Shown here: one piece after another, positions 1 through 56,380 of the stretch
How positions within the stretch are numbered: position 1 is the stretch's first letter
Layout of the letters: every line of letters begins with the position of its first letter
Source: Dehalococcoidia bacterium
GTDB taxonomy: Bacteria > Chloroflexota > Dehalococcoidia > DSTF01 > JACRBR01
Assembly: GCA_041494685.1 (NCBI GenBank)
Contig: JBGQBE010000016.1
Location: forward strand, 1 to 56,380
Reading direction: 5' to 3'
Length of the DNA: 56,380 nt
Translations under genes and position numbers: made by a program
Notes under the pieces: generated by a model
Told to the model about the DNA's origin: nothing
Databases searched by the model: none
The model's input: only the letters and a program-made list of their open reading frames with translations

Positions 1-1
1 C

Positions 2-253
2 GCGGACCACGAGCAGGTCCTGGTCACGTCGCGGCGCGGCGAACTCACCGGCGCGGCGCTGCTCACCGAGGCGGTGCGCCGCGGCGAGATCTTCGTGCCG
101 TTCGTGAAGCTCGCGGACTCGGCTGCGAACTTCCTCACGAACGCCGCCTACGACCCGAAGTCGAAGATCCCCGAGTTCAAGGTGTGCGCGGTGCGCATCG
201 ACAAGCCGGCCGCCGAGCGCCGTCCGCGCGGCGGCGGCCGCAAGCGCTTCTAG
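2..253 (+). CDS. C-terminal fragment of a formate dehydrogenase alpha-like molybdopterin oxidoreductase (5' end outside window)
   Basis: Manual translation ...VTSRRGEL...GEIFVPF...ANFLTNAAYDPKSKIPEFKVCAVRI...RKRF* matches the FdhF/Nas-type molybdopterin-dinucleotide-binding C-terminus; not in the ORF track. Confidence 0.8.
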   Translation, partial: ADHEQVLVTSRRGELTGAALLTEAVRRGEIFVPFVKLADSAANFLTNAAYDPKSKIPEFKVCAVRIDKPAAERRPRGGGRKRF

Positions 254-288
254 CGGATCCAGATGATCCGTGCCACCCGGCACGAGTG

Positions 289-2898
289 CTACGGCGCGTG
301 CGCAGCCAGCACGCGCCGCGCGTGATCGATGAGAAAGAACAGCGCCGCCCCGATGGGCAAGATGGCGAGCCACGCCGGCCCTACGCGTTCCATGGAGAAC
401 ATCCCGTTGATGCCCGGCGCGTAGACGAGCGTAAGCGCGAGCGCCAGCTCAACCAGCAGCCCGTACAACATCCAGGCGTTCGATGCCAACGAGAGGCGAC
501 TGCTCAACGAGCCGTCGCGTTGTGCGAAGAGACAGCCGATCTGTCCGGCAACGACGCCGAGGAAGGTCATCGAGCGCGCCCCGTCGTCAAACGCGCTATA
601 CGGCTGGAGCGAGTCGAAGGGCCGCCAGCCTTGCCACGCGAAGTACGAGAAGAAGCCGGCCAGTCCGAGAGCCGCCTCCATAACGCCGAAGAACAAGAAG
701 GTCTTGAGCGCCAGCGAGCGTGTCATCAGCGGGCGGTCGGGCCGTTCTGGTACAGCGTCCATGATCCGCGGCGAGGGCGGATCGGCGCCGAGCGCCATGG
801 CCGGCAGGAGGTCCGTACCCAGGTCGATCGCGAGGATCTGCGCGACCATCAGCGGCAGGGGAATGTGCAGAAACACATACAACAAGAAGGGGGCCAGCTC
901 CGCGACGTTACTGGTGAAGACATAGCTCGCGAACCGGCGGATGTTGGCCTTGATGGAGCGGCCCTCCTGGATCGCCGCCACGATCGTCGCGAAATTGTCG
1001 TCGGCGAGGACGATGTCGGCCGCCTGCTTCGCGACCTCGGTGCCACGGCGACCCATCGCGACACCCACGTCGGCGGCGCGAAGCGCGGGCGCGTCATTGA
1101 TGCCGTCGCCGGTGACCACGACGATCTCCCCCGCGCGGCGGAGCAGCGTCGCAATACGGAGCTTCTGGCGGGGATCGATCCGCGCGAAGACGCTGTCCGA
1201 CCGGAGCCGGGCAAGTAGCCGCTCATCAGAGAGTGCGTCGACCGTGGCACCGTCGCACACCGGCGTGACCCCATCCGCCAGCCCGATACCAAGCGCGACC
1301 GCTTGTGCCGTGACCGGGTGATCGCCGGTGAGCATGATGACGCGAATACGCGCGCGCCGGCATGCCTCGATGGCCGCCGGCACCTCTGGACGGGGAGGGT
1401 CGTGCAGTCGCACCATGCCCAGCACGGTCGGCGCAGCGCCGCTCGGGCCGCTCGCGAGCAGGATCACCCGTTCGCCGCGTTCGGCTGCCGCGTCGACCAT
1501 GCCGGCGATGATCTCGTTGCGCCCGCCGCCAGCATCGAGCGTCAGCACGGCTTCTGGCGCGCCCTTGATGAAACTGCGGGCCACGCCATCCACGTCGCAC
1601 GTGACGGACATGTACCGCCGGGCGGATTCAAACCGCACATCCTCGGATCGAGGATATGCGCGGCGCAGCGCCGCGATATCACAGCCGTGGCTGGCAGCCC
1701 ACTGCGCAAGCGCCACGTCGATCGGATCGCCTGCGTATCCGTCGTTGTCCGTGAACGCATCGTTGCAGAGCACGGCGGCCAGCAGCGCCTCGGGAGGAGG
1801 AGTGCTCGACCCGCCGGCATCGGCGAATCCGAGCACCGAGAGCGTGTTCTGCGTCAGCGTACCCGTCTTGTCGGTGCAGATCACGGTCACCGCGCCCACC
1901 GCTTCCACGGCTGAGAGGCGCCGGATCGCGGCGCCCCGCTCGGCCATCCGTCTGGCGCCGATGGCGAGCGAGACGCTCAGCGTCGGCAGGAGCCCTTCCG
2001 GGACCAATGCGACAATCACACCGGTCGCAAACGTGAGCGCCGCGAAGAATTCCACACTCGTGCTCAGCGAGGCGATAGACAATGTGGCCGCGCCGGCCAG
2101 CACCGCCAGCACCGCCGTCAATCGTGAGAGTGCCGCAACCTGGCGCTCCAGCACCGACTCTCCACGATGCACTGCCTCGACGAGCGACGCGATCTCGCCG
2201 ATGGTGCTCGCCGGGCCGGTTGCCCAGACGACCCCCTGGGCGAACCCGGTGACCACACCCGATGCGGCCGGCGCCACGCACAGGAGATCCGTGGGACGTA
2301 CCGCGCCCTCCGCATCGATGACGACCCGCGCGTCGCGCTCGGCGGGTGACGATTCGCCCGTGATCATCGAGAGGTCGAGTGTGAGATCCCGCGCAGTCAG
2401 CAGCACCACGTCCGCCGGTACGACGTCGCCGGCAGCGACATGCACGATGTCGCCGGGCACGAGATCGGCGGCGGGAAGACGCCGTTCCACACCATCGCGC
2501 ACGACGCGGGCCTGCACGGCGACGCGGCGCATCAAGCTCCGCACGACCTGCTCGGCGCGATACTCCTGCAAGAACGCGAAGACACCATTCACGCCGATCA
2601 CCGCAACGATCGCCGTTCCAAGCTGCGGGATGCCGGCGGCGAACGAGAGTCCGGCGGCGAACCAGAGCAAGAGCGCGAGCGTGTGCGTGAAGTTGTCGAG
2701 GAACGTCGCGAGGATGCCGGTACGCTGCGGCCGGACAGGCTCGTTCGCCCCGAAGACGCGCTGGCGTCTGCCCGCCTCGGCCGGCGTGAGGCCGCCCGCC
2801 GTCGTACCCAGCAAGCGGAGGCGCGCCTCGGGTGCCGCCGCCGCAAGCGCGGCGATGCCCGGCAGGGTGATGTCACGTGCCGCTTGCTCAGTTGTCAT
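289..2898 (-). CDS. Cation-transporting P-type ATPase (type II-like)
   Basis: TGES, VPEGLLPT, DKTGTLT, MLTGD and GDGINDAPAL motifs; start moved to MTTEQ at 2898. Confidence 0.93.
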   Translation of the reverse strand: MTTEQAARDITLPGIAALAAAAPEARLRLLGTTAGGLTPAEAGRRQRVFGANEPVRPQRTGILATFLDNFTHTLALLLWFAAGLSFAAGIPQLGTAIVAVIGVNGVFAFLQEYRAEQVVRSLMRRVAVQARVVRDGVERRLPAADLVPGDIVHVAAGDVVPADVVLLTARDLTLDLSMITGESSPAERDARVVIDAEGAVRPTDLLCVAPAASGVVTGFAQGVVWATGPASTIGEIASLVEAVHRGESVLERQVAALSRLTAVLAVLAGAATLSIASLSTSVEFFAALTFATGVIVALVPEGLLPTLSVSLAIGARRMAERGAAIRRLSAVEAVGAVTVICTDKTGTLTQNTLSVLGFADAGGSSTPPPEALLAAVLCNDAFTDNDGYAGDPIDVALAQWAASHGCDIAALRRAYPRSEDVRFESARRYMSVTCDVDGVARSFIKGAPEAVLTLDAGGGRNEIIAGMVDAAAERGERVILLASGPSGAAPTVLGMVRLHDPPRPEVPAAIEACRRARIRVIMLTGDHPVTAQAVALGIGLADGVTPVCDGATVDALSDERLLARLRSDSVFARIDPRQKLRIATLLRRAGEIVVVTGDGINDAPALRAADVGVAMGRRGTEVAKQAADIVLADDNFATIVAAIQEGRSIKANIRRFASYVFTSNVAELAPFLLYVFLHIPLPLMVAQILAIDLGTDLLPAMALGADPPSPRIMDAVPERPDRPLMTRSLALKTFLFFGVMEAALGLAGFFSYFAWQGWRPFDSLQPYSAFDDGARSMTFLGVVAGQIGCLFAQRDGSLSSRLSLASNAWMLYGLLVELALALTLVYAPGINGMFSMERVGPAWLAILPIGAALFFLIDHARRVLAAHAP

Positions 2899-3124
2899 CG
2901 GTCTCGCCGTTCTGCAGCCCCGCTTCGCGGCAGGCGCCCAGCAGCACTCCCCGCGACGCGGCAACTGCCGACACCGTCGATTATGGGGCCCATCCACCGC
3001 CAACTGCACTGCCGTCTGGCCGGAAGGAGCGGGCCTATGCGCACAGATCCGGCTGGCCGTCGGCACCTGGGCCAGGTCGCTCCCTCACCGCACGCCGACG
3101 CGTCGCCGCTACAATGCGGGAACG

Positions 3125-3745
3125 ATGGACGACGCTATGACATTCGCCGCGATCGTGCTGGCCGGCGGCCGCAGCACCCGCCTCGGCAGGGACAAGGCGT
3201 CCGAACCGCTGCTCGGACGGCCGCTGCTGCAGCACGTCATCGATCGCGTTGCGCCGCTCGTCGGCGAACTGATCGTCGTGCGCGCCCCGGCGCAGCAGCT
3301 ACCGGCAGTCGAAGCTCACCTGCCGATACAGGTCGCGGACGACGCCTATCCCGGCAGCGGTCCGCTTGGCGGCATCTTCACGGGCCTGACCGCCGCCCGC
3401 GCCGGGCGCTGCATCGCCGTCGCCTGCGACATGCCGCTGCTCTCCCAGCCCCTCCTGCGCGAGCTGCTCCGCCGCTCCGCCGCGTGTGACGTCGTCATGC
3501 CGGTACTCGAATACCCGGAGCCGCTGCACGCGGTATACGCGCGCTCGTGCGCGGGCGCCATGCGGGCGCGGCTGGACGCGGGTCAGCTCAAGATCACCGG
3601 CTTCCTCGGCGCTGTGAACGTGTGCTACGTCCGCGAGCCGGAATGCCGCGCGATCGACCCCGACCTGCGCTCATTCGTCAACGCCAACACCGAAGAAGAG
3701 CTTGCCCGCGCGGCGAAGCTGCTCCAGGCGGATGACGGCGGCTGA
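3125..3745 (+). CDS. mobA: Molybdenum cofactor guanylyltransferase
   Basis: LAGGRSTRLGRDKA, GPLGGI, ACDMP, EPLHAVY and NANTEEE motifs; this is the C-terminal 206 aa of ORF 1328..3745 (alternative ATG at 3137). Confidence 0.93.
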   Translation: MDDAMTFAAIVLAGGRSTRLGRDKASEPLLGRPLLQHVIDRVAPLVGELIVVRAPAQQLPAVEAHLPIQVADDAYPGSGPLGGIFTGLTAARAGRCIAVACDMPLLSQPLLRELLRRSAACDVVMPVLEYPEPLHAVYARSCAGAMRARLDAGQLKITGFLGAVNVCYVREPECRAIDPDLRSFVNANTEEELARAAKLLQADDGG

Positions 3746-3777
3746 CCGCCAACAGCTAACGGCTAACCGCTAACCGC
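3741..3777. repeat. Imperfect 7-bp tandem repeat (GCTAACC-like) between convergent mobA and moaA
   Basis: gctgacc gccaaca gctaacg gctaacc gctaacc read directly. Confidence 0.7.
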
Positions 3778-3780
3778 TCT

Positions 3781-4848
3781 CTAACCGCCGATGTATGACA
3801 TCTCGATTCTTGGGCCGGCAACGGTGGCGCCGGTGCGCTGTTCGCTGTACCGGTCGTCACGGGCGGCCCAGACGCCGCGGATGGCGTCGATGATCGCGGC
3901 GTCGCTGCCGCCGCGGACCAGCGACCGCAGGTCGGTGCCCTCCGTCGCGAAGAGGCATGTGTAGAGGCGCCCGTCGGGCGAGAGCCGCGCGCGCGTGCAG
4001 GCGCCGCAGAATGGCTGCGTGACCGACGTGATGACGCCAACCTCCGGCTCCACGACGCTCCCACCAGCGGCCTGCGGCGTGACATACCGCCAGCGCTGCG
4101 CCACTTCGCCGGGATAGTTCGCCGGCAGCCGCTCGAGCGGCATCTCTGCGCTGATCAGGCGCACGATCTCCGCGCCGGACACGACTTCGTCGCGCCGCCA
4201 TTCGTTGCTCTGCCCGACATCCATGTACTCGATGAAGCGCACGATGTGCCCCGTGCCGCGGAAGTGGCGCGCGAGGTCGAGCACGGTGTGGTCGTTGACC
4301 CCGCGCCGGACGACCACGTTGACCTTCAGCGGCGTCAGTCCCGCCTTCGCCGCTGCCTCGATGCCTTCGAGCACGCGCGCCGCCGGGAAGTCGACGTCGT
4401 TCATCGCGCGGAACACGGCGTCGTCGAGCGAATCGAGGCTCACCGTGACCCGTTGCAGCCCGGCGTCCGCGAGCGCCTGCGCCTGCCCGGCCAGCAGCGA
4501 ACCGTTGGTCGTCAGCGCGATCTCGATGCCGGGGATCCGGGCGAGCATCGCGATCAGCGACGACAGGTCCTTCCGCAGCAGCGGCTCGCCGCCCGTCAGA
4601 CGGATCTTGCGGACGCCCTGCGACACGAAGATGCGCGCGAGCCGCTCGATCTCTTCGAACGACAGAAGGTCGCCGCGGCCCAGGAACGTGGAGCCGGCGC
4701 CGAACACCTCGCGCGGCATGCAGTACCGGCACCGGAAGTTGCAGCGGTCTGTGACGGAGATCCGCAGGTCGAGCAGGGCGCGCCCGAAGTGGTCGCGCGG
4801 AACGCCTGCGTCGGATCGGTCGCCGCACCTGGAAGTGTCGAGTATCAC
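3781..4848 (-). CDS. moaA: GTP 3',8-cyclase (radical SAM)
   Basis: [36 protein letters not shown]...C and C-terminal MSYIGG. Confidence 0.97.
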
Positions 4849-4864
4849 GGACTCGCCTCCCCGC

Positions 4865-6595
4865 TTACACCACCTGGCGCTCGCCGTAGTACGGCATCGA
4901 TACCGTACCGGGCTTGCTCTCCGTACCGCCTCGCGCGACCATCGCCATCGTCACCGGGGCGATCACGCTGGGGTCCGTCTGGACGTTGATGCACGCTGGA
5001 CGGCGCGACTCGAACGCGCGCGCGATCGCCGGTCCGAGATCATCCGCCATCTCGACCTGCTCCGCGTAACAGCCGAATCCCGCGGCCGCCAGGTCGTAGC
5101 GCACCACGCCAAGGTCTGTCACGACCGTGTGGTCCTTGCCGTACATCAGCTCCTGCCCGTGCTTGGACATGCCCCACTGCTGGTCGTTGTTCACCACGAC
5201 CACGATCGGAAGGCGGTGGCGCACCATCGTGTCGAACTCCGCGAAGTTGAGGCCGACGGAGCCGTCGCCCGTCAGGCACACGACGCGGCTCTCCGGATGC
5301 GCGATCTGGGCGGCAATGGCGAACGGCAGCCCCGTGCCCAGACAGCCCAGGTAGCCGTGCGACAGCCAGTGCCCCGGCGCACGGATTGTGGACGCCATCT
5401 CGAGCCAGAACGAGGTCTCGCCTCCGTCACCGACGAGGACGTCGCTCTCGCGGTCCATCATGCGGCCGATGTCGCGCGCGAGCCGGTACGGATGGATCGG
5501 CGCGGCGCACGCCGCCGGCCCGGAGAACACGGCGTCCATCGCGCCGCGGCTGCCGCGCAGCGTCGCCACCCAGGCGCCGCGGTCGGGCCAGGCGCGCGTC
5601 CCGGCTCCGGCGTTCAGCGCATGCAGCGTCGCGCAGCAATCGGCGACGATCCCCGTCTGCACGTCGCGGTTGCGGCCGATCTCCTCTCCCTCGACATCGA
5701 CCTGGATGAGGTGCGCCGTATCCGGAATGAACGAGTTCTGCGCGCCGCCGGTGAACAGCCCCAGCCGCGCGCCGAGCATCAGCACGACATCGGGTCCGCC
5801 CGCCTGCCGCGTTCCCATGAGCGACATGAATCCCCCGCCCGAGAGCGGGTGATCTTCCGGCAGGCACGCTCGCCCCCGGCCGTTCGCCAGCACCGGGACG
5901 CCCGTGCGCTCCGCGAACGCGCGCAGTTCATCGCTCGCGCCCGAAAACCAGACGCCGCCGCCCGCCATGATCACGGGCCGCTCCGCCGCCGCGAGCCGGT
6001 CGAGTATCTCCCGCACCGTCGCGTCCTCCGGCGCGGGACGCTCGGCCGGCCGGTACGCCGCGGGAAGCTTCACGCGTGACTCGTCGATGCGGGCGAACAG
6101 GACGTCCGCGGGCAGTTCGAGGAACACCGGGCCAGGGCGCCCGCTCGTCGCGATGCGCAACGCCTGCGCGACATAGTCCGGCAGGCGCTGCAGGTGCGTG
6201 ACCGTCGTGGACCACTTCGTCACCGGCTTCATCAGGTCGACTTGGCTGAAGCCGCCCTGGAGCGGCAGCCGCTCGTCGTCGATGAGCGGGCTCCGTCCGC
6301 CGATGACCAGCATGGGCACGCAGTCGAGATACGCGTTCGCGACGGCGGTGACGACGTCGGTGACGCCGGGCCCGGCGGTGACGATCGCGACGCCGACGCG
6401 CCCCGTCGTGCGAGCCCAGCCGTCGGCGGCATGCCCCGCCGCCTGCTCGTGCCTCGTGTCCACCAGCCGCAGCCCATGCCGGACAGCGGCCTGGTAGATC
6501 GCGTCGAGATGTCCGCCGTGCAACGTGAAGACGCAATCGACGCCCTCCGCAACCAGCATGCGGACGAGGATCTCACCACCGTCAATGTCGCTCAC
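4865..6595 (-). CDS. Thiamine diphosphate-dependent enzyme, benzaldehyde lyase / 2-hydroxyacyl-CoA lyase-like
   Basis: [18 protein letters not shown] and GDGSVG...NN ThDP motif; GTG start at 6595 with GGGGGT RBS. Confidence 0.88.
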
Positions 6596-6654
6596 GTCGC
6601 ACCCCCGTCGCTCACGGCAACCGAATGTGTGGGGCAACAGTAACTCCCGGTACA

Positions 6655-6702
6655 GGGCCATTCCGGTGTCGATCGGCCCCGACTCCGGGGCCAAATGGCC
6701 CT
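6655..6702. promoter_or_regulatory. Tandem DosR/OsdR-like operator boxes
   Basis: GGTGTCGATCGGCCCC (6665-6680) and GGGGCCAAATGGCCCT (6687-6702); 6655-6679 reverse complement matches 47119-47143 at 23/25. Confidence 0.65.
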
Positions 6703-6769
6703 GCGAGTCCGGAGCGCGTTCGCGCGATGATGCTTGAAACCGAACGGGCGCAGGACAGGAGGCACGGCG

Positions 6770-7141
6770 ATGGTGCGGCAGTCAGAAGAGACCCTGGTCA
6801 CGATGACGGAGCGGGCGCAGACGAAGATGATGAGCCTGATGCGCGACCGCGGACTCGAACAACCGGAGTTGCGTGTGTTCGTCGCCGGCGGCGGCTGTTC
6901 CGGCTACCAGTACGGCATGTCGATCGCGGAGGGACGTCAGCAGAACGACATCATCGTCAGCCAGGGCGACCTGACGCTGCTCATCGACCCCGACAGCGCC
7001 CCGCTCGTGCGCGGTGCAGAGATCGACTACATCGACGACGTCATGCAGTCGGGATTCGCGATCAACAACCCGAACGCGCCGGCATCGGGCGGCTGCTCCT
7101 GCTCCGCGAACGGCGGCGAAGGCCCGCCAACCTGCTGCTAG
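6770..7141 (+). CDS. A-type Fe-S carrier (HesB/IscA/ErpA family)
   Basis: LRVFVAGGGCSGYQY, GAEIDY, F.INNPNA...CSC; AGGAGG RBS before ATG 6770. Confidence 0.92.
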   Translation: MVRQSEETLVTMTERAQTKMMSLMRDRGLEQPELRVFVAGGGCSGYQYGMSIAEGRQQNDIIVSQGDLTLLIDPDSAPLVRGAEIDYIDDVMQSGFAINNPNAPASGGCSCSANGGEGPPTCC

Positions 7142-7158
7142 GGAGCGAGGCCGACACG

Positions 7159-8082
7159 GTACACCGAGAAGACGTCACGTTCATCAGCGGCGGCGAGCCT
7201 ATCGCCGCCTGGTTCTATCACGCGCCGAGTGATGAACGGGCCCCGTGCGTCGTGGTGGCGCACGGCTTCGCGGGCGTGAAGGAAGCGCGGCTGGACGCGT
7301 TCGCGGAGCGCTTCGCGGCCGCCGGCATGGCGTGCCTCGTGTTCGATTACCGCCACTTCGGCGGAAGCGGCGGCGAGCCGCGGCAGCTCGTGGACATCAA
7401 GCACCAACGCGAAGACTGGCGAGCGGCGCTGCAATACGCACGTTCGCGCCCCACCGTCGACGCGCAGGCGATCGGCTTGTGGGGGACGTCGTTCGGCGGT
7501 GGCCACGTACTCGAACTCGCCGCGCGCGATCCGGAGATCAAAGCCGCCGTGCTCCATCTCCCGCTCGTCGACGCGCTGGCGACGGGCCGGCACGAAGGCT
7601 TCATCCCGACGGCGAAGCTCGTGTGGTGCGGCTTCCGCGACCTGTTCCGGGCACTCACCCGGCGGCCGCCGTACTTCATCCCCGTCGTCGCCCCGCCGGG
7701 CTCCCTCGCCTTCATGAGCACGCCCGAGGCGCAGCCGGGGTACTTCGCGATCGTGACGGACGCGCCCACCTGGAGGAACGAGGTCGCCGCCCGCATCGTG
7801 ATCGAGATGGCGCTCTTCCGCCCGATCGCCAGCGCTGAGCGGGCGCGCTGCCCGCTGCTGTTCGTCGTGGGCGAGAAGGACTCGATTACGCCGACCGACG
7901 TCACGCTCAAGGCGGCGCGCGACGCGCCGAACGCGCACGTGATCTCCCTTCCGGGCGGCCACTTCGACGCCTACCTGGGCGAGCAGTTCGAACGGGCGGT
8001 CAGCACCGAAGCCGCATTCTTCGCGGAGCACCTGCTGGGCGCGGCAGCGCGGCCGGAAGCCGGCAGCACAGCAGCAATCTAG
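7159..8082 (+). CDS. Alpha/beta hydrolase (start codon uncertain)
   Basis: AHGF, FDYRHFGGSGG, GTSFGG nucleophile elbow, GEKD and GGHF; the apparent N-terminus starts at a GTA codon. Confidence 0.82.
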   Translation, partial: VHREDVTFISGGEPIAAWFYHAPSDERAPCVVVAHGFAGVKEARLDAFAERFAAAGMACLVFDYRHFGGSGGEPRQLVDIKHQREDWRAALQYARSRPTVDAQAIGLWGTSFGGGHVLELAARDPEIKAAVLHLPLVDALATGRHEGFIPTAKLVWCGFRDLFRALTRRPPYFIPVVAPPGSLAFMSTPEAQPGYFAIVTDAPTWRNEVAARIVIEMALFRPIASAERARCPLLFVVGEKDSITPTDVTLKAARDAPNAHVISLPGGHFDAYLGEQFERAVSTEAAFFAEHLLGAAARPEAGSTAAI

Positions 8083-8116
8083 CGATCCTCAGCGCACGTG
8101 AGGATTGGCGCCGGCA

Positions 8117-8941
8117 TTACGCTTCCCTGATCTCGAACAGCCACGCCGCCAGGGCCACGGGGACGACGATCCACGCGGCCAGCGCGACGCTGAGGATTGC
8201 GGTCGCGCCGCCGGTGCCGGCGCGCTCCATCACGTACGAGCCGAACGGGCCGAGGATCTGCAGGTCGGGCTCGAGATGGATGATCGCGAGCACGCGCACG
8301 ATCTCGACCGGGTTGGCCAGCAACGCCAGCATGAGTCCGCCTCCCCCGAGCGAGGTGGCCGAGACCATGCCGATGAGCAGCAGGTCGAACACGAACACGA
8401 ACACGAACCAGATCATCAGCGCGAAGCCGAGTGCCTGCACGCGCGTGCCCGAGATCACTGACGCGACCAGACCCAGGCCGGTCATCACACAGACGAGCGC
8501 AAGCACCAGGACGATGAGCAGGAGGTACGTGCCGACATCAAGCGTGGAGGCGAAGAAGGCGATGAAGACGCCCGCCGCGCCGAACCCCGCCACCGTCGCC
8601 AGCGCGATCGACGCGCTCAGGCCGGCGAACTTGCCGGCGAGCAGCTCCCAGCGGTCCAGCGGTTGCGACAGCAGGTACGTCAGCGCGCCACGGTCGCGCT
8701 CGCCCGCGATCGCTCCGGCGCCGAGCGACAGCGCCGCCAGTGGCGCGAGGAGCAGGCAGAGGTTGAGGACGCTGGCCGTCGTACGGCTGAAGTTCTCGAA
8801 GCCGACGCTGCCGAGGTTCCGCTCTCCCAGGTACGACAGCGCGAGCGCGAGCACCGTGAAGAGCGCGGCATAGAGGATCAGCCACGAGCTGTTGACGGCG
8901 TCGCGCAGCTCCTTGCGGGCGACGGCGAGCACCACGCTCAC
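8117..8941 (-). CDS. nosY: Copper ABC transporter permease for N2O reductase maturation
   Basis: ABC-2 permease (AGERDRGALTYLLSQP, LANPVE) at the end of the nos operon; GTGA overlap with nosF. Confidence 0.88.
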   Translation of the reverse strand: MSVVLAVARKELRDAVNSSWLILYAALFTVLALALSYLGERNLGSVGFENFSRTTASVLNLCLLLAPLAALSLGAGAIAGERDRGALTYLLSQPLDRWELLAGKFAGLSASIALATVAGFGAAGVFIAFFASTLDVGTYLLLIVLVLALVCVMTGLGLVASVISGTRVQALGFALMIWFVFVFVFDLLLIGMVSATSLGGGGLMLALLANPVEIVRVLAIIHLEPDLQILGPFGSYVMERAGTGGATAILSVALAAWIVVPVALAAWLFEIREA

Positions 8942-9828
8942 GGCTGCACCTGCCCCTCGTCCCCACGCGCCTGCGCCGTCGCCAGCAGGATCTCCTCCCA
9001 GCGAAGCTCGGCCTTCTGGACGTTCTCGGGGCCGACGCCCGCGGCTCGCAGCGCCTCGATGAACGCCGCCGGCGCGTTGCCGTTGAGGTTGACCACGTAG
9101 CGGCTGCCGTGCGCGCGCTGCGCAAGGTCGTCGAGTGAGCCGTCGAACGCCAGGCGTCCCTCGTGCAGGATCAGCGCGCGGTCCGCGACCTCGTCGAGGT
9201 GATCGAGGAAGTGCGTCGAGAGGATCACCGTCTTCCCCTGGTCGCGGAGCCGTACGATCAGTTCCTGCAGGCCACGGCGGCTCTCGACGTCGAGGCTCGC
9301 CGTCGGCTCGTCGAGCAGCAGCAACGGCGGGTCCGCGAGCAGGGCGGCCGCCAGCGCCAGCCGCTGCCGCATGCCTCCGGAGAGGTGGCCGACCTTCGTC
9401 GCCGTTTGCGGCGCGAGGTTCACGAGTTCGAGCAGCTCAAGCACCCGCCCCTTCGCGACGCCCTTGATCTCGGCAAGGAACGCGAGCGCCTGGGCGCAGG
9501 TGTCGCCCTCGCTCAGCGCGGGCGACTGCGGCACGTAGCCGATGCGGCGGCGCGCGTCTTTGCCGTGGCCGCGCACCGAGATGCCCGCGACCTCTACGGC
9601 GCCGTCAAATCCGACGACGCCCAGGATGCACTTGAGCGTCGTCGTCTTCCCCGCGCCGTTCGCGCCGAGCAGCGCGACGACGCTGCCGGCCCGCACGTCG
9701 AATGTCACGTCGTCCAGCACTCGCGTGCGGCCGTACCGCTTGCTGAGGCCGGCGACGCGAAGGATGGATGCTGTCCCGTCCTGCGCCACGCTGGTGCACC
9801 CTTCGTTATCCCGTCGGAGCAGCGCCAT
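8938..9828 (-). CDS. nosF: ABC transporter ATPase
   Basis: GANGAGKTT, LSGGMRQR and LLLDEPT motifs; lies between nosD and nosY (alternative GTG start at 9789). Confidence 0.88.
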   Translation of the reverse strand: MALLRRDNEGCTSVAQDGTASILRVAGLSKRYGRTRVLDDVTFDVRAGSVVALLGANGAGKTTTLKCILGVVGFDGAVEVAGISVRGHGKDARRRIGYVPQSPALSEGDTCAQALAFLAEIKGVAKGRVLELLELVNLAPQTATKVGHLSGGMRQRLALAAALLADPPLLLLDEPTASLDVESRRGLQELIVRLRDQGKTVILSTHFLDHLDEVADRALILHEGRLAFDGSLDDLAQRAHGSRYVVNLNGNAPAAFIEALRAAGVGPENVQKAELRWEEILLATAQARGDEGQVQP

Positions 9829-11331
9829 CTATGCGGGCGCCTCGCCCGGGCGCCGGCCGCGCTTCCCCACTCCCAGCATACGCCGAAGGAGGCGGCCCGC
9901 GTCAACGGACGCGAAGCGGATGGCCGCGAAGGACGACAGTACGACGAGCAGCACGCTCACTCCCAGCAGGCGGACATTGATCCCGCCGCCATGCGACAGC
10001 GCGAGGCCCGGAGGCGGCTCCATGAGCGGATTGCTGTCCTCGATCACCGGGTTGTACCTGTAGACGGGGAACATGTCGGTCGCCGCGTCGATGGCCTGCT
10101 GGGCGGGCGTAAACTGGAACAGCCGCAGCATCTCCTGGTTACCCAGACGGCCCGCGAATGGCGGGCGCGGCTGGTACGGCTGGTCGCCCACGCCGTCGCC
10201 GTTCGCGTCAAAGCCGCGATAGTCGCTCCAGTAATTGCCGCGACCGGCGCTCGTCCACACGGCCGCCTTCAATAGCTGGGGCGTACCGCCTGCCGGCTGT
10301 GCGCCCGCGGGCGTGGCGCCATCGTGGCTGGACAGCGCGCTGGCCAGTTCGCCGCTGAGCGCCTTGACCTGCACTGTGTTGTCGATCATCGCGTTCTCGA
10401 CGAAGGTGATCGGGGCGTTCGAGAACAGCCCCAATCCGGTGTCGTTGAGCGCGAAGGTATTGCGGCGGAAGATCGCGGTCGCGCCGGCCTGCTGCGGCGT
10501 GCCATCGACGGTCATGCCGAACTTGTTGCGCAGGATGCGGTTGCCTTCGACCCAGATATTGTTGTCGTCCTTGATCAGCATGCCGGCGCCGCTCGCACCA
10601 CTGCGGTTGTTGGAGAACTCGTTGTCCTTGACGATCAGATCGTTCGAATACATGAGCACGGCGCCGGCGAGGTTTCCGCGAAACGTGTTGCTGATCACCT
10701 TGTTGTCGCTCGCGTACATGAAGTGCAGCGCGTAGCGGCTGTCGGTGACCGTGTTCTTGCCGAGACCGTTCCGGTCGGAGTACTCCATGTGGATGCCGTC
10801 GGCGGCGTGGCGGATCGTATTCCCGTACAGCGTCGAGCCGGTCACTTCCCACAGATACACGCCGTGCCCGCGCCGCTCGATCGGCGTATCGCCCCCGGTG
10901 TCGATGACGTTGCCGTCGATCAGGTCGTCGGCGCTGTCCGTGATGTGCACGCCGAAATGCGCATCCGCCAGGTGATTGGCGCGGATCGTCACCCGTTTCG
11001 CGCCATCGACCTTGATCGCCGCCGGCTCCTGCGACACGTTCTTGCTGCTGCCGCGGATCGTGAACCCTGAGATCACAACGTCATCGGCGGAGATAGTCAC
11101 GACGTCGCCCTGACCGCCTCCATCGATGACAGGCGAGTTGCGCCCGATCAACGAGATCGACTTGTTGATCACAATCGATTCCCGGAACACGCCGCCGTCC
11201 ACGATGACGATGTCCTCGGGAGCCGCTCGATCGACGCGCTGCTGCAGCGACAGCCCCGCGTCTTGCGCCCGCACCGGCGTGGCGAAGTGCATCGCCGCCC
11301 CGCAAAGCAGGAGGACGAGGAGCAGCCTCAC
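9829..11331 (-). CDS. nosD: N2O reductase maturation protein (beta-helix) with C-terminal membrane anchor
   Basis: Signal peptide, RRGHGVYLW, SRYALHFMY and GNYWSDYRGFDANGDGVGDQPY; GTG 11331 overlaps the upstream stop. Confidence 0.93.
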   Translation of the reverse strand: MRLLLVLLLCGAAMHFATPVRAQDAGLSLQQRVDRAAPEDIVIVDGGVFRESIVINKSISLIGRNSPVIDGGGQGDVVTISADDVVISGFTIRGSSKNVSQEPAAIKVDGAKRVTIRANHLADAHFGVHITDSADDLIDGNVIDTGGDTPIERRGHGVYLWEVTGSTLYGNTIRHAADGIHMEYSDRNGLGKNTVTDSRYALHFMYASDNKVISNTFRGNLAGAVLMYSNDLIVKDNEFSNNRSGASGAGMLIKDDNNIWVEGNRILRNKFGMTVDGTPQQAGATAIFRRNTFALNDTGLGLFSNAPITFVENAMIDNTVQVKALSGELASALSSHDGATPAGAQPAGGTPQLLKAAVWTSAGRGNYWSDYRGFDANGDGVGDQPYQPRPPFAGRLGNQEMLRLFQFTPAQQAIDAATDMFPVYRYNPVIEDSNPLMEPPPGLALSHGGGINVRLLGVSVLLVVLSSFAAIRFASVDAGRLLRRMLGVGKRGRRPGEAPA

Positions 11332-12008
11332 GCCACGCTCCGTCGCTGGCCGGCGTCGCCCCTGGCGGGGGCGCCGGTCCCGGCGCCACGCACTGTTGCG
11401 CGCGCGCGGCGGCGCTGCCACCAGCCGACAGCGAGCGGGACGACCGTGATCTCGATCGCCGCGGCGAGCATCAGGTAGAACCCAAGCTCGAAGCCGGTGT
11501 TCGAATGGAAGTTCCACACCTTCGTCGTTCCCATCACCTTCGGCGTGAAGGAGCCGGTGTTCAGCGGTGCCTCCGGATTCATCGTGTGTCCGTAATGGTA
11601 CAGCCAGAACTGAAGGTCCACTACGAAGAACACCGGCATCGTCCAGAATCCGAGTATAAGCAGTGCTCGCAGCCACCGGCGCTTCCAGGAGACGAACGAC
11701 CCAATCAGCGTACCGGCGATGAGCGCCAGCACACCCGGGATGAAGAGGCTCATCTCGGCCACCTTTTCGATCGGCTTCATCCCGATGTAGTGGTTCAGGC
11801 CGTTGATCTCGCGGACGTCGTCGTAGTACGTGTTGGGGTCGCCGACGAACTTGTAGCCATAGGCTCTCATGACCAGCCCGGCGGGGTACTGCGGCGCCAC
11901 CAACTCCATCCGCCACAGAGGCACGAACAGTGCTCCGAGCAGGAGCCCGCAGGCGATGACGGAGGCGATGAGCCACGACTTCTCGGGGCGTCCAAACAAT
12001 CCGCTCAT
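11328..12008 (-). CDS. nosB: Clade II nos membrane protein
   Basis: PLW...APQYP.GL, EINGLNHYIGMKPI and WLYHYGH motifs, about four hydrophobic segments, directly downstream of nosZ; GGAGG RBS. Confidence 0.85.
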   Translation of the reverse strand: MSGLFGRPEKSWLIASVIACGLLLGALFVPLWRMELVAPQYPAGLVMRAYGYKFVGDPNTYYDDVREINGLNHYIGMKPIEKVAEMSLFIPGVLALIAGTLIGSFVSWKRRWLRALLILGFWTMPVFFVVDLQFWLYHYGHTMNPEAPLNTGSFTPKVMGTTKVWNFHSNTGFELGFYLMLAAAIEITVVPLAVGWWQRRRARATVRGAGTGAPARGDAGQRRSVA

Positions 12009-12100
12009 CGCATCATCCTCCTTTCCCGGAACGGGCGCTCCCGCGGCGATCAGCCGCGGGAGCGCCACAATCTTCACAACCCTCCGTCGACTCGTATCGG

Positions 12101-14146
12101 CTAACCCCCGGGCGCCGCTACCCCCGACGCCGCCGGCTCGACGAGCAGCCAGCCCGCCATCTCCAGGTGCAGCGCCGAACAGAACTCGGTGCAGTAGAAG
12201 TTATACGAGCCTGCCTTATCGGCGACGAAGTCGAAGTTCTCCGTGACTCCCGGTTCCAGGCTGGCGTTGATGTTGTACTGGGAGATGCCAAAGCCGTGGG
12301 TCGCGTCCTCGGTCTGCTCGATGTTGGTGATGTGGATCTTCACGTGGTCGCCCTGCTTCACGCGGATGATGTCCGGCGTGAAGTGGCTGCGCTGCGCTGT
12401 CATCCACACCTCGACAGTGTTGCCGTCACGGACGGTCTTCTCCCCGCCGAACTTGATCGCGAACGGGCTGGTCTGCATCGTCTGCAAGTCGGTGCCTGGC
12501 GGGTAGACGGGAATCGCCTTCAGCCTGGACGCCTTCATGATTTCCGCGTAGTGCGGCTCCCCGATGCCAATCGGTGTGTCGGAGATCAGATCCATGGGGC
12601 CGTTGCCGCCATTGAGGTCAATGAGCTGGAGATCTTGCGGGTGCAGCGGTCCGATGGTCTGGAAGCGGTCGATCGACCACTTGTTGAGCGCCACGAGGTA
12701 CTTGGAATCGGGGTGCTCGGTGTCGCCCTCCGTGACAGCCAGGTGGCCGATGTTGTAGTTCACGGGGATGGTCTGGATCAGGCTGAATGGCTTTTCTCCG
12801 GTCTTGACAACGTCGTCGCCCAGTGTGAACTTCGCGACGGCGCTCGCCAGGAACATGCTGGTGTAACCGTGGCCCATGCCGTCGAACTGCGTGTGCAGCG
12901 GGCCGGCGCCCACTTCGACCTGCGCCGCGACGACGGAGTCGAACTTGAGCACGTGGATGCCGAACACGTCGTCCTTTTCGTAGTCCTTGCTCTCGATGGC
13001 TTTCTGGATCTTGTTGAAGTCGAAGATCGTCACGTGCGGGTCAAGCTTGCCGCCGACGACGATGTAGCGGCCCGACGGGTCGACGTCCGCGCCGTGCGGG
13101 CTCTTCGGCTCCGGGATCAGGTAGAGCAGGCCCTCGTCCACCGCGGTCTTCATCGAAATCACGGGGATGCCGTTCATCATCGGGGCCTTGCCGGCCTTGA
13201 CGACTTCCGCGGCCTTCTTCCAGTTGATGATGTGCAGGTAGTCGAAGTTGTTCTTCGACATGCCTGCCTCCATCGGCTGGCCGCCCTCCGCATCGCCGCC
13301 GGTCGCCATCTCGCTGTTGTAGGAGCCGATGAAGCCCCAGCCGTCGCTCACCAGCTTACCGGCGTCGGCGAGGTCCTGGTTGTACGGCGGCAGCTCGATC
13401 TCGAAGCTCTGTGAGAGGTCGAGCTTACCAGTCGTCTGGTCGATCTTGAGCCACGCGGACGCGCTGCGGAATTTCGCCTGATAGTCCTTCAGGTCGGCGT
13501 AGGTGCCGGGAGGCCACGGCTCCGGGTACGTCGCCGAAACGTGGACATAGTCCGAATTCGGCGTGACGAACATCCCGCCGTGCGACGTCTGGATATTCGG
13601 CACCGCCAGGATCTGCTTCGTGGTGAAGTCACGCAGGTCGACCATACCGACACGGCCGTTCGCGCGGTCGTTGATGTACAGGAACCGCCCGTCGTAGTCG
13701 CCGTTCGTCTCGCTCAGGGCCGGGTGGTGCGTGTCGCCCCACGTGAGGTCTACATTTGCCGGGACCGTTGGGTTACCGTTCTTGAGGATCGTGTCGCCGG
13801 CATCGGCGCCGTACCCATAGCCCTGCCACGACTCTGGCGTGAAGACCGCAATCGACTTCAAGATGCGCATCGATGGGACGCCGAGGACGAGCACCTGGCC
13901 GCCCTGGCCGTCCGACGAGAACATGACGTATTCGTCCTTCTTGCCCGGCGGAACGAACTGCTGGAGGGCGTGCTTCATGTCCTCCGGGGTCAGCCCACGC
14001 TCCTTCGCGACCGCGTCAAGATCGGCGCTGCCGGTCGACGCGGTGTTCTTGCTCTTGCTGCTGCTACAGCCGACGCTCGCCGCAACGACGAGCAGCGCCG
14101 CACCTACAACCATCAGCATCCGTACCGATGTCCGAGACAACTTCAT
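12101..14146 (-). CDS. nosZ: Nitrous oxide reductase, clade II, Sec/lipoprotein type
   Basis: CuZ histidines (GDTHHP, TSHG, SPHG, GPLHT, IGH, GEPH) and CuA motif YCTEFCSALHLEM; no twin-arginine motif; SVGC lipobox-like site. Confidence 0.97.
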   Translation of the reverse strand: MKLSRTSVRMLMVVGAALLVVAASVGCSSSKSKNTASTGSADLDAVAKERGLTPEDMKHALQQFVPPGKKDEYVMFSSDGQGGQVLVLGVPSMRILKSIAVFTPESWQGYGYGADAGDTILKNGNPTVPANVDLTWGDTHHPALSETNGDYDGRFLYINDRANGRVGMVDLRDFTTKQILAVPNIQTSHGGMFVTPNSDYVHVSATYPEPWPPGTYADLKDYQAKFRSASAWLKIDQTTGKLDLSQSFEIELPPYNQDLADAGKLVSDGWGFIGSYNSEMATGGDAEGGQPMEAGMSKNNFDYLHIINWKKAAEVVKAGKAPMMNGIPVISMKTAVDEGLLYLIPEPKSPHGADVDPSGRYIVVGGKLDPHVTIFDFNKIQKAIESKDYEKDDVFGIHVLKFDSVVAAQVEVGAGPLHTQFDGMGHGYTSMFLASAVAKFTLGDDVVKTGEKPFSLIQTIPVNYNIGHLAVTEGDTEHPDSKYLVALNKWSIDRFQTIGPLHPQDLQLIDLNGGNGPMDLISDTPIGIGEPHYAEIMKASRLKAIPVYPPGTDLQTMQTSPFAIKFGGEKTVRDGNTVEVWMTAQRSHFTPDIIRVKQGDHVKIHITNIEQTEDATHGFGISQYNINASLEPGVTENFDFVADKAGSYNFYCTEFCSALHLEMAGWLLVEPAASGVAAPGG

Positions 14147-14242
14147 GGCCACAGACCTCCCCTACTAGCCCGATAGGGCTACGCGCTCATTGCGGCATGA
14201 TCGCCATTCTCCTGCAACAGCTGTAAGAGCCTGACGCCCCTC

Positions 14243-14260
14243 TTGTGAGGCGTTTCGCAA
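14243..14260. promoter_or_regulatory. Putative Rex operator upstream of nosZ
   Basis: TTGTGAG-GCGT-TTCGCAA versus Rex consensus TTGTGAA-N4-TTCACAA (12/14). Confidence 0.55.
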
Positions 14261-14367
14261 TCACCGAACAGGCCGAATGGCACATGATCTGCACACCCAG
14301 CGGTCGAGGTCGAGAGCCCGTTCCGTACTGCCCCGCCCGTGTCACCACGCGACCCGACGCTCCGCAA

Positions 14368-14383
14368 AGGGCCGATCGTCCCC
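14368..14383. promoter_or_regulatory. DosR/OsdR-like box in the nosZ/cupredoxin divergent promoter
   Basis: AGGGCCGATCGTCCCC, 14/16 to AGGGCCGATCGGCCCT; weaker copy CAGGCCGAATGGCACA at 14269-14284. Confidence 0.65.
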
Positions 14384-14489
14384 ACTCAAACCGGCCGTTG
14401 GCCTCGGGCCCCTGAGTCCGCGATGGGCTAAGTAATAGGGACGTGAAGGGGTTCGCTCTCACCGGCCGGGCATACATGCGAGGAGCACC

Positions 14490-15029
14490 ATGCAGAGTTC
14501 TCTCAAACGATGGGCCTGGCTGGGACTCGGCGTCGTCGGCCTCGCCGCGGCGGCGAATGCGGCCTGCGGGCAGGCTGGTACGTATGAGAAGACCCCCACA
14601 CCCGGTGCGCCACCCCCAGCGGCGACGAAACCGGCGACTACGCCCGCCGCCACGGCGGCGGCAACCGGGGCTGCCGCGACGCCGTCGGCCGCCTCGCCCA
14701 CGCAGGCTGCCGCAACCACGGCCACGGCCGGTGGCGGCGGCGAGGCCACAACGCTGACACTCGTCGCGAAGAACACCCTCTTCGACAAGAGCGAGTTGAA
14801 GGCGAAGGCCGGCGCGGTGACGATCGAAGTCGATAACCAGGATGGCGGTATCCCGCACAACCTCCATGTCTACAGGGGGAAGGACAATACGGGGGAAGAT
14901 ATGGGAAAGACGGAGATCGCAGCCGGTCCCGTAAAGCAGACGCTCAAGCTTCAACTGACGGCTGGCGAGTACTTCTTCGTCTGCGAGGTCCACCCTCCGA
15001 CGATGTTCGGCAAACTCGAAGTCGAGTAG
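14490..15029 (+). CDS. Exported (probable lipoprotein) type-1 copper cupredoxin with Ala/Thr/Pro linker
   Basis: Signal peptide ending AAC; PHN...YFFVCEVHPPTMFG supplies His/Cys/His/Met ligands. Confidence 0.88.
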   Translation: MQSSLKRWAWLGLGVVGLAAAANAACGQAGTYEKTPTPGAPPPAATKPATTPAATAAATGAAATPSAASPTQAAATTATAGGGGEATTLTLVAKNTLFDKSELKAKAGAVTIEVDNQDGGIPHNLHVYRGKDNTGEDMGKTEIAAGPVKQTLKLQLTAGEYFFVCEVHPPTMFGKLEVE

Positions 15030-15063
15030 CGATGTTGCGCGCGGCGCAGCGGGAGGGGCAAGC

Positions 15064-17877
15064 ATGGTGACGAAGCGCGCAGCGATCGGAGCGGACGGCC
15101 GGGCCGTCACGGAAGCACGGTACGGCGAGTCGTTGGCGTTCGACCGCTGGGGCTGGGGCAGCCACTGTGTCGACTGTTATCCGAGTAACTGCCCGTACCG
15201 CGTGTACGTGAAGGACGGCGTCATCGTCCGGGAGGAGCAGGCCGGCACCTTCCCAACGATCGAACCCGGCGTGCCCGACATGAACCCGATGGGCTGCCAG
15301 AAGGGCGGCTCGTGGAGCCGCCTGCTGTACGGCGGCGAGCGCGTCCTGCACCCGCTGCGGCGCGCGGGCGAGCGCGGCGAAGGCAAATGGCAGCAGATCT
15401 CGTGGGACGAGGCGCTGACCGACATCGCCGAAGCCATGCTCGACACGATGCAGGCGGAGGGGCCCGAGAGCATCATGCGCATCGGCACGCCGGGACAGGG
15501 CGGCACGCAGAGCATCGCGCTGGCGGGCGCCGTGTTCAACAAGCTGGGCTGCACGCTCACCGACGTGCAGGGCGAGATCAACGACTGGAGCCCGGGGCTC
15601 TACGTGACGTTCGGCCGCTTCGACCCCTGCGCGAGCGACGACGACTGGTTCCACTCCGAGGTCATCCTGATCTGGGCGAACAACCCCGCCTACAGCGAGA
15701 TCCCGCTGGCCCACTACATCAGCGAAGCGCGCTACAAGGGCGCGCAGGTCGTGATCATCGCGCCGGACTACAGCCCGTCCGCGATCCACGCCGACCTCTT
15801 CGTCCCGGTACGCATCGGCAGCGACGCCGCATTGGCACTCGCGATGTGCCAGGTGATCCTCGAAGAGGGATTGATGGACCGAGCGTTCGTCCGCGAGCAG
15901 ACGGACCTGCCGCTGCTCGTCCGCACGGACACGGGGCGCTTCCTGCGGCAGCAAGACGTGGCGGAGGGCGGCCGCGACGACATCTTCTACATGTTCGATA
16001 AGCAGACGCAGCAGATCGTCGAAGCACCGCGCAGGCTCGACCTCGGCAAGATCGTGCCGGCGCTGCACGGATCGTTCACGGCGACGCTCGCGGGCGGCGA
16101 TTCCGTCGCCGTCGAGCCTGTGTTCGTACGCCTCGAGCGGACACTGCGGGACTACACACCCGAGGCGGCGTCCGCGACGTGCGGCGCCCACCCGGACGTC
16201 ATCCGCCAGCTCGCCCGTATGGTGGCCGCGAAGAAGACGCACGTGCTCGACGGCTGGACTTTCGGCAAGTCCTACCACGGCGACCTGATGGAGCGCGCGA
16301 TCTGCCTGGTGCTGGCGCTCACGGGCAACTGGGGCAAGCAGGGCGCCGGCATCCGAAGCTGGGCCGTCGGCATGTTCGACGGCATGTTCACCTGGTCATC
16401 GAAGGCCGCACCGGGCCCGGAGGCCGCACGCGCTCTCAACGAGGGACTGAACGCGATGGCGGCGGGTGTGAAGGCGCAGGATCCCTCGCTGACGGACGAG
16501 ATCCTCGTGCATGAGATGGGCTATCGCGGTGCGGCGATGGGCGGCAACGTCCCGCCGGCGTTCTTCTGGCTCAACCATTGCGGCTACCGCGAGACGTGGG
16601 AGAAGGAGGGCTGGGGCGACCCCGATATGAAGCGCCCCTTCTCCACGTACGTGCAGGAGGCGATCGACCGCGGCTGGTGGCAGGGCTCACAGTACCCGCT
16701 TCCGGACAAACCGCCGCGCGTGCTGTTCGAGATCGGCGGCAACATGCTGCGCCGAACGCGCGGCGGCCAGCAGCAACTGCTCACTCACCTCTGGCCGAAG
16801 CTGAAACTGATCGTCTCCATGGACGTGCGGATGACGACGACGGGCATGTGGTCGGACATCGTGCTGCCGTCGGCGCATCACTACGAGAAGCCGAATTTCC
16901 CGTACACGACCCCGAACGTGATGAACCTGACGCTCTCCGACCGCATCGTGGCGCCGCCAGCGGACACCCGGAGCGAATGGCAGTTCGCGCTGGCGCTCGC
17001 ACGCAAGCTCTCCGAGCGCGCCGTCGCCCGCGGCTTCGTCGAATTCAAGTCGCGGCTGGGGATGCCGGTGCGGCTCGACAACCTGTACGAGCAGCTATCC
17101 CGTGACGGCTTCTACGCGGAAGACGAAACGGTGATCAACGAGATGGTCGTCGATTCCGCCGTCGCGGGAACACTGCCTGCCGGCACGACCCTGGAATCGC
17201 TGCGCGAGACCGGCTACGTGCGCTTCACCGGCTGGGGCCGTTCGCCGATGGCGCTGGCGCAGGCGTCGGATTTGAAGCCGAACGAGACGCATGCACCCTT
17301 CCGCTGGCAGACCGAGAAGAAGGAGCCGTTCCCGACGCTGACGCGCCGCGCGCAGTTCTACGTCGACCACGACTGGTTCCTGGAAGCGGGCGAAGAGCTG
17401 CCGGTCCACAAGGAACCGCCGGCGCAGGGCGGCGACTATCCGCTGGAGCTCACGGGCGGGCACCCGCGCTGGAGCGTCAACTCAACCAACATGACAAACC
17501 GCATCATCCTCAACGCGCAGCGGGGCGGCCCGACCGCCTATATCAACGACGCCGACGCGGCCGCGCGCGGCATCGCCGACGGCGACCAGATGCGCGTGCA
17601 CAACGACGCCTCGGAGGCGTTCGTCGAGGCGCGCGTGACGCCGTCCGTCCGGCCCGGCCAGATCATCATGTACAACGGGTTCGAGCCGTACCAGCACGAA
17701 GGTTGGCGCGATACGTCGAACGTCGAGCCGGGCATGGTGAAGTGGCTGCACTTCGCCGGGGGCTACGGGCACCTGCGGTACCGCGCGCTGCACTGGCAAC
17801 CCGTGCCGATCGACCGCGGCGTCCGGGTGGATATCGAGAAGCGCGTCCGGACGGAGGCGTCAACAGAGGAGGAGTGA
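15064..17877 (+). CDS. Mo-bisPGD oxidoreductase alpha subunit 1 (DMSOR type II, EbdA-like), no Tat signal
   Basis: GSHCVDCYPSNC, REEQ, NPMGCQKG, EIND (probable Asp Mo ligand), TLTRRAQFY.DHDWF and GGYGHL. Confidence 0.92.
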   Translation: MVTKRAAIGADGRAVTEARYGESLAFDRWGWGSHCVDCYPSNCPYRVYVKDGVIVREEQAGTFPTIEPGVPDMNPMGCQKGGSWSRLLYGGERVLHPLRRAGERGEGKWQQISWDEALTDIAEAMLDTMQAEGPESIMRIGTPGQGGTQSIALAGAVFNKLGCTLTDVQGEINDWSPGLYVTFGRFDPCASDDDWFHSEVILIWANNPAYSEIPLAHYISEARYKGAQVVIIAPDYSPSAIHADLFVPVRIGSDAALALAMCQVILEEGLMDRAFVREQTDLPLLVRTDTGRFLRQQDVAEGGRDDIFYMFDKQTQQIVEAPRRLDLGKIVPALHGSFTATLAGGDSVAVEPVFVRLERTLRDYTPEAASATCGAHPDVIRQLARMVAAKKTHVLDGWTFGKSYHGDLMERAICLVLALTGNWGKQGAGIRSWAVGMFDGMFTWSSKAAPGPEAARALNEGLNAMAAGVKAQDPSLTDEILVHEMGYRGAAMGGNVPPAFFWLNHCGYRETWEKEGWGDPDMKRPFSTYVQEAIDRGWWQGSQYPLPDKPPRVLFEIGGNMLRRTRGGQQQLLTHLWPKLKLIVSMDVRMTTTGMWSDIVLPSAHHYEKPNFPYTTPNVMNLTLSDRIVAPPADTRSEWQFALALARKLSERAVARGFVEFKSRLGMPVRLDNLYEQLSRDGFYAEDETVINEMVVDSAVAGTLPAGTTLESLRETGYVRFTGWGRSPMALAQASDLKPNETHAPFRWQTEKKEPFPTLTRRAQFYVDHDWFLEAGEELPVHKEPPAQGGDYPLELTGGHPRWSVNSTNMTNRIILNAQRGGPTAYINDADAAARGIADGDQMRVHNDASEAFVEARVTPSVRPGQIIMYNGFEPYQHEGWRDTSNVEPGMVKWLHFAGGYGHLRYRALHWQPVPIDRGVRVDIEKRVRTEASTEEE

Positions 17878-17879
17878 TC

Positions 17880-18302
17880 GTGCCCAAGAAGGACATCCCC
17901 CAGCCATTCCAGGACTTCACGCGCGACTTCCCCGCCGTCGCGCGGGCATACGAAGCGCTCGGCTCCGCGAGCCACGACGCGGGGCCGCTCGACGACCGCA
18001 CCCGCCGCCTCGTGAAGCTGGCGATCGCGGTGGGCGGCCGCCTTGAGGGCGCCGTGCGCGCGCAGGCCCGGCTCGCGCAGCAAGCCGGGATCTCGCGTGC
18101 GGAGCTCGATCACGTAGCACTGCTCGCGATCACCACGGCCGGCTTGCCGTCGGCGGTCTCCGCGCGAACCTGGATCCGCGACGAGATCGGGGCGCCCGCG
18201 CCGAAAGCCGCGCTGCGGAGCAAACCCGCGCGCAAGGCGAAGGCCCGCGCTGCCGCCCCCGTCCGCCGCGCCGGCGGCGCCGCAAAGGCCCGCCGCTCCT
18301 GA
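17880..18302 (+). CDS. Carboxymuconolactone decarboxylase / AhpD-like protein with basic tail
   Basis: GPLDDRTRRLVKLAIAVG...AGISRAELDHVALLAITTAGLP; GTG start after GAGGAGG. Confidence 0.82.
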   Translation: MPKKDIPQPFQDFTRDFPAVARAYEALGSASHDAGPLDDRTRRLVKLAIAVGGRLEGAVRAQARLAQQAGISRAELDHVALLAITTAGLPSAVSARTWIRDEIGAPAPKAALRSKPARKAKARAAAPVRRAGGAAKARRS

Positions 18303-18347
18303 CTCGCTACGGTCGCCGCGCTCCGCGGGCGGTCTGCTCAGCGCCAG

Positions 18348-18387
18348 AAACGGAGAAGAGGCACGACGGTGTGCCTCTTCTCCGTTT
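18348..18387. terminator. Bidirectional intrinsic terminator-like hairpin
   Basis: Perfect 17-bp stem AAACGGAGAAGAGGCAC-gacggt-GTGCCTCTTCTCCGTTT between convergent genes. Confidence 0.85.
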
Positions 18388-18419
18388 GCATTGCCGCGCG
18401 CGGCAGCCCTGCCGTCGCG

Positions 18420-21236
18420 TCACACGATGATCTTGCGCACGTCCGCCCGCGTACCGCGGCACGCGGGGGCCGGCTGCCACTCGTTCGGCCAGTACTTCAG
18501 GTGGCCGTAGCCTCCCGCGAGGTGCAGCGGCTTGATCATGCCGGGCTCGATGTCGGACGGACCGTTCCAGTTCGGGAACTGGTACGGCTCCCAGCCGTTG
18601 TACATGATGATCTGGCCGGGCCGCGCCGACGGCGACGTCTTGATCGGCGTCCGGTACGAGCCCACGTCGTTGAACACTTCGACGACTTCGTTGTCTTCGA
18701 GGTCGCGCGCCGCGGCGTCGCTCGGGTTCATCACCAGGTGCGGCTCGCCGCGGTGCGTCTGCAGCATGAGCTTGTTGACGATGTTCACCGAGTGGAGGCT
18801 CCAGCGGTTGTGGCCGCTCGTGATCAGCAGCGGGTAGTCGCCGCCGGCCTTCGGCGGCTCCTTGTGCCGCGGCAGATGCTCGTCCGCCTCGAGGAACCAG
18901 TCGTGGTCGATGTAGAACTGCGCGCGGCGCGTCAGCGTCGGGTACGGGTATTTCTTCTCGGTGTGGTTGCGGAACGGCGTGAACGTGCTATCGGGTTCGA
19001 TGTCGCTGGCCTGGCCCTGCGCGCGGGCGGTCATGCCGAGACCGGTGAAGCGGATAAAGCCCTTGTCGCGCACGGTGTCCAGGCCCGAACCTTCCGGCAA
19101 CGCACCGGTGATGATCGTGTCCTTGATCATCTCGTCGGCGAGCGCTTCCTCGTCGATCAGCGTGTTGCCGTTGCGGGCGTAGCCGTTGTTGAAGGAGTAG
19201 CGCTGGTAGAGATCGTCGAGGCGGCGTTCCACGCCGGCGCCGTCCTTGTAGGTGAGGAAGTTGCGCGCCTTCGCGCGGCGTTCGACCGCCTGGCTCAGCA
19301 TCCCGAAGATCTCCAGCTCCGACTTCGACTCGTCGATCGGCTCGACGACCTTGTCGCAGAAGGTGAGGTTGAGCGTATGTGTGCTGGGGATGCCGAAGCT
19401 GATCTTCTCGTACTGGGCGGCCATCGGCAGCGCGTAGTCGGACTCCAGCGCGGTCGCGCTCATGCGGTAGTCAATCGTCGCGATTGTCTTGAGCTTGGGC
19501 CAGAGGTGCTTGACCAGCATCTTGCGGCCGCCGCGCGTGCGACGGAGCGCGTTGCCGCCGCACTCGATGAAAACGCGTGGCTCGACGGCCTTGCCGGGGA
19601 CGCCGGCCCACCAGCCCCGCTTCAACGCCTCGTTGTAGTAGCTGTCGAACGTGCGCGGCATCGACTCGTCGTGCCAGCTCGCCTGGTTCCAGTTCTTCTT
19701 GAAGCCGGCGTGGTTGTACCAGAGGAAGACCGGCGGCACCCAGCCCGTAGCGCCGTTGTTGGCCGACCGCTTCGTGAACTCGATCGTCGCCAGTTCCTGC
19801 GTCATCGTCGGATCTTCGGCGCGCACGCCCGCGACGAACGACTGGTAGCCGTTGTAGAGCATCTTCGTCATCTCTGGTCCCGCGGCCGGCTTTGCCATGG
19901 ACATGAACCAGCCGTCGAAGAGCGCAGCAACCCATGCCTGAACGCCGGTGCCCTTGCGGCCCCAGTTGCCGGTAAGGGCGAGCAGCAGGAGCTGCGAGCG
20001 CTCGATGAGATCGCCGTGGTAGTACTTGCCTGCGTTGTTCAGGCTCCCAAGCGTCTTCGTGCGGCCGCGTGCGACTTTACGCCCGAGCTCGCGGATCGTA
20101 CCGGCATCGACGCCGCAGATCACAGACGCCTTCTCCGGCGTGTAGTCCTTCAGCCGGGCGACCATGCGCCCGTAGACGGGGCTGGCGGTGATTTTCGAGC
20201 CGTCCTTCAGCGTCACGCTGACCTTGCCGGTGAGCGCCGGGTCGACCTTGCCCAGCTTCAGCGTGTCGCGCGGCGCAGGCGCGATGGCCTTGGTCTTCAG
20301 GTCGAGCCAGAAGAACTGCTCCGCGTGGCCGCCTTCTTTCAGGTCGGCCTCAACGAGCAAGCGCTCGTTGTCGTCGCGCACGAGCAGCGGCAAATCGGTC
20401 TGATCCTTCACGAACTTCTCGTGCACCAGGCCTTCTTCGATGACCGTGGCGGCCATGCCGAGCGCGAACGCGGCGTCGGTGCCGGGCTTGACGCCGACGT
20501 AGTAGTCCGCGTGCATGGCGGACGGCGAGTAGTCGGGCGCTACCGTGACGATGGTGGCGCCGCGGTAGCGCGCCTCGGTGATGAAGTGCTGGTGCGGGAT
20601 CCGCGTGTACGCCGGGTTCGAGAACCAGATGAAGAAGACGTCTGCGTGGAACCAGTCGTCGGTACTGCTGACGGGGTCGAACTTGCCGTACGTCAGGTAG
20701 TGGCCCGGCGAGAAGTCGTTCATCTCGGCGTTGAGGTCGGTGGTGAGGCCGCCGATTTGGCCGAAGAATCGCCCGCGCGCGGTGGCGCCCCACGTGCTCA
20801 TGTTGCAGCCGGAGAGCGCGATCATCGACTCCGGGCCCTGGTCCTGGATCGCGTCGATGATGCCGTCGGCGATCTCGTTGCACGCCTGCTCCCACGAGAT
20901 CCGCTGCCACTCGCCGGAGCCGCGCTCGCCGATCCGCTTCGCCGGATGGCGCAGGCGCTCGCCGCCGGTGAGCGTGTGGCTCCAGCCAGCGCCCTTCTGG
21001 CAGCCCATGGGGTTCATGTCGGGGACGCCGGCCTCGATGACCGGCAGCGTGCCGGCCTGTTCCTCGAAGGCGATCTTCCCGTCGCGCAGGTACACCCGAT
21101 ACGGGCAGTTGCCCGGATAGCAGTCGATGCAGTGGCTGGCCCAGACCGCCCGGTCGAACTTGAAACGGTCACGATGACGTGCCTCGGTGACCGGTGCGTG
21201 ATCTACCGAGTGCTTGGGCCTCGCTACGGTTGCCAT
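18420..21236 (-). CDS. Mo-bisPGD oxidoreductase alpha subunit 2 (EbdA-like), no Tat signal
   Basis: ASHCIDCYPGNC, NPMGCQKG, EMND and TLTRRAQFYIDH; ATG 21236 after GGGAGG. Confidence 0.92.
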   Translation of the reverse strand: MATVARPKHSVDHAPVTEARHRDRFKFDRAVWASHCIDCYPGNCPYRVYLRDGKIAFEEQAGTLPVIEAGVPDMNPMGCQKGAGWSHTLTGGERLRHPAKRIGERGSGEWQRISWEQACNEIADGIIDAIQDQGPESMIALSGCNMSTWGATARGRFFGQIGGLTTDLNAEMNDFSPGHYLTYGKFDPVSSTDDWFHADVFFIWFSNPAYTRIPHQHFITEARYRGATIVTVAPDYSPSAMHADYYVGVKPGTDAAFALGMAATVIEEGLVHEKFVKDQTDLPLLVRDDNERLLVEADLKEGGHAEQFFWLDLKTKAIAPAPRDTLKLGKVDPALTGKVSVTLKDGSKITASPVYGRMVARLKDYTPEKASVICGVDAGTIRELGRKVARGRTKTLGSLNNAGKYYHGDLIERSQLLLLALTGNWGRKGTGVQAWVAALFDGWFMSMAKPAAGPEMTKMLYNGYQSFVAGVRAEDPTMTQELATIEFTKRSANNGATGWVPPVFLWYNHAGFKKNWNQASWHDESMPRTFDSYYNEALKRGWWAGVPGKAVEPRVFIECGGNALRRTRGGRKMLVKHLWPKLKTIATIDYRMSATALESDYALPMAAQYEKISFGIPSTHTLNLTFCDKVVEPIDESKSELEIFGMLSQAVERRAKARNFLTYKDGAGVERRLDDLYQRYSFNNGYARNGNTLIDEEALADEMIKDTIITGALPEGSGLDTVRDKGFIRFTGLGMTARAQGQASDIEPDSTFTPFRNHTEKKYPYPTLTRRAQFYIDHDWFLEADEHLPRHKEPPKAGGDYPLLITSGHNRWSLHSVNIVNKLMLQTHRGEPHLVMNPSDAAARDLEDNEVVEVFNDVGSYRTPIKTSPSARPGQIIMYNGWEPYQFPNWNGPSDIEPGMIKPLHLAGGYGHLKYWPNEWQPAPACRGTRADVRKIIV

Positions 21237-21296
21237 GTCATGCCTCCCACGGGAGGCCGGGTGCGACCACTGTGCGGCCACCCGCGCACCGCGACA

Positions 21297-21377
21297 AGGG
21301 CCGTAACGCCGGTCGCGGGGGCCGAATGGCCTGTCCACATGCCGTCGGCTGGCTGAGTAGCCGCGACGATCGGCCCT
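21297..21377. promoter_or_regulatory. Cluster of DosR/OsdR-like boxes in a divergent promoter
   Basis: GGGGCCGAATGGCCTG (21318-21333), CGCGACGATCGGCCCT (21362-21377) and weaker AGGGCCGTAACGCCGG (21297-21312). Confidence 0.6.
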
Positions 21378-21415
21378 AGTCGCGCCCCTGCGGCGGGCGT
21401 GATAGTGGCCGCACG

Positions 21416-22522
21416 ATGCCGCAGATTATTCGCTTCATCGGCAGATCCGGGTCCGGCAAGACGACGCTCTTGCGCGACGTGATCAGGCTGCTGCGTGCCG
21501 ACGGCGTACGAATTGCCGCATTCAAGCACGCCCACCACCGCGTGGACCTCGACCGCAAAGGCAAAGACTCCTTCCGCTTCGCCGCCGCCGGCGCCGACTT
21601 CGTGACGGTCGTCTCACCGGACAAGCTGGCGACGTTCGAAGCGAGGGCCAAAGAGCCCGGGCTGCTGGAGCTCGCGAGCCGCGTCGGCGATGACATCGAC
21701 GTGATTCTCGCCGAGGGGTTCCACGACGTCGCGGCGCCCTACTTCCTGGTGCTGGCGCCGGGCAGGGAAGACGACCGCTCGCCCGACGACGAGCCCGGCG
21801 AGCGCCTGGGCGTCATCGGCTCCACCGCTGGCAACGGGGCGACCGCACGCTTCGACCGCGGCGACGCGGCGGGCATCGCGCGCCACATCGCCGCCTGGCT
21901 GCGCGCCCAGGACGGCCGCGAAGCGGAGCTGGAGCGCGCTCTGCGCGAGGCCCAGGCGTTCCACGGCCACCTCTGCCCCGGCCAGGTGCTGGGCGTGCGC
22001 CTCGCGCTCCTGGGATGCCGCGCCGTCGGCGTCGCGAATCCGCAGGCGTCGAAGAAGCTGATCTGCTGGGTCGAGATCGACCGCTGCGGCGCGGACGCCG
22101 TGCAGACGGTCACCGGCTGCAAGCCGGGCAAGCGCACGTTGAAGATCATCGACTACGGCAAGCTTGCGGCGACCTTCCTCGACACGGAGAGCGGCCGCGC
22201 GGTGCGCGTCGTCGCACGCGCCGACTCGCGCGAGCGGGCCGCCACACTCTATCCCGAGCTGCCTCACCGCGACGCCCAGATGGCCGCGTACCGCGCGATG
22301 TCCGACGAAGAGCTGTTCACCGTCCAGTCCGTCTCGGTGACGCTCGGTGAATTCGACAGGCCCGGCAAGCCCGTCATGCGCGTGCGCTGCTCGATCTGCG
22401 ACGAAGAGGTGAACGACAACCGCCACATCGATGGCGACGACGGCCCGGTCTGCCGGGCCTGCGCCGGCGGCGCGTACTACGATCACGTCGTCGCACCCGC
22501 GGAGGCGAACGTGCCATGGTAA
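21416..22522 (+). CDS. MobB-FmdE/FwdE fusion with C-terminal C4 zinc finger
   Basis: GRSGSGKTT...KHAHH...GKDS...AEGF (MobB); FHGHLCPG, EIDRCGADAVQ and GKRTL (FmdE); CSIC...CRAC. Confidence 0.87.
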   Translation: MPQIIRFIGRSGSGKTTLLRDVIRLLRADGVRIAAFKHAHHRVDLDRKGKDSFRFAAAGADFVTVVSPDKLATFEARAKEPGLLELASRVGDDIDVILAEGFHDVAAPYFLVLAPGREDDRSPDDEPGERLGVIGSTAGNGATARFDRGDAAGIARHIAAWLRAQDGREAELERALREAQAFHGHLCPGQVLGVRLALLGCRAVGVANPQASKKLICWVEIDRCGADAVQTVTGCKPGKRTLKIIDYGKLAATFLDTESGRAVRVVARADSRERAATLYPELPHRDAQMAAYRAMSDEELFTVQSVSVTLGEFDRPGKPVMRVRCSICDEEVNDNRHIDGDDGPVCRACAGGAYYDHVVAPAEANVPW

Positions 22523-23169
22523 CCGCCGCGCGCGTCTCAGCACCCACTGACACTCTCCTCGACCCCGGCGCGGAGGCGTGGCGCGGCCTGGGGACGCAGC
22601 GGATCCAGCTCCTGGCGTCGCCGCTCCAGTTGCAACCGTCCGAATACGTGCAGACGAAATGGGCCGCGTTGCGCCACGGCGACACGAAAGAGATTCGCGT
22701 CGCCGCGGCGCACAACCGGCAGTCCATCTTCTTCCGCCTGGAGTGGGACGACCCGATCGACGACAGCCACCCGAACGACATGGCGGACTTCCCGGACCAG
22801 GCGGGCGTGATGCTGCCACTCAAGGACGACGCGGTGATGGAGCAGATGGGCGACCCGGCGAAGCCCGTCAACATGTGGCTCTGGCGGGGTGACGTCGAGA
22901 CGCCGTTCTACGTCACGGCGGAAGGCCGCGGAACCGCGACGCGCCACGCCGAGTCACCGCTGAGCGCGCGCGGCGTCTGGAACAACGGCATCTGGTCTGT
23001 CGTGATCAGCCGCCCGTTCAATGTGAACCTGCCCGCGGCGTTCGTCGTGCCGCTCGCGCCGGGCATGACGCACAAGTGCTCGTTCGCGGTGTGGCAGGGA
23101 TCGAACAAGGAGCGCGGCGGCCTCAAAGCCTACGCGCCCGTATGGCAGCCACTGGAGATTCAGCCATGA
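22516..23169 (+). CDS. Gamma subunit 1 (EbdC-like heme b DOMON domain)
   Basis: RLEWDD, FPDQAG, QMGDPAKPVN.W.W (Met) and AVWQGSNKERGGLK (Lys); both heme ligands present. Confidence 0.88.
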   Translation: MVTAARVSAPTDTLLDPGAEAWRGLGTQRIQLLASPLQLQPSEYVQTKWAALRHGDTKEIRVAAAHNRQSIFFRLEWDDPIDDSHPNDMADFPDQAGVMLPLKDDAVMEQMGDPAKPVNMWLWRGDVETPFYVTAEGRGTATRHAESPLSARGVWNNGIWSVVISRPFNVNLPAAFVVPLAPGMTHKCSFAVWQGSNKERGGLKAYAPVWQPLEIQP

Positions 23170-23840
23170 CCATGAGCACGGCGACACCCGCACCACCGGT
23201 CGACGAGGCCACTGCCGCCCGCTCCGAACTCTACGGACTGCTGGCGGACGCGCTGGACTTCCCCAGCCGCGACTTCCACATGCAGGTCGAAGCCGGCTTG
23301 TTCCGCGATGAAGTCGAGGCGCTCCTGGCGGCGCTGCCGTACGAGGTAGATGCCAGGGACGCGATCGCCGGCCTGGCGGACGCCGGCGACTACCTCTCGT
23401 TCCAGGGCGAATACATCCGCCTGTTCGACGTGGGCACCGTCCGCCCGCCATGCCCGCTCTACGACGGCGAGTGGGGCGGCGCACGCAAGCACTCGATGGA
23501 GGACGTCCTGCGCTTCTACCGGTTCTTCGGCCTGAAGATGGACGCGGGCACGCACGAGCTGCCGGATCACGTGACGATCGAGTTCGAGTTCATGAAAGTG
23601 CTCGCGTTCCTCGACGGCATGGCGGCCGCGCGCGACGCGGACACGACCCCGCTCTTCCGCGCCGAGCGCGATTTCCTGGAGCGGCATCCCGCACGGTGGT
23701 GGCCGCTGCTCTGCCGCAAGCTCCCCGGCCACGGGCCGCCGCCGTTCTACGCCGGCATGGCGACGCTGGTCGGCACGGTACTCCAGGCCGACCTCGCGTA
23801 CGTGAAAGCTGCGATCGCCAACGCACCGTCCGCCGCGTGA
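23166..23840 (+). CDS. Molybdoenzyme chaperone (TorD/EbdD/NarJ family)
   Basis: EYIRLFDVG, PLY, RFYRFFG, ELPDHVTIEFEFM and FLERH; ATGA overlap. Confidence 0.9.
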   Translation: MTMSTATPAPPVDEATAARSELYGLLADALDFPSRDFHMQVEAGLFRDEVEALLAALPYEVDARDAIAGLADAGDYLSFQGEYIRLFDVGTVRPPCPLYDGEWGGARKHSMEDVLRFYRFFGLKMDAGTHELPDHVTIEFEFMKVLAFLDGMAAARDADTTPLFRAERDFLERHPARWWPLLCRKLPGHGPPPFYAGMATLVGTVLQADLAYVKAAIANAPSAA

Positions 23841-23853
23841 CGCGCGCCACTCG

Positions 23854-24321
23854 TTAAGACGCCGGCTGCGCCGGCGGCCGCATCGACTCCGGCACCTTGA
23901 GGAACGCGTACGTCTGCGCCGTAAAGAGCGGCCGCGACCACTTCACACCGAGCTTGAGCTGCCGCTTCAGTAGAGCCACGTACGCGTTCGCAACCCCGAT
24001 CAGCGTCTCCGTCTGCAGCTTCAGCGGGCCGGTGATCCTGCCGTCGAGATCGGTGTCGAAGCCGTTCTTGATCGTCAGGCCGTCGTCGCCGAAGACCAGG
24101 GTCACCAGCGCCTCTGGCTCGGTCGAATGCAGGCCCAGCTTGCCGCGGATCTTGCCCGCCGCGACGGCCTTCGTGGGATCGCCCTCGACAATCCCTTCGA
24201 TGTGCTGCTTCAGCAGCTTCGCGAAGATGTTCGCCGCTTCCTCACCATCGGCGAGCGTGACGCGGAGCGCGCTCGCCTGCGCGGCCGCCGACGGCGCGGA
24301 CATCGTCTGGTTCATCATCAT
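23854..24321 (-). CDS. Hypothetical protein, possibly SCP2 (sterol-carrier)-like
   Basis: 155 aa, translationally coupled to alpha 3; the pattern VTLVF..G.TI..G...D..ITG...NAYVALLKRQLKL resembles SCP2 domains. Confidence 0.55.
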   Translation of the reverse strand: MMMNQTMSAPSAAAQASALRVTLADGEEAANIFAKLLKQHIEGIVEGDPTKAVAAGKIRGKLGLHSTEPEALVTLVFGDDGLTIKNGFDTDLDGRITGPLKLQTETLIGVANAYVALLKRQLKLGVKWSRPLFTAQTYAFLKVPESMRPPAQPAS

Positions 24322-27128
24322 CCTCCGTTCTGGCTTGCGGCAGGGATTTTCTCGATTTGCACCTTCTGCGCGCGCGGCGTGTGGCTTGGCTGGCCCAGGA
24401 TCGGCCGGAACGCCAGGTGCCCGTAGCCGCCAAGCATGTGGATCGGCTTGAACGCGCCCGTGACGATGTTCTGGCTGCTGTTCCAGTCCTCGAACTGGTA
24501 GGGCTCCCACGCGTGGTAGATGATCGCCTGCCCCGGCTGGACGGCCGGCGACGGTTTCACGTGCACCACGTAGCTGCCGATGTCGTTCGACACGCGCACG
24601 CGGTCGTGATCGTGGATGTCGCGGTCCAGCGCGTCCCGCTCGCTCATGTAGAGGACGGGCTCGCCGCGCTGCAGGTTGAGCAGCGTCTTGTTCGCACGGA
24701 AGATGGCGTGGATGCTGTGCCGCGTGTGGCCGCCCGTCACCTCGATGGGGTAGTCGCCGCCGCCGTTTGGATTGTCCTTGTGCACGGGCAACGCTTCGCC
24801 GGCGTCGATGTACCACGGATGATCGAGATAGAACTGCTGGCGGCCCGTGAGCGTCGGCCACGGCTCCTTGCCCTCCACGAACCACTTCAGCGGCGCCAGC
24901 GCTTCGCCGTCCTCCAGGTCGGAGCACATCGCCGTGATCGGGCCATAGCTGCCGGTCGATTTGACGTGAATCGCGCCCTTCTCGGCGATCTCTTTCCAAG
25001 ACACGCCGGCCAGCGGCTGCGACATGCTGATCGTAACGTCGAGCGCCTTGGCGGCGTCACCTTCCTCGAACTCTCCGTTGAGGCTCCAGTCGTCGTAGAT
25101 GCGCGTGAGGTCGTGATTCATGCCCAGCGCGTCGACGTACGGCGTCTCCTCGCGCTGCACGGCGCGCTCCTGGATCTTCTTCGCGAGCCGCGCCATGATG
25201 TCGAACTCCGGCAGCGACTCGTACAGCGGCTCGACGGCCGCTTCGCCGACGCAGATGTACGGCACGAGCGACTGCGTGAACTTGATGCCGTGCTTCTCGT
25301 GCCAGCCCGCGGCGGGCAGGATGATGTCGGCCTGCATGGCCGAGCTGGACATGCGGAACTCCCACGTCGCGATCATCTCCAGCTCCTCCCAGAGATTCGC
25401 GCGGATGATGTGCGGCGCGGGCCAGCGGCGCAGCGGGTTCATGCTCGTGAAGAGAAACACCTTCGGCTTCGGACCGACCGGCATCCACTTGTTGTCGAAG
25501 GCCTCTTTGGCGTACTCGGCGACGGGCTTCGGCAGCGCCGGATCCTGGAACGCCATGTTATCGACCACCTTGCGGTAACCGGCATCGTGCGCATATAGCC
25601 AGGCCATCGTCGGCGCGCTGCTCGACATCTTGGGAGCCATAGTCTTCATGAGCTTCTCGACGTCGCGCACCTTCGGCCGCTGCCCGGGCGCCGCCGCCTG
25701 CCCGATCATCGCGAGCTGGCCCTTGTCGTAGTTCAGCGGCATGTTCCACCAGGCGCCGATGCGGAGGCCGCCACCCTGCTTGCCCGTGTGGCCGGCAAGC
25801 GCCGAGATGAGGATCATCGAGCGCTGGAACAGGTCCATGTGGTAGTGCTTGCAGGCGCCCCACGACGCGAAGATCGACGCGGCATTCGCATTCGCGTACC
25901 CGCGGGCGACGCTGCGAATGGTATCGGGATGGACGCCCGTGATCGTCTGGACCTTCTCCGGCGTGTAGTCGGCCAGCAGCGTCTGGAGCCGCTCCCAGAC
26001 CGGCCGCACCGTTACGGTCTTGCCGTCCGCGAGCGTCACTTTGTACTCGCCTTCGAGCGCCGGCTTCAGGTCGCCAAGCACGATGCTCGCTGTCGCATGG
26101 CCGAGCGTGCCGGGCGCTTCCTTGATCGACTTCGTCGCGGCGTCCCAGACGTAGAAGATCTCGTCGTTGCCGCCGGCGACCACGTCCGACTGGCGCAAGA
26201 AGCGCGCGTCGTCGTCGCGCACGAGGAACGGCAGGTCCGTCTGCTCCCGCACGTACTCGGCCTTGTACAGCTTCTCGTCGATGATCACCTTCGCCATGCC
26301 GAGCGCGAACGCGGCGTCGGTGGCCGTGCGGAGGTTGACCCAGGTGTCCGCATGCATCGCGGTGGGGTTGTAGTCCGGGGCGACCAGAACGATCTGCGCG
26401 CCGCGGTACCGTGACTCCAGCATGAAATGCGCATCGGGGATGCGCGTGTAGGCCGGATTACCGAGCCAGATCATGATGTAGTCGGAGTTGCAATAGTCGT
26501 CCGACGTGCCGTCGGCGTTGAAGAGGCCCCACGTCTGGATGGCGCCCATCGGCAGGTCGCCGACGCTCGCCCATTCGTCGAGCGACGTGGTGCCGACCAG
26601 CCCGGTCAGGCGGAACTGTGCCGGCGTGCCCGGGCCGAAGTCGATGTTCGTCGTGCCCATGTCGTAGACGATAGCCTCGGGGCCATCACTGGCGACGACG
26701 TCGAGGACCTTGTCGGCGATCTCCGTGAGCGCCTCGTCCCACGAGATCCGTTCCCACTTGCCGGAGCCGCGCGGGCCGACGCGGCGCATCGGGTACTTGA
26801 TCCGCGTGGCGTCGTACATCAGGTCGGCGTAGACCATGCCCTTCTGGCAGCCACGCGGGTTGAAGTCGGGGAGGTGGTCGCCTGACGCCTCGTAGATGGC
26901 GTTCTGCTCCTCGCGCCAGACGATGCCGTCCTTCACGAAGAGGTTCAGGGTGCAGGCGGCGATGCAGTCCGCCTGGTTGCAGGTGCCCTTGACCACGCGA
27001 TCCCACGTCCACTGATCGCGATAGACCGCTTCCGCGGAGGCATACGGCTCCTCGCCGCTGGGGTTCGTCTCGGCCGCAGTCAGTCGTCGGAGTGAAGGCG
27101 CGGCGGTTGGGTGGGCGCGCGGAACCAT
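24318..27128 (-). CDS. Mo-bisPGD oxidoreductase alpha subunit 3 (steroid C25 dehydrogenase-like), no complete Tat signal
   Basis: YRDQWTWD, GTCNQADCIAAC, PDFNPRGCQKG, SVGDLPMGAIQTWG and TLTGRQQFYLDH; ATG 27128 after GGAGGAG. Confidence 0.9.
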   Translation of the reverse strand: MVPRAHPTAAPSLRRLTAAETNPSGEEPYASAEAVYRDQWTWDRVVKGTCNQADCIAACTLNLFVKDGIVWREEQNAIYEASGDHLPDFNPRGCQKGMVYADLMYDATRIKYPMRRVGPRGSGKWERISWDEALTEIADKVLDVVASDGPEAIVYDMGTTNIDFGPGTPAQFRLTGLVGTTSLDEWASVGDLPMGAIQTWGLFNADGTSDDYCNSDYIMIWLGNPAYTRIPDAHFMLESRYRGAQIVLVAPDYNPTAMHADTWVNLRTATDAAFALGMAKVIIDEKLYKAEYVREQTDLPFLVRDDDARFLRQSDVVAGGNDEIFYVWDAATKSIKEAPGTLGHATASIVLGDLKPALEGEYKVTLADGKTVTVRPVWERLQTLLADYTPEKVQTITGVHPDTIRSVARGYANANAASIFASWGACKHYHMDLFQRSMILISALAGHTGKQGGGLRIGAWWNMPLNYDKGQLAMIGQAAAPGQRPKVRDVEKLMKTMAPKMSSSAPTMAWLYAHDAGYRKVVDNMAFQDPALPKPVAEYAKEAFDNKWMPVGPKPKVFLFTSMNPLRRWPAPHIIRANLWEELEMIATWEFRMSSSAMQADIILPAAGWHEKHGIKFTQSLVPYICVGEAAVEPLYESLPEFDIMARLAKKIQERAVQREETPYVDALGMNHDLTRIYDDWSLNGEFEEGDAAKALDVTISMSQPLAGVSWKEIAEKGAIHVKSTGSYGPITAMCSDLEDGEALAPLKWFVEGKEPWPTLTGRQQFYLDHPWYIDAGEALPVHKDNPNGGGDYPIEVTGGHTRHSIHAIFRANKTLLNLQRGEPVLYMSERDALDRDIHDHDRVRVSNDIGSYVVHVKPSPAVQPGQAIIYHAWEPYQFEDWNSSQNIVTGAFKPIHMLGGYGHLAFRPILGQPSHTPRAQKVQIEKIPAASQNGG

Positions 27129-27194
27129 GGCTCCTCCTGGAGTAGGGGAAGCCGGGGTCTCCGCGATTATCGCGGCAGCAGGGGTCGCCCGATA

Positions 27195-27210
27195 AGGGCC
27201 ACACGGCCCC
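27195..27210. promoter_or_regulatory. DosR/OsdR-like box
   Basis: AGGGCCACACGGCCCC in the alpha 3/alpha 4 divergent region; weaker copy at 27308-27323. Confidence 0.62.
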
Positions 27211-27328
27211 CTTTTGGCAGCGCCAGATCGCACTTCACAGCCGTGGACGCCCCCACGTATCGTCTCCGGCATAGGAACAAGCCCCGAGCCGTCCGGCCCG
27301 TCCGGCTCAGGTCATTCGGCTCTGACGA

Positions 27329-27356
27329 GCTTATTCTAGCAACTGCTAGATTAAGC
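27329..27356. promoter_or_regulatory. AT-rich 28-bp palindrome, putative repressor operator
   Basis: GCTTA-T-TCTAGCA-AC-TGCTAGA-T-TAAGC, one mismatched pair, 37 bp before alpha 4. Confidence 0.6.
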
Positions 27357-27393
27357 CTCAATCCAGACATCAGCCCAACGAAAAGAGGGTGGG

Positions 27394-30264
27394 ATGGCAC
27401 AGACCAGCGCACGCACCCGCAAGCCGAGCACCAACGGACGCGTCAAGAGGGCCACCGCGACGCGCGCAGTCGTCAAGGTCACGCCCCGACCCGGCGAGGA
27501 GCAGTTCCGGGATCAGATCAAGTGGAAGAAATGGACCTGGGGCAGCCACTGCGTGGACTGCTACCCCAGCAACTGTCCCTTCCGCGTCTACGTCGGCGAA
27601 GACGGCGAAGTGTGGCGCGAAGAGCAGGCCGGGACCTACGACACGGTCGAACAGGGCGTGCCGGACTTCAACCCGAGCGGCTGCCAGAAGGGCGTCTCGT
27701 GGCACCGCCTGCTCACCGGCAAGGAGCGCGTCCTCAAGCCGCTCAAGCGCGACGGCCCGCGCGGATCCGGCAAATGGAAGGAAGTCTCCTGGGACCAGGC
27801 GCTGGGCGAGATCGCCGACCACATCATCGACGCCATCCAGGAGCAGGGCCCCGAGTCCGTGATCCGCATCGGCGAGCCGGCTGAGGGCGGCACGCAGTCG
27901 CTCATCTACGGCAGCACCATCGTCAACCAGATCGGCGGCACGGTCACCGACGTGCAAGCCGAGATCAACGACTTCTCGCCGGGCATCTACGTCACCTTCG
28001 GCATGTTCGACCCGGCGGCGAGCTGCGACGACTGGTTCCACACCGACCTGATGCTCTGCTGGCAGATCAACCCTGCCTACACCTCCATCCCATGGCACCA
28101 CTTCATCTCCGAGGGCCGCTACCGCGGCGCCGAGGTCGTGGTGATCGCGCCGGACTTCAACCCGACCGCTCCCCACGCCGACTACTACATGCCGGTGCGC
28201 ATCGGCACCGACGCGGCGCTGGCCAATTCGATGTCGCAGGTGATCATCGAGGAGAACCTGGCCAACTGGAGCTTCGTGCGCGAACAGACGGACCTGCCGC
28301 TGCTCATCCGCACCGACAACCAGCGCTTCCTCCGCGGCAGCGACGTCGATGGCGGGCGCGACGACCAGTTCTACTGGTTCGACGAGAAGTCCGGCGAGGT
28401 CGTCGAGGCGCCGCGCGGTACGCTCGCGCTCAAGGGGCGCAAGCCCGCGCTCGAAGGTGTGTTCAAGGCAAAGCTGAAGGACGGCAAACGCGTCAGCGTC
28501 ACCCCGGCATTCGCCGTGCTTAAGAAGATGCTGGACGCGGACTACACCCCCGAAAAGGCTCAGGCCATCACCGGCATCAACCCCGACCTGGTCCGCACTA
28601 TTGCCCGCAAGGCCGCGAAGAAGCGGACCCGCATGCTGATGGGCTGGAACTCGGGCAAGTACTACCACGGCGACCTGATGGAACGCGCGATGATGCTGGT
28701 GCTCGCACTGACCGGTAACTGGGGCAAGAAGGGCACCGGCGCCCGCTCGTGGGCAGTCGGCATGTTCGACGGCCAGTTCATGGCACCGAACAAGCCCGTA
28801 CCGGGCCAGGACATCACCAGGGCGGCGATGGCCGGCCGCGAAGCGATGTACGAGCAGATGCGCAAAGACGACCCGACGATGACCGAGGAGATCATCGGTC
28901 ACGAGATGGCGTACCAGGGCGCGGCCATGGGCGGCACCGTGCCGCCGGCGTTCTTCTGGTACTACCACTGCGGCTACCAGGAGATCTGGAACAAGAAGAC
29001 CTGGGGCGACGTGGGCATGAAGCGCACGTTCGACGAGTACTTCCAGGAGGCGCTCGACAAGGGCTGGTTCAAGGGCGCCATTCAGCCGGCCGCCAAGCAG
29101 GAGCCGCGCGTCATCTTCGAGGTCGGCTCCAACCTGCTCCGGCGCACGCGCGGCGGCCAGGGCATGCTGCTCAAGAACCTCTGGCCCAAGCTGAGCTGCA
29201 TCATCACGATCGACTGGCGCATGAGCACGACCGGGCTGTGGTCCGACTACATCCTGCCCGCGGCCCATCACTACGAGAAGCCGAACTTCTGCTACTCGAC
29301 GCCGCACATCATGCACCTCACGTTCTCCGACCGGGCCGTGCCGCCGCGCGGCGACTCGAAGGAGGAGTTCGAGATCGCCGTGCTGCTGGCCAGGAAGATC
29401 GAGGAGCGCTCCAAGAAGCGGAAGTTCTCGAAGTACACGGACGCGCACAACATCCCGCACGATCTCCAGGGCATGGAATCGCGCATCACCCTGAACGGGT
29501 ACTACGACAGCTCCGACAAGGTGCTGGACGAGATGGTGAAGGACAGCGTCGTGATGGGCAACCTGCCCGAAGGCACCACGCTCGAGACCATGCGTGAGAA
29601 GGGCTACGTGCGCTTCAAGGACTGGGGCATGTCGCCGATGGCGATCGGCCAGTCGTCCGACATCAAGGACGACGAGACGCACGCACCGTTCCGTTGGCAC
29701 GTCGAGAAGAAGATGCCGTTCCCGACGTTGACCCGGCGCGCGCAGTTCTACATCGACCACGACTGGTTCATGGAGGCGGGTGAAGAGTTCCCCATCCACA
29801 AGGACACGCCCGCGCAGGGCGGCGACTACCCGTTCCACCTGACCAGCGGCCACCCGCGCTGGTCGATCCACTCGATGAACATGACCAACCGCATCATGCT
29901 GAACGCGCACCGCGGTCACCCGTTCTGCTACATCAACACGACGGACGCGGAGCAGCGCGGCCTGACGGACGACGAAGAGGTCGAGCTGTACAACGACATG
30001 GGGACAATGAAGGTGGCGCTCCGCGTGGCGCCCTCCGTCCGGCCGGGCCAGCTCATCATCTACAACGGCTTCGAGCCATACCAATTCGACAAATGGCAGG
30101 ACCCGGCCAACGTGGAGCCGGGCATGGTGAAGTGGCTCGCCTTCGCGGGCGGCTACGGTCACCTGCGATACCGCGGCATCCACTGGCAGCCCGTGCCGAT
30201 TGACCGGGCGATCAGGCTTGATGTGAGGAAGATCGGCGTAACGTCGGGAAAGGAGACTGTGTGA
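27394..30264 (+). CDS. Mo-bisPGD oxidoreductase alpha subunit 4 (EbdA-like; closest to alpha 1), no Tat signal
   Basis: GSHCVDCYPSNC, NPSGCQKG and EIND; many blocks identical to alpha 1. Confidence 0.92.
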   Translation: MAQTSARTRKPSTNGRVKRATATRAVVKVTPRPGEEQFRDQIKWKKWTWGSHCVDCYPSNCPFRVYVGEDGEVWREEQAGTYDTVEQGVPDFNPSGCQKGVSWHRLLTGKERVLKPLKRDGPRGSGKWKEVSWDQALGEIADHIIDAIQEQGPESVIRIGEPAEGGTQSLIYGSTIVNQIGGTVTDVQAEINDFSPGIYVTFGMFDPAASCDDWFHTDLMLCWQINPAYTSIPWHHFISEGRYRGAEVVVIAPDFNPTAPHADYYMPVRIGTDAALANSMSQVIIEENLANWSFVREQTDLPLLIRTDNQRFLRGSDVDGGRDDQFYWFDEKSGEVVEAPRGTLALKGRKPALEGVFKAKLKDGKRVSVTPAFAVLKKMLDADYTPEKAQAITGINPDLVRTIARKAAKKRTRMLMGWNSGKYYHGDLMERAMMLVLALTGNWGKKGTGARSWAVGMFDGQFMAPNKPVPGQDITRAAMAGREAMYEQMRKDDPTMTEEIIGHEMAYQGAAMGGTVPPAFFWYYHCGYQEIWNKKTWGDVGMKRTFDEYFQEALDKGWFKGAIQPAAKQEPRVIFEVGSNLLRRTRGGQGMLLKNLWPKLSCIITIDWRMSTTGLWSDYILPAAHHYEKPNFCYSTPHIMHLTFSDRAVPPRGDSKEEFEIAVLLARKIEERSKKRKFSKYTDAHNIPHDLQGMESRITLNGYYDSSDKVLDEMVKDSVVMGNLPEGTTLETMREKGYVRFKDWGMSPMAIGQSSDIKDDETHAPFRWHVEKKMPFPTLTRRAQFYIDHDWFMEAGEEFPIHKDTPAQGGDYPFHLTSGHPRWSIHSMNMTNRIMLNAHRGHPFCYINTTDAEQRGLTDDEEVELYNDMGTMKVALRVAPSVRPGQLIIYNGFEPYQFDKWQDPANVEPGMVKWLAFAGGYGHLRYRGIHWQPVPIDRAIRLDVRKIGVTSGKETV

Positions 30265-30905
30265 GCATGCGCGCGAAGAGGGTCACAAATGCGACCGCAC
30301 TGCTCGACCCCAACGCAAAGGGTTGGGAGAAGATCGACCGCGAGGTGGTGGAACTGGCAGGCATGCCGGTCCATCTCCAGACGTCGCGATACGTGCGGAC
30401 GGTCTGGGCGGACAAGCTCGTCGGAAAGGTGCGGGCCGTTTCCGTGCGCGCCGCACACGACGGCGAGCGACTGGCAATCCGCCTCGAGTGGAACGACGAC
30501 ACAGAGAACAAGGAGTTCGCGGAGCGCCAGTTCCCGGACGCCGCCGCCGTGGTCTTTCCGACCAACGGCGACGCACCCCTGGTGACGCTGGGCGCGCCGG
30601 ACGCGAAGGTCAACGCCTGGTACTGGCGGGCGGACCTCGAAGAAGGCGAGAACCTCGTGGCGCAGGGACTGGGCACCGACACGCCCACCAAGGACACCCC
30701 GATCGCGGGGCGCGGCGTCTGGAACGACAGCCGCTGGTCCGTGGTGGTCAGCCGCGAGCTGAAGGCCAAAGGTGCCGACAACGTGAAGCTCGCGCCCGGC
30801 AAGACCGTGAAGACGGGCTTCACCGTGTGGGAAGGCAGCAACCGCGAACGTGGCGACCTGCGATCGTACTCACGCCAGTGGCGTGAACTCGCGCTAGAGC
30901 CGTAG
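30261..30905 (+). CDS. Gamma subunit 2 (EbdC-like DOMON), heme ligands substituted
   Basis: AAHDG, RLEWND, FPDAAA, VNAWYW and VWEGSNRERG present, but VTLG and GDLRSY at the ligand positions. Confidence 0.85.
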   Translation: MSMRAKRVTNATALLDPNAKGWEKIDREVVELAGMPVHLQTSRYVRTVWADKLVGKVRAVSVRAAHDGERLAIRLEWNDDTENKEFAERQFPDAAAVVFPTNGDAPLVTLGAPDAKVNAWYWRADLEEGENLVAQGLGTDTPTKDTPIAGRGVWNDSRWSVVVSRELKAKGADNVKLAPGKTVKTGFTVWEGSNRERGDLRSYSRQWRELALEP

Positions 30906-30918
30906 GAGGAGACGAGCC

Positions 30919-32058
30919 ATGCCGAAAAATGGAAAGGCCCCAGCCGGCAAGGCGGCCGGAAAGGCATCGGACGGACACGCGTCGTCCGCAAAGGCACTCG
31001 CCGCGAGGGCGGCCGTCACACACCGGCCGGAAAACCAGGTCGCGATGGTCTTCGACCTCAACAAGTGCATCGGTTGTCAGACCTGCTCCGTCGCCTGCAA
31101 GACGCTCTGGACGCGCGACGAGGGCACCGACTACCAGTGGTGGATGACCGTCAACACCCAGCCCGGACGCGGCGCCCCCAAGGACTACGAGCAGATGGGC
31201 GGCGGCTATCGCGACGGCGTGCCGCAAGAAGGCATCCTGCCCACGCGCGAGGAGTTCGGCGGCGGCTGGGACTTCAACTACGACGAAGTCTTCTACCAGG
31301 GCAAGGGCAACACCGTGCACCTGCAGCCCCTCGGCAAGAAGCCGACGTGGGGGCCGAACTGGGACGAGGACCAAGGCGCGGGCGAATACCCCAACGCCTA
31401 TTACTTCTACATGCCGCGGCTGTGCAACCATTGCACGCGGCCGTCGTGCCTCGAAGCGTGTCCCCGCTCGGCGATGTACAAGCGCCCGCAGGACGGCGTC
31501 GTGCTGCGCGACGAGGAGAACTGCCGCGGCCTGCAGTTCTGCGCCGAGGCGTGCCCGTACAAGAAGATCTACTTCAACTACGTGAAGAAGGTCAGCCAGC
31601 ACTGCATCATGTGCTTCCCGCGCCTGGAAGAGGGCGTCGCACCGGCGTGCGCCCGCCAGTGCCCGGGACGGCTCGTGTTCGTCGGCCACCTGAACGACGT
31701 CGAGCGGCCGATCCACAAGCTGGTGTACGACTGGGAAGTGGCGCTGCCACTGCACCCGGAGTACGGCACCGAGCCCAACATCTTCTACATCCCACCGATG
31801 AGCCCGTACCGGCTCAAGGAGGATGGGAGCCTGGACACCGAGACGCCACGCATCCCGATGGAGTACCTCGAGCGGCTGTTCGGCCCGCGCGTGCACAAGG
31901 CCATGAACACCATGCAGAGTGAACTCGCGAAGGTGCGGAGCGGCGGAAAGTCCGAACTGCTGGATACGCTCATCGTGTACCGCTGGCACACATTGTTCGA
32001 GCCATTCTCGCGCGACCCAGTGGAGGTGGGCGGGCCCAAAGCAACCGGAAAGCGTTAA
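30919..32058 (+). CDS. Beta subunit 1 (EbdB/NarH-like Fe-S protein)
   Basis: MVFDLNKCIGCQTCSVAC, CNHCTRPSCLEACP, CRGLQFCAEACPY and CIMC...PAC..QCPGR. Confidence 0.94.
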   Translation: MPKNGKAPAGKAAGKASDGHASSAKALAARAAVTHRPENQVAMVFDLNKCIGCQTCSVACKTLWTRDEGTDYQWWMTVNTQPGRGAPKDYEQMGGGYRDGVPQEGILPTREEFGGGWDFNYDEVFYQGKGNTVHLQPLGKKPTWGPNWDEDQGAGEYPNAYYFYMPRLCNHCTRPSCLEACPRSAMYKRPQDGVVLRDEENCRGLQFCAEACPYKKIYFNYVKKVSQHCIMCFPRLEEGVAPACARQCPGRLVFVGHLNDVERPIHKLVYDWEVALPLHPEYGTEPNIFYIPPMSPYRLKEDGSLDTETPRIPMEYLERLFGPRVHKAMNTMQSELAKVRSGGKSELLDTLIVYRWHTLFEPFSRDPVEVGGPKATGKR

Positions 32059-32085
32059 CGACAATTTGGTTTGAGGCCGGGGTCT

Positions 32086-32185
32086 GAAACCCAGCCGGCG
32101 TCCATACAGGCGAAGAGATGAGCGAGTGGTCCCGCCCCGAACGGCGGTGCCAGCGGACGCCAGTACAGGACGACGGCTGGGTTTC
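32086..32185. repeat. Intergenic inverted repeat (REP-like or structured leader)
   Basis: GAAACCCAGCCGGCGTCC (32086-32103) pairs with GGACGACGGCTGGGTTTC (32168-32185) at 17/18. Confidence 0.7.
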
Positions 32186-32207
32186 TAATATTTTCAGCAG
32201 GTGACGG

Positions 32208-35123
32208 ATGACGACACGCGTCAACCGCAGGACATTCCTCAAGGGCAGCGGCGCGGTCGTGACCGCGATGGGGCTCAGCCGCCTGCTGCCGCTGCCCGGC
32301 TTCGATCACGCCGCTACCGTCGCCGCGCGCACTTATTCGTCCTTCGAAGACCTCTATCGCCAGAAGTGGACGTGGGACAAGGTCACCTGGGGCACGCACC
32401 TCGTCGATTGCTACCCCGGCTCGTGCTCGTGGCGCGTCTACACCAAGGACGGCGTCGTCTTCCGCGAGGAGCAGGCCGCGCGCTATCCGCAGGTCGAAAA
32501 AGGCGTGCCGGACATGAACCCGCGCGGCTGCCAGAAGGGCGGCTGCTTCAGCGAGGTCATGTACGGCTCCGAGCGCATCACCTACCCCATGCGCCGCACC
32601 GGCGAGCGCGGCGAGGGCAAGTGGGAGCGCATTACCTGGGACGAGGCGCTGACGGATGTCGCGGACAGCATGATCGACGCGGTCCAGAGCCACGGGCCGG
32701 AGTCGATCATCCACGAGTACGGCACGGGCGAGGGCGGCACGGTGCACGGCGCGATCCCCAGCTGGCGGCTGACGCGCCTGCTCGGCGGCACAGTGTTCGA
32801 CAGCAACGCGCTGACGTCGGACTTCAACGTCGGACTCTACGAGACCTTCGGCAAGTTCCAGTTCGCCAGCTCGATCGACGACTGGTACCACGCCGATCTC
32901 ATCCTGCTCTGGCACATGAACCCGCTGTACACGCGCATCCCGTCGGCGCACTACATCATGGAAGCGCGTTACAACGGCACGAAGGTCGTCTCGATCGCGC
33001 CCGACTACAACGCGTCGACGATCCACGCCGACCTCTACGTGCCGGTGCAGATGGGCACCGACGCCGCGCTGGGGCTGGCGATCGCGAAGATTATCATCGA
33101 TGACGGTTCATACAACGCCGCGTTCGTGAAGGAGCAGACTGACCTGCCGCTGCTCGTGCGGATGGACACGAACCGGTACCTCCGCCAGCCCGACGTCGAC
33201 GGCAAGGGGCGCGAAGATCAGCTCTACTTCTGGGACACCGCGAAGGGCGCACTTGCGCGCGCGTCACGCAAGACGCTGCGGCTGGGAGACATCGACCCCG
33301 CGCTCGAGGGCACATTCGACGTTACCCTCGCCGACGGCTCGACCGTCAAGGTGCGGCCGGTGTTCGCGGCGCTGCGCGAGCACCTCCAGGACTACACGCC
33401 GGAGCGCGCAGCGCAGATCACCGGCGCATCGCCCAGCACGATCCGGCGGCTCGCAGGCATGGTGGCGGCGGCGAAACGCGTGCACATCCTGCAGGGCTTC
33501 AACACGCCGAAGTACTACCACGGCGACCTGATGGAGCGGTCGATGGCGCTCGTGCTGGCGCTGACCGGCAACTTCGGCCGCCAGGGCACGGGGCTGCGCG
33601 GCCACAACAGCAGCCAGCTCGTCATGGCCACCGTCATCAAGGGGAAGCCCGGGCTCGAAGGCTTCATGGAGATGGCCCAGAACCAGTTGGACATCGAGGA
33701 CGAAGCGATCAAGGACGACCCGGACCTGTCGCCGGAGATGCTGGCGATCGCCGTCGAGCGTGCGGAGGCGCGCGACAGCGCGCTGACGCCGCTGCCGATG
33801 AGCAACATGCTCGTGCCGCCACACTTCTTCTGGTACTGGCACGCCGGCTACAAGGACGTCTGGAACAACCGCGCCTGGGGCGACACGGGCATGAAGCGGA
33901 CGTTCGACGAGTACTTCAACGAGGCTATCGACAAGGGCTGGTGGGACAAGCTGATTCAGCCGGCGGAAGATCAGACGCCGCAGGTCTTCTTCGGCTCCTG
34001 CGGCAACACCCTGCGGCGCACGCGCGGCGGCGCCAAGCTGCTGCTTGAGAACGCCTGGCCGAACTTCAAGAAGGTCATCACCATCGACTACCGCATGAGC
34101 GCGACGGCGCGCCAGTCCGACATCTTCCTGCCGGGGGCGGCCTTCTACGAGAAGACCGACTTCCGCTTCCCGACGGCGCACCTCAACTTCCTCGTCTTCA
34201 CGGACAAGGCCGTCGAACCGCCCGGCGAGGCGAAGCCGGAATGGGAGATCAACTGGCTGCTCGCGCAGAAGATCGAAGAGCGCGCGAAGGCCCGCGGGAT
34301 CGCCGACGCCTACAAGGACCGGCGCGGGCGCACGTTCCACTTCGACGGTCTGCTCAAGCGCTTCTCCATGGGCGGCAAGATCGGCCCGAACGACCAGGAC
34401 AAGATCGCCGAGGACATGATCGACGACACCGTGCGCGCCGGAGCGCTGCCCGAGAAGACGACGCTGGCCACCTTCCGCAAGAAGGGCATCGTCCGTTTCA
34501 CGCACATCGGCGTCGACGCCGTCGGACAGAACCAGGCGACCGACATCAAGCCGGACAAGACGGTCAACCCGCTGAGCTGGCACGTCGAAGACAAGCTGCC
34601 GTACCCCAGCTACGCGCGCCGCATCCAGTTCTACATCGACCACGAATGGTTCCTGGAGGCGGGTGAGGCGCTGCCCACGCACAAGCCGACCCCCAAGATG
34701 GGCGGCGACTTCCCGTTGGTGATGACCAGCGGCCACCAGCGCTGGTCTATCCACTCGATGTGGGTTTTCAACAAGGTGCTCTCGCGCACCCACCGCGGCC
34801 ATCCGACGATCTGCATGAACCCGGCTGACATGAAGGCCCGCGGCATCGCCGACGACGAAGAAGTCCACGTGCGCAACGACTTCTCGTCGTTCAACGTCCG
34901 CACGCGCGCGACACCATCGTGCCGGCCGGGGCAGGTGATCGTCTACCACGCCTGGGAGCCGTCCCAGTTCCCCGGAGGCAAGTCGTACGACATCGCGATC
35001 CCCGGCCTGATCAAGTGGCTCCATCTCGCCGGCGGGTACGGGCACCTGCGGTACTACCGCTGGAACTGGGTACCGCAACAGGTGGATCGGGCTGTGTCGG
35101 TGGAAGTGGAGAAGGTGGGATGA
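32208..35123 (+). CDS. Mo-bisPGD oxidoreductase alpha subunit 5 (EbdA-like) with Tat signal
   Basis: NRRTFLK plus h-region; YRQKWTWD, GTHLVDCYPGSC, NPRGCQKG and TSDFNVG. Confidence 0.93.
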   Translation: MTTRVNRRTFLKGSGAVVTAMGLSRLLPLPGFDHAATVAARTYSSFEDLYRQKWTWDKVTWGTHLVDCYPGSCSWRVYTKDGVVFREEQAARYPQVEKGVPDMNPRGCQKGGCFSEVMYGSERITYPMRRTGERGEGKWERITWDEALTDVADSMIDAVQSHGPESIIHEYGTGEGGTVHGAIPSWRLTRLLGGTVFDSNALTSDFNVGLYETFGKFQFASSIDDWYHADLILLWHMNPLYTRIPSAHYIMEARYNGTKVVSIAPDYNASTIHADLYVPVQMGTDAALGLAIAKIIIDDGSYNAAFVKEQTDLPLLVRMDTNRYLRQPDVDGKGREDQLYFWDTAKGALARASRKTLRLGDIDPALEGTFDVTLADGSTVKVRPVFAALREHLQDYTPERAAQITGASPSTIRRLAGMVAAAKRVHILQGFNTPKYYHGDLMERSMALVLALTGNFGRQGTGLRGHNSSQLVMATVIKGKPGLEGFMEMAQNQLDIEDEAIKDDPDLSPEMLAIAVERAEARDSALTPLPMSNMLVPPHFFWYWHAGYKDVWNNRAWGDTGMKRTFDEYFNEAIDKGWWDKLIQPAEDQTPQVFFGSCGNTLRRTRGGAKLLLENAWPNFKKVITIDYRMSATARQSDIFLPGAAFYEKTDFRFPTAHLNFLVFTDKAVEPPGEAKPEWEINWLLAQKIEERAKARGIADAYKDRRGRTFHFDGLLKRFSMGGKIGPNDQDKIAEDMIDDTVRAGALPEKTTLATFRKKGIVRFTHIGVDAVGQNQATDIKPDKTVNPLSWHVEDKLPYPSYARRIQFYIDHEWFLEAGEALPTHKPTPKMGGDFPLVMTSGHQRWSIHSMWVFNKVLSRTHRGHPTICMNPADMKARGIADDEEVHVRNDFSSFNVRTRATPSCRPGQVIVYHAWEPSQFPGGKSYDIAIPGLIKWLHLAGGYGHLRYYRWNWVPQQVDRAVSVEVEKVG

Positions 35124-36193
35124 AGCTCAACCTCGTCGCGATCCAGGCGAAGCCCGTGATGTCCGACTACGCGAACGCCGAGGCGTTCTACAACAAGATG
35201 GCGGAGCTGATGGCGCGTGCCGCGAAGTGCGCTGACTTCTCGCTTCCCACCCTGGTCGTCTTCCCGGAGGGCATCGGCCTGCCGCTGGCGTTCGTGCCGC
35301 AGACGTACAACCAGATCGGCGACGCCAAGACGATCCTCCAGGTCGCGCTGCGCGCGCTCCCGCGCAACCTGCCGCGCTTCTCTCGCGCCCTGCTGAAGTT
35401 CCGCACGTCGCTCTTCCGTACGATCTTCCTCGAGACGGCCCTGGAGTCGGAGGACATCTATACGACGACGTTCTCGACGCTCGCGCGCGAATACGGCGTC
35501 TACATCTGCGCCGGCTGCATCTACCTGCCGCACATCGAAGACGAAGCGGTGAAGGGGCGCCACGTCGTGAGCCGCGCCGTGTACAACCAGTCGTATCTCT
35601 TCAACCCGAACGGGATCTGCCTGCGCCGCACGCCGAAGATCAACCTGGCGCCCCCGACGGAGCCACGGTTCGGGTTCAGCCCGGGCAACCGCGCCGACAT
35701 CATGCCCGTCGATACGAAGATCGGCCGCCTCGGCACGCTGGTCTGCTACGACGCCTTCCACCGCAGCCTGATCGAGCGCATGGACGCCATGGGCGTCGAG
35801 ACGCTGATCAATCCCTCGCACAACGAGCGCCGCTGGGACGTACCGGCGGGCTTCGACAAGTCGATCACCGTGGGCGAGGCGTGGGTGCGCCACGGGCTGC
35901 CAACCATGATCCAGGGCCGCGAGCACCTCAAGTACGGCGTCACGGCGATGCTCGTCGGCCCCGTGTTCGACGTGCGGTCGCACGGACAGTCGCGGATCTG
36001 CAAGAACCTCGGCCCCGCCGACTCCGACCCGCGCAAGGCAATCATCGCGGAGGCATCGGTCGACGAAGAGGACGTCATCTGCGCGACGGTCGACGTCGCG
36101 GGCGAGGGCGGCGTCAGCCCGAATGGTCGCCTCGCGGAGATCCCCGACATCTCCGAACGCATGAGCAAGGAGCCGCGCTATGGCGGTGCTTGA
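35120..36193 (+). CDS. Carbon-nitrogen hydrolase (nitrilase superfamily)
   Basis: VVFPE, PKINL and LVCYD supply the Glu-Lys-Cys triad; ATGA overlap with alpha 5. Confidence 0.88.
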   Translation: MKLNLVAIQAKPVMSDYANAEAFYNKMAELMARAAKCADFSLPTLVVFPEGIGLPLAFVPQTYNQIGDAKTILQVALRALPRNLPRFSRALLKFRTSLFRTIFLETALESEDIYTTTFSTLAREYGVYICAGCIYLPHIEDEAVKGRHVVSRAVYNQSYLFNPNGICLRRTPKINLAPPTEPRFGFSPGNRADIMPVDTKIGRLGTLVCYDAFHRSLIERMDAMGVETLINPSHNERRWDVPAGFDKSITVGEAWVRHGLPTMIQGREHLKYGVTAMLVGPVFDVRSHGQSRICKNLGPADSDPRKAIIAEASVDEEDVICATVDVAGEGGVSPNGRLAEIPDISERMSKEPRYGGA

Positions 36194-37499
36194 CGCCGCG
36201 CGCTGGCTGACGTCGCGACCCGGCTCCCAGGAGCTCACGCAGCCGCGCGCGCTCGGCGCACGCAACCACGTCGCGTTGTGGGCGGCGTTGTCGATGAGCC
36301 TGCTCGTCTTCGTGCCCGGCGCGTACCTTGTACCGGCGCTCCGGCTGCGCGACGCCATCGCCGTAAGCATCGCCGGCAGCCTTGCCGGCGCCGCGATGCT
36401 CGGCGCGGTCGCCGGCCTCGCGGCGAAGCACCACCGCAACAGCGTCGGCCTGCTGGCGTCGACGCTCGGCGTGCCTGCCGGCCCGATCGTGGCGGCGTTC
36501 TTGCTGTTGCGCCACGTGGTCTGGGCCATATTCACGCTGGCGTTCGCCGCGAACGTCGCGTCGCACGTGCCCGGCCTCCGCGGATCCGCCGCGACGTGGG
36601 GCATCGCGTTCGGCGCGCTCGCGCTCGCGCTGGCGTTGCTGCCGTCGCGCCTGTTCGTCGAACGGTGGATCGGCTGGTTCTCGGTATGGGTGGGTGTGGT
36701 GCTCGTCGCGCTTGTCACGCTCACCGGCATCACCACCTACGGCATCCCCGTCTTGCACGACGCCGACGGCCTCGGCGGCTGGCCGACGCGCGCGCAGGGC
36801 TTCGACCTGATCGCCGCGATGCCGCTGCTCTGGCTCCCCGTCGTCGCGGACTACGCGTACGACGCGCGCTCGCGGCGCGCCGCCGGCGTGGGCACCTTCG
36901 CCGGCTCCGGCCTGATGACGGCATGGTACGCCACCGTCGGCGTCCTCTGGGTGTTCACGGTGAGCGCTCCCGACGTCGCCGGCTTCATGAGCGCGCTGCC
37001 GATCGGCGCGGCCGCCATCCTCATCGTCATCGCGCTCCAGGCCAACGCCGTTGCCGCGAACCTCTACGCCGCATCGATGGCGGGCGGGCGGTTCGGATAC
37101 CGCTGGTTCCGCCCGGCACTGATCGCGGCCGGCATCCTCGCCGGCGCCGTCGTCGCACGCACCGACGCGTTGGGCGTCGAGGATGCCGCCCTGCTGCTGG
37201 CGTCGATCTTCTTGCCGCTCTTCGCGGTGGTGCTGGCCCGCGCGATCGTCCCAGCGGCTCCGTCGGCGCTCTCGTGGCTCGCCTGGGCAGCCGGCGTGCT
37301 CGCGTACGGCTGGATCGATCCCAGCGGCGTCTCCGCGTGGCGCGCCACGATGGAGTTCATCTTCAGCACGGTGCTGCACGCGCCGTTCCCGCTCGGCGGC
37401 GACCTGACGCAGCTGCCGGCGACCGCCGTTTCGTTCGCCGTGGCGGCCGGCCTCTACCTCGCAACCGCGTGGCCCGTGCAGCGGCTGAGGAGGGTGTGA
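36180..37499 (+). CDS. NCS1 / cytosine-purine permease family transporter (CytX-like)
   Basis: About 12 hydrophobic segments; FDLIAAMPLLWLPVVADY and ANLYAAS motifs. Confidence 0.78.
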   Translation: MAVLDAARWLTSRPGSQELTQPRALGARNHVALWAALSMSLLVFVPGAYLVPALRLRDAIAVSIAGSLAGAAMLGAVAGLAAKHHRNSVGLLASTLGVPAGPIVAAFLLLRHVVWAIFTLAFAANVASHVPGLRGSAATWGIAFGALALALALLPSRLFVERWIGWFSVWVGVVLVALVTLTGITTYGIPVLHDADGLGGWPTRAQGFDLIAAMPLLWLPVVADYAYDARSRRAAGVGTFAGSGLMTAWYATVGVLWVFTVSAPDVAGFMSALPIGAAAILIVIALQANAVAANLYAASMAGGRFGYRWFRPALIAAGILAGAVVARTDALGVEDAALLLASIFLPLFAVVLARAIVPAAPSALSWLAWAAGVLAYGWIDPSGVSAWRATMEFIFSTVLHAPFPLGGDLTQLPATAVSFAVAAGLYLATAWPVQRLRRV

Positions 37500-38578
37500 T
37501 GGCAGAACGTGCGCCGACGCCGCAACGTCAGCTGGCGATGGTCTTCGACCTGAACAAGTGCCTCGGCTGCCAGACCTGCTCGATCGCGTGCAAGACGCTC
37601 TGGACGGACCAGGAAGGCATGGAGCACATGTGGTGGAACGTGGTGAACACGCTCCCCGGTGCGGGCTCGCCGCGGAACTGGATGCAGATCGCCGGCGGGT
37701 TCGACCAGGACGGCAAGTCGCGGCCGAGCCAGCTGCCGACGAGCGAAGACTTCGGCGTCGCCTGGGACTACAACTACGACGAAGTCTGGAACGGCGGCCC
37801 CAATACCGTGCTGACCAAGGACCGCGAGACGAACTGGGGCATGAACTGGGACGAAGACCAGGGCGAAGGCGAGTGGCCGAACAACTACTTCTTCTACCTG
37901 CCGCGCATCTGCATGCACTGCACGCGCCCCGCCTGTCTGGAAGCATGCCCTCGCACCGCGATCTACAAGCGCGAGGACAACGGCACGGTGCTGCTGGACG
38001 AGGAGCGGTGCCACGGCTACCGCTTCTGCGCCGAGGCGTGCCCCTACAAGCGCATCTATTTCAACCCGAAGCGCCGCCTGTCGCAGAAGTGCGTGCTCTG
38101 TTTCGCACGCGTCGAACAAGGCGTCGCGCCCGCGTGCATGCGCCAGTGCCCTGGCCGCATCCGCTTCTTCGGCTACCTCGATGACGAGAAGAGCGCGGTC
38201 TACAAGCTGGTCAAGAAGTGGAAGGTCGCGATCCGCCTGCACCCGGAGTTCGGCACGGAGCCGAACCTGTACTACGTGCCGCCGCTTGCGCCGCCGCGTC
38301 TCCTGCCGAACGGCGACGTCGACGAAGCCAACCCCCGCATCCCGAAGGACTACATGGAGTGGCTGTTCGGCAGCGCCGTGTGGCCCGCGCTGGACACGCT
38401 GAAGGCCGAGATCGAGAAGCGGCAGAAGGGTGAGCCGTCCGAGTTGATGGACACGCTCATCGCTTTCGAGCACAAGGACATGTTCGGCGGGTTCTCGAAG
38501 GATCCGGGCACGCTGGACCGCAAGCCCCGTCACGTCGATACGGGCCAGCTGTTCTCACCAGGGACGCAACCAACGTAG
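37499..38578 (+). CDS. Beta subunit 2 (EbdB/NarH-like Fe-S protein)
   Basis: MVFDLNKCLGCQTCSIAC, CMHCTRPACLEACP, CHGYRFCAEACPY and CVLC; TGATG overlap. Confidence 0.94.
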   Translation: MAERAPTPQRQLAMVFDLNKCLGCQTCSIACKTLWTDQEGMEHMWWNVVNTLPGAGSPRNWMQIAGGFDQDGKSRPSQLPTSEDFGVAWDYNYDEVWNGGPNTVLTKDRETNWGMNWDEDQGEGEWPNNYFFYLPRICMHCTRPACLEACPRTAIYKREDNGTVLLDEERCHGYRFCAEACPYKRIYFNPKRRLSQKCVLCFARVEQGVAPACMRQCPGRIRFFGYLDDEKSAVYKLVKKWKVAIRLHPEFGTEPNLYYVPPLAPPRLLPNGDVDEANPRIPKDYMEWLFGSAVWPALDTLKAEIEKRQKGEPSELMDTLIAFEHKDMFGGFSKDPGTLDRKPRHVDTGQLFSPGTQPT

Positions 38579-38589
38579 CGAGGCTGACG

Positions 38590-39555
38590 ATGCGACAGTA
38601 TGTCCTGCACCGAATGCTCCTCAACGTCCCGGTCATCCTGATCGTCGTGACGCTGGTGTTCTTCGCGAGTCACATCCGCCCTGACTTCGCCGAGCAGCGC
38701 GCCGCCCAGGGGCAGTCGAGCACCAAGGATTACGACCAGGCCATCCAGGCGATCCGCCACCAGCTCGGGACCGATAAGCCGCTCTGGCAGCAGTACGTCA
38801 ACTACATGGGCGAGGTCGGGCGCGGCGACTTCGGCACGTCCTTCATCACGGGCCACTCGGTGACCTCCGAGCTGAAGAGCCGTCTCCCCGCTTCGATGGA
38901 GCTCGGCGCGCTGCAGATACTGATCGCGCTGGCCATCGCGCTCCCCATCGGCGTGCTCTCGGCGATCCGCCAGGACACCTGGCTGGACTACCTGCTGCGC
39001 GTCGTCACGGTCCTCGGCGTCGCCGTGCCTTCCTTCTATCTCGGCACGCTGATGCTGCTCTTTGCCACGAAACTGGTCGGCTGGACGCCGCCGCTGGTAC
39101 CGACCGCCTATCGCGAGCTCTGGCAGAACCCCGTCGAGAACCTGAAGATGATGTTCCTGCCCGCGCTCGCCGGCGGCTTTGCCGAGGCGGCGGTGATCAT
39201 GCGGCTGCTGCGCTCCGAACTGCTGGAGGTGCTGCGGCAGGACTACGTGCGCACGGCGTGGGCCAAGGGCCTGCGTGAGCGCGCCGTCGTCATGAGGCAC
39301 GCGCTCCGCAACGCGATGGCGCCCGTGATCACGATCCTCGGCCTGCTGATTGGCATCCTGTTCGGCGGCAACGTGGTGCTGGAGAGCCTGTTCTCGATCC
39401 CGGGAGCGGGCCAGTTCATCGTCATCTCGCTGAACCAGAACGATTTTCCGGTGGTACAGGGCGTCGTGCTGATCATCGCGGTCGCGCTGGTGATGACGAA
39501 CCTGGTCGTGGATCTCGCGTACGCGTGGCTCGATCCGCGCATCCGCTATTCGTGA
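38590..39555 (+). CDS. Peptide/nickel-type ABC permease (DppB-like)
   Basis: GDFGTS, DYVRTAWAKGL...HALRNA and LDPRI motifs. Confidence 0.93.
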   Translation: MRQYVLHRMLLNVPVILIVVTLVFFASHIRPDFAEQRAAQGQSSTKDYDQAIQAIRHQLGTDKPLWQQYVNYMGEVGRGDFGTSFITGHSVTSELKSRLPASMELGALQILIALAIALPIGVLSAIRQDTWLDYLLRVVTVLGVAVPSFYLGTLMLLFATKLVGWTPPLVPTAYRELWQNPVENLKMMFLPALAGGFAEAAVIMRLLRSELLEVLRQDYVRTAWAKGLRERAVVMRHALRNAMAPVITILGLLIGILFGGNVVLESLFSIPGAGQFIVISLNQNDFPVVQGVVLIIAVALVMTNLVVDLAYAWLDPRIRYS

Positions 39556-39581
39556 GGTGATGAGAACATGCTGGTGCGACC

Positions 39582-40544
39582 GTGGCCCGTGAAGTAGCCG
39601 CAATAGGCAGCATCGCCGAGATCGCGCAGGCGCCAATCGCGGAGCGTCCGCCGCGCTTGAGGCAGGCCGCGCGGCTCGCACGCCGCAAGCCGCTCGGTGC
39701 GTTCGGCATGGCGATCATCGTCGTCCTGTGCGCGCTCGCGCTGGCGACGCCGGTGTTCGCCCGGTACGACCCGGCGCAGTCGTTCGACCGGCGCAACCCC
39801 CAGTACGATCCCAATTCGACGGAACTCTACCGGACGGACCGCAACGAGTTCGTCCTCGACGCAAAAACCGCGCCCAGCATGAAACACTGGCTCGGCACCG
39901 ACGACGCCGGCCGCGACATCTGGGCGCGCATCGCCTGGGGCACGCGCCGCACGCTCGGGATCGCCGTCGCCTCGCTCGCGATCGCCGTCGTCGCCGGCAC
40001 GCTCATGGGCGTGATATCAGGCTACTTCGGCGGCATTGTCGACACGCTTGTGCAGCGCCTGCTCGACTCCATGCAGGCGTTCCCACCACTCCTGCTCTTA
40101 CTGCTGATCGCCAGTGCGTTCCAGCTCACGATGCGCAACCTGATCTTCGCGCTCGGCTTCGTCGGCATCACGCAGGTCTCGCGGCTCGTGCGCGGCAAGG
40201 TCCTCACCCTGCGGGAACTGCCGTTCATCGAGGCCGGACGCGTGATCGGCGCATCCGACATGCGGCTGATGCTGCGACACATCCTTCCGAACACGATGGG
40301 CCCGGTCATCGTCGTATTCACGATGGGCCTCGGCAACGTGATCATCGCCGAGGCCAGCCTGTCGTTCCTCGGCCTGACGCACGGCATCTCGTGGGGACAG
40401 ATGCTGAATTCCGGCCGCAACTTCATCAACTCCTCACCGTGGCAGGCGGTGTTCAGCGGACTTGCCATCACGATGGCGGTCCTCGCGTTCAACCTTGTGG
40501 GCGACGCTCTGCGGGACATCCTGGACCCGCGGCTGCGCGTGTAG
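39582..40544 (+). CDS. Peptide/nickel-type ABC permease (DppC-like)
   Basis: HWLGTDDAGRD, FIEAG..IGAS...HILPN and GDALRDILDPR motifs. Confidence 0.93.
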   Translation: MAREVAAIGSIAEIAQAPIAERPPRLRQAARLARRKPLGAFGMAIIVVLCALALATPVFARYDPAQSFDRRNPQYDPNSTELYRTDRNEFVLDAKTAPSMKHWLGTDDAGRDIWARIAWGTRRTLGIAVASLAIAVVAGTLMGVISGYFGGIVDTLVQRLLDSMQAFPPLLLLLLIASAFQLTMRNLIFALGFVGITQVSRLVRGKVLTLRELPFIEAGRVIGASDMRLMLRHILPNTMGPVIVVFTMGLGNVIIAEASLSFLGLTHGISWGQMLNSGRNFINSSPWQAVFSGLAITMAVLAFNLVGDALRDILDPRLRV

Positions 40545-40590
40545 GCATCGGCCCCGGCGGAGGGACGCCGGCAGGCAGAGGGAGGAAGCG

Positions 40591-42453
40591 ATGGGACGGG
40601 ACAACTACTGGCGCAAGATGCAGGAAGCGCGCATCACCCGGCGCAAGGTGCTGCGAGGCGGCGCCGCGATCGGCGCCGGCATCGCCGGCATCGCGATCGT
40701 CGGTTGCAGCGACAGCGGCAAGGGCGGCACGCAGACCAGCACCGGCACGTCGTCACCGGGTGCCCAGCCGACGGTCGCGCAGTCGACGGCGGCGAAGACG
40801 AAGGGCGGCATCTTCCGCTCGTTCGCTTTCGACCCGCTGTCCATCGACACCTTCGATCCGCACCAGACGCAGTTCGGCCCGATGTACAACATGCATTCGG
40901 CCGTATTCAGCAAGGTGCTGCAGTACGACGACGATGCCAACCAGGTGATGAGCCCGGACCTGGCGGACGGCATGCCGGAGCAGCCGGACAAGCTCACCTA
41001 CATCATCAAGATCCGCAGGGGCGCGAAGTTCCACGACAGCGGCCGCGCGCGCAGCAACTTCCCGAACGTCGCCGGCCGCGAGCTCACCGCGGAAGACGTC
41101 AAGTACAGCATCGAGCGGCAGATCAACCCGAACAGCCCGCAACGCGCGCTCTTCTACCGCGCCGGGCAGTGGAAGACCATCGACAAGCTGGAACTGGTCG
41201 ACACGTATACGCTGCGCATCACGACGAAGTCGCCGACGGCGCCCTTCCTCCACTATCTCGCCGACCGCAACGCGCACATCATCGCGAAGGAACTCGTCGA
41301 CGCGAACGACACCATGAACTCCGACAAGACCATGGTGGGTACTGGCCCGTTCCAGCTCGACGATTTCAAGGCCATCGAAGTCGTCAAGGCGCGACGCAAC
41401 CCGGCCTGGTTCGCCGCCGACGACAACCCCCGCGGTATCGGCACGGGCCGGCCGTTCCTCGACGGCTACGACGCGCTGTGGACGCCGCAGAGCGACTCCA
41501 CGCAGGAGGCGGCGCTGAACAGCAAGCAGGTCGACTCGACTGGCTTCGCCGACGACTCCACCACGCAGCGCGTGGCAAAGAACGCCGGCATGGTGTTCAG
41601 CGAGATGGGCACCGCGGGATTCCTGAATACCCGCCTCTGGATGTCCGAGAAATCGCCGTTCAAGGACTTCCGCCTCCGCAAGGCGATGCACCTCGCCGTG
41701 GACCGCGAGCGCATCGGCCAGCAGATGTACCCGGGCGCGCCGGGCCTCAAGAGCTTCCTGGTCGTCGGCCCGGTCTCCTATCCGATCAAGGCGTGGGCGA
41801 TCCCGCAGGCGCAACTGGAGCAGAAGCCCGGCTACCGGTCCGACAAGGCGGGCCGCGACGAAGACATCGCTGAGGCGAAGAAGCTCTGGGCGGCCGGGAA
41901 CGGCCCGTCCTCGACGAAGATGATCTTCGCCGGCATCCCCGCATATATCCCCGAGAAGGCGATGCCGGAGATGAAGCGGCAGCTGCAGGAAGTACTGGGG
42001 CTCACGATCGAAGAGACGGTGGATCCCACCGGCTACAACGGACTGGCGCAGGCGTTCCTGCACGACGCTGCGGACGAGACTGACGGCGTGTTCCCTTCGA
42101 GCTGGGGCTTCGACAACGGCTGGATCGACCTGGATGATTGGCTGTACCCATACTTCCACACCGGCGGCACCAAGAACTCCTTCCTGCTCTCCGATCCGGC
42201 CCTCGACGCCAAGCTCGACGCCCAGCGCGCGGAGTTCGACACGAAGAACCGGCAGGCGTTGGGGTACGACCTGCAGAACTATCTGCTCGAGAGCGTCCTC
42301 GCGCGGCTCGATTACTGTTCGCCGGTGACGCGCGGCGTCTCGTGGTCATACGTCAAGAATACGTTCGAGGCCACATGGTTCGGGTCCAACTTCCTGTTTG
42401 CGAACGTGTGGATCGATCAGGGCGACCCCAATTACTCGGGTCGACCGGCGTAG
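40591..42453 (+). CDS. Family 5 ABC solute-binding protein, Tat lipoprotein
   Basis: ITRRKVL twin-arginine motif, IVGC lipobox, ELTAEDVKYS and VGTGPF; GGAGG RBS. Confidence 0.92.
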   Translation: MGRDNYWRKMQEARITRRKVLRGGAAIGAGIAGIAIVGCSDSGKGGTQTSTGTSSPGAQPTVAQSTAAKTKGGIFRSFAFDPLSIDTFDPHQTQFGPMYNMHSAVFSKVLQYDDDANQVMSPDLADGMPEQPDKLTYIIKIRRGAKFHDSGRARSNFPNVAGRELTAEDVKYSIERQINPNSPQRALFYRAGQWKTIDKLELVDTYTLRITTKSPTAPFLHYLADRNAHIIAKELVDANDTMNSDKTMVGTGPFQLDDFKAIEVVKARRNPAWFAADDNPRGIGTGRPFLDGYDALWTPQSDSTQEAALNSKQVDSTGFADDSTTQRVAKNAGMVFSEMGTAGFLNTRLWMSEKSPFKDFRLRKAMHLAVDRERIGQQMYPGAPGLKSFLVVGPVSYPIKAWAIPQAQLEQKPGYRSDKAGRDEDIAEAKKLWAAGNGPSSTKMIFAGIPAYIPEKAMPEMKRQLQEVLGLTIEETVDPTGYNGLAQAFLHDAADETDGVFPSSWGFDNGWIDLDDWLYPYFHTGGTKNSFLLSDPALDAKLDAQRAEFDTKNRQALGYDLQNYLLESVLARLDYCSPVTRGVSWSYVKNTFEATWFGSNFLFANVWIDQGDPNYSGRPA

Positions 42454-42504
42454 GGAGGGAGCGCACCGGCGGCGACGCCAACGCATCCCGCGCGTCATGG
42501 AGTA

Positions 42505-43938
42505 GTGCCGTTGAACAGGGAGGATTCGAGACAGAGCGACACGGGGCGGTCCGGGTCCGCACTCGCGGACCACGACCTTCCGATTAACCGCGCATTGCGC
42601 CAGCTCCGCCGCATGACGATGGTCGTGCCGTTGCTGTTCATCGCGGTGCTGGAGGTCGCCGTTCACCTGGTGATCGGCGACCGGATCCCGCGTGTGACCG
42701 CGGTGCTGCTGATCTTCGTCCTCGTTGCCGGCGGCTCGGCCGTGTTCTCGCTGCTCGTCTTCCACTTCCTGAAGCGCATCCAGGATCGCCTCATCCAACG
42801 GAACCGCCAGATTGCCGCCGTCCACAGCGCCGGCCTGTCGCTGGCGTCCGAGATGACGCTCGAACCCCTGTTGCGCAAGTTCGTCGGCCTGGCGTGCGAG
42901 ATCACCAACGCGAAGTACGGGGCACTCGGCATCACCGGCGCCGATGGGCGACTGGAGCGCCTGATCACCTCCGGCCTCAGCGATGACGAACGCACCAACA
43001 TCGGCCCAACTCCGGACGGACACGGGCTCCTCGGTCTGATGATCGGCGAGGGCGCCACCCTCCGGATGAAGGATCTCACGCAGGATCCGCGCTCTGTGGG
43101 CTTCCCGCCCCACCACCCGTCCATGCGCACGCTCCTCGGGGTGCCGGTCGTATACAAGGACAACATCGTCGGCCACCTGTACCTGGGCGATAAGCAGGGC
43201 GCGGACGAATTCAGCCGCGAAGACGAGGAGATGGTGCAACTGTTCGCCGCGCAGGCGGCGGTGTCGATCGAGGCAGCCCGCCTGCTGGAGCGGTCGCAAG
43301 ACCTCGCCATCCTGGAGGAGCGCGAGCGGATCGGCATGGATCTGCATGACGGCGTGATCCAGACGCTGTACGGCGTCGGACTGAACCTGGAAGACTGCGC
43401 CGCGTCCGTGGCCACCGAACCGGACGCCGTGGCGGATCGGCTCGACAAGACGGTCAACGACCTCAATCAGGTCATCAAGAACATCCGCGGCTACATCTTC
43501 CATCTGCGGCCTGCGGAGTATGGCGCCGGCACGCTGACCGATGCGCTGCGTGACCTCGCGGAAGAGGTGCACGTGAACTCGCTCATCGACGTGGAGGTCG
43601 ACACGGATGACGTCGACACGTCGCAGCTGCCCAAGCCCGTGGCCGAGAACCTCTTCCACATCGCGCAGGAGGCGCTGGCCAACGTGTCGAAGCACTCCCG
43701 CGCGACGCGAGCCTGGATCCGGCTGCGCTCAGACGGCAACATCCTCGCGCTGGCGATCCGCGACAACGGCCGTGGCTTCGAACCCGCGTCGTCGGCCGGC
43801 GTCGGGCATCGCGGACTCGGCAACATCGCCGACCGCGCCCGGGCCATCGGCGGCGCCCTGGAAATGACGAGCACAACCGGCATCGGCACGACCATTTGTG
43901 TCGATGTTCCGCTTGAGCGGGAGCAGTCCCATGTCTGA
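42505..43938 (+). CDS. Membrane GAF-domain histidine kinase, DosS/DevS-like
   Basis: Two TM helices; GAF segment GLLG...DPRSVGFPPHHPSMRTLLGVP; ERERIGMDLHD, QEALANV and DNGRGF. Confidence 0.9.
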   Translation: MPLNREDSRQSDTGRSGSALADHDLPINRALRQLRRMTMVVPLLFIAVLEVAVHLVIGDRIPRVTAVLLIFVLVAGGSAVFSLLVFHFLKRIQDRLIQRNRQIAAVHSAGLSLASEMTLEPLLRKFVGLACEITNAKYGALGITGADGRLERLITSGLSDDERTNIGPTPDGHGLLGLMIGEGATLRMKDLTQDPRSVGFPPHHPSMRTLLGVPVVYKDNIVGHLYLGDKQGADEFSREDEEMVQLFAAQAAVSIEAARLLERSQDLAILEERERIGMDLHDGVIQTLYGVGLNLEDCAASVATEPDAVADRLDKTVNDLNQVIKNIRGYIFHLRPAEYGAGTLTDALRDLAEEVHVNSLIDVEVDTDDVDTSQLPKPVAENLFHIAQEALANVSKHSRATRAWIRLRSDGNILALAIRDNGRGFEPASSAGVGHRGLGNIADRARAIGGALEMTSTTGIGTTICVDVPLEREQSHV

Positions 43939-44581
43939 CCAGATCCGCGTCCTGATCGTCGATGAGCACGAGATCGTCCGCGAGGGCTTGCGGGCCGTAC
44001 TGGGGCGCCGGCCGGGCTTCTGCGTGGTCGGCGAGGCCTCCTCCATCGCCGACGCCGTCGAAGAGGTCACCCGCACCACTCCCGATGTCGTCCTGATGGA
44101 TGTGCATCTCGGAGATGCGTCCGGTGTCGACGCCTGCCGCTCCATCCACGAGCACTCACCGCAGGTCAAGATCATCATGCTCACCCCCCACGCGGATGAC
44201 GATCTGGTCATGGACTCGATCCTTGCCGGCGCGTCCGGCTTCATCCTCCAGCGCGTGAGCGGTGACGCGCTCCTGGACGCCATCGCCAGCGTTGCCGCGG
44301 GCGGCTTCCTGCTGGACCCCGTCGTCACGTCGCACGTGCTCGACCGGCTCCGCGCGGTCGGCACCCGGCGAGAAGATCAAATGGATCCCCTGTCGTCACA
44401 GGAACGGCGCGTACTGGCGCTGATCGCGGAAGGGAAGACAAATCGGGAGATCGCCGCCGCGATCGGCCTGAGCGAGAAGACGGTCAAGAACTACGTCAGC
44501 AGCATCCTCAACAAGCTCAGAATGCACCGCCGGTCGGAGGCCGCGGCGTTCGTCGCGCGACAGACAGCTCGCGACGAGTGA
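43931..44581 (+). CDS. NarL/LuxR response regulator, DosR/DevR-like
   Basis: Receiver domain (LMD) and HTH GKTNREIA...SEKTVKNYVS.IL.KL.M.RR. Confidence 0.92.
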   Translation: MSDQIRVLIVDEHEIVREGLRAVLGRRPGFCVVGEASSIADAVEEVTRTTPDVVLMDVHLGDASGVDACRSIHEHSPQVKIIMLTPHADDDLVMDSILAGASGFILQRVSGDALLDAIASVAAGGFLLDPVVTSHVLDRLRAVGTRREDQMDPLSSQERRVLALIAEGKTNREIAAAIGLSEKTVKNYVSSILNKLRMHRRSEAAAFVARQTARDE

Positions 44582-44641
44582 CCGCCGCTGGCTGGCCATC
44601 GCGGCGGCGTAGGCAGCCGTGCCGTCACCTCGCCCGCTCGT

Positions 44642-44735
44642 CTGCTGCCTCCCGTCTGTTGTCGCCGGCCCTTTGCTGTTTGCCGTTTGCTGTTTGCTGT
44701 CAGCAATCTGCGGTCTGCCGTCCGCTGCCTGCCGT
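44642..44735. repeat. Imperfect 7-bp tandem repeat (YTGCYGT) between convergent genes
   Basis: ttgctgt ttgccgt ttgctgt ttgctgt cagcaat ctgcggt ctgccgt ccgctgc ctgccgt, with looser units upstream. Confidence 0.78.
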
Positions 44736-44746
44736 CTATGCTCCGG

Positions 44747-45229
44747 TCAGATGGGATCGAGCAGCCGGATCCGGTAGACGCAGTTCTGCGCGCCCGTCGC
44801 CACCGACTCGACGAGCGACACTTCCGCGCGCCGGCGGGCGTGCCGCTCGATCAGCAACCGGACCCACGTCTCGCCGCACAGGCACAGCTTCGGATCGAGG
44901 CGTATCACCTGCTGCCGGACGTGCGGACACACGCACTCGCCCTCGTGCAACTCCGTCCACAGCAACTCGTCGTCACCGGCGGATTCGACACGCACGCGGC
45001 TCGGACCGGAGATCTTCATCCGTTCGAGAAACGTGTCGAAGTCAAGGTCCGGCGGGATATCGGCGAGTGCGACGAACGCATGCACGCAAGCCTCTGCCTG
45101 CGTGTCCATCACGCGCCGCAGCGGCTCACCCTCCAGCCCGTAGATGCCCTCGTACAGCCCGCCGACGAGGTCGTCGCGGAAGGTCCGCATGAGCTGCTCC
45201 ACCCAGTCGCCGCCGCCGCTCGCGCTCAT
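44747..45229 (-). CDS. Cys-rich V4R-like small protein
   Basis: CVCP...CLC...VESVATGAQNCVYRI pattern; ATGA overlap with the upstream gene. Confidence 0.7.
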   Translation of the reverse strand: MSASGGGDWVEQLMRTFRDDLVGGLYEGIYGLEGEPLRRVMDTQAEACVHAFVALADIPPDLDFDTFLERMKISGPSRVRVESAGDDELLWTELHEGECVCPHVRQQVIRLDPKLCLCGETWVRLLIERHARRRAEVSLVESVATGAQNCVYRIRLLDPI

Positions 45230-45531
45230 GGCGTCGCCGCCGTGTGTGATGGCTCGCGCATCAAGATCCCTCCCGGCATCATGTGCCAGACCCGCGTGAC
45301 CTCCGGCAGGACGCTTGCGATATCGTCCTCGGTGCAGGCCGCCGGGCGCGCGACCTCAAACTGCGCCTTCGCTTGCTGGTTCGCCGCCTGGATCCCGTCG
45401 CTCAACGCCGTTGACAGCAGCGTGCGGTCGCAACTGCCGCCGCCGCCCGGCTGCGCCCAGACGACCACCCCGACGGCCACCGCCACCACCAGCGCGACGG
45501 CGCCAATGGCGGGTGCCAGCCACTTCGTCAT
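45226..45531 (-). CDS. Small exported hypothetical protein
   Basis: GGAGG RBS, N-terminal hydrophobic helix, two Cys and a C-terminal HMMPGGILM...H segment. Confidence 0.7.
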   Translation of the reverse strand: MTKWLAPAIGAVALVVAVAVGVVVWAQPGGGGSCDRTLLSTALSDGIQAANQQAKAQFEVARPAACTEDDIASVLPEVTRVWHMMPGGILMREPSHTAATP

Positions 45532-45676
45532 GCCGCCTCCAATCTCTGCGTAAGGCTACGGCTCGACGCCGAATCCCCGGTAGGTACACTCGGCCCCATC
45601 GGTGGTGACACTTGGGGTCGCGCACGGCGCCGCCTGGCACGCGAGCCTCTCCGGCGTCGCCTGTCAACATCGTATC

Positions 45677-45692
45677 CCGGCCGTTCGGCCCT
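45677..45692. promoter_or_regulatory. DosR/OsdR-like box
   Basis: CCGGCCGTTCGGCCCT in a divergent intergenic region. Confidence 0.5.
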
Positions 45693-45727
45693 CCCGCCAC
45701 GGCCCTGTTCCGCTGACAATACCGGAG

Positions 45728-47023
45728 ATGTCAACCGACGAGGCAAGGGTCGTGGTGCCCGCCGTCCGGCGCTCACCGGTGCGCGCACTCCGCCACCGCG
45801 ACTACTCCCTGATGTGGCTCGGCATCCTCTTCGGCAGCGCCCTCGTCCCCATGCAGTTCGTCACACAGATCCTCTTCCTCTCCGAGCACAGCGGCGAAAG
45901 TTCACGCCTCGTGCTCTCCGGCCTCCTTGGCGCCGCGCGCGGTGCCGCCATGCTCACGTTCAGCCTGTTCGGCGGCGCGCTCGCCGATCGCTTCGACCGC
46001 CGCCGTCTGCTCATGGTGTCGCAGTCGCTCGGCCTCCTGACCGGCGCCGCCATCGCGGCCGTCATGCTCACGACGCCAGGCGGCCAGACGCTTACGCTCT
46101 CGCTGTTCATCGCGCTCATCTTCGTGGGCGCGGGGCTCGGTTCGATCGACAGCCCGACCCGCCTCTCGATGGTCCCGGAGCTCGTCGGGCGCGAGGACCT
46201 CCCCAACGCCATCGCGCTCGACGCCGTCGCGTTCCAGCTCGGGTTTCCGCTGGGCCTGCCGCTCACCGGCGTGCTCATCGACCACATCGGGTTCGGATGG
46301 ACCTACGTGGTCACGCTGGGTGCCTACGCGTCGCTCATCATCACCGTGGCGCTCATGAAGTACCGGCCCCCGCGCCGGACGGGCTACCTCCGCGCGTCGC
46401 TGCTCGCCGATATCCGCTTCGGGGTCTCGTACGCCCGCAACCGACCCGCGGTGCTGTGGATCATCGCCATCTCCTTCGCGATCAGCGGCCTGGGGCTGCC
46501 CGTAGTGGCGAATCTCGGGCCCGTCTGGACGAGTCGCGTGCTCGGGCTCTCCCCCACCGGCGTCGGCCTTCTCGCCATGACGTGGGGCGTCGGCTCCATG
46601 GTGGCCTCGCTCGTCATGACCAACGTCGGGCACTTCAAGGCCAAGGGATATCTCGTGATCTGCGCGGCCGCCGGGTTCGCCGCGTGCGTCGTGCTGTTCG
46701 GCTACTCGCGGATCATCCCGCTCAGCGCCGTCATCAACCTTGGCCTCGGCAGCATGCTCACGGTCTCAGGCGTCGCATCGACGTCGCTCGTGCAGCGCAT
46801 GGTCCACAACGATGTCCAGGGCCGCGTGATGAGCCTGTTCATGATGAGCCAGGGAGTCTCTCAACTGCTGACCTTGCCGATCGGCGGCTTTGCCCAATGG
46901 GCGACGCTCCAACTCACGATGCCGCTCATGGGCTGGATCAGCCTGGCGACGGTCGCGGTCATAGCGCTGACGCAACCGGCGCTCCGCAACGCCGGACGCC
47001 AGGGCCCGGCGGCCGACCCGTGA
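45728..47023 (+). CDS. MFS transporter
   Basis: GGALADRFDRRRLL motif A, 12 hydrophobic segments and QGRVMS. Confidence 0.92.
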   Translation: MSTDEARVVVPAVRRSPVRALRHRDYSLMWLGILFGSALVPMQFVTQILFLSEHSGESSRLVLSGLLGAARGAAMLTFSLFGGALADRFDRRRLLMVSQSLGLLTGAAIAAVMLTTPGGQTLTLSLFIALIFVGAGLGSIDSPTRLSMVPELVGREDLPNAIALDAVAFQLGFPLGLPLTGVLIDHIGFGWTYVVTLGAYASLIITVALMKYRPPRRTGYLRASLLADIRFGVSYARNRPAVLWIIAISFAISGLGLPVVANLGPVWTSRVLGLSPTGVGLLAMTWGVGSMVASLVMTNVGHFKAKGYLVICAAAGFAACVVLFGYSRIIPLSAVINLGLGSMLTVSGVASTSLVQRMVHNDVQGRVMSLFMMSQGVSQLLTLPIGGFAQWATLQLTMPLMGWISLATVAVIALTQPALRNAGRQGPAADP

Positions 47024-47094
47024 CGCCGGCCGCGACGGACGGCGAATCCGCACTCGATACACGCTCATCCCCTGCTGGCTGCCACCGCCACCCT

Positions 47095-47161
47095 CGGGCC
47101 ATAAGACCCCACGACTCCGGGCCGATCGACACCAGAACGGCCCCTCCGGACGGTCTACAGT
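47095..47161 (+). promoter_or_regulatory. DosR/OsdR-like boxes plus putative -10 (TACAGT)
   Basis: CGGGCCATAAGACCCC and CGGGCCGATCGACACC; same layout as the 6637-6702 element on the minus strand. Confidence 0.62.
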
Positions 47162-47209
47162 TGCGGTGCGAGTGTAGGGCCGGTCAGCCGTGGGGCTGAT
47201 CGCAGCGAA

Positions 47210-48241
47210 GTGAGGCCGCCGCAAGTGCCAGAAGCATCCCAGTCCGCCACGGGCCATGCCGGGGCTGCCGCACGCAGCGGCGGCCCGGGAATCCGATCCC
47301 TGTCGGCGGCGATCGGCGGCCTCGTACTGTCGTCCGTGCTGCTGCTCGCCTGCGGTACATCGAGCAACACGCACGGGCAAGACGTCCGTCACGTCACCGT
47401 ACCGGCGGCCCTGCTGGCCGGCGATGTTGGAGATCCGCGATGCGATGACGTCCAGCACTTCTGCATCGTCCGCACGCAGGGCAGCGAGTTCATCGCCCTG
47501 TACGCCTACGACACGAACGCCAAGTTCCGCGCCCGCGGCTGCGTGCTCACGTGGGAGCCTGACCGCCGGTTCGTCGATCAGGCGGGCGCCGCGGGCGTAG
47601 GCGCGTTCCACTCGCCTTGTAGCGACGCAGTCTTCGACCGCACGGGGCGCGTCGCCTTCGGAACGGCTCCGCGCGACATGGACCGCTTCCCGCTCAAGAA
47701 AGCCGTCACCGGCGAGACGTGGATCGACGTCTCTCAACTCATCTGCGGCGACGCCCAGAGCGGCGCAGCCCAGTCCTGCGACCTGGCGCCAGCCCTGGCA
47801 GTCGCACAGGCCACATCAGCGCCGGGTCAGACGACGTCCGACATCACGCCCATCTCCACCTGGACCGCCACCGCGCCGGCGACCGCGACCGCCGCGGGCT
47901 CCACGCCGACACCGGCAGCCGCCGCCACGGCGGCCGCGCCCGGCGGCGCCGGCGTGGCGACGACGCTCACGCTCGTCGCGAAGAACACGCTCTTCGACAA
48001 GAGCGAGTTGCAGGCGAAGCCCGGCGCGGTCACGATCGACATGGACAACCAGGATGCCGGCATCCCGCACAACATCCACGTCTACCAGGGGAACGACAAC
48101 ACGGGGAAGGACATGGGCAAGACGGAGTTTGAACCCGGCCCGGTGAAGCAGACGCTCACGCTGAACCTCACGGCTGGCGAGTACTACTTCGTCTGCGAGG
48201 TCCATCCCGCGACGATGGCCGGCAAGCTGGTGGTCCGGTAG
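47210..48241 (+). CDS. Lipoprotein: degenerate Rieske-like domain, linker, type-1 copper cupredoxin
   Basis: LLAC lipobox; GCVLTW...FHSPCSDAVFD..G....GTAPRDMDRF; C-terminal PHN...YYFVCEVHPATM. Start codon uncertain. Confidence 0.8.
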   Translation: MRPPQVPEASQSATGHAGAAARSGGPGIRSLSAAIGGLVLSSVLLLACGTSSNTHGQDVRHVTVPAALLAGDVGDPRCDDVQHFCIVRTQGSEFIALYAYDTNAKFRARGCVLTWEPDRRFVDQAGAAGVGAFHSPCSDAVFDRTGRVAFGTAPRDMDRFPLKKAVTGETWIDVSQLICGDAQSGAAQSCDLAPALAVAQATSAPGQTTSDITPISTWTATAPATATAAGSTPTPAAAATAAAPGGAGVATTLTLVAKNTLFDKSELQAKPGAVTIDMDNQDAGIPHNIHVYQGNDNTGKDMGKTEFEPGPVKQTLTLNLTAGEYYFVCEVHPATMAGKLVVR

Positions 48242-48254
48242 CCGCCCGGCCCGA

Positions 48255-49517
48255 TCAGACATCAGCGCTCACCCGCTCCAGCCTCTCCTTGACGGCCTGC
48301 ATGAAACGCCCGGCCTCCGCGCCGTCGAGCGCGCGATGATCGAAGCTGATGCAAAGGTTCATCAGCGAGCGCACGCCGAACAGCTCATCGCCGACCGGCC
48401 GCAGCTCGCGCCGGATCGCCTCGGTCGTAATGATCGCCACCTGCCCCACCGGGACGATCGGCTGCGACGCGATCGATCCGAACGCGCCCGTGTTGTCGAT
48501 CGTGAACGTCGCGCCCCGCAACTCGTCGAGCGTGAGGCGTCGCTCGTGTGCCTTCGCCCCGAGCCGCGCCGTCTCCAGCGCGATGGCCGCCAGTGACAGC
48601 GCCGGCGCGTCGCGCAGAACGGGCACCAGCAGGCCGGTCGCGGTCGCCACGGCGATCCCGAGATGCACATCGGCGTGCGGCCGGATCCCGTCGTCGGTGA
48701 ACGTGGCGTTCAGCTGAGGATGCTCTTTCAACGCGCCGGCGACCGCCTGGACGAAGAACGGCAGATAGGTCAGCTTCACGCCCTCTCGCCGCTCGAAGTC
48801 ATCCTTCATGCGCGCGCGCAGGCTGACCAGGCCGGTCACGTCCGCCTCGACCATCATCCAGGCGACCGGGATCGTCCGGTGCGATTCGAGCATGTGGCGG
48901 CCGATCGCGCGGCGCGTCGCGGTGAGCGGGACCAGCTCGGGCGACGGCTGTGCCGGCGGACCCCGCCGGGCGCTCTCGCGCATCGCCGCTACATCCGCTT
49001 GCACGCCGACGACGCCGACGCCGGCGGCCGGCGGCACCGTGTTCGCGGCCGGATTCTCGATATACCGCTCGACGTCCTGCCGCGTCACGCGGCCATCCAC
49101 GCCCGTACCGCGCACCAACGACAGGTCGATGCCGCGGTCGCTCGCCAGCTTGAGCACGACCGGCGAGTACCCGCGCGTCCGCCGCATCTCACCGCCGGAC
49201 GCGACTGCTGCGGCGGGCGGCGCCGCCACGGCCGCCGCGGCCGGGAGCTGCTCGGCGCGCGCGGGCGCTTCCGCACCGCCCGCGGCCGCGTCGAACGCGG
49301 CCAGCGGCGTGCCGATAGGCACCGTCTCTCCCTCCGGCACCAGGATACGCGTCAGCCGGCCCGCGAACGGCGAAGGGATCTCGGCGACTGCCTTGTCGGT
49401 CTCGATCTCGACGACCGGCTCGTCGAGCGCGACGTCGTCGCCTTCGCGCTTCAGCCACTTCGTCACGGTGCCCTCGGTGACGCCTTCGCCGACGTTCGGC
49501 ATGATCAGTTCGGGCAT
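48255..49517 (-). CDS. Dihydrolipoamide acyltransferase (E2) of a 2-oxoacid dehydrogenase
   Basis: Lipoyl ETDKA, E3-binding GTGVDGRVTRQD and catalytic FDHRALDG. Confidence 0.95.
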   Translation of the reverse strand: MPELIMPNVGEGVTEGTVTKWLKREGDDVALDEPVVEIETDKAVAEIPSPFAGRLTRILVPEGETVPIGTPLAAFDAAAGGAEAPARAEQLPAAAAVAAPPAAAVASGGEMRRTRGYSPVVLKLASDRGIDLSLVRGTGVDGRVTRQDVERYIENPAANTVPPAAGVGVVGVQADVAAMRESARRGPPAQPSPELVPLTATRRAIGRHMLESHRTIPVAWMMVEADVTGLVSLRARMKDDFERREGVKLTYLPFFVQAVAGALKEHPQLNATFTDDGIRPHADVHLGIAVATATGLLVPVLRDAPALSLAAIALETARLGAKAHERRLTLDELRGATFTIDNTGAFGSIASQPIVPVGQVAIITTEAIRRELRPVGDELFGVRSLMNLCISFDHRALDGAEAGRFMQAVKERLERVSADV

Positions 49518-49525
49518 CGCGCCTC

Positions 49526-50506
49526 CTAGTAGGCTGCCAGATCGCGCATCGCGGCGGCGATCTTCTCCTTCGACGGCAGGCAGAAGTCCTCCATGCCGCC
49601 GTTGAAGGGCATAGCCGGCACGTCGGGCGCGGCGAGCCGCCGGATCGGCGCGTCGAGGTCGCTGAACGCATGCTCGGCGATGATCGCCGCGATCTCTCCG
49701 CCGATGCCGCCGGTGAGGTTATCCTCGTGCACGATCAGCACCTTGCCCGTGCGCCGCGCCGCGTCGAGAATCGCGTCGCGGTCAAGCGGCGCCAGCGTGC
49801 GGACGTCCAGCACCGTCGCGTCGATGCCCTGCTGCGCCAGTTCCTCCGCCGCCTCCAGGCACTCGTGCGCCATCAACCCGTATGAGATCACGGTCAGGTC
49901 GCCGCCCTCGCGGCGCAGCGCCGCCGGGCCGATCGGCACGACGTAGTCCTCCTCCGGCAGCTCCTCCTTCAGCAGGCGGTACGCCTTCTTGTGCTCAAGG
50001 TAGATGACCGGATCGGGATCGCGGATCGCCGCCTTGAGCAGCCCCTTCGCGTCATACGGCGTAGACGGGACGACCACCTTGAGCCCCGGCACGTGCGCGA
50101 GCAGCGCCTCGATCGACTGCGAGTGGTACAACGCGCCGCGGATGCCCGCCCCGAACGGCATGCGGACGACGATCGGGCATCCCCAGCCGCCGTTCGAACG
50201 GTAGCGCCAGCGCGCCGCCTCGCTGATCAGCTGATTGAACGCCGGATACGCGAAGTCCGCGAACTGGATCTCCGCCACGGGCACGCAGCCATTCTGCGCC
50301 ATGCCGATGCTGACGCCGACGATGCTGGACTCCGCGAGCGGCGTATCGAGGACGCGCTCCGGCCCGAAGCGGGCCAGCATCCCGTCCGTCGCGCGAAACA
50401 CGCCGCCCTCCTGGATGTCCTCGCCCAGCACGACCATCGTCGGCAGGCGCTCCATCTCCTCCCAGAGGGCGTCGTGGATCGCGTCGAGGTACGTGCGCTG
50501 CGCCAT
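49526..50506 (-). CDS. 2-oxoacid dehydrogenase E1 beta (probably branched-chain)
   Basis: GGVFRAT, DTPLAE, AEIQFADF and GALYHSQS; ATG 50506. Confidence 0.95.
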   Translation of the reverse strand: MAQRTYLDAIHDALWEEMERLPTMVVLGEDIQEGGVFRATDGMLARFGPERVLDTPLAESSIVGVSIGMAQNGCVPVAEIQFADFAYPAFNQLISEAARWRYRSNGGWGCPIVVRMPFGAGIRGALYHSQSIEALLAHVPGLKVVVPSTPYDAKGLLKAAIRDPDPVIYLEHKKAYRLLKEELPEEDYVVPIGPAALRREGGDLTVISYGLMAHECLEAAEELAQQGIDATVLDVRTLAPLDRDAILDAARRTGKVLIVHEDNLTGGIGGEIAAIIAEHAFSDLDAPIRRLAAPDVPAMPFNGGMEDFCLPSKEKIAAAMRDLAAY

Positions 50507-51504
50507 CACGCCTCCTCGTGGAAGACGTGGCGCAGCGCCGACTCGGGCGCGGGTTCGGGCGCGCGTTCCGCCGCTTCCACCGCCGCGGCGATCTCGCGCT
50601 GCGCCTCCTCGCGGATCTGTCTGTCCGCGTCCTCGCTGAGCGCGCCCTCGGCGATCAGCCGCGTGCGCAGCCGGTCGATCGGGTCCTTCTTGATCCACTC
50701 CTCCAGCTCGGCGCGCGAGCGGTAGCGGCGGTCGTCGTCTGACGACGTGTGCGGCGCGAGCCGATACGTCTTCGCTTCGATGAGCTTCGGGCCGTGGCCG
50801 CGGCGGCACTCCTCCAGGCTCCAGCGGGTGGTCTGGTACACGGTCAGCGCGTCGTTGCCGTCCACGGTCTGCCCTTCGACGTCGTACCCCTTCGCGCGGT
50901 CGGCGACGTGCATCACCGACATCTGCTTCGCCTGCGATTCCGAGATCGCGTAGCCGTTGTTCTCGCAGAAGAACACGACGGGGAGCTTGTGGATCGAGGC
51001 GAAGTTCAGCGCCTCGTGGAAGTCGCCCTCGCTCGTCGCGCCCTCGCCGAAGTAGGCGATCGTCGCCTCATTGAGCCCCCGCAGCTTCGACGCGTAGGCG
51101 ATCCCGGCAGCATGCGGAAGGTTCGCGGCGATCACGCTCGAACGCGTGACGACGCGCATCGCCGGCCATGACCAGTGGCTCGGCATCTGGCGCCCGCCCG
51201 AGTTGGGGTCGTCGGCCTTCGCGAACAGTCCCAGGAGGATGTCGTACGGCGTCATGCCGAGCGCCACCATCACGCCGACGTCGCGGTAGTACGGCAGCAC
51301 CCAGTCCGTGCCCCGCGCGATCGCGTACGCCGAGCCGACCTGCGCCGCTTCGTGGCCCTGCCCCGTCACGGCGAACGCGGCCCGGCCTTGCCGGTTGAGC
51401 GCGAACATCCGGTCGCTGAGGATGCGCGAGCGCACCATGTCGCGGTAGATGGAGAGCGGCAGCGCGGCAGCGCCGGGGTCGGCCTGGGCGGCGGAAGCGG
51501 TCAC
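50506..51504 (-). CDS. 2-oxoacid dehydrogenase E1 alpha (Bacillus BCKDH-like)
   Basis: EAAQVG, DPNSGGRQMPSH, GEGATSEGDFHE...ENN and HTSSDD..RYR. Confidence 0.95.
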   Translation of the reverse strand: MTASAAQADPGAAALPLSIYRDMVRSRILSDRMFALNRQGRAAFAVTGQGHEAAQVGSAYAIARGTDWVLPYYRDVGVMVALGMTPYDILLGLFAKADDPNSGGRQMPSHWSWPAMRVVTRSSVIAANLPHAAGIAYASKLRGLNEATIAYFGEGATSEGDFHEALNFASIHKLPVVFFCENNGYAISESQAKQMSVMHVADRAKGYDVEGQTVDGNDALTVYQTTRWSLEECRRGHGPKLIEAKTYRLAPHTSSDDDRRYRSRAELEEWIKKDPIDRLRTRLIAEGALSEDADRQIREEAQREIAAAVEAAERAPEPAPESALRHVFHEEA

Positions 51505-51534
51505 GCGGACCTCACTCTCTGGGCGGCTCCCCCA

Positions 51535-51804
51535 TTAGTATCGGCGCGGGCGGTATCGCGCGAGGGGCACAAGACCCGGAACCTGGGGGGCGAAAACGGG
51601 GATTTTGGTACCCATTTTTTCGTTATGTCGTGCAAATCGAATCTGGCGGTGTACCTGTTTCGTAATTTCGACTTTTCGGGGGCCGCGGCCCACGAGGGCG
51701 AGGGACGGGATACACACAGAGGCGCAAAGGACGAGGGGGGGCAGAACCCAGAACCTCGAACCTGGGGGCTGGAAGCCAGAGACAGGGGACTTCGAGCGGA
51801 GCAT
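51535..51804 (-). CDS. Possible small ORF (89 aa) or gene remnant behind a LexA-like promoter
   Basis: GGAGG RBS before GTG/ATG; no recognisable domain; overlaps a heptamer repeat. Confidence 0.3.
   Translation of the reverse strand: MLRSKSPVSGFQPPGSRFWVLPPLVLCASVCIPSLALVGRGPRKVEITKQVHRQIRFARHNEKMGTKIPVFAPQVPGLVPLARYRPRRY
51742..51790. repeat. Imperfect 7-bp tandem repeat
   Basis: cagaacc cagaacc tcgaacc tgggggc tggaagc cagagac aggggac. Confidence 0.6.
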
Positions 51805-51834
51805 CACAGCAGCCTCCGATTCCGCACCGGCTTG

Positions 51835-51880
51835 GACCATATGTTCTACGAGGTTAGGCGGGGGCGCGGTGCGTTGTCAA
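51835..51880 (-). promoter_or_regulatory. Sigma70-type promoter with LexA-like box
   Basis: Minus strand reads TTGACA-N18-TAACCT, then AGAAC-ATAT-GGTC (Gram-positive-type GAAC-N4-GTTC, one mismatch). Confidence 0.6.
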
Positions 51881-51955
51881 GTACGGGGGATCACGTCGGG
51901 CGCCTATCCGCGACGCGGAGCGCGGAGGAGACACTGGGGGGCGCGTGTCACCGCA

Positions 51956-52068
51956 GTCGCAGCAATGATCTCACTGGCTACACCTCGGTGGACACTTCCG
52001 CCAGCGCGCGGGCGTCGCCCTCGTCAACGTCGCAGCAATGATCTCACTGGCTACACCTCGGTGGACAC
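51956..52068. repeat. Perfect 40-bp direct repeat with 33-bp spacer (CRISPR-like mini-array)
   Basis: GTCGCAGCAATGATCTCACTGGCTACACCTCGGTGGACAC at 51956-51995 and 52029-52068; the repeat is certain, CRISPR identity is not. Confidence 0.9.
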
Positions 52069-52191
52069 AGGAGTTCTCATTCCCCCTTCGCTTTGAGGAC
52101 ATCGTCACGTTGCCCGGGGCGAGCTTCCAACCTGCTCGCTAGCGATACGCTGAGCGGGCAACGCAACGGCGACTTTATTTCATTTCCTATC

Positions 52192-52220
52192 TTGACATCG
52201 ATACTGGCCAGTACGATAAT
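52192..52220 (+). promoter_or_regulatory. Near-consensus sigma70 promoter with internal palindrome
   Basis: TTGACA-N17-GATAAT, AT-rich upstream tract and TACTGGCCAGTA (52202-52213) in the spacer. Confidence 0.7.
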
Positions 52221-52272
52221 CGCCGAATGTTGAAACGTCCCAATGGTTAATGTGCGAGAGGTCAGGCAGGCC

Positions 52273-52881
52273 ATGAATCCTCTTCCTGTCCGGATAATCT
52301 TTGTTCTCATCGGGATAGCCCTGGTTGCTTGTGGAGGAGGTACGTCGACGTCCCCACTGACGCCGAACGGCAGCCCGTCGGACCCGGTTGGACGACAGAG
52401 CGGCGAAATCCAACGAGCCGACGCCGCTGCCGATGAGAACGGACCCTGGCAACGGCTCACGATCGAGGGCGTGAGCTTCGAAATCCCCGCCGGCCCAGAG
52501 TGGCGCGTCGACGTCGTGGCTGACTGGTGTTCCGATCAACTCGAAAGATTCGTGCTGATGGAGAACCAACAGACCGGCGATCGAATCCAGGTCAAGTTCG
52601 CCCGAAAGAGTGCTGCCGCGGAGTTCAAAGGCGTCGAATCGAAGCTCGATCGCCTCACTGCGCGAGTCCAAGCCTCATTCAGCGGGCAACGCGTACTGGA
52701 AGAGCGCCTCGCCAAAGCGCTTCCATTCCCCACCAACCCCGCGTGTGACCCCAACGCCCAAGACGACGTACCGACATTAGTCCCGCTCGAAACCCCTCCG
52801 CCTCAAGTGACGGTGGTCGTCGAAGCGACTTGGACGCCGGTGACCGTCCCCACGCCGCCGCCCGCCCCAGTTGGCCAATAA
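52273..52881 (+). CDS. Hypothetical lipoprotein
   Basis: MNPLPVRIIFVLIGIALVAC lipoprotein signal; Pro/Thr-rich C-terminus. Confidence 0.75.
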   Translation: MNPLPVRIIFVLIGIALVACGGGTSTSPLTPNGSPSDPVGRQSGEIQRADAAADENGPWQRLTIEGVSFEIPAGPEWRVDVVADWCSDQLERFVLMENQQTGDRIQVKFARKSAAAEFKGVESKLDRLTARVQASFSGQRVLEERLAKALPFPTNPACDPNAQDDVPTLVPLETPPPQVTVVVEATWTPVTVPTPPPAPVGQ

Positions 52882-52913
52882 CTGGATCGGTCAGCGCGAA
52901 AAGGAGGAAATCC

Positions 52914-54272
52914 GTGAACCGAACAGCGCAAGGGCTCTTGATTCTGGTTCTCTTGGCGGCCGCGAGTATGCTGCCCGACTCTGCTCATGCAACCGACGGC
53001 ATTCATCTTAACGGGCATTACTGGGATCAGTGGGCCTATGCACCTGCCACTGCCGTGAACGCCTACGACTGCGTGACCCAGAACCAAGGAATACAGACGG
53101 CGGCGAACAAGTGGAACGCCACCGGGCTCGTTTCCATCACCACGCTCGTGGATAACTGCAACACAAGTGCGAACGGGATCGTGTGGAGACCCAAGACTGG
53201 TACCACGGGTTGTGACAGCTACGTGGTCAACGACGGGTCCACGCTCCAGGGCGGAGTTCTTGATCCGGATCTGGTAACTGCGGGAACGCTCTCGATGGAC
53301 TATCACGCGACCATATACCTAGGGCCGGGCTGTCCGGCAGATGGACAGACCACCTGTGCCGGCTATTACTCTCCTTGCGACGTGCCGACCCATGAGCTTG
53401 GTCATGCGCTCGGCTTGGGAGATCACTACACGCATGACTCGGGGGGCAACCCGCTCTGCACCACGGTAAACCTCACGCCCACTGCGGACTGCTTCAGCTA
53501 CAAGGAACTGAACGGCGTGTACAACCCGAACGGGACGCCGGTAGCAGCCATCATGGACTATCCCCATATCGCGAACCTCGCGTATCATGACACGGGCGAC
53601 GCAACAAGGCTCTACCGCCTCGCCCCATTCAACGAGTACCCGGTGAATCCCTCTGCATTGAACTTTCACCGTGTGAACATCACCTGGGGCGATCGCTCGC
53701 ACAACGAGACGAATCACATGGTCGAGGAGCGGCCGTACGCCGGTTCCTACGCGTTCGCAGGCTCGACCGGGAAGAACGGCACGTCTCTAGCGAAGGACGT
53801 TTCGAGCCCAGGCTACAATTACTGCTACCGGTTGCGACCATTGAATTCGTGGAGTACGTTCGGGGCGTACACTGGCGACTATTGCGTCAATACACCTCAC
53901 GCGGTTCAGAACGTCGCCGGGGCATTCGGTGGAGGCAGCAACTTCGGCCTCTGCTGGAACGTGGCTGCCTCTGGCAGCGGTGTCACGTCCTACCGCGTGC
54001 TGCGCCAGCGCTATAACAACGGTAGCGTCGTGAATACCATCTACACCGTCTCGGCGAACACAAGTTGTTACGGCTCAGTGCTCTTTTCCGGCAGCACTGC
54101 TTATGCGGACTGGCACCATTTCGCGGTTCGTGGCTGCGACGCGGCGGGAGTCTGCTCGCCCTACTGGGACATGAAGAGCCCGAACTATTATTGGGTGTAT
54201 ATGCCATGCAGTGGCAACAACGCGAACTGTAGCTATTCTGGCTCGCCCACTAGCTGGTACCACGCGCACTAG
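52914..54272 (+). CDS. Secreted zinc metallopeptidase (metzincin, snapalysin-like) with FN3-like C-terminal domains
   Basis: AAGGAGG RBS, signal peptide (AHA), HELGHALGLGDHY, Met-turn AIMDY and W...Y.YRLR FN3-like patterns. Confidence 0.8.
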   Translation: MNRTAQGLLILVLLAAASMLPDSAHATDGIHLNGHYWDQWAYAPATAVNAYDCVTQNQGIQTAANKWNATGLVSITTLVDNCNTSANGIVWRPKTGTTGCDSYVVNDGSTLQGGVLDPDLVTAGTLSMDYHATIYLGPGCPADGQTTCAGYYSPCDVPTHELGHALGLGDHYTHDSGGNPLCTTVNLTPTADCFSYKELNGVYNPNGTPVAAIMDYPHIANLAYHDTGDATRLYRLAPFNEYPVNPSALNFHRVNITWGDRSHNETNHMVEERPYAGSYAFAGSTGKNGTSLAKDVSSPGYNYCYRLRPLNSWSTFGAYTGDYCVNTPHAVQNVAGAFGGGSNFGLCWNVAASGSGVTSYRVLRQRYNNGSVVNTIYTVSANTSCYGSVLFSGSTAYADWHHFAVRGCDAAGVCSPYWDMKSPNYYWVYMPCSGNNANCSYSGSPTSWYHAH

Positions 54273-54529
54273 AGCGGCATCAGCGCTCTCGCCGGCAAGC
54301 GAGTTCAGTCGATGAGCCCGTCTCGCCATCGACCGATGGTCGTCAGGAACCTGTAGGCAACCAGCTGGCGCGCTCCGCCACTTCGGAATCCATGCGGTGA
54401 CCCGCGATGTCACCAAATAGTCGATGCCTTCTTCGACGATGAAACCTGGACGGAGCGCTATTTCGGCGACCCCCACGATGAACCGATCGTGCTGCGGTAG
54501 CGCTGCCGGCGGGTGCGGCGGGGACGGGC

Positions 54530-56380
54530 ATGGTCCACGAAACATCTCGCCAGTTCGGCTACGACTCGTACGGCAACCGGACATCGAAGACGGATGCGCT
54601 GAGCCACGTATGGGCGTACACGTACGACCTCGGCGGACGGATGCTGACGGAGACGGACCCGCTGAGTCACACGACGACGTTCACCTACGACAACCAGAAC
54701 AACGCGCTCACGGTCACGGACGCCCTGGGGAACGTGACGACGAACGTCTACAACGCGAAGGGCTTGCCGACGAAGGTCATCGACGCGAACCGGGCCACGC
54801 TGGCGACGCCCGAATCGGGAGCGCAGTGCGGCGCCGCCGGCACGGGGAACGGCGTCGACGACGACGCCGACGGGCGCGTCGACGACGGCTGCCCGAACAG
54901 CATCACGACTTACGACAACGCGGACCACGTCACCAGCGTGGTCGACGCGGCCGGCAACAGCGTCTCGTACGGGTACGACGCCAACGGCAACCGCACGTCG
55001 ATGACGAACACCCGCGGCAACGTCACGACCTACGTCTACGACGCCGCGAACCGGCTGACCAGCACCACGGACCCGCTGAGCCGGACGACGGCGTACGGCT
55101 ATGACGCGGCCAGCCGCCGCACGTCGCGGACGGACGCCAAGAGCCAGACAACGAACTACAGCTACGACGTGGTCGACCGCCTGACGCTGATCGACTACCC
55201 GGTGGGCACACCCGACGCGACCTTTACCTACAACGCCCTCGGCAACAGGGCGACGATGGTCGACGGCAGCGGCACGACGACCTATACGCGCGACGCGCTG
55301 TACCGGCCCACGTCCATCCAGGACGGCGGCGGCAGCACGGTGAGCTACGGCTACGACGCCGCCGGGCGCCGGACGGGCATCACCTACCCCGGTGGCACGG
55401 AGACCGTGACGTACGGGTACGATAGCGCCGACCGGCTGACCTCGGTCACCGACTGGCTGAGCAAGGTCACGAGCTACACCTACGACAACGCGAACCGGCT
55501 GACCAGCATCACGCTGGGCAACGGGCTGATCTCCGACCGCACCTACGACAACGCCGACCGGCTGCTGACGCTGGTGAACCGGAACGGGGGGACCACCATC
55601 TCTTCGTACACGTACACGCTGGACGCGGTGGGGAACCGGACCCAACGGGTCGATACTCTAGGCACAGAGAGTTACGGGTACGACGCCCTCTACCGTCTGA
55701 CGGGGGCGAACTACGCGAATGGAGACGTGCAAAGCTACACGTACGATGCCATGGGCAACCGGACGCAGAAGGTCCACAACGGCACGCCGACCGGCTACAG
55801 CTACGACAACGCCGACCAGATGACGCTGGCGGGCGGCGTGTCCTACACGTACGACAACAACGGCAACCAGACCGCGGCCGGGTCGGACACGTTCGGATGG
55901 GACGCGGAGGACCGGCTGACCAGCACGAACATCGGCGGCGTGGCCGGGAGCTACGCCTACAACGGCGACGGGCTGCGCACGAGCCGCACGATCGGTGGGA
56001 CGACGGCGACGTACGCGTGGGACCAGAACGCCTCGATGCCGGCGATCCTGCGGGACGGCGCGGGCAACCGCTACGTCTACGGGCTGGGCCTGATCTCGCG
56101 CACCGACAGCCTGGGCAACCAGGAGTACGAGCTGTCGGACGGCCTCGGCTCGACGACGGGACTGGCCGACGGCACCGGCGCGGTGACGGACACGTACACG
56201 TACGACGTCTACGGCGCGGTGCGGACTCGCACCGGCACGAGCCCGAACGAGTTCACCTTCACGGGCGAACAGGTCGACGCGACGGGGCTGCAGTACCTGC
56301 GTGCGCGCTACTACGACGCCGCGACGGGGCGCTTCGCGTCGCGCGACCCGCTGCCGCTGATGCAGCGGTACGCGTACGTC
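54530..56380 (+). CDS. RHS/YD-repeat protein, N-terminally truncated, continues beyond the window
   Basis: Manual translation MVHETSRQFGYDSYGNRTSKTD..., many YD..GNRT repeats and RHS core FTGEQVDATGLQYLRARYYDAATGRFASRDP; in-frame TGA upstream at 54479. Confidence 0.9.
   Translation, partial: MVHETSRQFGYDSYGNRTSKTDALSHVWAYTYDLGGRMLTETDPLSHTTTFTYDNQNNALTVTDALGNVTTNVYNAKGLPTKVIDANRATLATPESGAQCGAAGTGNGVDDDADGRVDDGCPNSITTYDNADHVTSVVDAAGNSVSYGYDANGNRTSMTNTRGNVTTYVYDAANRLTSTTDPLSRTTAYGYDAASRRTSRTDAKSQTTNYSYDVVDRLTLIDYPVGTPDATFTYNALGNRATMVDGSGTTTYTRDALYRPTSIQDGGGSTVSYGYDAAGRRTGITYPGGTETVTYGYDSADRLTSVTDWLSKVTSYTYDNANRLTSITLGNGLISDRTYDNADRLLTLVNRNGGTTISSYTYTLDAVGNRTQRVDTLGTESYGYDALYRLTGANYANGDVQSYTYDAMGNRTQKVHNGTPTGYSYDNADQMTLAGGVSYTYDNNGNQTAAGSDTFGWDAEDRLTSTNIGGVAGSYAYNGDGLRTSRTIGGTTATYAWDQNASMPAILRDGAGNRYVYGLGLISRTDSLGNQEYELSDGLGSTTGLADGTGAVTDTYTYDVYGAVRTRTGTSPNEFTFTGEQVDATGLQYLRARYYDAATGRFASRDPLPLMQRYAYV

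Follow-up and report, generated by a model that had tools for sequence, protein, structure and literature searches.

The placement of five molybdenum-containing catalytic subunits beside a nitrous oxide reductase cluster in a Dehalococcoidia genome raises the question of whether O2-independent hydroxylation and N2O respiration are directly coupled. The earlier note on the window (the whole 56,380-nucleotide stretch analyzed here) had proposed such wiring in a probable Chloroflexota, and the Dehalococcoidia or Chloroflexota MAG names of the closest homologs agree with that host. Our analysis suggests that the window probably comprises two separable modules, a hydroxylase island and an ordinary N2O reductase cluster, with coupling that is at most indirect.

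Domain and profile searches recovered the inventory claimed previously, namely five alpha, two beta, and two gamma subunits, one chaperone, genes for Moco and Fe-S maturation, two lipoprotein cupredoxins, and a clade II nosZ-B-D-F-Y cluster. Five ORFs of 937–984 aa, each with Molybdopterin and Molydop_binding domains, are type II DMSO-reductase-family alphas, and all five matched TIGR03479 (DMSO_red_II_alp) at 839–1014 bits. The features are as follows:

3781..4848, minus strand: MoaA (Moco biosynthesis, radical SAM), with Radical_SAM and Mob_synth_C domains
4865..6694, minus strand: TPP enzyme, acetolactate synthase / 2-hydroxyacyl-CoA lyase-like, with three TPP_enzyme domains; under all NCBIfam cut-offs
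6734..7141, plus strand: IscA-like Fe-S carrier (Fe-S_biosyn)
8117..8941, minus strand: NosY (ABC2_membrane_2), with orthologs 67–80% identical at relatives' nos loci
8938..9828, minus strand: NosF (ABC_tran; synteny)
9829..11333, minus strand: NosD (TIGR04247, 345.7 bits, cut-off 300); GTG start at 11331, then a signal-like N-terminus
11328..12077, minus strand: membrane protein at the nosB position (synteny)
12101..14152, minus strand: NosZ, clade II (Sec-dependent; TIGR04246), lipoprotein with lipobox-like AASVGC at the N-terminus
14490..15029, plus strand: Cup2, lipoprotein type-1 cupredoxin (Cupredoxin_1 and Copper-bind)
15064..17877, plus strand: A1, Tat-less EBDH-like alpha (domains, TIGR03479, signal check, tree)
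17880..18302, plus strand: CMD (AhpD-like) family protein (PF02627, E 1.4e-11)
18420..21338, minus strand: A2, Tat-less EBDH-like alpha (domains, TIGR03479, signal check, tree); an ATG lies 34 codons downstream of the start listed here
21416..22522, plus strand: MobB-FmdE fusion (MobB and FmdE)
22516..23169, plus strand: G1, gamma subunit (EB_dh) with both conserved heme-ligand residues (Met and Lys columns)
23166..23840, plus strand: NarJ/EbdD-type chaperone (Nitrate_red_del and TIGR03482)
23857..24312, minus strand: orfX, small conserved protein encoded downstream of A3 and perhaps SCP2-like (orthologs; weak SCP2)
24318..27272, minus strand: A3, Tat-less alpha of a separate clade (TIGR03479, structure scores, tree)
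27394..30264, plus strand: A4, Tat-less EBDH-like alpha (2ivf_A score, signal check, tree)
30261..30905, plus strand: G2, gamma subunit (EB_dh) without both conserved heme-ligand residues
30919..32058, plus strand: B1, Fe-S beta subunit (TIGR03478, 488.7 bits, cut-off 480.7)
32208..35123, plus strand: A5, sole window alpha with a twin-arginine signal, NRRTFLK (TAT_signal, TIGR03479)
35120..36193, plus strand: CN-hydrolase superfamily protein (PF00795)
36180..37499, plus strand: NCS1/CytX-like permease (TIGR02358, 103.8 bits, under the cut-off of 309.85; synteny)
37499..38578, plus strand: B2, second Fe-S beta subunit (Fer4_11; 55% identity to B1); GGAGG precedes the ATG
42505..44581, plus strand: GAF-HisKA_3 kinase and NarL-type response regulator (domain matches)
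47210..48241, plus strand: Cup1, lipoprotein with an N-domain without assignment and a C-terminal type-1 cupredoxin (domain matches, lipobox)

Export signals, whose absence was called from visual inspection and a simple rule, set A5 apart: it alone among the five window alphas, and among the nine in the genome, carries a twin-arginine signal. There, a hydrophobic stretch comes after RRTFLK (TAT_signal 21.6 bits, cut-off 22.7), and the match to TIGR03479 begins at profile position 1 (1014 bits). Among the matches listed for 61 relatives, 18 begin at position 1, one per genome in 18 genomes, and all remaining listed alpha matches begin at position 11 or beyond. A Tat-like signal was detected in none of the 120 closest homologs of A4. 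The four other window alphas look cytoplasmic and, lacking a signal, should therefore act there. Their lipoboxes place Cup1, Cup2, and NosZ, as lipoproteins, outside the membrane. Given this separation, direct electron transfer to these proteins is conceivable for A5 only.

NosZ scored 771.6 bits on the Sec-dependent model TIGR04246 (cut-off 625) versus 404.6 bits on the TAT-type TIGR04244. The gene at 11328..12077, which we name nosB by its position, matched no model or family in profile searches, and its orthologs directly follow nosZ in 10 of 10 relatives' nos loci (59–67% identity). Cup2 adjoins nosZ in seven of these 10 loci, and its lipobox, linker, and H..C..H..M pattern were present in all eight orthologs read; the C-terminal domain of Cup1 is 79% identical to it. 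As the earlier note had stated, the window lacks a cytochrome c: a six-frame scan for CxxCH (frames of at least 60 aa) gave one match, on the antisense strand of A1. The genome encodes a heme-copper oxidase and cytochrome c maturation proteins, and N2O is therefore not the sole electron sink.

Synteny indicates that the hydroxylase genes form a unit of their own. The core A2, MobB-FmdE-G1-chaperone, A3, A4-G2-B1-A5-CN-hydrolase-NCS1-B2 recurs, whole or in part, in five genomes (G004, G034, G009, G025, and G024). MobB-FmdE also lies beside G1 in G024, G034, G025, and G046, and the CN-hydrolase gene follows A5 in G004, G034, and G009, with a different order in G046. The synteny of the TPP enzyme with IscA is likewise found in G032 and G034.

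The proposal that the hydroxylases deliver electrons through blue-copper lipoproteins to NosZ, so that hydroxylation would be wired directly to N2O respiration, draws on several of these features, and we consider it unlikely. Contigs from other samples span both the nosZ-cup2 and cup2-A1 junctions, and the arrangement, in which cup2 and A1 are co-oriented and A1 starts 34 nt after Cup2, is thus real; it recurs in G024 and G032. The pairing of cup2 with A1 persists in G034 without nos, which hints at a link between cupredoxin and A1 for which two modules offer no explanation. Among the 61 relatives, which are not independent samples, alphas occur in 12 of 14 NosZ-positive versus 11 of 47 NosZ-negative genomes. 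A5 carries a Tat signal, which could bring its complex into contact with a cupredoxin, and the window offers no cytochrome c as carrier. However, besides the separation of four alphas from the lipoproteins and the presence of the heme-copper oxidase and cytochrome c maturation genes, the adjacency itself is not conserved: nosZ adjoins an alpha in three genomes (G000, G024, and G032) and lacks an adjacent alpha in six (G025, G026, G027, G029, G009, and G046). NosZ was not found in G004 and G034, both of which have the hydroxylase core, and Cup2 remains beside nosZ in G010, a genome in which no alpha was detected. The shared promoter motifs that the earlier note had described were not confirmed. 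Just one shared element stands out, a 13-mer that is identical at 14368 (nosZ-cup2 spacer) and 21365 (A2-MobB spacer). Allowing up to two mismatches, eight matches were observed where 4.5 were expected, a number that 5 of 100 shuffles reached. With one mismatch it occurs in the A2-MobB spacer of two relatives' loci and in none of the nos loci fetched.

The gamma subunits bear on where the electrons of the Tat-less enzymes might go. G1-type gammas retain Met and Lys at the ligand columns in seven of seven cases, as do ClrC and a haloarchaeal gamma; G2-type gammas have Leu or Phe and Arg instead (five of five orthologs), and A4 is encoded together with G2. It is conceivable, but quite doubtful, that A4-G2-B1 complexes operate in the cytoplasm off the high-potential chain, with a cytoplasmic redox partner or in the reductive direction (e.g., dehydroxylation). 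The loss of both heme-ligand residues, the lack of a signal in A4 and its 120 closest homologs, and a nitroreductase-family flavoprotein gene beside alpha A7 on contig C15 are consistent with this. Yet no redox partner was found in the window, where a high-potential acceptor for a cytoplasmic enzyme is not obvious either. Moreover, the island also encodes G1, with both ligand residues, which is a possible partner for the same alphas, and the direction of catalysis is not readable from sequence.

Phylogenetic reconstruction of the alphas (37 rows, LG+C20) placed A1, A2, A4, and A5 with the genome copies A6–A9 in one 14-row clade (support 100/98), and two quick trees gave a consistent grouping. 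The clade also contains P0129, from a Sterolibacterium MAG, and P0126, which represents the cluster with the top score on NCBIfam's EbdA model (1235 bits, cut-off 2000); the EBDH label rests on P0126, the tree being without EbdA, S25dA, CmdA, AhyA, SerA, and PcrA sequences. ClrA, the DdhA-named P0154, pNarG, and NarG fall outside. On these sequence grounds, A1, A2, A4, and A5 belong to an EBDH/S25DH-like hydroxylase clade, as the earlier note had held for all five alphas; A3 departs from this claim, since it lies outside, in a neighboring clade. Against solved structures, A4 scores higher on EbdA (2ivf_A, 764.3 bits versus 453.9 for 4ydd_A), and in A3 a Cys replaces the His that is the first FS0 ligand. 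All nine genome alphas retain the Asp that ligates Mo and the Lys that aligns with EbdA K450, and none keeps EbdA His192. That some or all alphas are instead reductases of oxyanions or other oxidized compounds (chlorate, perchlorate, selenate, or nitrate type) is very improbable: A3 stands outside the EBDH-like clade with near-equal scores on EbdA (575.8 bits) and 4ydd_A (540.7 bits), and the Asp ligand is common to the whole subfamily according to excerpts of PMC8840923, but eight of the nine genome alphas are in that clade, the A3 clade is closer to it than to the ClrA group (27 rows, 99/98), and the 40 ORFs scanned included neither a chlorite dismutase gene nor a comparable partner gene.

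Beyond the window, the genome holds four further alphas (A6–A9) and one further beta, giving nine alphas, three betas, two gammas, and one chaperone, the last a single tblastn match. Three of these alphas are on contig C15, near a kinase/response-regulator pair that resembles the pair at 42505..44581. Genes beside the other alphas encode a thiolase, a CoA-transferase, an SDR, an acyl-CoA dehydrogenase, a ChsH2-type OB domain, and an EcKL/APH kinase. The orthologs of orfX in G004 and G024 are 70–78% identical to it; Pfam SCP2 matched two of three orfX orthologs (best E 0.0018), and its atlas score was 0.93 to clusters partly carrying SCP2. Together, the neighboring genes and this weak SCP2 signal offer hints to substrates.

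Collectively, these observations favor two modules. The first would be a hydroxylase island, conserved across several genera of this Chloroflexota order, in which five Mo-bisPGD catalytic subunits accompany two betas, two gammas, one chaperone, and Moco/Fe-S maturation genes; across the genome, the nine catalytic subunits would share the three betas, two gammas, and one chaperone. A1, A2, A4, and A5 may catalyze water-based C-H hydroxylation of hydrophobic alkyl or isoprenoid-type substrates, an activity suggested for the Tat-less clade because of clade membership alone, with A5 predicted to be exported by Tat and A1–A4 to remain in the cytoplasm. The second would be a nosZ-B-D-F-Y cluster of ordinary clade II type, accompanied by a dedicated lipoprotein blue-copper protein, Cup2, as the likely electron donor to NosZ. 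The modules, adjacent in some genomes, might be coupled through the respiratory chain or shared regulation at most.

The nos module resembles other clade II clusters in its NosZ above the Sec-dependent cut-off, in NosD, NosF, and NosY, and in the membrane protein at the nosB position. Unlike those clusters, it has a lipoprotein cupredoxin divergent from nosZ, as in seven of the 10 relatives' loci, and nosL and the cytochrome genes nosG, nosH, and nosC, which occur in other clade II nos clusters, were not found among the window ORFs scanned. NarGHJI is likewise a type II enzyme that faces the cytoplasm with a NarJ-family chaperone, and A3 and its orthologs, like NarG, have a remnant motif (xLRRLx) without a hydrophobic stretch; however, NarG falls outside the EBDH-like clade, and the system described here lacks a NarI-type membrane subunit and has EB_dh-type gammas.

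EbdABCD of Aromatoleum aromaticum (PDB 2IVF) is the best solved-structure match of A4 (764 bits), A3 (576 bits), and G2 (89.5 bits), and shares the Asp Mo ligand, the Lys aligned with K450, the His-Cys-Cys FS0 pattern, a gamma without its own signal, and an EbdD-like chaperone. It differs in that the five window alphas score 625–882 bits on the EbdA model, far under the cut-off of 2000, and do not keep His192, four of them lack a Tat signal, one gamma lacks heme ligands, and the gene order here is alpha-gamma-beta.

The S25DH1-4/S26DH enzymes of Sterolibacterium denitrificans, a denitrifying betaproteobacterium rather than a Chloroflexota, contain heme b, unlike what the ligand loss in G2 would suggest here, and S25dA is absent from our tree. 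According to excerpts of PMC7411048, Tat signals occur in the studied S25DH and S26DH, which are regarded as periplasmic, whereas one of five window alphas has such a signal. The two systems are alike in organization: excerpts of PMC6016249 describe many alpha paralogs (eight) with few beta-gamma pairs and one chaperone, SdhD. The gamma-beta gene order is also the same, and the kinase gene near one alpha here recalls the 25-hydroxysteroid kinase step described in part of PMC8449060.

Genes were called from codon-position G+C and the ORFs were then scanned against Pfam and NCBIfam. These calls and scans confirmed the gene inventory of an earlier note, which had listed five type II DMSO-reductase-family alpha subunits (A1 to A5) interleaved with partner subunits, maturation genes, two cupredoxins, and a nos cluster. 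The partners comprise two Fe-S beta subunits (B1 and B2, the latter found by similarity), two EB_dh gamma subunits (G1 and G2), and one NarJ/EbdD-type chaperone, and the maturation proteins comprise MoaA, a MobB-FmdE fusion, and an IscA-like protein. Two candidate genes were rejected on the basis of codon-position GC and similarity: 7138-8031(-) gave way to an alpha/beta-hydrolase-like ORF at 7141-8082 on the + strand, and 37454-38533(-) to B2, also on the + strand.

Nine alphas are encoded in the genome (3.29 Mb, 68% G+C, estimated completeness 97.6%): five in the window, which makes up all 56,380 bases of contig C16, three on contig C15, and one (A9) on contig C30. Identities among the nine are 46-59%, except for those involving A3 (36-38%). 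The genome totals three betas, two gammas, and a single chaperone; because both gammas and the chaperone are located in the window, we regard the window as the hub of the system. A 1972-aa open frame in a related genome (G025:C168:57967-63564) contains two alpha-type matches and might represent two catalytic subunits fused in tandem, or a stop codon that was missed.

Phylogenetic reconstruction (37 rows, 988 columns, LG+C20) was conducted on the alphas and on 50%-identity cluster representatives that were found with A5 and labelled by NCBIfam scores and source names; the names looked up for 20 of the representatives were for the most part generic. A plasmid search for further references recovered ClrA (Alicycliphilus denitrificans BC) and a haloarchaeal NarG (Haloferax mediterranei) from annotated plasmids, both of which were included, and did not recover EbdA, S25dA, SerA, DdhA, or PcrA. 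The cluster representatives stand in the tree in place of curated sequences of EbdA, S25dA, CmdA, AhyA, SerA, DdhA, and PcrA. A1, A2, A4, and A5 grouped with the four copies encoded elsewhere in the genome (A6 to A9) in a single 14-row clade (support 100/98), together with a protein from a Sterolibacterium MAG and with P0126, whose score on the EbdA model (1235 bits) far exceeds that of any other representative. The description of all five window alphas as EBDH/S25DH-like thus stands for these four but not for A3, which fell in a separate 5-row clade (97/96). ClrA and a DdhA-named cluster formed their own 6-row clade (95/89) that excludes all nine alphas, and pNarG and NarG branched further out; the alphas therefore lie away from the oxyanion reductases represented in the tree, namely ClrA and the DdhA-named cluster. 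Two quick trees agreed with this topology.

Against solved structures, A4 scored 764 bits with EbdA (2ivf_A) and 454 bits with 4ydd_A, while A3 scored 576 and 541 bits, respectively; we take 4ydd_A to be perchlorate reductase, and its entry among the structures says no more than type II enzyme. Scores of A1 to A5 on the ethylbenzene dehydrogenase equivalog NF042978 were 805, 741, 625, 821, and 882 bits, and by this measure the window alphas are relatives of EbdA and not orthologues, since all five are far under the curated cut-off of 2000 bits. TIGR03479 was the best family for each, with A5 (1014 bits) over the cut-off of 984.75 and A1, A2, A3, and A4 (893, 839, 930, and 875 bits) below it. 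From clade membership and neighbouring genes, we infer that A1, A2, A4, and A5 would catalyze water-dependent C-H hydroxylation.

Residues aligned with the EbdA Mo ligand D223 (Asp) and with K450 (Lys) are kept in all nine alphas, and EbdA His192 is kept in none. For the Fe-S cluster FS0, which in the EBDH/S25DH-like clade is ligated by one His and three Cys, the pattern H-x3-C-x4-C was identified in seven of the nine alpha rows, those with the column aligned and the His kept; the A9 row as aligned is without this N-terminal stretch, and A3 has Cys in place of the His. The A3 N-terminus (window 27080-27130) and those of five orthologues (L014, L017, L019, L021, and L022) read GTCNQADCIAAC, where other representatives of the A3 clade read GTH...NC..AC. 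The FS0 His ligand is thus replaced by Cys in A3 and its five orthologues, a position at which the His is called apparently fully conserved in subfamily II in PMC8840923.

In A5, alone among the nine alphas, the N-terminus carries a twin-arginine motif (NRRTFLK) and, after it, a hydrophobic stretch. No Tat signal was found on A1, A2, A3, A4, or the four alphas elsewhere in the genome; A3 and its five orthologues have a remnant xLRRLx motif without the hydrophobic stretch. A simple rule likewise detected no Tat-like signal in any of the 120 closest homologues of A4. Across 61 related genomes, 18 listed alpha matches start at position 1 of the family profile, which corresponds to the signal region, one each in 18 genomes; the remaining listed matches all start at position 11 or later. 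The studied S25DH and S26DH, by contrast, are assigned to the periplasm in PMC7411048 because of Tat signals on the alpha subunit. Export signals were not found on G1 or G2 either, but this is uninformative as to location, since EbdC likewise has none (its solved chain aligns with G2 from residue 1).

The two gammas are of different types. Kloer and colleagues are said to have identified, in 2006, Met108 and Lys201 as the axial ligands of heme b in EbdC. Both columns retain Met and Lys in all seven G1-type gammas, as they do in ClrC and in a haloarchaeal gamma. In contrast, all five G2-type gammas have Leu or Phe, plus Arg, at these columns (Leu and Arg in G2 itself). G2 is translationally coupled to A4 and is followed by B1; this gene order and the replacement of the heme-ligand residues suggest that an A4-G2-B1 complex may lack heme b. 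The 149-nt spacer between B1 and A5, ahead of the only exported alpha, contains an 18-nt inverted repeat (32086-32103 / 32168-32185, 94% complementary, 64 nt between the arms) that might serve for processing or attenuation.

The nos genes conform to a clade II cluster, as the earlier note had claimed. NosZ, a lipoprotein, scored 771.6 bits on the Sec-dependent TIGR04246 (cut-off 625) and NosD 345.7 bits (cut-off 300); NosF and NosY are present by Pfam, and a membrane protein is assigned to NosB by conserved position only. Both lipoprotein cupredoxins (Cup1 and Cup2) matched Cupredoxin_1 and Copper-bind, and an H..C..H..M pattern of putative type 1 copper ligands was identified in Cup1 and in eight Cup2 orthologues. 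All eight Cup2 orthologues read were lipoproteins with a Pro/Ala/Thr linker. The cup2 gene is divergent from nosZ in seven of ten loci from relatives, among them a genome in which no alpha was found (G010). That Cup2 is kept beside nosZ even there, and that both proteins are lipoproteins, suggests that Cup2 is best read as the electron donor belonging to the nos cluster. A six-frame scan yielded zero CxxCH in any credible frame, in agreement with the earlier note, in which no CxxCH cytochrome c had been recognised; other respiratory genes in the genome code for a heme-copper oxidase, TatC, and CcsA-type cytochrome c maturation proteins.

Several further features touch on these genes. The ORF at 45226-45531(-) codes for a 101-aa protein that has a single membrane helix at its N-terminus, an HMMPGG stretch, and two Cys. 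Genes for its orthologues (33-46% identical) immediately follow nosY in G009 and adjoin cup2 in G010 and G029; the protein may have an accessory role in nos, although here it is encoded 30 kb away from that cluster. The N-terminal 240 aa of Cup1 (47210-47930) matched no family; two paralogues of this part, with 30-32% identity, are encoded on contig C56. In G026, nosZ is in two pieces, one with an in-frame TGA (G026:C1:628747-630754), and may be a pseudogene.

The earlier note had gone on to propose a new system in which the hydroxylases are joined to N2O respiration through cupredoxins. Among 61 genomes of the same order, alphas were detected in 23 (usually 5 to 13 matches each, with 12 or more in some relatives) and NosZ in 14; both were detected in 12, alphas alone in 11, and NosZ alone in 2. 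Co-occurrence of alphas and NosZ is therefore clear, although these relatives are not independent samples. Adjacency is a different matter. The order nosZ / cup2 > A1 was observed in this genome and in G024 and G032, and short contigs from four DNA runs on other sediment samples bridge the nosZ-cup2 and cup2-A1 junctions, indicating that it is not an assembly artefact. However, no alpha was found within the fetched nos flanks of G025, G027, G029, G009, and G046, and in the single-contig genome G026 the nearest listed alpha is >200 kb from nosZ (G008, G022, and G033 were left out of this count because their contigs end too soon). Adjacency to nos is thus not conserved. What is found again, either complete or partial, in G004, G034, G009, G025, and G024 is a hydroxylase core (A2, MobB-FmdE-G1-chaperone, orfX-A3, and A4-G2-B1-A5-CN-hydrolase-NCS1-B2, where orfX encodes a small protein), and NosZ was not found in two of these genomes, G004 and G034. 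The shared promoter motifs that had been described reduce to an exact 13-mer in two spacers (nosZ/cup2 and A2/MobB), which, with mismatches permitted, occurs no more often than expected by chance and which the nos loci of relatives do not retain; no repeat family is common to the six spacers tested.

As stated, the proposed system is therefore not supported. In its favour, A5 is exported, so its complex could meet a cupredoxin, and the cup2-A1 pair, with a gap of 34 nt in the window, persists without nos in G034, which keeps the window order TPP enzyme, IscA, Cup2 > A1 with nos absent between. Another version of it would hold that the cup2-A1 pairing, kept in four genomes including G034, is a real link, such that blue-copper lipoproteins take electrons via a transmembrane relay from largely cytoplasmic EBDH-type hydroxylases, some of which use the heme-less gamma. 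If true, a monoderm Chloroflexota would couple oxygen-free C-H hydroxylation to N2O/O2 reduction without a periplasmic cytochrome c pool. We consider this version quite improbable. A link between nos and the hydroxylases that is regulatory, or indirect via respiration, may exist, but we caution that the adjoining N2O reductase genes should not be read as hydroxylase machinery.

No gene names a substrate, but several neighbours hint at hydrophobic, branched, or isoprenoid-like compounds. Beside alphas outside the window's set are genes for a thiolase, CoA-transferase subunits, an SDR, and an acyl-CoA dehydrogenase, as well as a ChsH2-type OB-fold protein, a nitroreductase-family protein, and an EcKL/APH-family kinase; of these, the beta-oxidation-type genes and the kinase bear on the substrate. 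The kinase gene on contig C30 (L004, 18360-19487) is ~7 kb from A9 and near genes for an acyl-CoA dehydrogenase, an alpha/beta hydrolase, and a ChsH2-type OB protein. It recalls the 25-hydroxysteroid kinase step that the Sterolibacterium denitrificans pathway uses, as described in PMC8449060. The window encodes a 2-hydroxyacyl-CoA-lyase-like TPP enzyme, and 2-oxoacid dehydrogenase components are encoded both in the window and beside A9. The hint also draws on orfX, downstream of A3, which is conserved and small with a weak SCP2 signal; a Pfam search of the window's own copy gave no match, and its AlphaFold model has a mean pLDDT of 40.8. Between A5 and B2 lie genes for a CN-hydrolase and an NCS1 permease, joined by translational coupling, and the pair is kept there in G034 and G009; the G004 contig ends inside the CN-hydrolase gene, which alone of the pair is visible. 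Other features of the window are:

18348-18387: perfect hairpin (arms of 17 nt, loop of 6 nt) between A2 and a convergent CMD-family gene; looks like a bidirectional terminator
44640-44720: run of GTTTGC/TGCTGT-like short repeats in the spacer after a response regulator gene
52243-56380: two lipoprotein-like ORFs without a family match, then an RHS-repeat protein running off the contig end

To our knowledge, only a few enzymes, all periplasmic and from denitrifying Proteobacteria, have been described that hydroxylate unactivated C-H bonds independently of oxygen. Here the same enzyme class is expanded in uncultured sediment Chloroflexota, where one genome of 3.3 Mb encodes nine catalytic subunits. 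Should they prove active as hydroxylases, the turnover of sterol-, isoprenoid-, or alkyl-type carbon in anaerobic or microoxic sediments may span far more lineages, and the exit of electrons may differ from that in model systems. No description of a signal-less EBDH/S25DH clade in Chloroflexi/Dehalococcoidia, or in the cytoplasm, was found in the literature searched outside subscription journals; 'steroid C25 dehydrogenase' and 'Chloroflexi' were named together in one publication only, which does not link them. The economy of subunits has a counterpart in S. denitrificans, for which PMC6016249 describes eight alpha paralogues that share few beta-gamma pairs and a single chaperone. EBDH/S25DH-type hydroxylases and clade II nos clusters are likewise known in kind. 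What differs here is the mostly signal-less set of alphas, the gamma without heme ligands, and the Chloroflexota host.

Follow-up and report, generated by a model that had tools for sequence, protein, structure and literature searches.

The window analysed here, a stretch of 56,380 nt, comes from an uncultured sediment bacterium that is probably a member of the Chloroflexota rather than an actinobacterium. It carries a clade II nosZ gene, five molybdoenzyme genes (Mo1 to Mo5), two cupredoxin genes and a sensor kinase-response regulator pair. The relevant genes are the following, with corrected starts for Mo2 (ATG 21236), Mo3 (ATG 27128) and the MFS transporter (ATG 45728):

4865-6595, minus strand: TPP-enzyme gene
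6770 onward, plus strand: erpA-like/hydrolase genes
12101-14152, minus strand: nosZ, clade II (Sec-dependent; TIGR04246, 771.6 bits, cut-off 625)
8117-12077, minus strand: after nosZ, an unknown gene, nosD, nosF and nosY
14490-15029, plus strand: cupredoxin
15064-17877, plus strand: Mo1
18420-21236, minus strand: Mo2
21416 onward, plus strand: mobB-fmdE / EB_dh / NarJ-like operon
24318-27128, minus strand: Mo3
27394 onward, plus strand: Mo4, opposite Mo3 across the gap 27129-27393
32208: Mo5
42595-43938, plus strand: sensor kinase with one DosT/DevS-like GAF, HisKA_3 and HATPase_c (start may be 42505)
43931-44581, plus strand: NarL/GerE-family response regulator of DevR/DosR type (Response_reg and GerE)
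45728-47023, plus strand: MFS_3 transporter
47210-48241, plus strand: cupredoxin 2

A first-pass annotation had reported ten 16-mers resembling GGGCC-N4-GGCCC in promoter regions. All ten were found at its coordinates, and all are intergenic once the starts are corrected. They lie in the gaps 6596-6769, 14153-14489, 21237-21415, 27129-27393, 45532-45727 and 47024-47209, and divergent genes flank five of these six regions. Two candidates had been missed, one at 47176-47191 and a degenerate one at 21297-21312. The sites, with their matrix scores, and the neighbouring elements are listed below; all -10 elements are predicted, and GATGAT, GACAAT, GATAAT, GATAGT, CACAGT and TACAGC of the window were picked by eye with the spacing already known.

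6642-6637, minus strand: -10 TACTGT for the TPP-enzyme gene, starting 31 nt from the centre of box 6665
6665-6680: box GGTGTCGATCGGCCCC, score 16.2, proximal for the TPP-enzyme gene and distal for the erpA-like gene
6687-6702: box GGGGCCAAATGGCCCT, score 18.2, 22 bp from box 6665, the proximal box of the erpA-like/hydrolase genes and the distal one of the TPP-enzyme gene
6726-6731: -10-like GATGAT downstream of box 6687, read by eye
14225-14220, minus strand: nosZ -10-like TACAGC
14244-14259: CRP-like box TGTGAGGCGTTTCGCA, flanked by box 14269 and the -10-like element of nosZ
14269-14284: box CAGGCCGAATGGCACA, score 12.7, distal-type position for nosZ
14368-14383: box AGGGCCGATCGTCCCC, score 17.3, upstream of the first cupredoxin gene and Mo1, two mismatches to the OsdR consensus
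21297-21312: degenerate secondary box AGGGCCGTAACGCCGG, identified by eye and scoring low with the matrix, 21 bp away from box 21318, proximal position for Mo2
21318-21333: box GGGGCCGAATGGCCTG, score 15.6, distal for Mo2
21362-21377: box CGCGACGATCGGCCCT, score 13.6, proximal for the mobB-fmdE operon
21401-21406: -10 element GATAGT of the mobB-fmdE operon (ATG 21416)
27171-27166, minus strand: -10 element GATAAT for Mo3
27195-27210: box AGGGCCACACGGCCCC, score 14.2, proximal for Mo3, with a doubtful link to Mo4
45677-45692: box CCGGCCGTTCGGCCCT, score 14.4, proximal for the MFS_3 gene
45715-45720: -10 element GACAAT for the MFS_3 gene
47095-47110: box CGGGCCATAAGACCCC, score 13.2, distal for cupredoxin 2
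47118-47133: box CGGGCCGATCGACACC, score 15.8, proximal for cupredoxin 2
47156-47161: -10 element TACAGT, 31 nt from the centre of box 47118
47176-47191: further candidate box AGGGCCGGTCAGCCGT, three mismatches to the OsdR consensus, lying downstream of the -10 predicted there

Boxes were also seen at a paralogous MFS_3 gene on another contig (C10).

Distribution, spacing and conservation of the boxes

The first-pass annotation had cautioned that high GC content favours chance matches, and rightly so, since GGGCCN4GGCCC with up to two mismatches reaches only the shuffle level in the window (89 matches against 93.8 +/- 10.2). The OsdR site that it named is exactly the published consensus, the 16-nt palindrome AGGGCCGATCGGCCCT (available part of Urem et al. 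2016, PMC5069765). Used as a query fixed in advance, with up to four mismatches, this consensus gave eight intergenic and three coding matches in the window, 9.2% of which is intergenic; the weaker cited sites at 14269, 21318 and 47095 have at least five mismatches to it. With up to three mismatches, 23 intergenic and 9 coding matches were found in the genome outside the window, which is 16.7% intergenic by approximate home-made gene calls that often set starts too far downstream, so that this fraction is somewhat inflated.

A symmetrised matrix built from the ten window sites was scanned over the genome minus the window and gave 15 intergenic and 12 coding matches scoring at least 14. The means for 200 half-site-permuted palindromic matrices were 4.2 and 32.7, respectively, and none of the 200 reached 15 intergenic matches. 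Enrichment in intergenic over coding DNA, the check proposed by the annotation, was found both with the consensus query and, outside the window, against permuted matrices. Among the 16 window gaps of at least 50 bp, the matrix maximum is 14.2-18.2 in six and at most 8.0 in the other ten, a contrast rather than a proof because the matrix was trained on those six gaps. The box density of the window is the highest in the genome, with 8 of 90 intergenic consensus matches (up to four mismatches) in 1.7% of the DNA. Two positions are invariant in the ten sites (20/20 each in symmetrised counts); they are the equivalents of G5 and C7, without which DevR does not bind (PMC3177182, available part). The initial observation is confirmed, and the placement of the palindromes is highly non-random. 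Some matrix matches with GTGNC half-sites resemble CRP sites.

Of 64 oriented flanks, 10 (8/46 outside the window) have a TANNNT element that starts 31-32 nt from the centre of the box and 7 have one at 53-54 nt, while other positions average 0.25 each. This spacing implies box centres near -42.5 and -64.5, absolute positions that come from predicted TANNNT elements and not from mapped start sites. Box pairs 20-23 bp apart recur, as tandem boxes that share one helical phase. In M. tuberculosis the tgs1-Rv3131 boxes stand at -42.5 and -63.5, and by analogy with DevR promoters the proximal box here would overlap the -35 region at about -42.5 (PMC3177182, available part).

The box upstream of nosZ is conserved. 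All six relatives with upstream DNA have one scoring at least 11 about 60-400 bp before the gene. A box also lies at -104 to -141 in three of seven more distant named MAG nosZ loci with a 5' end; two of the closest named loci (L062 and L069) have none in the upstream DNA examined. Blind enumeration of all 5-mer palindromes in 13 foreign nosZ upstream regions ranked GGGCC-N4-GGCCC first (8/13), the next best at the same spacer reaching 3 and the maximum in 20 shuffles 2-6.

Boxes precede nosZ and four of the five molybdoenzyme genes of the window; Mo5 has none, and the regulator's own operon is likewise boxless. Genome-wide, a box with a score of at least 12 stands before 6 of 11 molybdoenzyme operons (2/6 outside the window), compared with 2.6% of 1801 operon heads; Mo5 and five other molybdoenzyme operons are boxless. 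Two nitroreductase genes adjoin boxes (C15:21057/21079 and C30:19505), and other flanking genes are hemA/radical SAM, NIR_SIR, CsoR and cupredoxins. The classic 'dormancy' content is missing, since none of ten USP genes has a box scoring at least 11 (best 10.6).

Kinase-regulator pairs and the Crp/Fnr question

Among solved structures the regulator is closest to DevR (3c3w, E 4.6e-49; 169.9 bits, against 126.4 for VraR and 105.6 for NarL). The alignment to 3c3w bears out the reported identity of its recognition helix EKTVKNYVS with that of DevR; we take the Lys, Lys and Asn of EKTVKNY to be DevR DNA-contact residues. The receiver Asp of the motif VLMDVHL lines up with that of AVLDVRL in DevR, which is D54 (PMC3029386, available part). 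No NCBIfam model reaches its cut-off for the regulator, the best being MadR (161 bits against 300).

The kinase GAF matches DosT (2vzw, E 1.2e-36) and DevS, and is about half identical to the DosT/DevS GAF-A. The haem-His segment is kept, as the annotation had noticed, with His on His (HHPSM against YHPPM/HHPPM; alignments to 2vzw and 2y8h/2w3d), and the distal Tyr aligns Tyr on Tyr (HLYLGDK against TLYLTDK). These haem-pocket residues are presumably H149 (proximal His) and Y171 (distal Tyr), and the domain is predicted from this likeness to be a haem-type O2/NO/CO sensor. The tandem GAF-A/GAF-B, soluble layout was not found in the local kinase, which has a single GAF domain and two hydrophobic N-terminal stretches (Kyte-Doolittle >1.6), an arrangement shared by its paralogue on contig C27.

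This paralogue belongs to a second GAF-kinase/regulator pair (kinase C27:33543-34892, regulator C27:34889-35530), whose regulator has the identical helix KTVKNYVSSILNKL and whose kinase carries GFPPHHPPM. KTVKNYVS occurs in 2 of the 14 NarL-type regulators of the genome. The local two-component system is of the type expected for the boxes, as proposed, but the C27 pair shares the helix and is more widely conserved; with the recognition helix present in two regulators, the boxes may be bound by a regulator other than the local one. No autoregulatory box was found at either pair: the best score upstream of 42595 is 1.6 (2.9 upstream of 32208, the Mo5 position), and no intergenic match of at least 9.5 lies around the C27 pair.

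A single Crp/Fnr-family protein is encoded in the genome, and its nearest matches are GlxR and the CRP proteins of mycobacteria and Thermus. As it is of CRP/GlxR type, an FNR/DNR-type sensor was not found in the genome. The proposal that a dormancy-type sensor controls nosZ and the molybdoenzymes in place of FNR/DNR agrees with this result and with the boxes before nosZ and four of five molybdoenzyme genes; the boxless Mo5 does not fit it, and to say 'in place of' any Crp/Fnr protein goes too far, since a conserved CRP-like box is present in the nosZ promoter as well. The same CRP-like box, at the same spacing, was found upstream of nosZ in two relatives (L051 of G024 and L055 of G008). The two systems, CRP-like and DosR-like, may therefore act together at this promoter.

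Proposed mechanism and alternative readings

The palindromes are probably Dev boxes of a DosR/DevR/OsdR-type response regulator that jointly define an anaerobic-respiration regulon, a prediction made from sequence. The dormancy-switch interpretation of the annotation is partly supported; the local pair is not the only candidate, and the replacement of FNR/DNR was put too strongly. In the mechanism we propose, a membrane-anchored kinase with a haem-type GAF, active at low O2 or with NO or CO bound, would phosphorylate a NarL-family regulator, whose dimer would bind the 16-bp box. One box, with its centre some 42.5 nt upstream of where transcription starts, would replace the -35 element, often with a helper box two helical turns further upstream of it, and from these boxes the regulator would switch on sigma-A-type promoters. 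Putative targets in the window are nosZ, two cupredoxins, four type II DMSO-reductase-family molybdoenzymes with maturation genes, an ErpA-like Fe-S carrier, the TPP enzyme and the MFS transporter; those elsewhere would include more molybdoenzymes, nitroreductases, haem synthesis, nitrite/sulfite reductase and copper-homeostasis genes.

It is possible, if rather unlikely, that the boxes are read mainly by the C27 DosRS-like pair, the local pair being a duplicate specific to its lineage whose role is narrower, overlaps or differs. Of the 41 genomes searched, most have regulator matches at the C27 level (about 53-58% identity), and clearly window-like copies are confined to G004 (73%), G002 and G019 (62% in the latter two, syntenic), regulator copies in relatives being assigned by identity level only. 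G010, G024, G009, G029 and G035 retain the nosZ box although their best regulator match is 53-58%. The local pair, however, lies inside the box-dense island, and in G002 and G019 it keeps its synteny with an Opp-type transporter, a molybdoenzyme and a nitroreductase; identical helices predict binding by both regulators. Operators for repression or dual action, instead of class-II-type activator sites, seem improbable. NarL-family regulators can repress, and the candidate box 47176-47191 is downstream of a predicted -10. Against this, box centres peak sharply 31-32 nt before TANNNT, with a helper about 22 bp upstream, which is the activating layout of DevR (PMC3177182, available part).

A protein of another family, for instance the single CRP/GlxR-like protein, could read a GTG-N8-CAC frame of the same spacing; such a protein is encoded in the genome and some matches have GTGNC half-sites (e.g. 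GGTGACATTCGGCACT). We consider this very unlikely, as the half-site consensus GGGCC has an invariant C where CRP sites show no preference, the OsdR consensus is matched exactly, and a separate TGTGA-N6-TCACA-like box adjoins the OsdR-like one before nosZ. A last reading, in which the sites have no regulatory role and are GC-rich palindromes arisen by chance, hairpins or terminator stems, would agree with the lack of enrichment of the loose pattern in the window and with a strong site between convergent genes (C46:12661). This reading is already disfavoured and hardly credible, given that, compared with permuted matrices, the sites are over-represented in intergenic and under-represented in coding DNA, stand at a fixed distance from -10 elements, lie between divergent genes in five of six window regions, and are conserved upstream of nosZ across families.

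Comparison with known systems

In clade I denitrifiers the nos genes are under Crp/Fnr-family regulators (DNR/NNR/FnrP). The logic is the same as that predicted for the Dev boxes, a haem or Fe-S O2/NO signal turning on nosZ from a site that overlaps -35, with another protein family and another box.

The mycobacterial DosS and DosT kinases are soluble and have two GAF domains, unlike the kinase described here, with its one GAF and two hydrophobic N-terminal segments. The DevR(DosR)/DevS/DosT system of Mycobacterium tuberculosis has the same recognition helix and a GAF aligned at His and Tyr (3c3w, 2vzw, 2w3d). An invariant G and C per half-site are common to both systems, although the half-site is GGGCC here and GGGAC for DevR; nitroreductase genes, which are DevR targets, are putative targets here. 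Two complete kinase-regulator pairs are found here, whereas in M. tuberculosis two kinases feed one regulator, and the predicted regulon is respiratory in contrast to the USP/HspX 'dormancy' set. The boxes of DevR are also tandem and in the same phase, at -42.5/-63.5 compared with the implied -42.5/-64.5 (Chauhan et al. 2011, PMC3177182, available part).

OsdK/OsdR of Streptomyces coelicolor (SCO0203/SCO0204) has the same 16-nt consensus and is likewise a sensor kinase with a NarL-family regulator, a likeness taken from the description in the available part of the paper and not from an alignment of the OsdR protein (PMC5069765). According to that text, OsdR boxes are likewise concentrated in a genomic island that surrounds the regulator, DevR targets are bound by OsdR too, and its own targets include anaerobic-respiration genes, with nitrate reductase subunits shared with DevR. 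OsdR has a box before its own gene (-81) and before many USP genes, whereas here no autoregulatory box was found at either regulator operon, unlike both devR and osdR, and none of the ten USP genes has a box scoring at least 11. The targets predicted here also differ from those of OsdR, being nosZ, cupredoxins and type II DMSO-reductase-family enzymes, in what is probably another phylum, the Chloroflexota. An O2/NO 'dormancy' switch known from tuberculosis bacteria and Streptomyces would thus operate outside the Actinobacteria, with nosZ as a new target for DosR/OsdR-type boxes and predicted sites also preceding several molybdenum enzymes.

Gene content of the window and placement of the boxes

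The window corresponds to an entire contig (C16) of a 3.29-Mb draft genome with 68% GC and 87 contigs. Pfam and NCBIfam scans showed that it encodes a respiratory island, with the following main features (Mo1 to Mo5, alpha-subunit genes of the type II DMSO-reductase family):

6770-7141, ErpA-like Fe-S carrier
12101-14152, minus strand, clade II, Sec-type nosZ (TIGR04246, 771.6 bits versus a cut-off of 625), with an unknown gene, nosD, nosF and nosY downstream, in that order
14490-15029, cupredoxin
15064-17877, plus strand, Mo1
18420-21236, minus strand, Mo2
24318-27128, minus strand, Mo3
27394-30264, plus strand, Mo4
32208-35123, plus strand, Mo5
42595-43938, GAF-HisKA_3 kinase
43931-44581, NarL/GerE regulator
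47210-48241, second cupredoxin

Also encoded in the window are an Opp-type ABC transporter, a NarJ-like chaperone, haem subunits of the EB_dh type, Fer4_11 subunits, MobA, MobB-FmdE and MoaA. The N-terminal cluster motif H/C-x-x-C-x3-4-C was found in all five alpha subunits. A twin-arginine signal (RRTFLK) was found in Mo5 only and is missing from the N-termini of Mo1 to Mo4 (starts at 15064, 21236, 27128 and 27394), despite the EB_dh-type haem subunits encoded beside these four genes, which are usually periplasmic. In the 1.9 kb from 51505 to 53414 the codon-usage caller found no gene and the open reading frames had no Pfam match; an RHS-repeat protein follows at 54530.

The first-pass annotation had reported ten GGGCC-N4-GGCCC-like 16-mers, here called boxes and named by their start (6665, 6687, 14269, 14368, 21318, 21362, 27195, 45677, 47095 and 47118), all of them in promoter regions. 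The ten sequences were recovered at these positions. Two of them at first seemed to lie inside long open frames; since the likely starts are ATG 21236 (Mo2), ATG 27128 (Mo3) and ATG 45728 (the MFS gene), each with a Shine-Dalgarno-like sequence, all ten are intergenic.

The same annotation had warned that high GC raises the chance-match rate, and this was borne out for the loose pattern: GGGCCN4GGCCC with up to two mismatches occurred 89 times in the window versus 93.8 expected, which is no enrichment, and this count was dropped for tests of placement. The comparison of intergenic with coding DNA that it had proposed, run with the OsdR consensus and with permuted matrices, did reveal intergenic enrichment. 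The OsdR consensus, as printed in PMC5069765, is a query independent of the window. With up to four mismatches it matched eight intergenic and three coding positions in the window, of which 9.2% is intergenic, and with up to three mismatches it matched 23 intergenic and nine coding positions in the genome minus the window.

A symmetrised matrix built from the ten sites was then scanned against the genome minus the window, with 200 palindromic matrices of permuted half-site columns as controls. At a score of at least 14 the real matrix gave 15 intergenic and 12 coding matches (permuted means 4.2 and 32.7), and none of the 200 controls reached 15 intergenic matches. At a score of at least 12 it gave 43 and 61 (permuted means 18.2 and 139.6), and one control in 200 reached 43. 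The motif therefore favours intergenic DNA and avoids coding DNA, and this placement is decisive for the observation. The gene calls were home-made and tend to place starts too far downstream, so that the intergenic fraction of 16.7% is overestimated and the test is conservative in that respect. Two of the best-scoring boxes of the genome had no obvious target, namely C67:690 (contig prefixes denote other contigs of this genome; score 18.9), whose flanking genes are 310 and 431 bp away, and C46:12661 (score 16.7), located between convergent genes.

Promoter geometry and conservation upstream of nosZ

Intergenic sites scoring at least 12 were oriented to each flanking gene read away from them, giving 64 flanks, 46 of them outside the window. 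A TANNNT hexamer started 31-32 nt from the box centre in 10 of the 64 flanks (8/46 outside the window) and 53-54 nt from it in seven (5/46 outside), compared with an average of 0.25 per position elsewhere in the 64 flanks and a background of 0.0058 per flank per position at random intergenic positions. With the hexamer start set at -12, the box centres fall at about -42.5/-43.5 and -64.5. Chauhan et al. (PMC3177182) describe tandem Dev boxes as a hallmark of every DevR promoter, with the tgs1-Rv3131 boxes at -42.5 and -63.5, on one helical phase, and with G5 and C7 essential in each half-site. The invariant positions of the ten window sites (20/20 each in the symmetrised counts) are the same G and C.

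Boxes of the window relative to the predicted -10 (proximal, nearer to it; distal, farther from it)
6665 and 6687: 22 bp apart between divergent genes, the proximal box of either gene being the distal box of its neighbour
47118 and 47095: proximal and distal, respectively, for the second cupredoxin
45677: proximal for the MFS gene
21362: proximal for the mobB-fmdE operon
27195: proximal for Mo3
21318, 14368 and 14269: at distal distance

Of the -10-like hexamers behind these assignments, TACTGT (6642-6637) and TACAGT (47156-47161) alone match TANNNT strictly; the remaining ones are inferred, having been picked by eye afterwards. Transcription starts about 42 nt from the proximal box centres are predicted near 6630 (-), 6738 (+), 21413 (+), 27159 (-), 45727 (+) and 47168 (+). 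In 45715-45730 (MFS_3 gene) and 21401-21418 (mobB-fmdE) the ATG comes just 8-10 nt past such a hexamer, suggesting that these mRNAs are leaderless or nearly so. The sequencing runs listed as containing 12101-18000 were DNA from sediment metagenomes, with no RNA run among them.

The nosZ gene was present in eight of the 41 genomes searched, including the genome studied here. All six relatives with upstream DNA (G010, G024, G009, G029, G035 and G008, from three coded families) carried a box scoring at least 11 within about 60-400 bp of the nosZ start, and 10 of the 11 matches scoring at least 10 in their loci were in the stretches upstream of nosZ; in two further loci, L056 and L057, the gene is represented by its 3' portion alone. 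The nosZ locus of G035 (L054) has three near-identical boxes (A/GAGGCCGNCTGGCCCT) upstream of the gene, at 3704, 3839 and 3947, which are 108-135 bp apart in repeat-looking sequence and may reflect tandem duplication of a promoter module.

Nine named MAG loci are the nearest for nosZ, and they are labelled Chloroflexota (8/9) or Acidimicrobiia (1/9). By these labels, and with the Atlas clusters of the kinase (below) as a lead, the genome probably belongs to Chloroflexota and not to an actinobacterium. A comparison of the named MAG contigs with the coded relatives gave no match at >=97% over more than 500 bp. Seven of the nine loci include the 5' end of the gene. Among these seven, a box was found at -104 to -141 of nosZ in three (L064, L067 and L068), the nearest box of L066 was at -694, and none was found upstream of nosZ in L062, L069 and the Acidimicrobiia locus L070. 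When all 5-mer half-sites with spacers of 2-6 were enumerated blind in the 13 foreign nosZ upstream regions of these two sets (six relatives and seven MAG loci), GGGCC-N4-GGCCC ranked at the top, in eight regions with up to one mismatch; the runner-up at that spacer reached three, and the maxima in 20 shuffles were 2 to 6.

Candidate regulators and the CRP-like site at nosZ

The best solved match of the window regulator was DevR (3c3w, E 4.6e-49, 169.9 bits), followed by VraR (126.4 bits) and NarL (105.6 bits). The proposed identity of its helix EKTVKNYVS with that of DosR held in the alignment to 3c3w, in which the receiver Asp is also aligned. The GAF domain of the window kinase matched DosT GAF-A (2vzw, 1.2e-36) and DevS (5.2e-31), and the heme-His segment noticed in the first-pass annotation is kept, with His on His (HHPSM/YHPPM) and also Tyr on Tyr (LYL); we take these residues to correspond in DevS to His149 (proximal) and Tyr171 (distal). 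Just one GAF domain is present in the kinase, whose N-terminal part contains two strongly hydrophobic stretches. No NCBIfam model scored above its cut-off for either protein, and the nearest Atlas clusters of the kinase are mostly from Chloroflexota, which serves as a lead only.

Two of the 14 NarL-type regulators of the genome contain KTVKNYVS. The second (C27:34889-35530) is 56-57% identical to the window regulator and follows a kinase of its own that is built in the same way, shares 43% identity with the window kinase and has the segment GFPPHHPPM. Regulators matching at the identity level of the C27 copy were found in nearly all relatives (G021 counting as a single row in these tallies), and clearly window-like copies in G004 (73%), G002 and G019 (both 62%), the two types being separated by identity alone, plus synteny for G002 and G019. 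The latter two genomes preserve the order SBP_bac_5, kinase, regulator, adjoined by acyl-CoA dehydrogenase, CoA-transferase and nitroreductase genes, with a molybdoenzyme gene in G019 and a Fer4_11 subunit gene in G002. Gene calls around the G008 regulator (L073) are crude and unreliable. Genomes that lack a window-like copy still have boxes at nosZ, which implies that the conserved C27-type pair is able to use these boxes. Since their recognition helices are identical, both regulators probably use the boxes.

It had been proposed that DosR-type control replaces FNR/DNR at these genes. In agreement with this, a Crp/Fnr family search of the genome found no FNR- or DNR-type sensor; against a simple replacement, the nosZ promoter contains a CRP-like box, TGTGAGGCGTTTCGCA, at 14244-14259, between box 14269 and the -10-like TACAGC. 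The only Crp/Fnr-family protein of the genome (C8, L061:1060-1728) is closest to GlxR and to the mycobacterial and Thermus CRP, and its helix-turn-helix motif REVVAR is presumably the CRP-like pattern for TGTGA. A CRP-like box (TGTGA/TGCGA-N6-TCACA) is also present upstream of nosZ in G024 (L051) and G008 (L055), its spacing of 18-19 nt to TAC... being conserved in the three genomes, and TGTGA-N6-TCACA occurs in four of the 13 foreign nosZ upstream regions. With up to one mismatch, this pattern has 12 intergenic and seven coding matches genome-wide, to be read against scrambled controls that vary widely (intergenic/coding with 0-1 mismatches: AGTGT 6/3, TTGGA 4/1, GTTGA 12/92). Control of nosZ may therefore be shared between a proximal CRP-like site and a distal DosR-type box.

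Predicted regulon and comparison with known systems

Outside the window, boxes were associated with the following genes:

C15:14209 and C15:30455, two further molybdoenzyme operons
C15:21057/21079 (tandem), C30:18207 and C30:19505, two nitroreductases with acyl-CoA dehydrogenases
C15:53869, hemA and radical-SAM genes
C18:20023 (score 16.7), NIR_SIR nitrite/sulfite reductase behind a cupredoxin
C10:54333/54417, second MFS_3 gene
C10:56132 and C22:21525, upstream of two CsoR-type copper repressor operons

A box scoring at least 12 was found at six of 11 molybdoenzyme operons (2/6 outside the window) versus 2.6% of 1801 operon heads. None of the ten USP genes had a box scoring at least 11 (best 10.6), and no box was found at Mo5 or at either kinase-regulator operon (in the window or on C27). 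From the genes flanking the boxes and the USP result, the predicted output is anaerobic respiration with its cofactors (Cu, Mo, haem and Fe-S) and not a USP-rich 'dormancy' set. The boxes upstream of the two CsoR-type operons hint that this switch is also linked to how NosZ and the cupredoxins are supplied with copper; one of these operons includes an HMA protein and the other a cupredoxin. The region C18:18632-21826 (L015) is a second small redox module, with a NarL-type regulator of different helix, a cupredoxin, the box and NIR_SIR, in that order.

These results can be joined in a tentative reading, to which we give rather less than an even chance. Across a broad range of uncultured Chloroflexota, N2O respiration by clade II NosZ and a whole set of type II DMSO-reductase-family enzymes would have as their master switch a DosRS-type haem sensor system and not a Crp/Fnr protein. 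Duplication would have given this system two complete kinase-regulator pairs, both membrane-anchored and reading the same box, and at nosZ the box would act with a cAMP-CRP-type site. If so, two gas or redox signals could converge on one promoter set via the duplicated pairs, and clade II nosZ in Chloroflexota would have its first proposed regulator. To our knowledge, NosZ is the only known biological sink of the greenhouse gas N2O, and the switching-on of clade II nosZ outside Proteobacteria is poorly known. A literature search of limited scope found no work linking DosR/DevR to nosZ or to Chloroflexota. For Chloroflexota of sediments the boxes offer a concrete hypothesis of regulation, and they can serve as a sequence tag to predict which genes these uncultured organisms switch on as oxygen falls.

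The mechanism itself is not new. Autoregulation is known for devR and osdR and was not seen here, nor were the USP targets that form part of the 'dormancy' set. Unlike DosS/DosT, which have tandem GAF domains, the window kinase has one, plus its N-terminal hydrophobic stretches. Most of the family features tested were nevertheless shared with DevRS/OsdKR, including box sequence, geometry, recognition helix and haem-pocket residues, and the DosR/OsdR system would extend beyond Actinobacteria, box included, with box sequence and promoter geometry almost unchanged.
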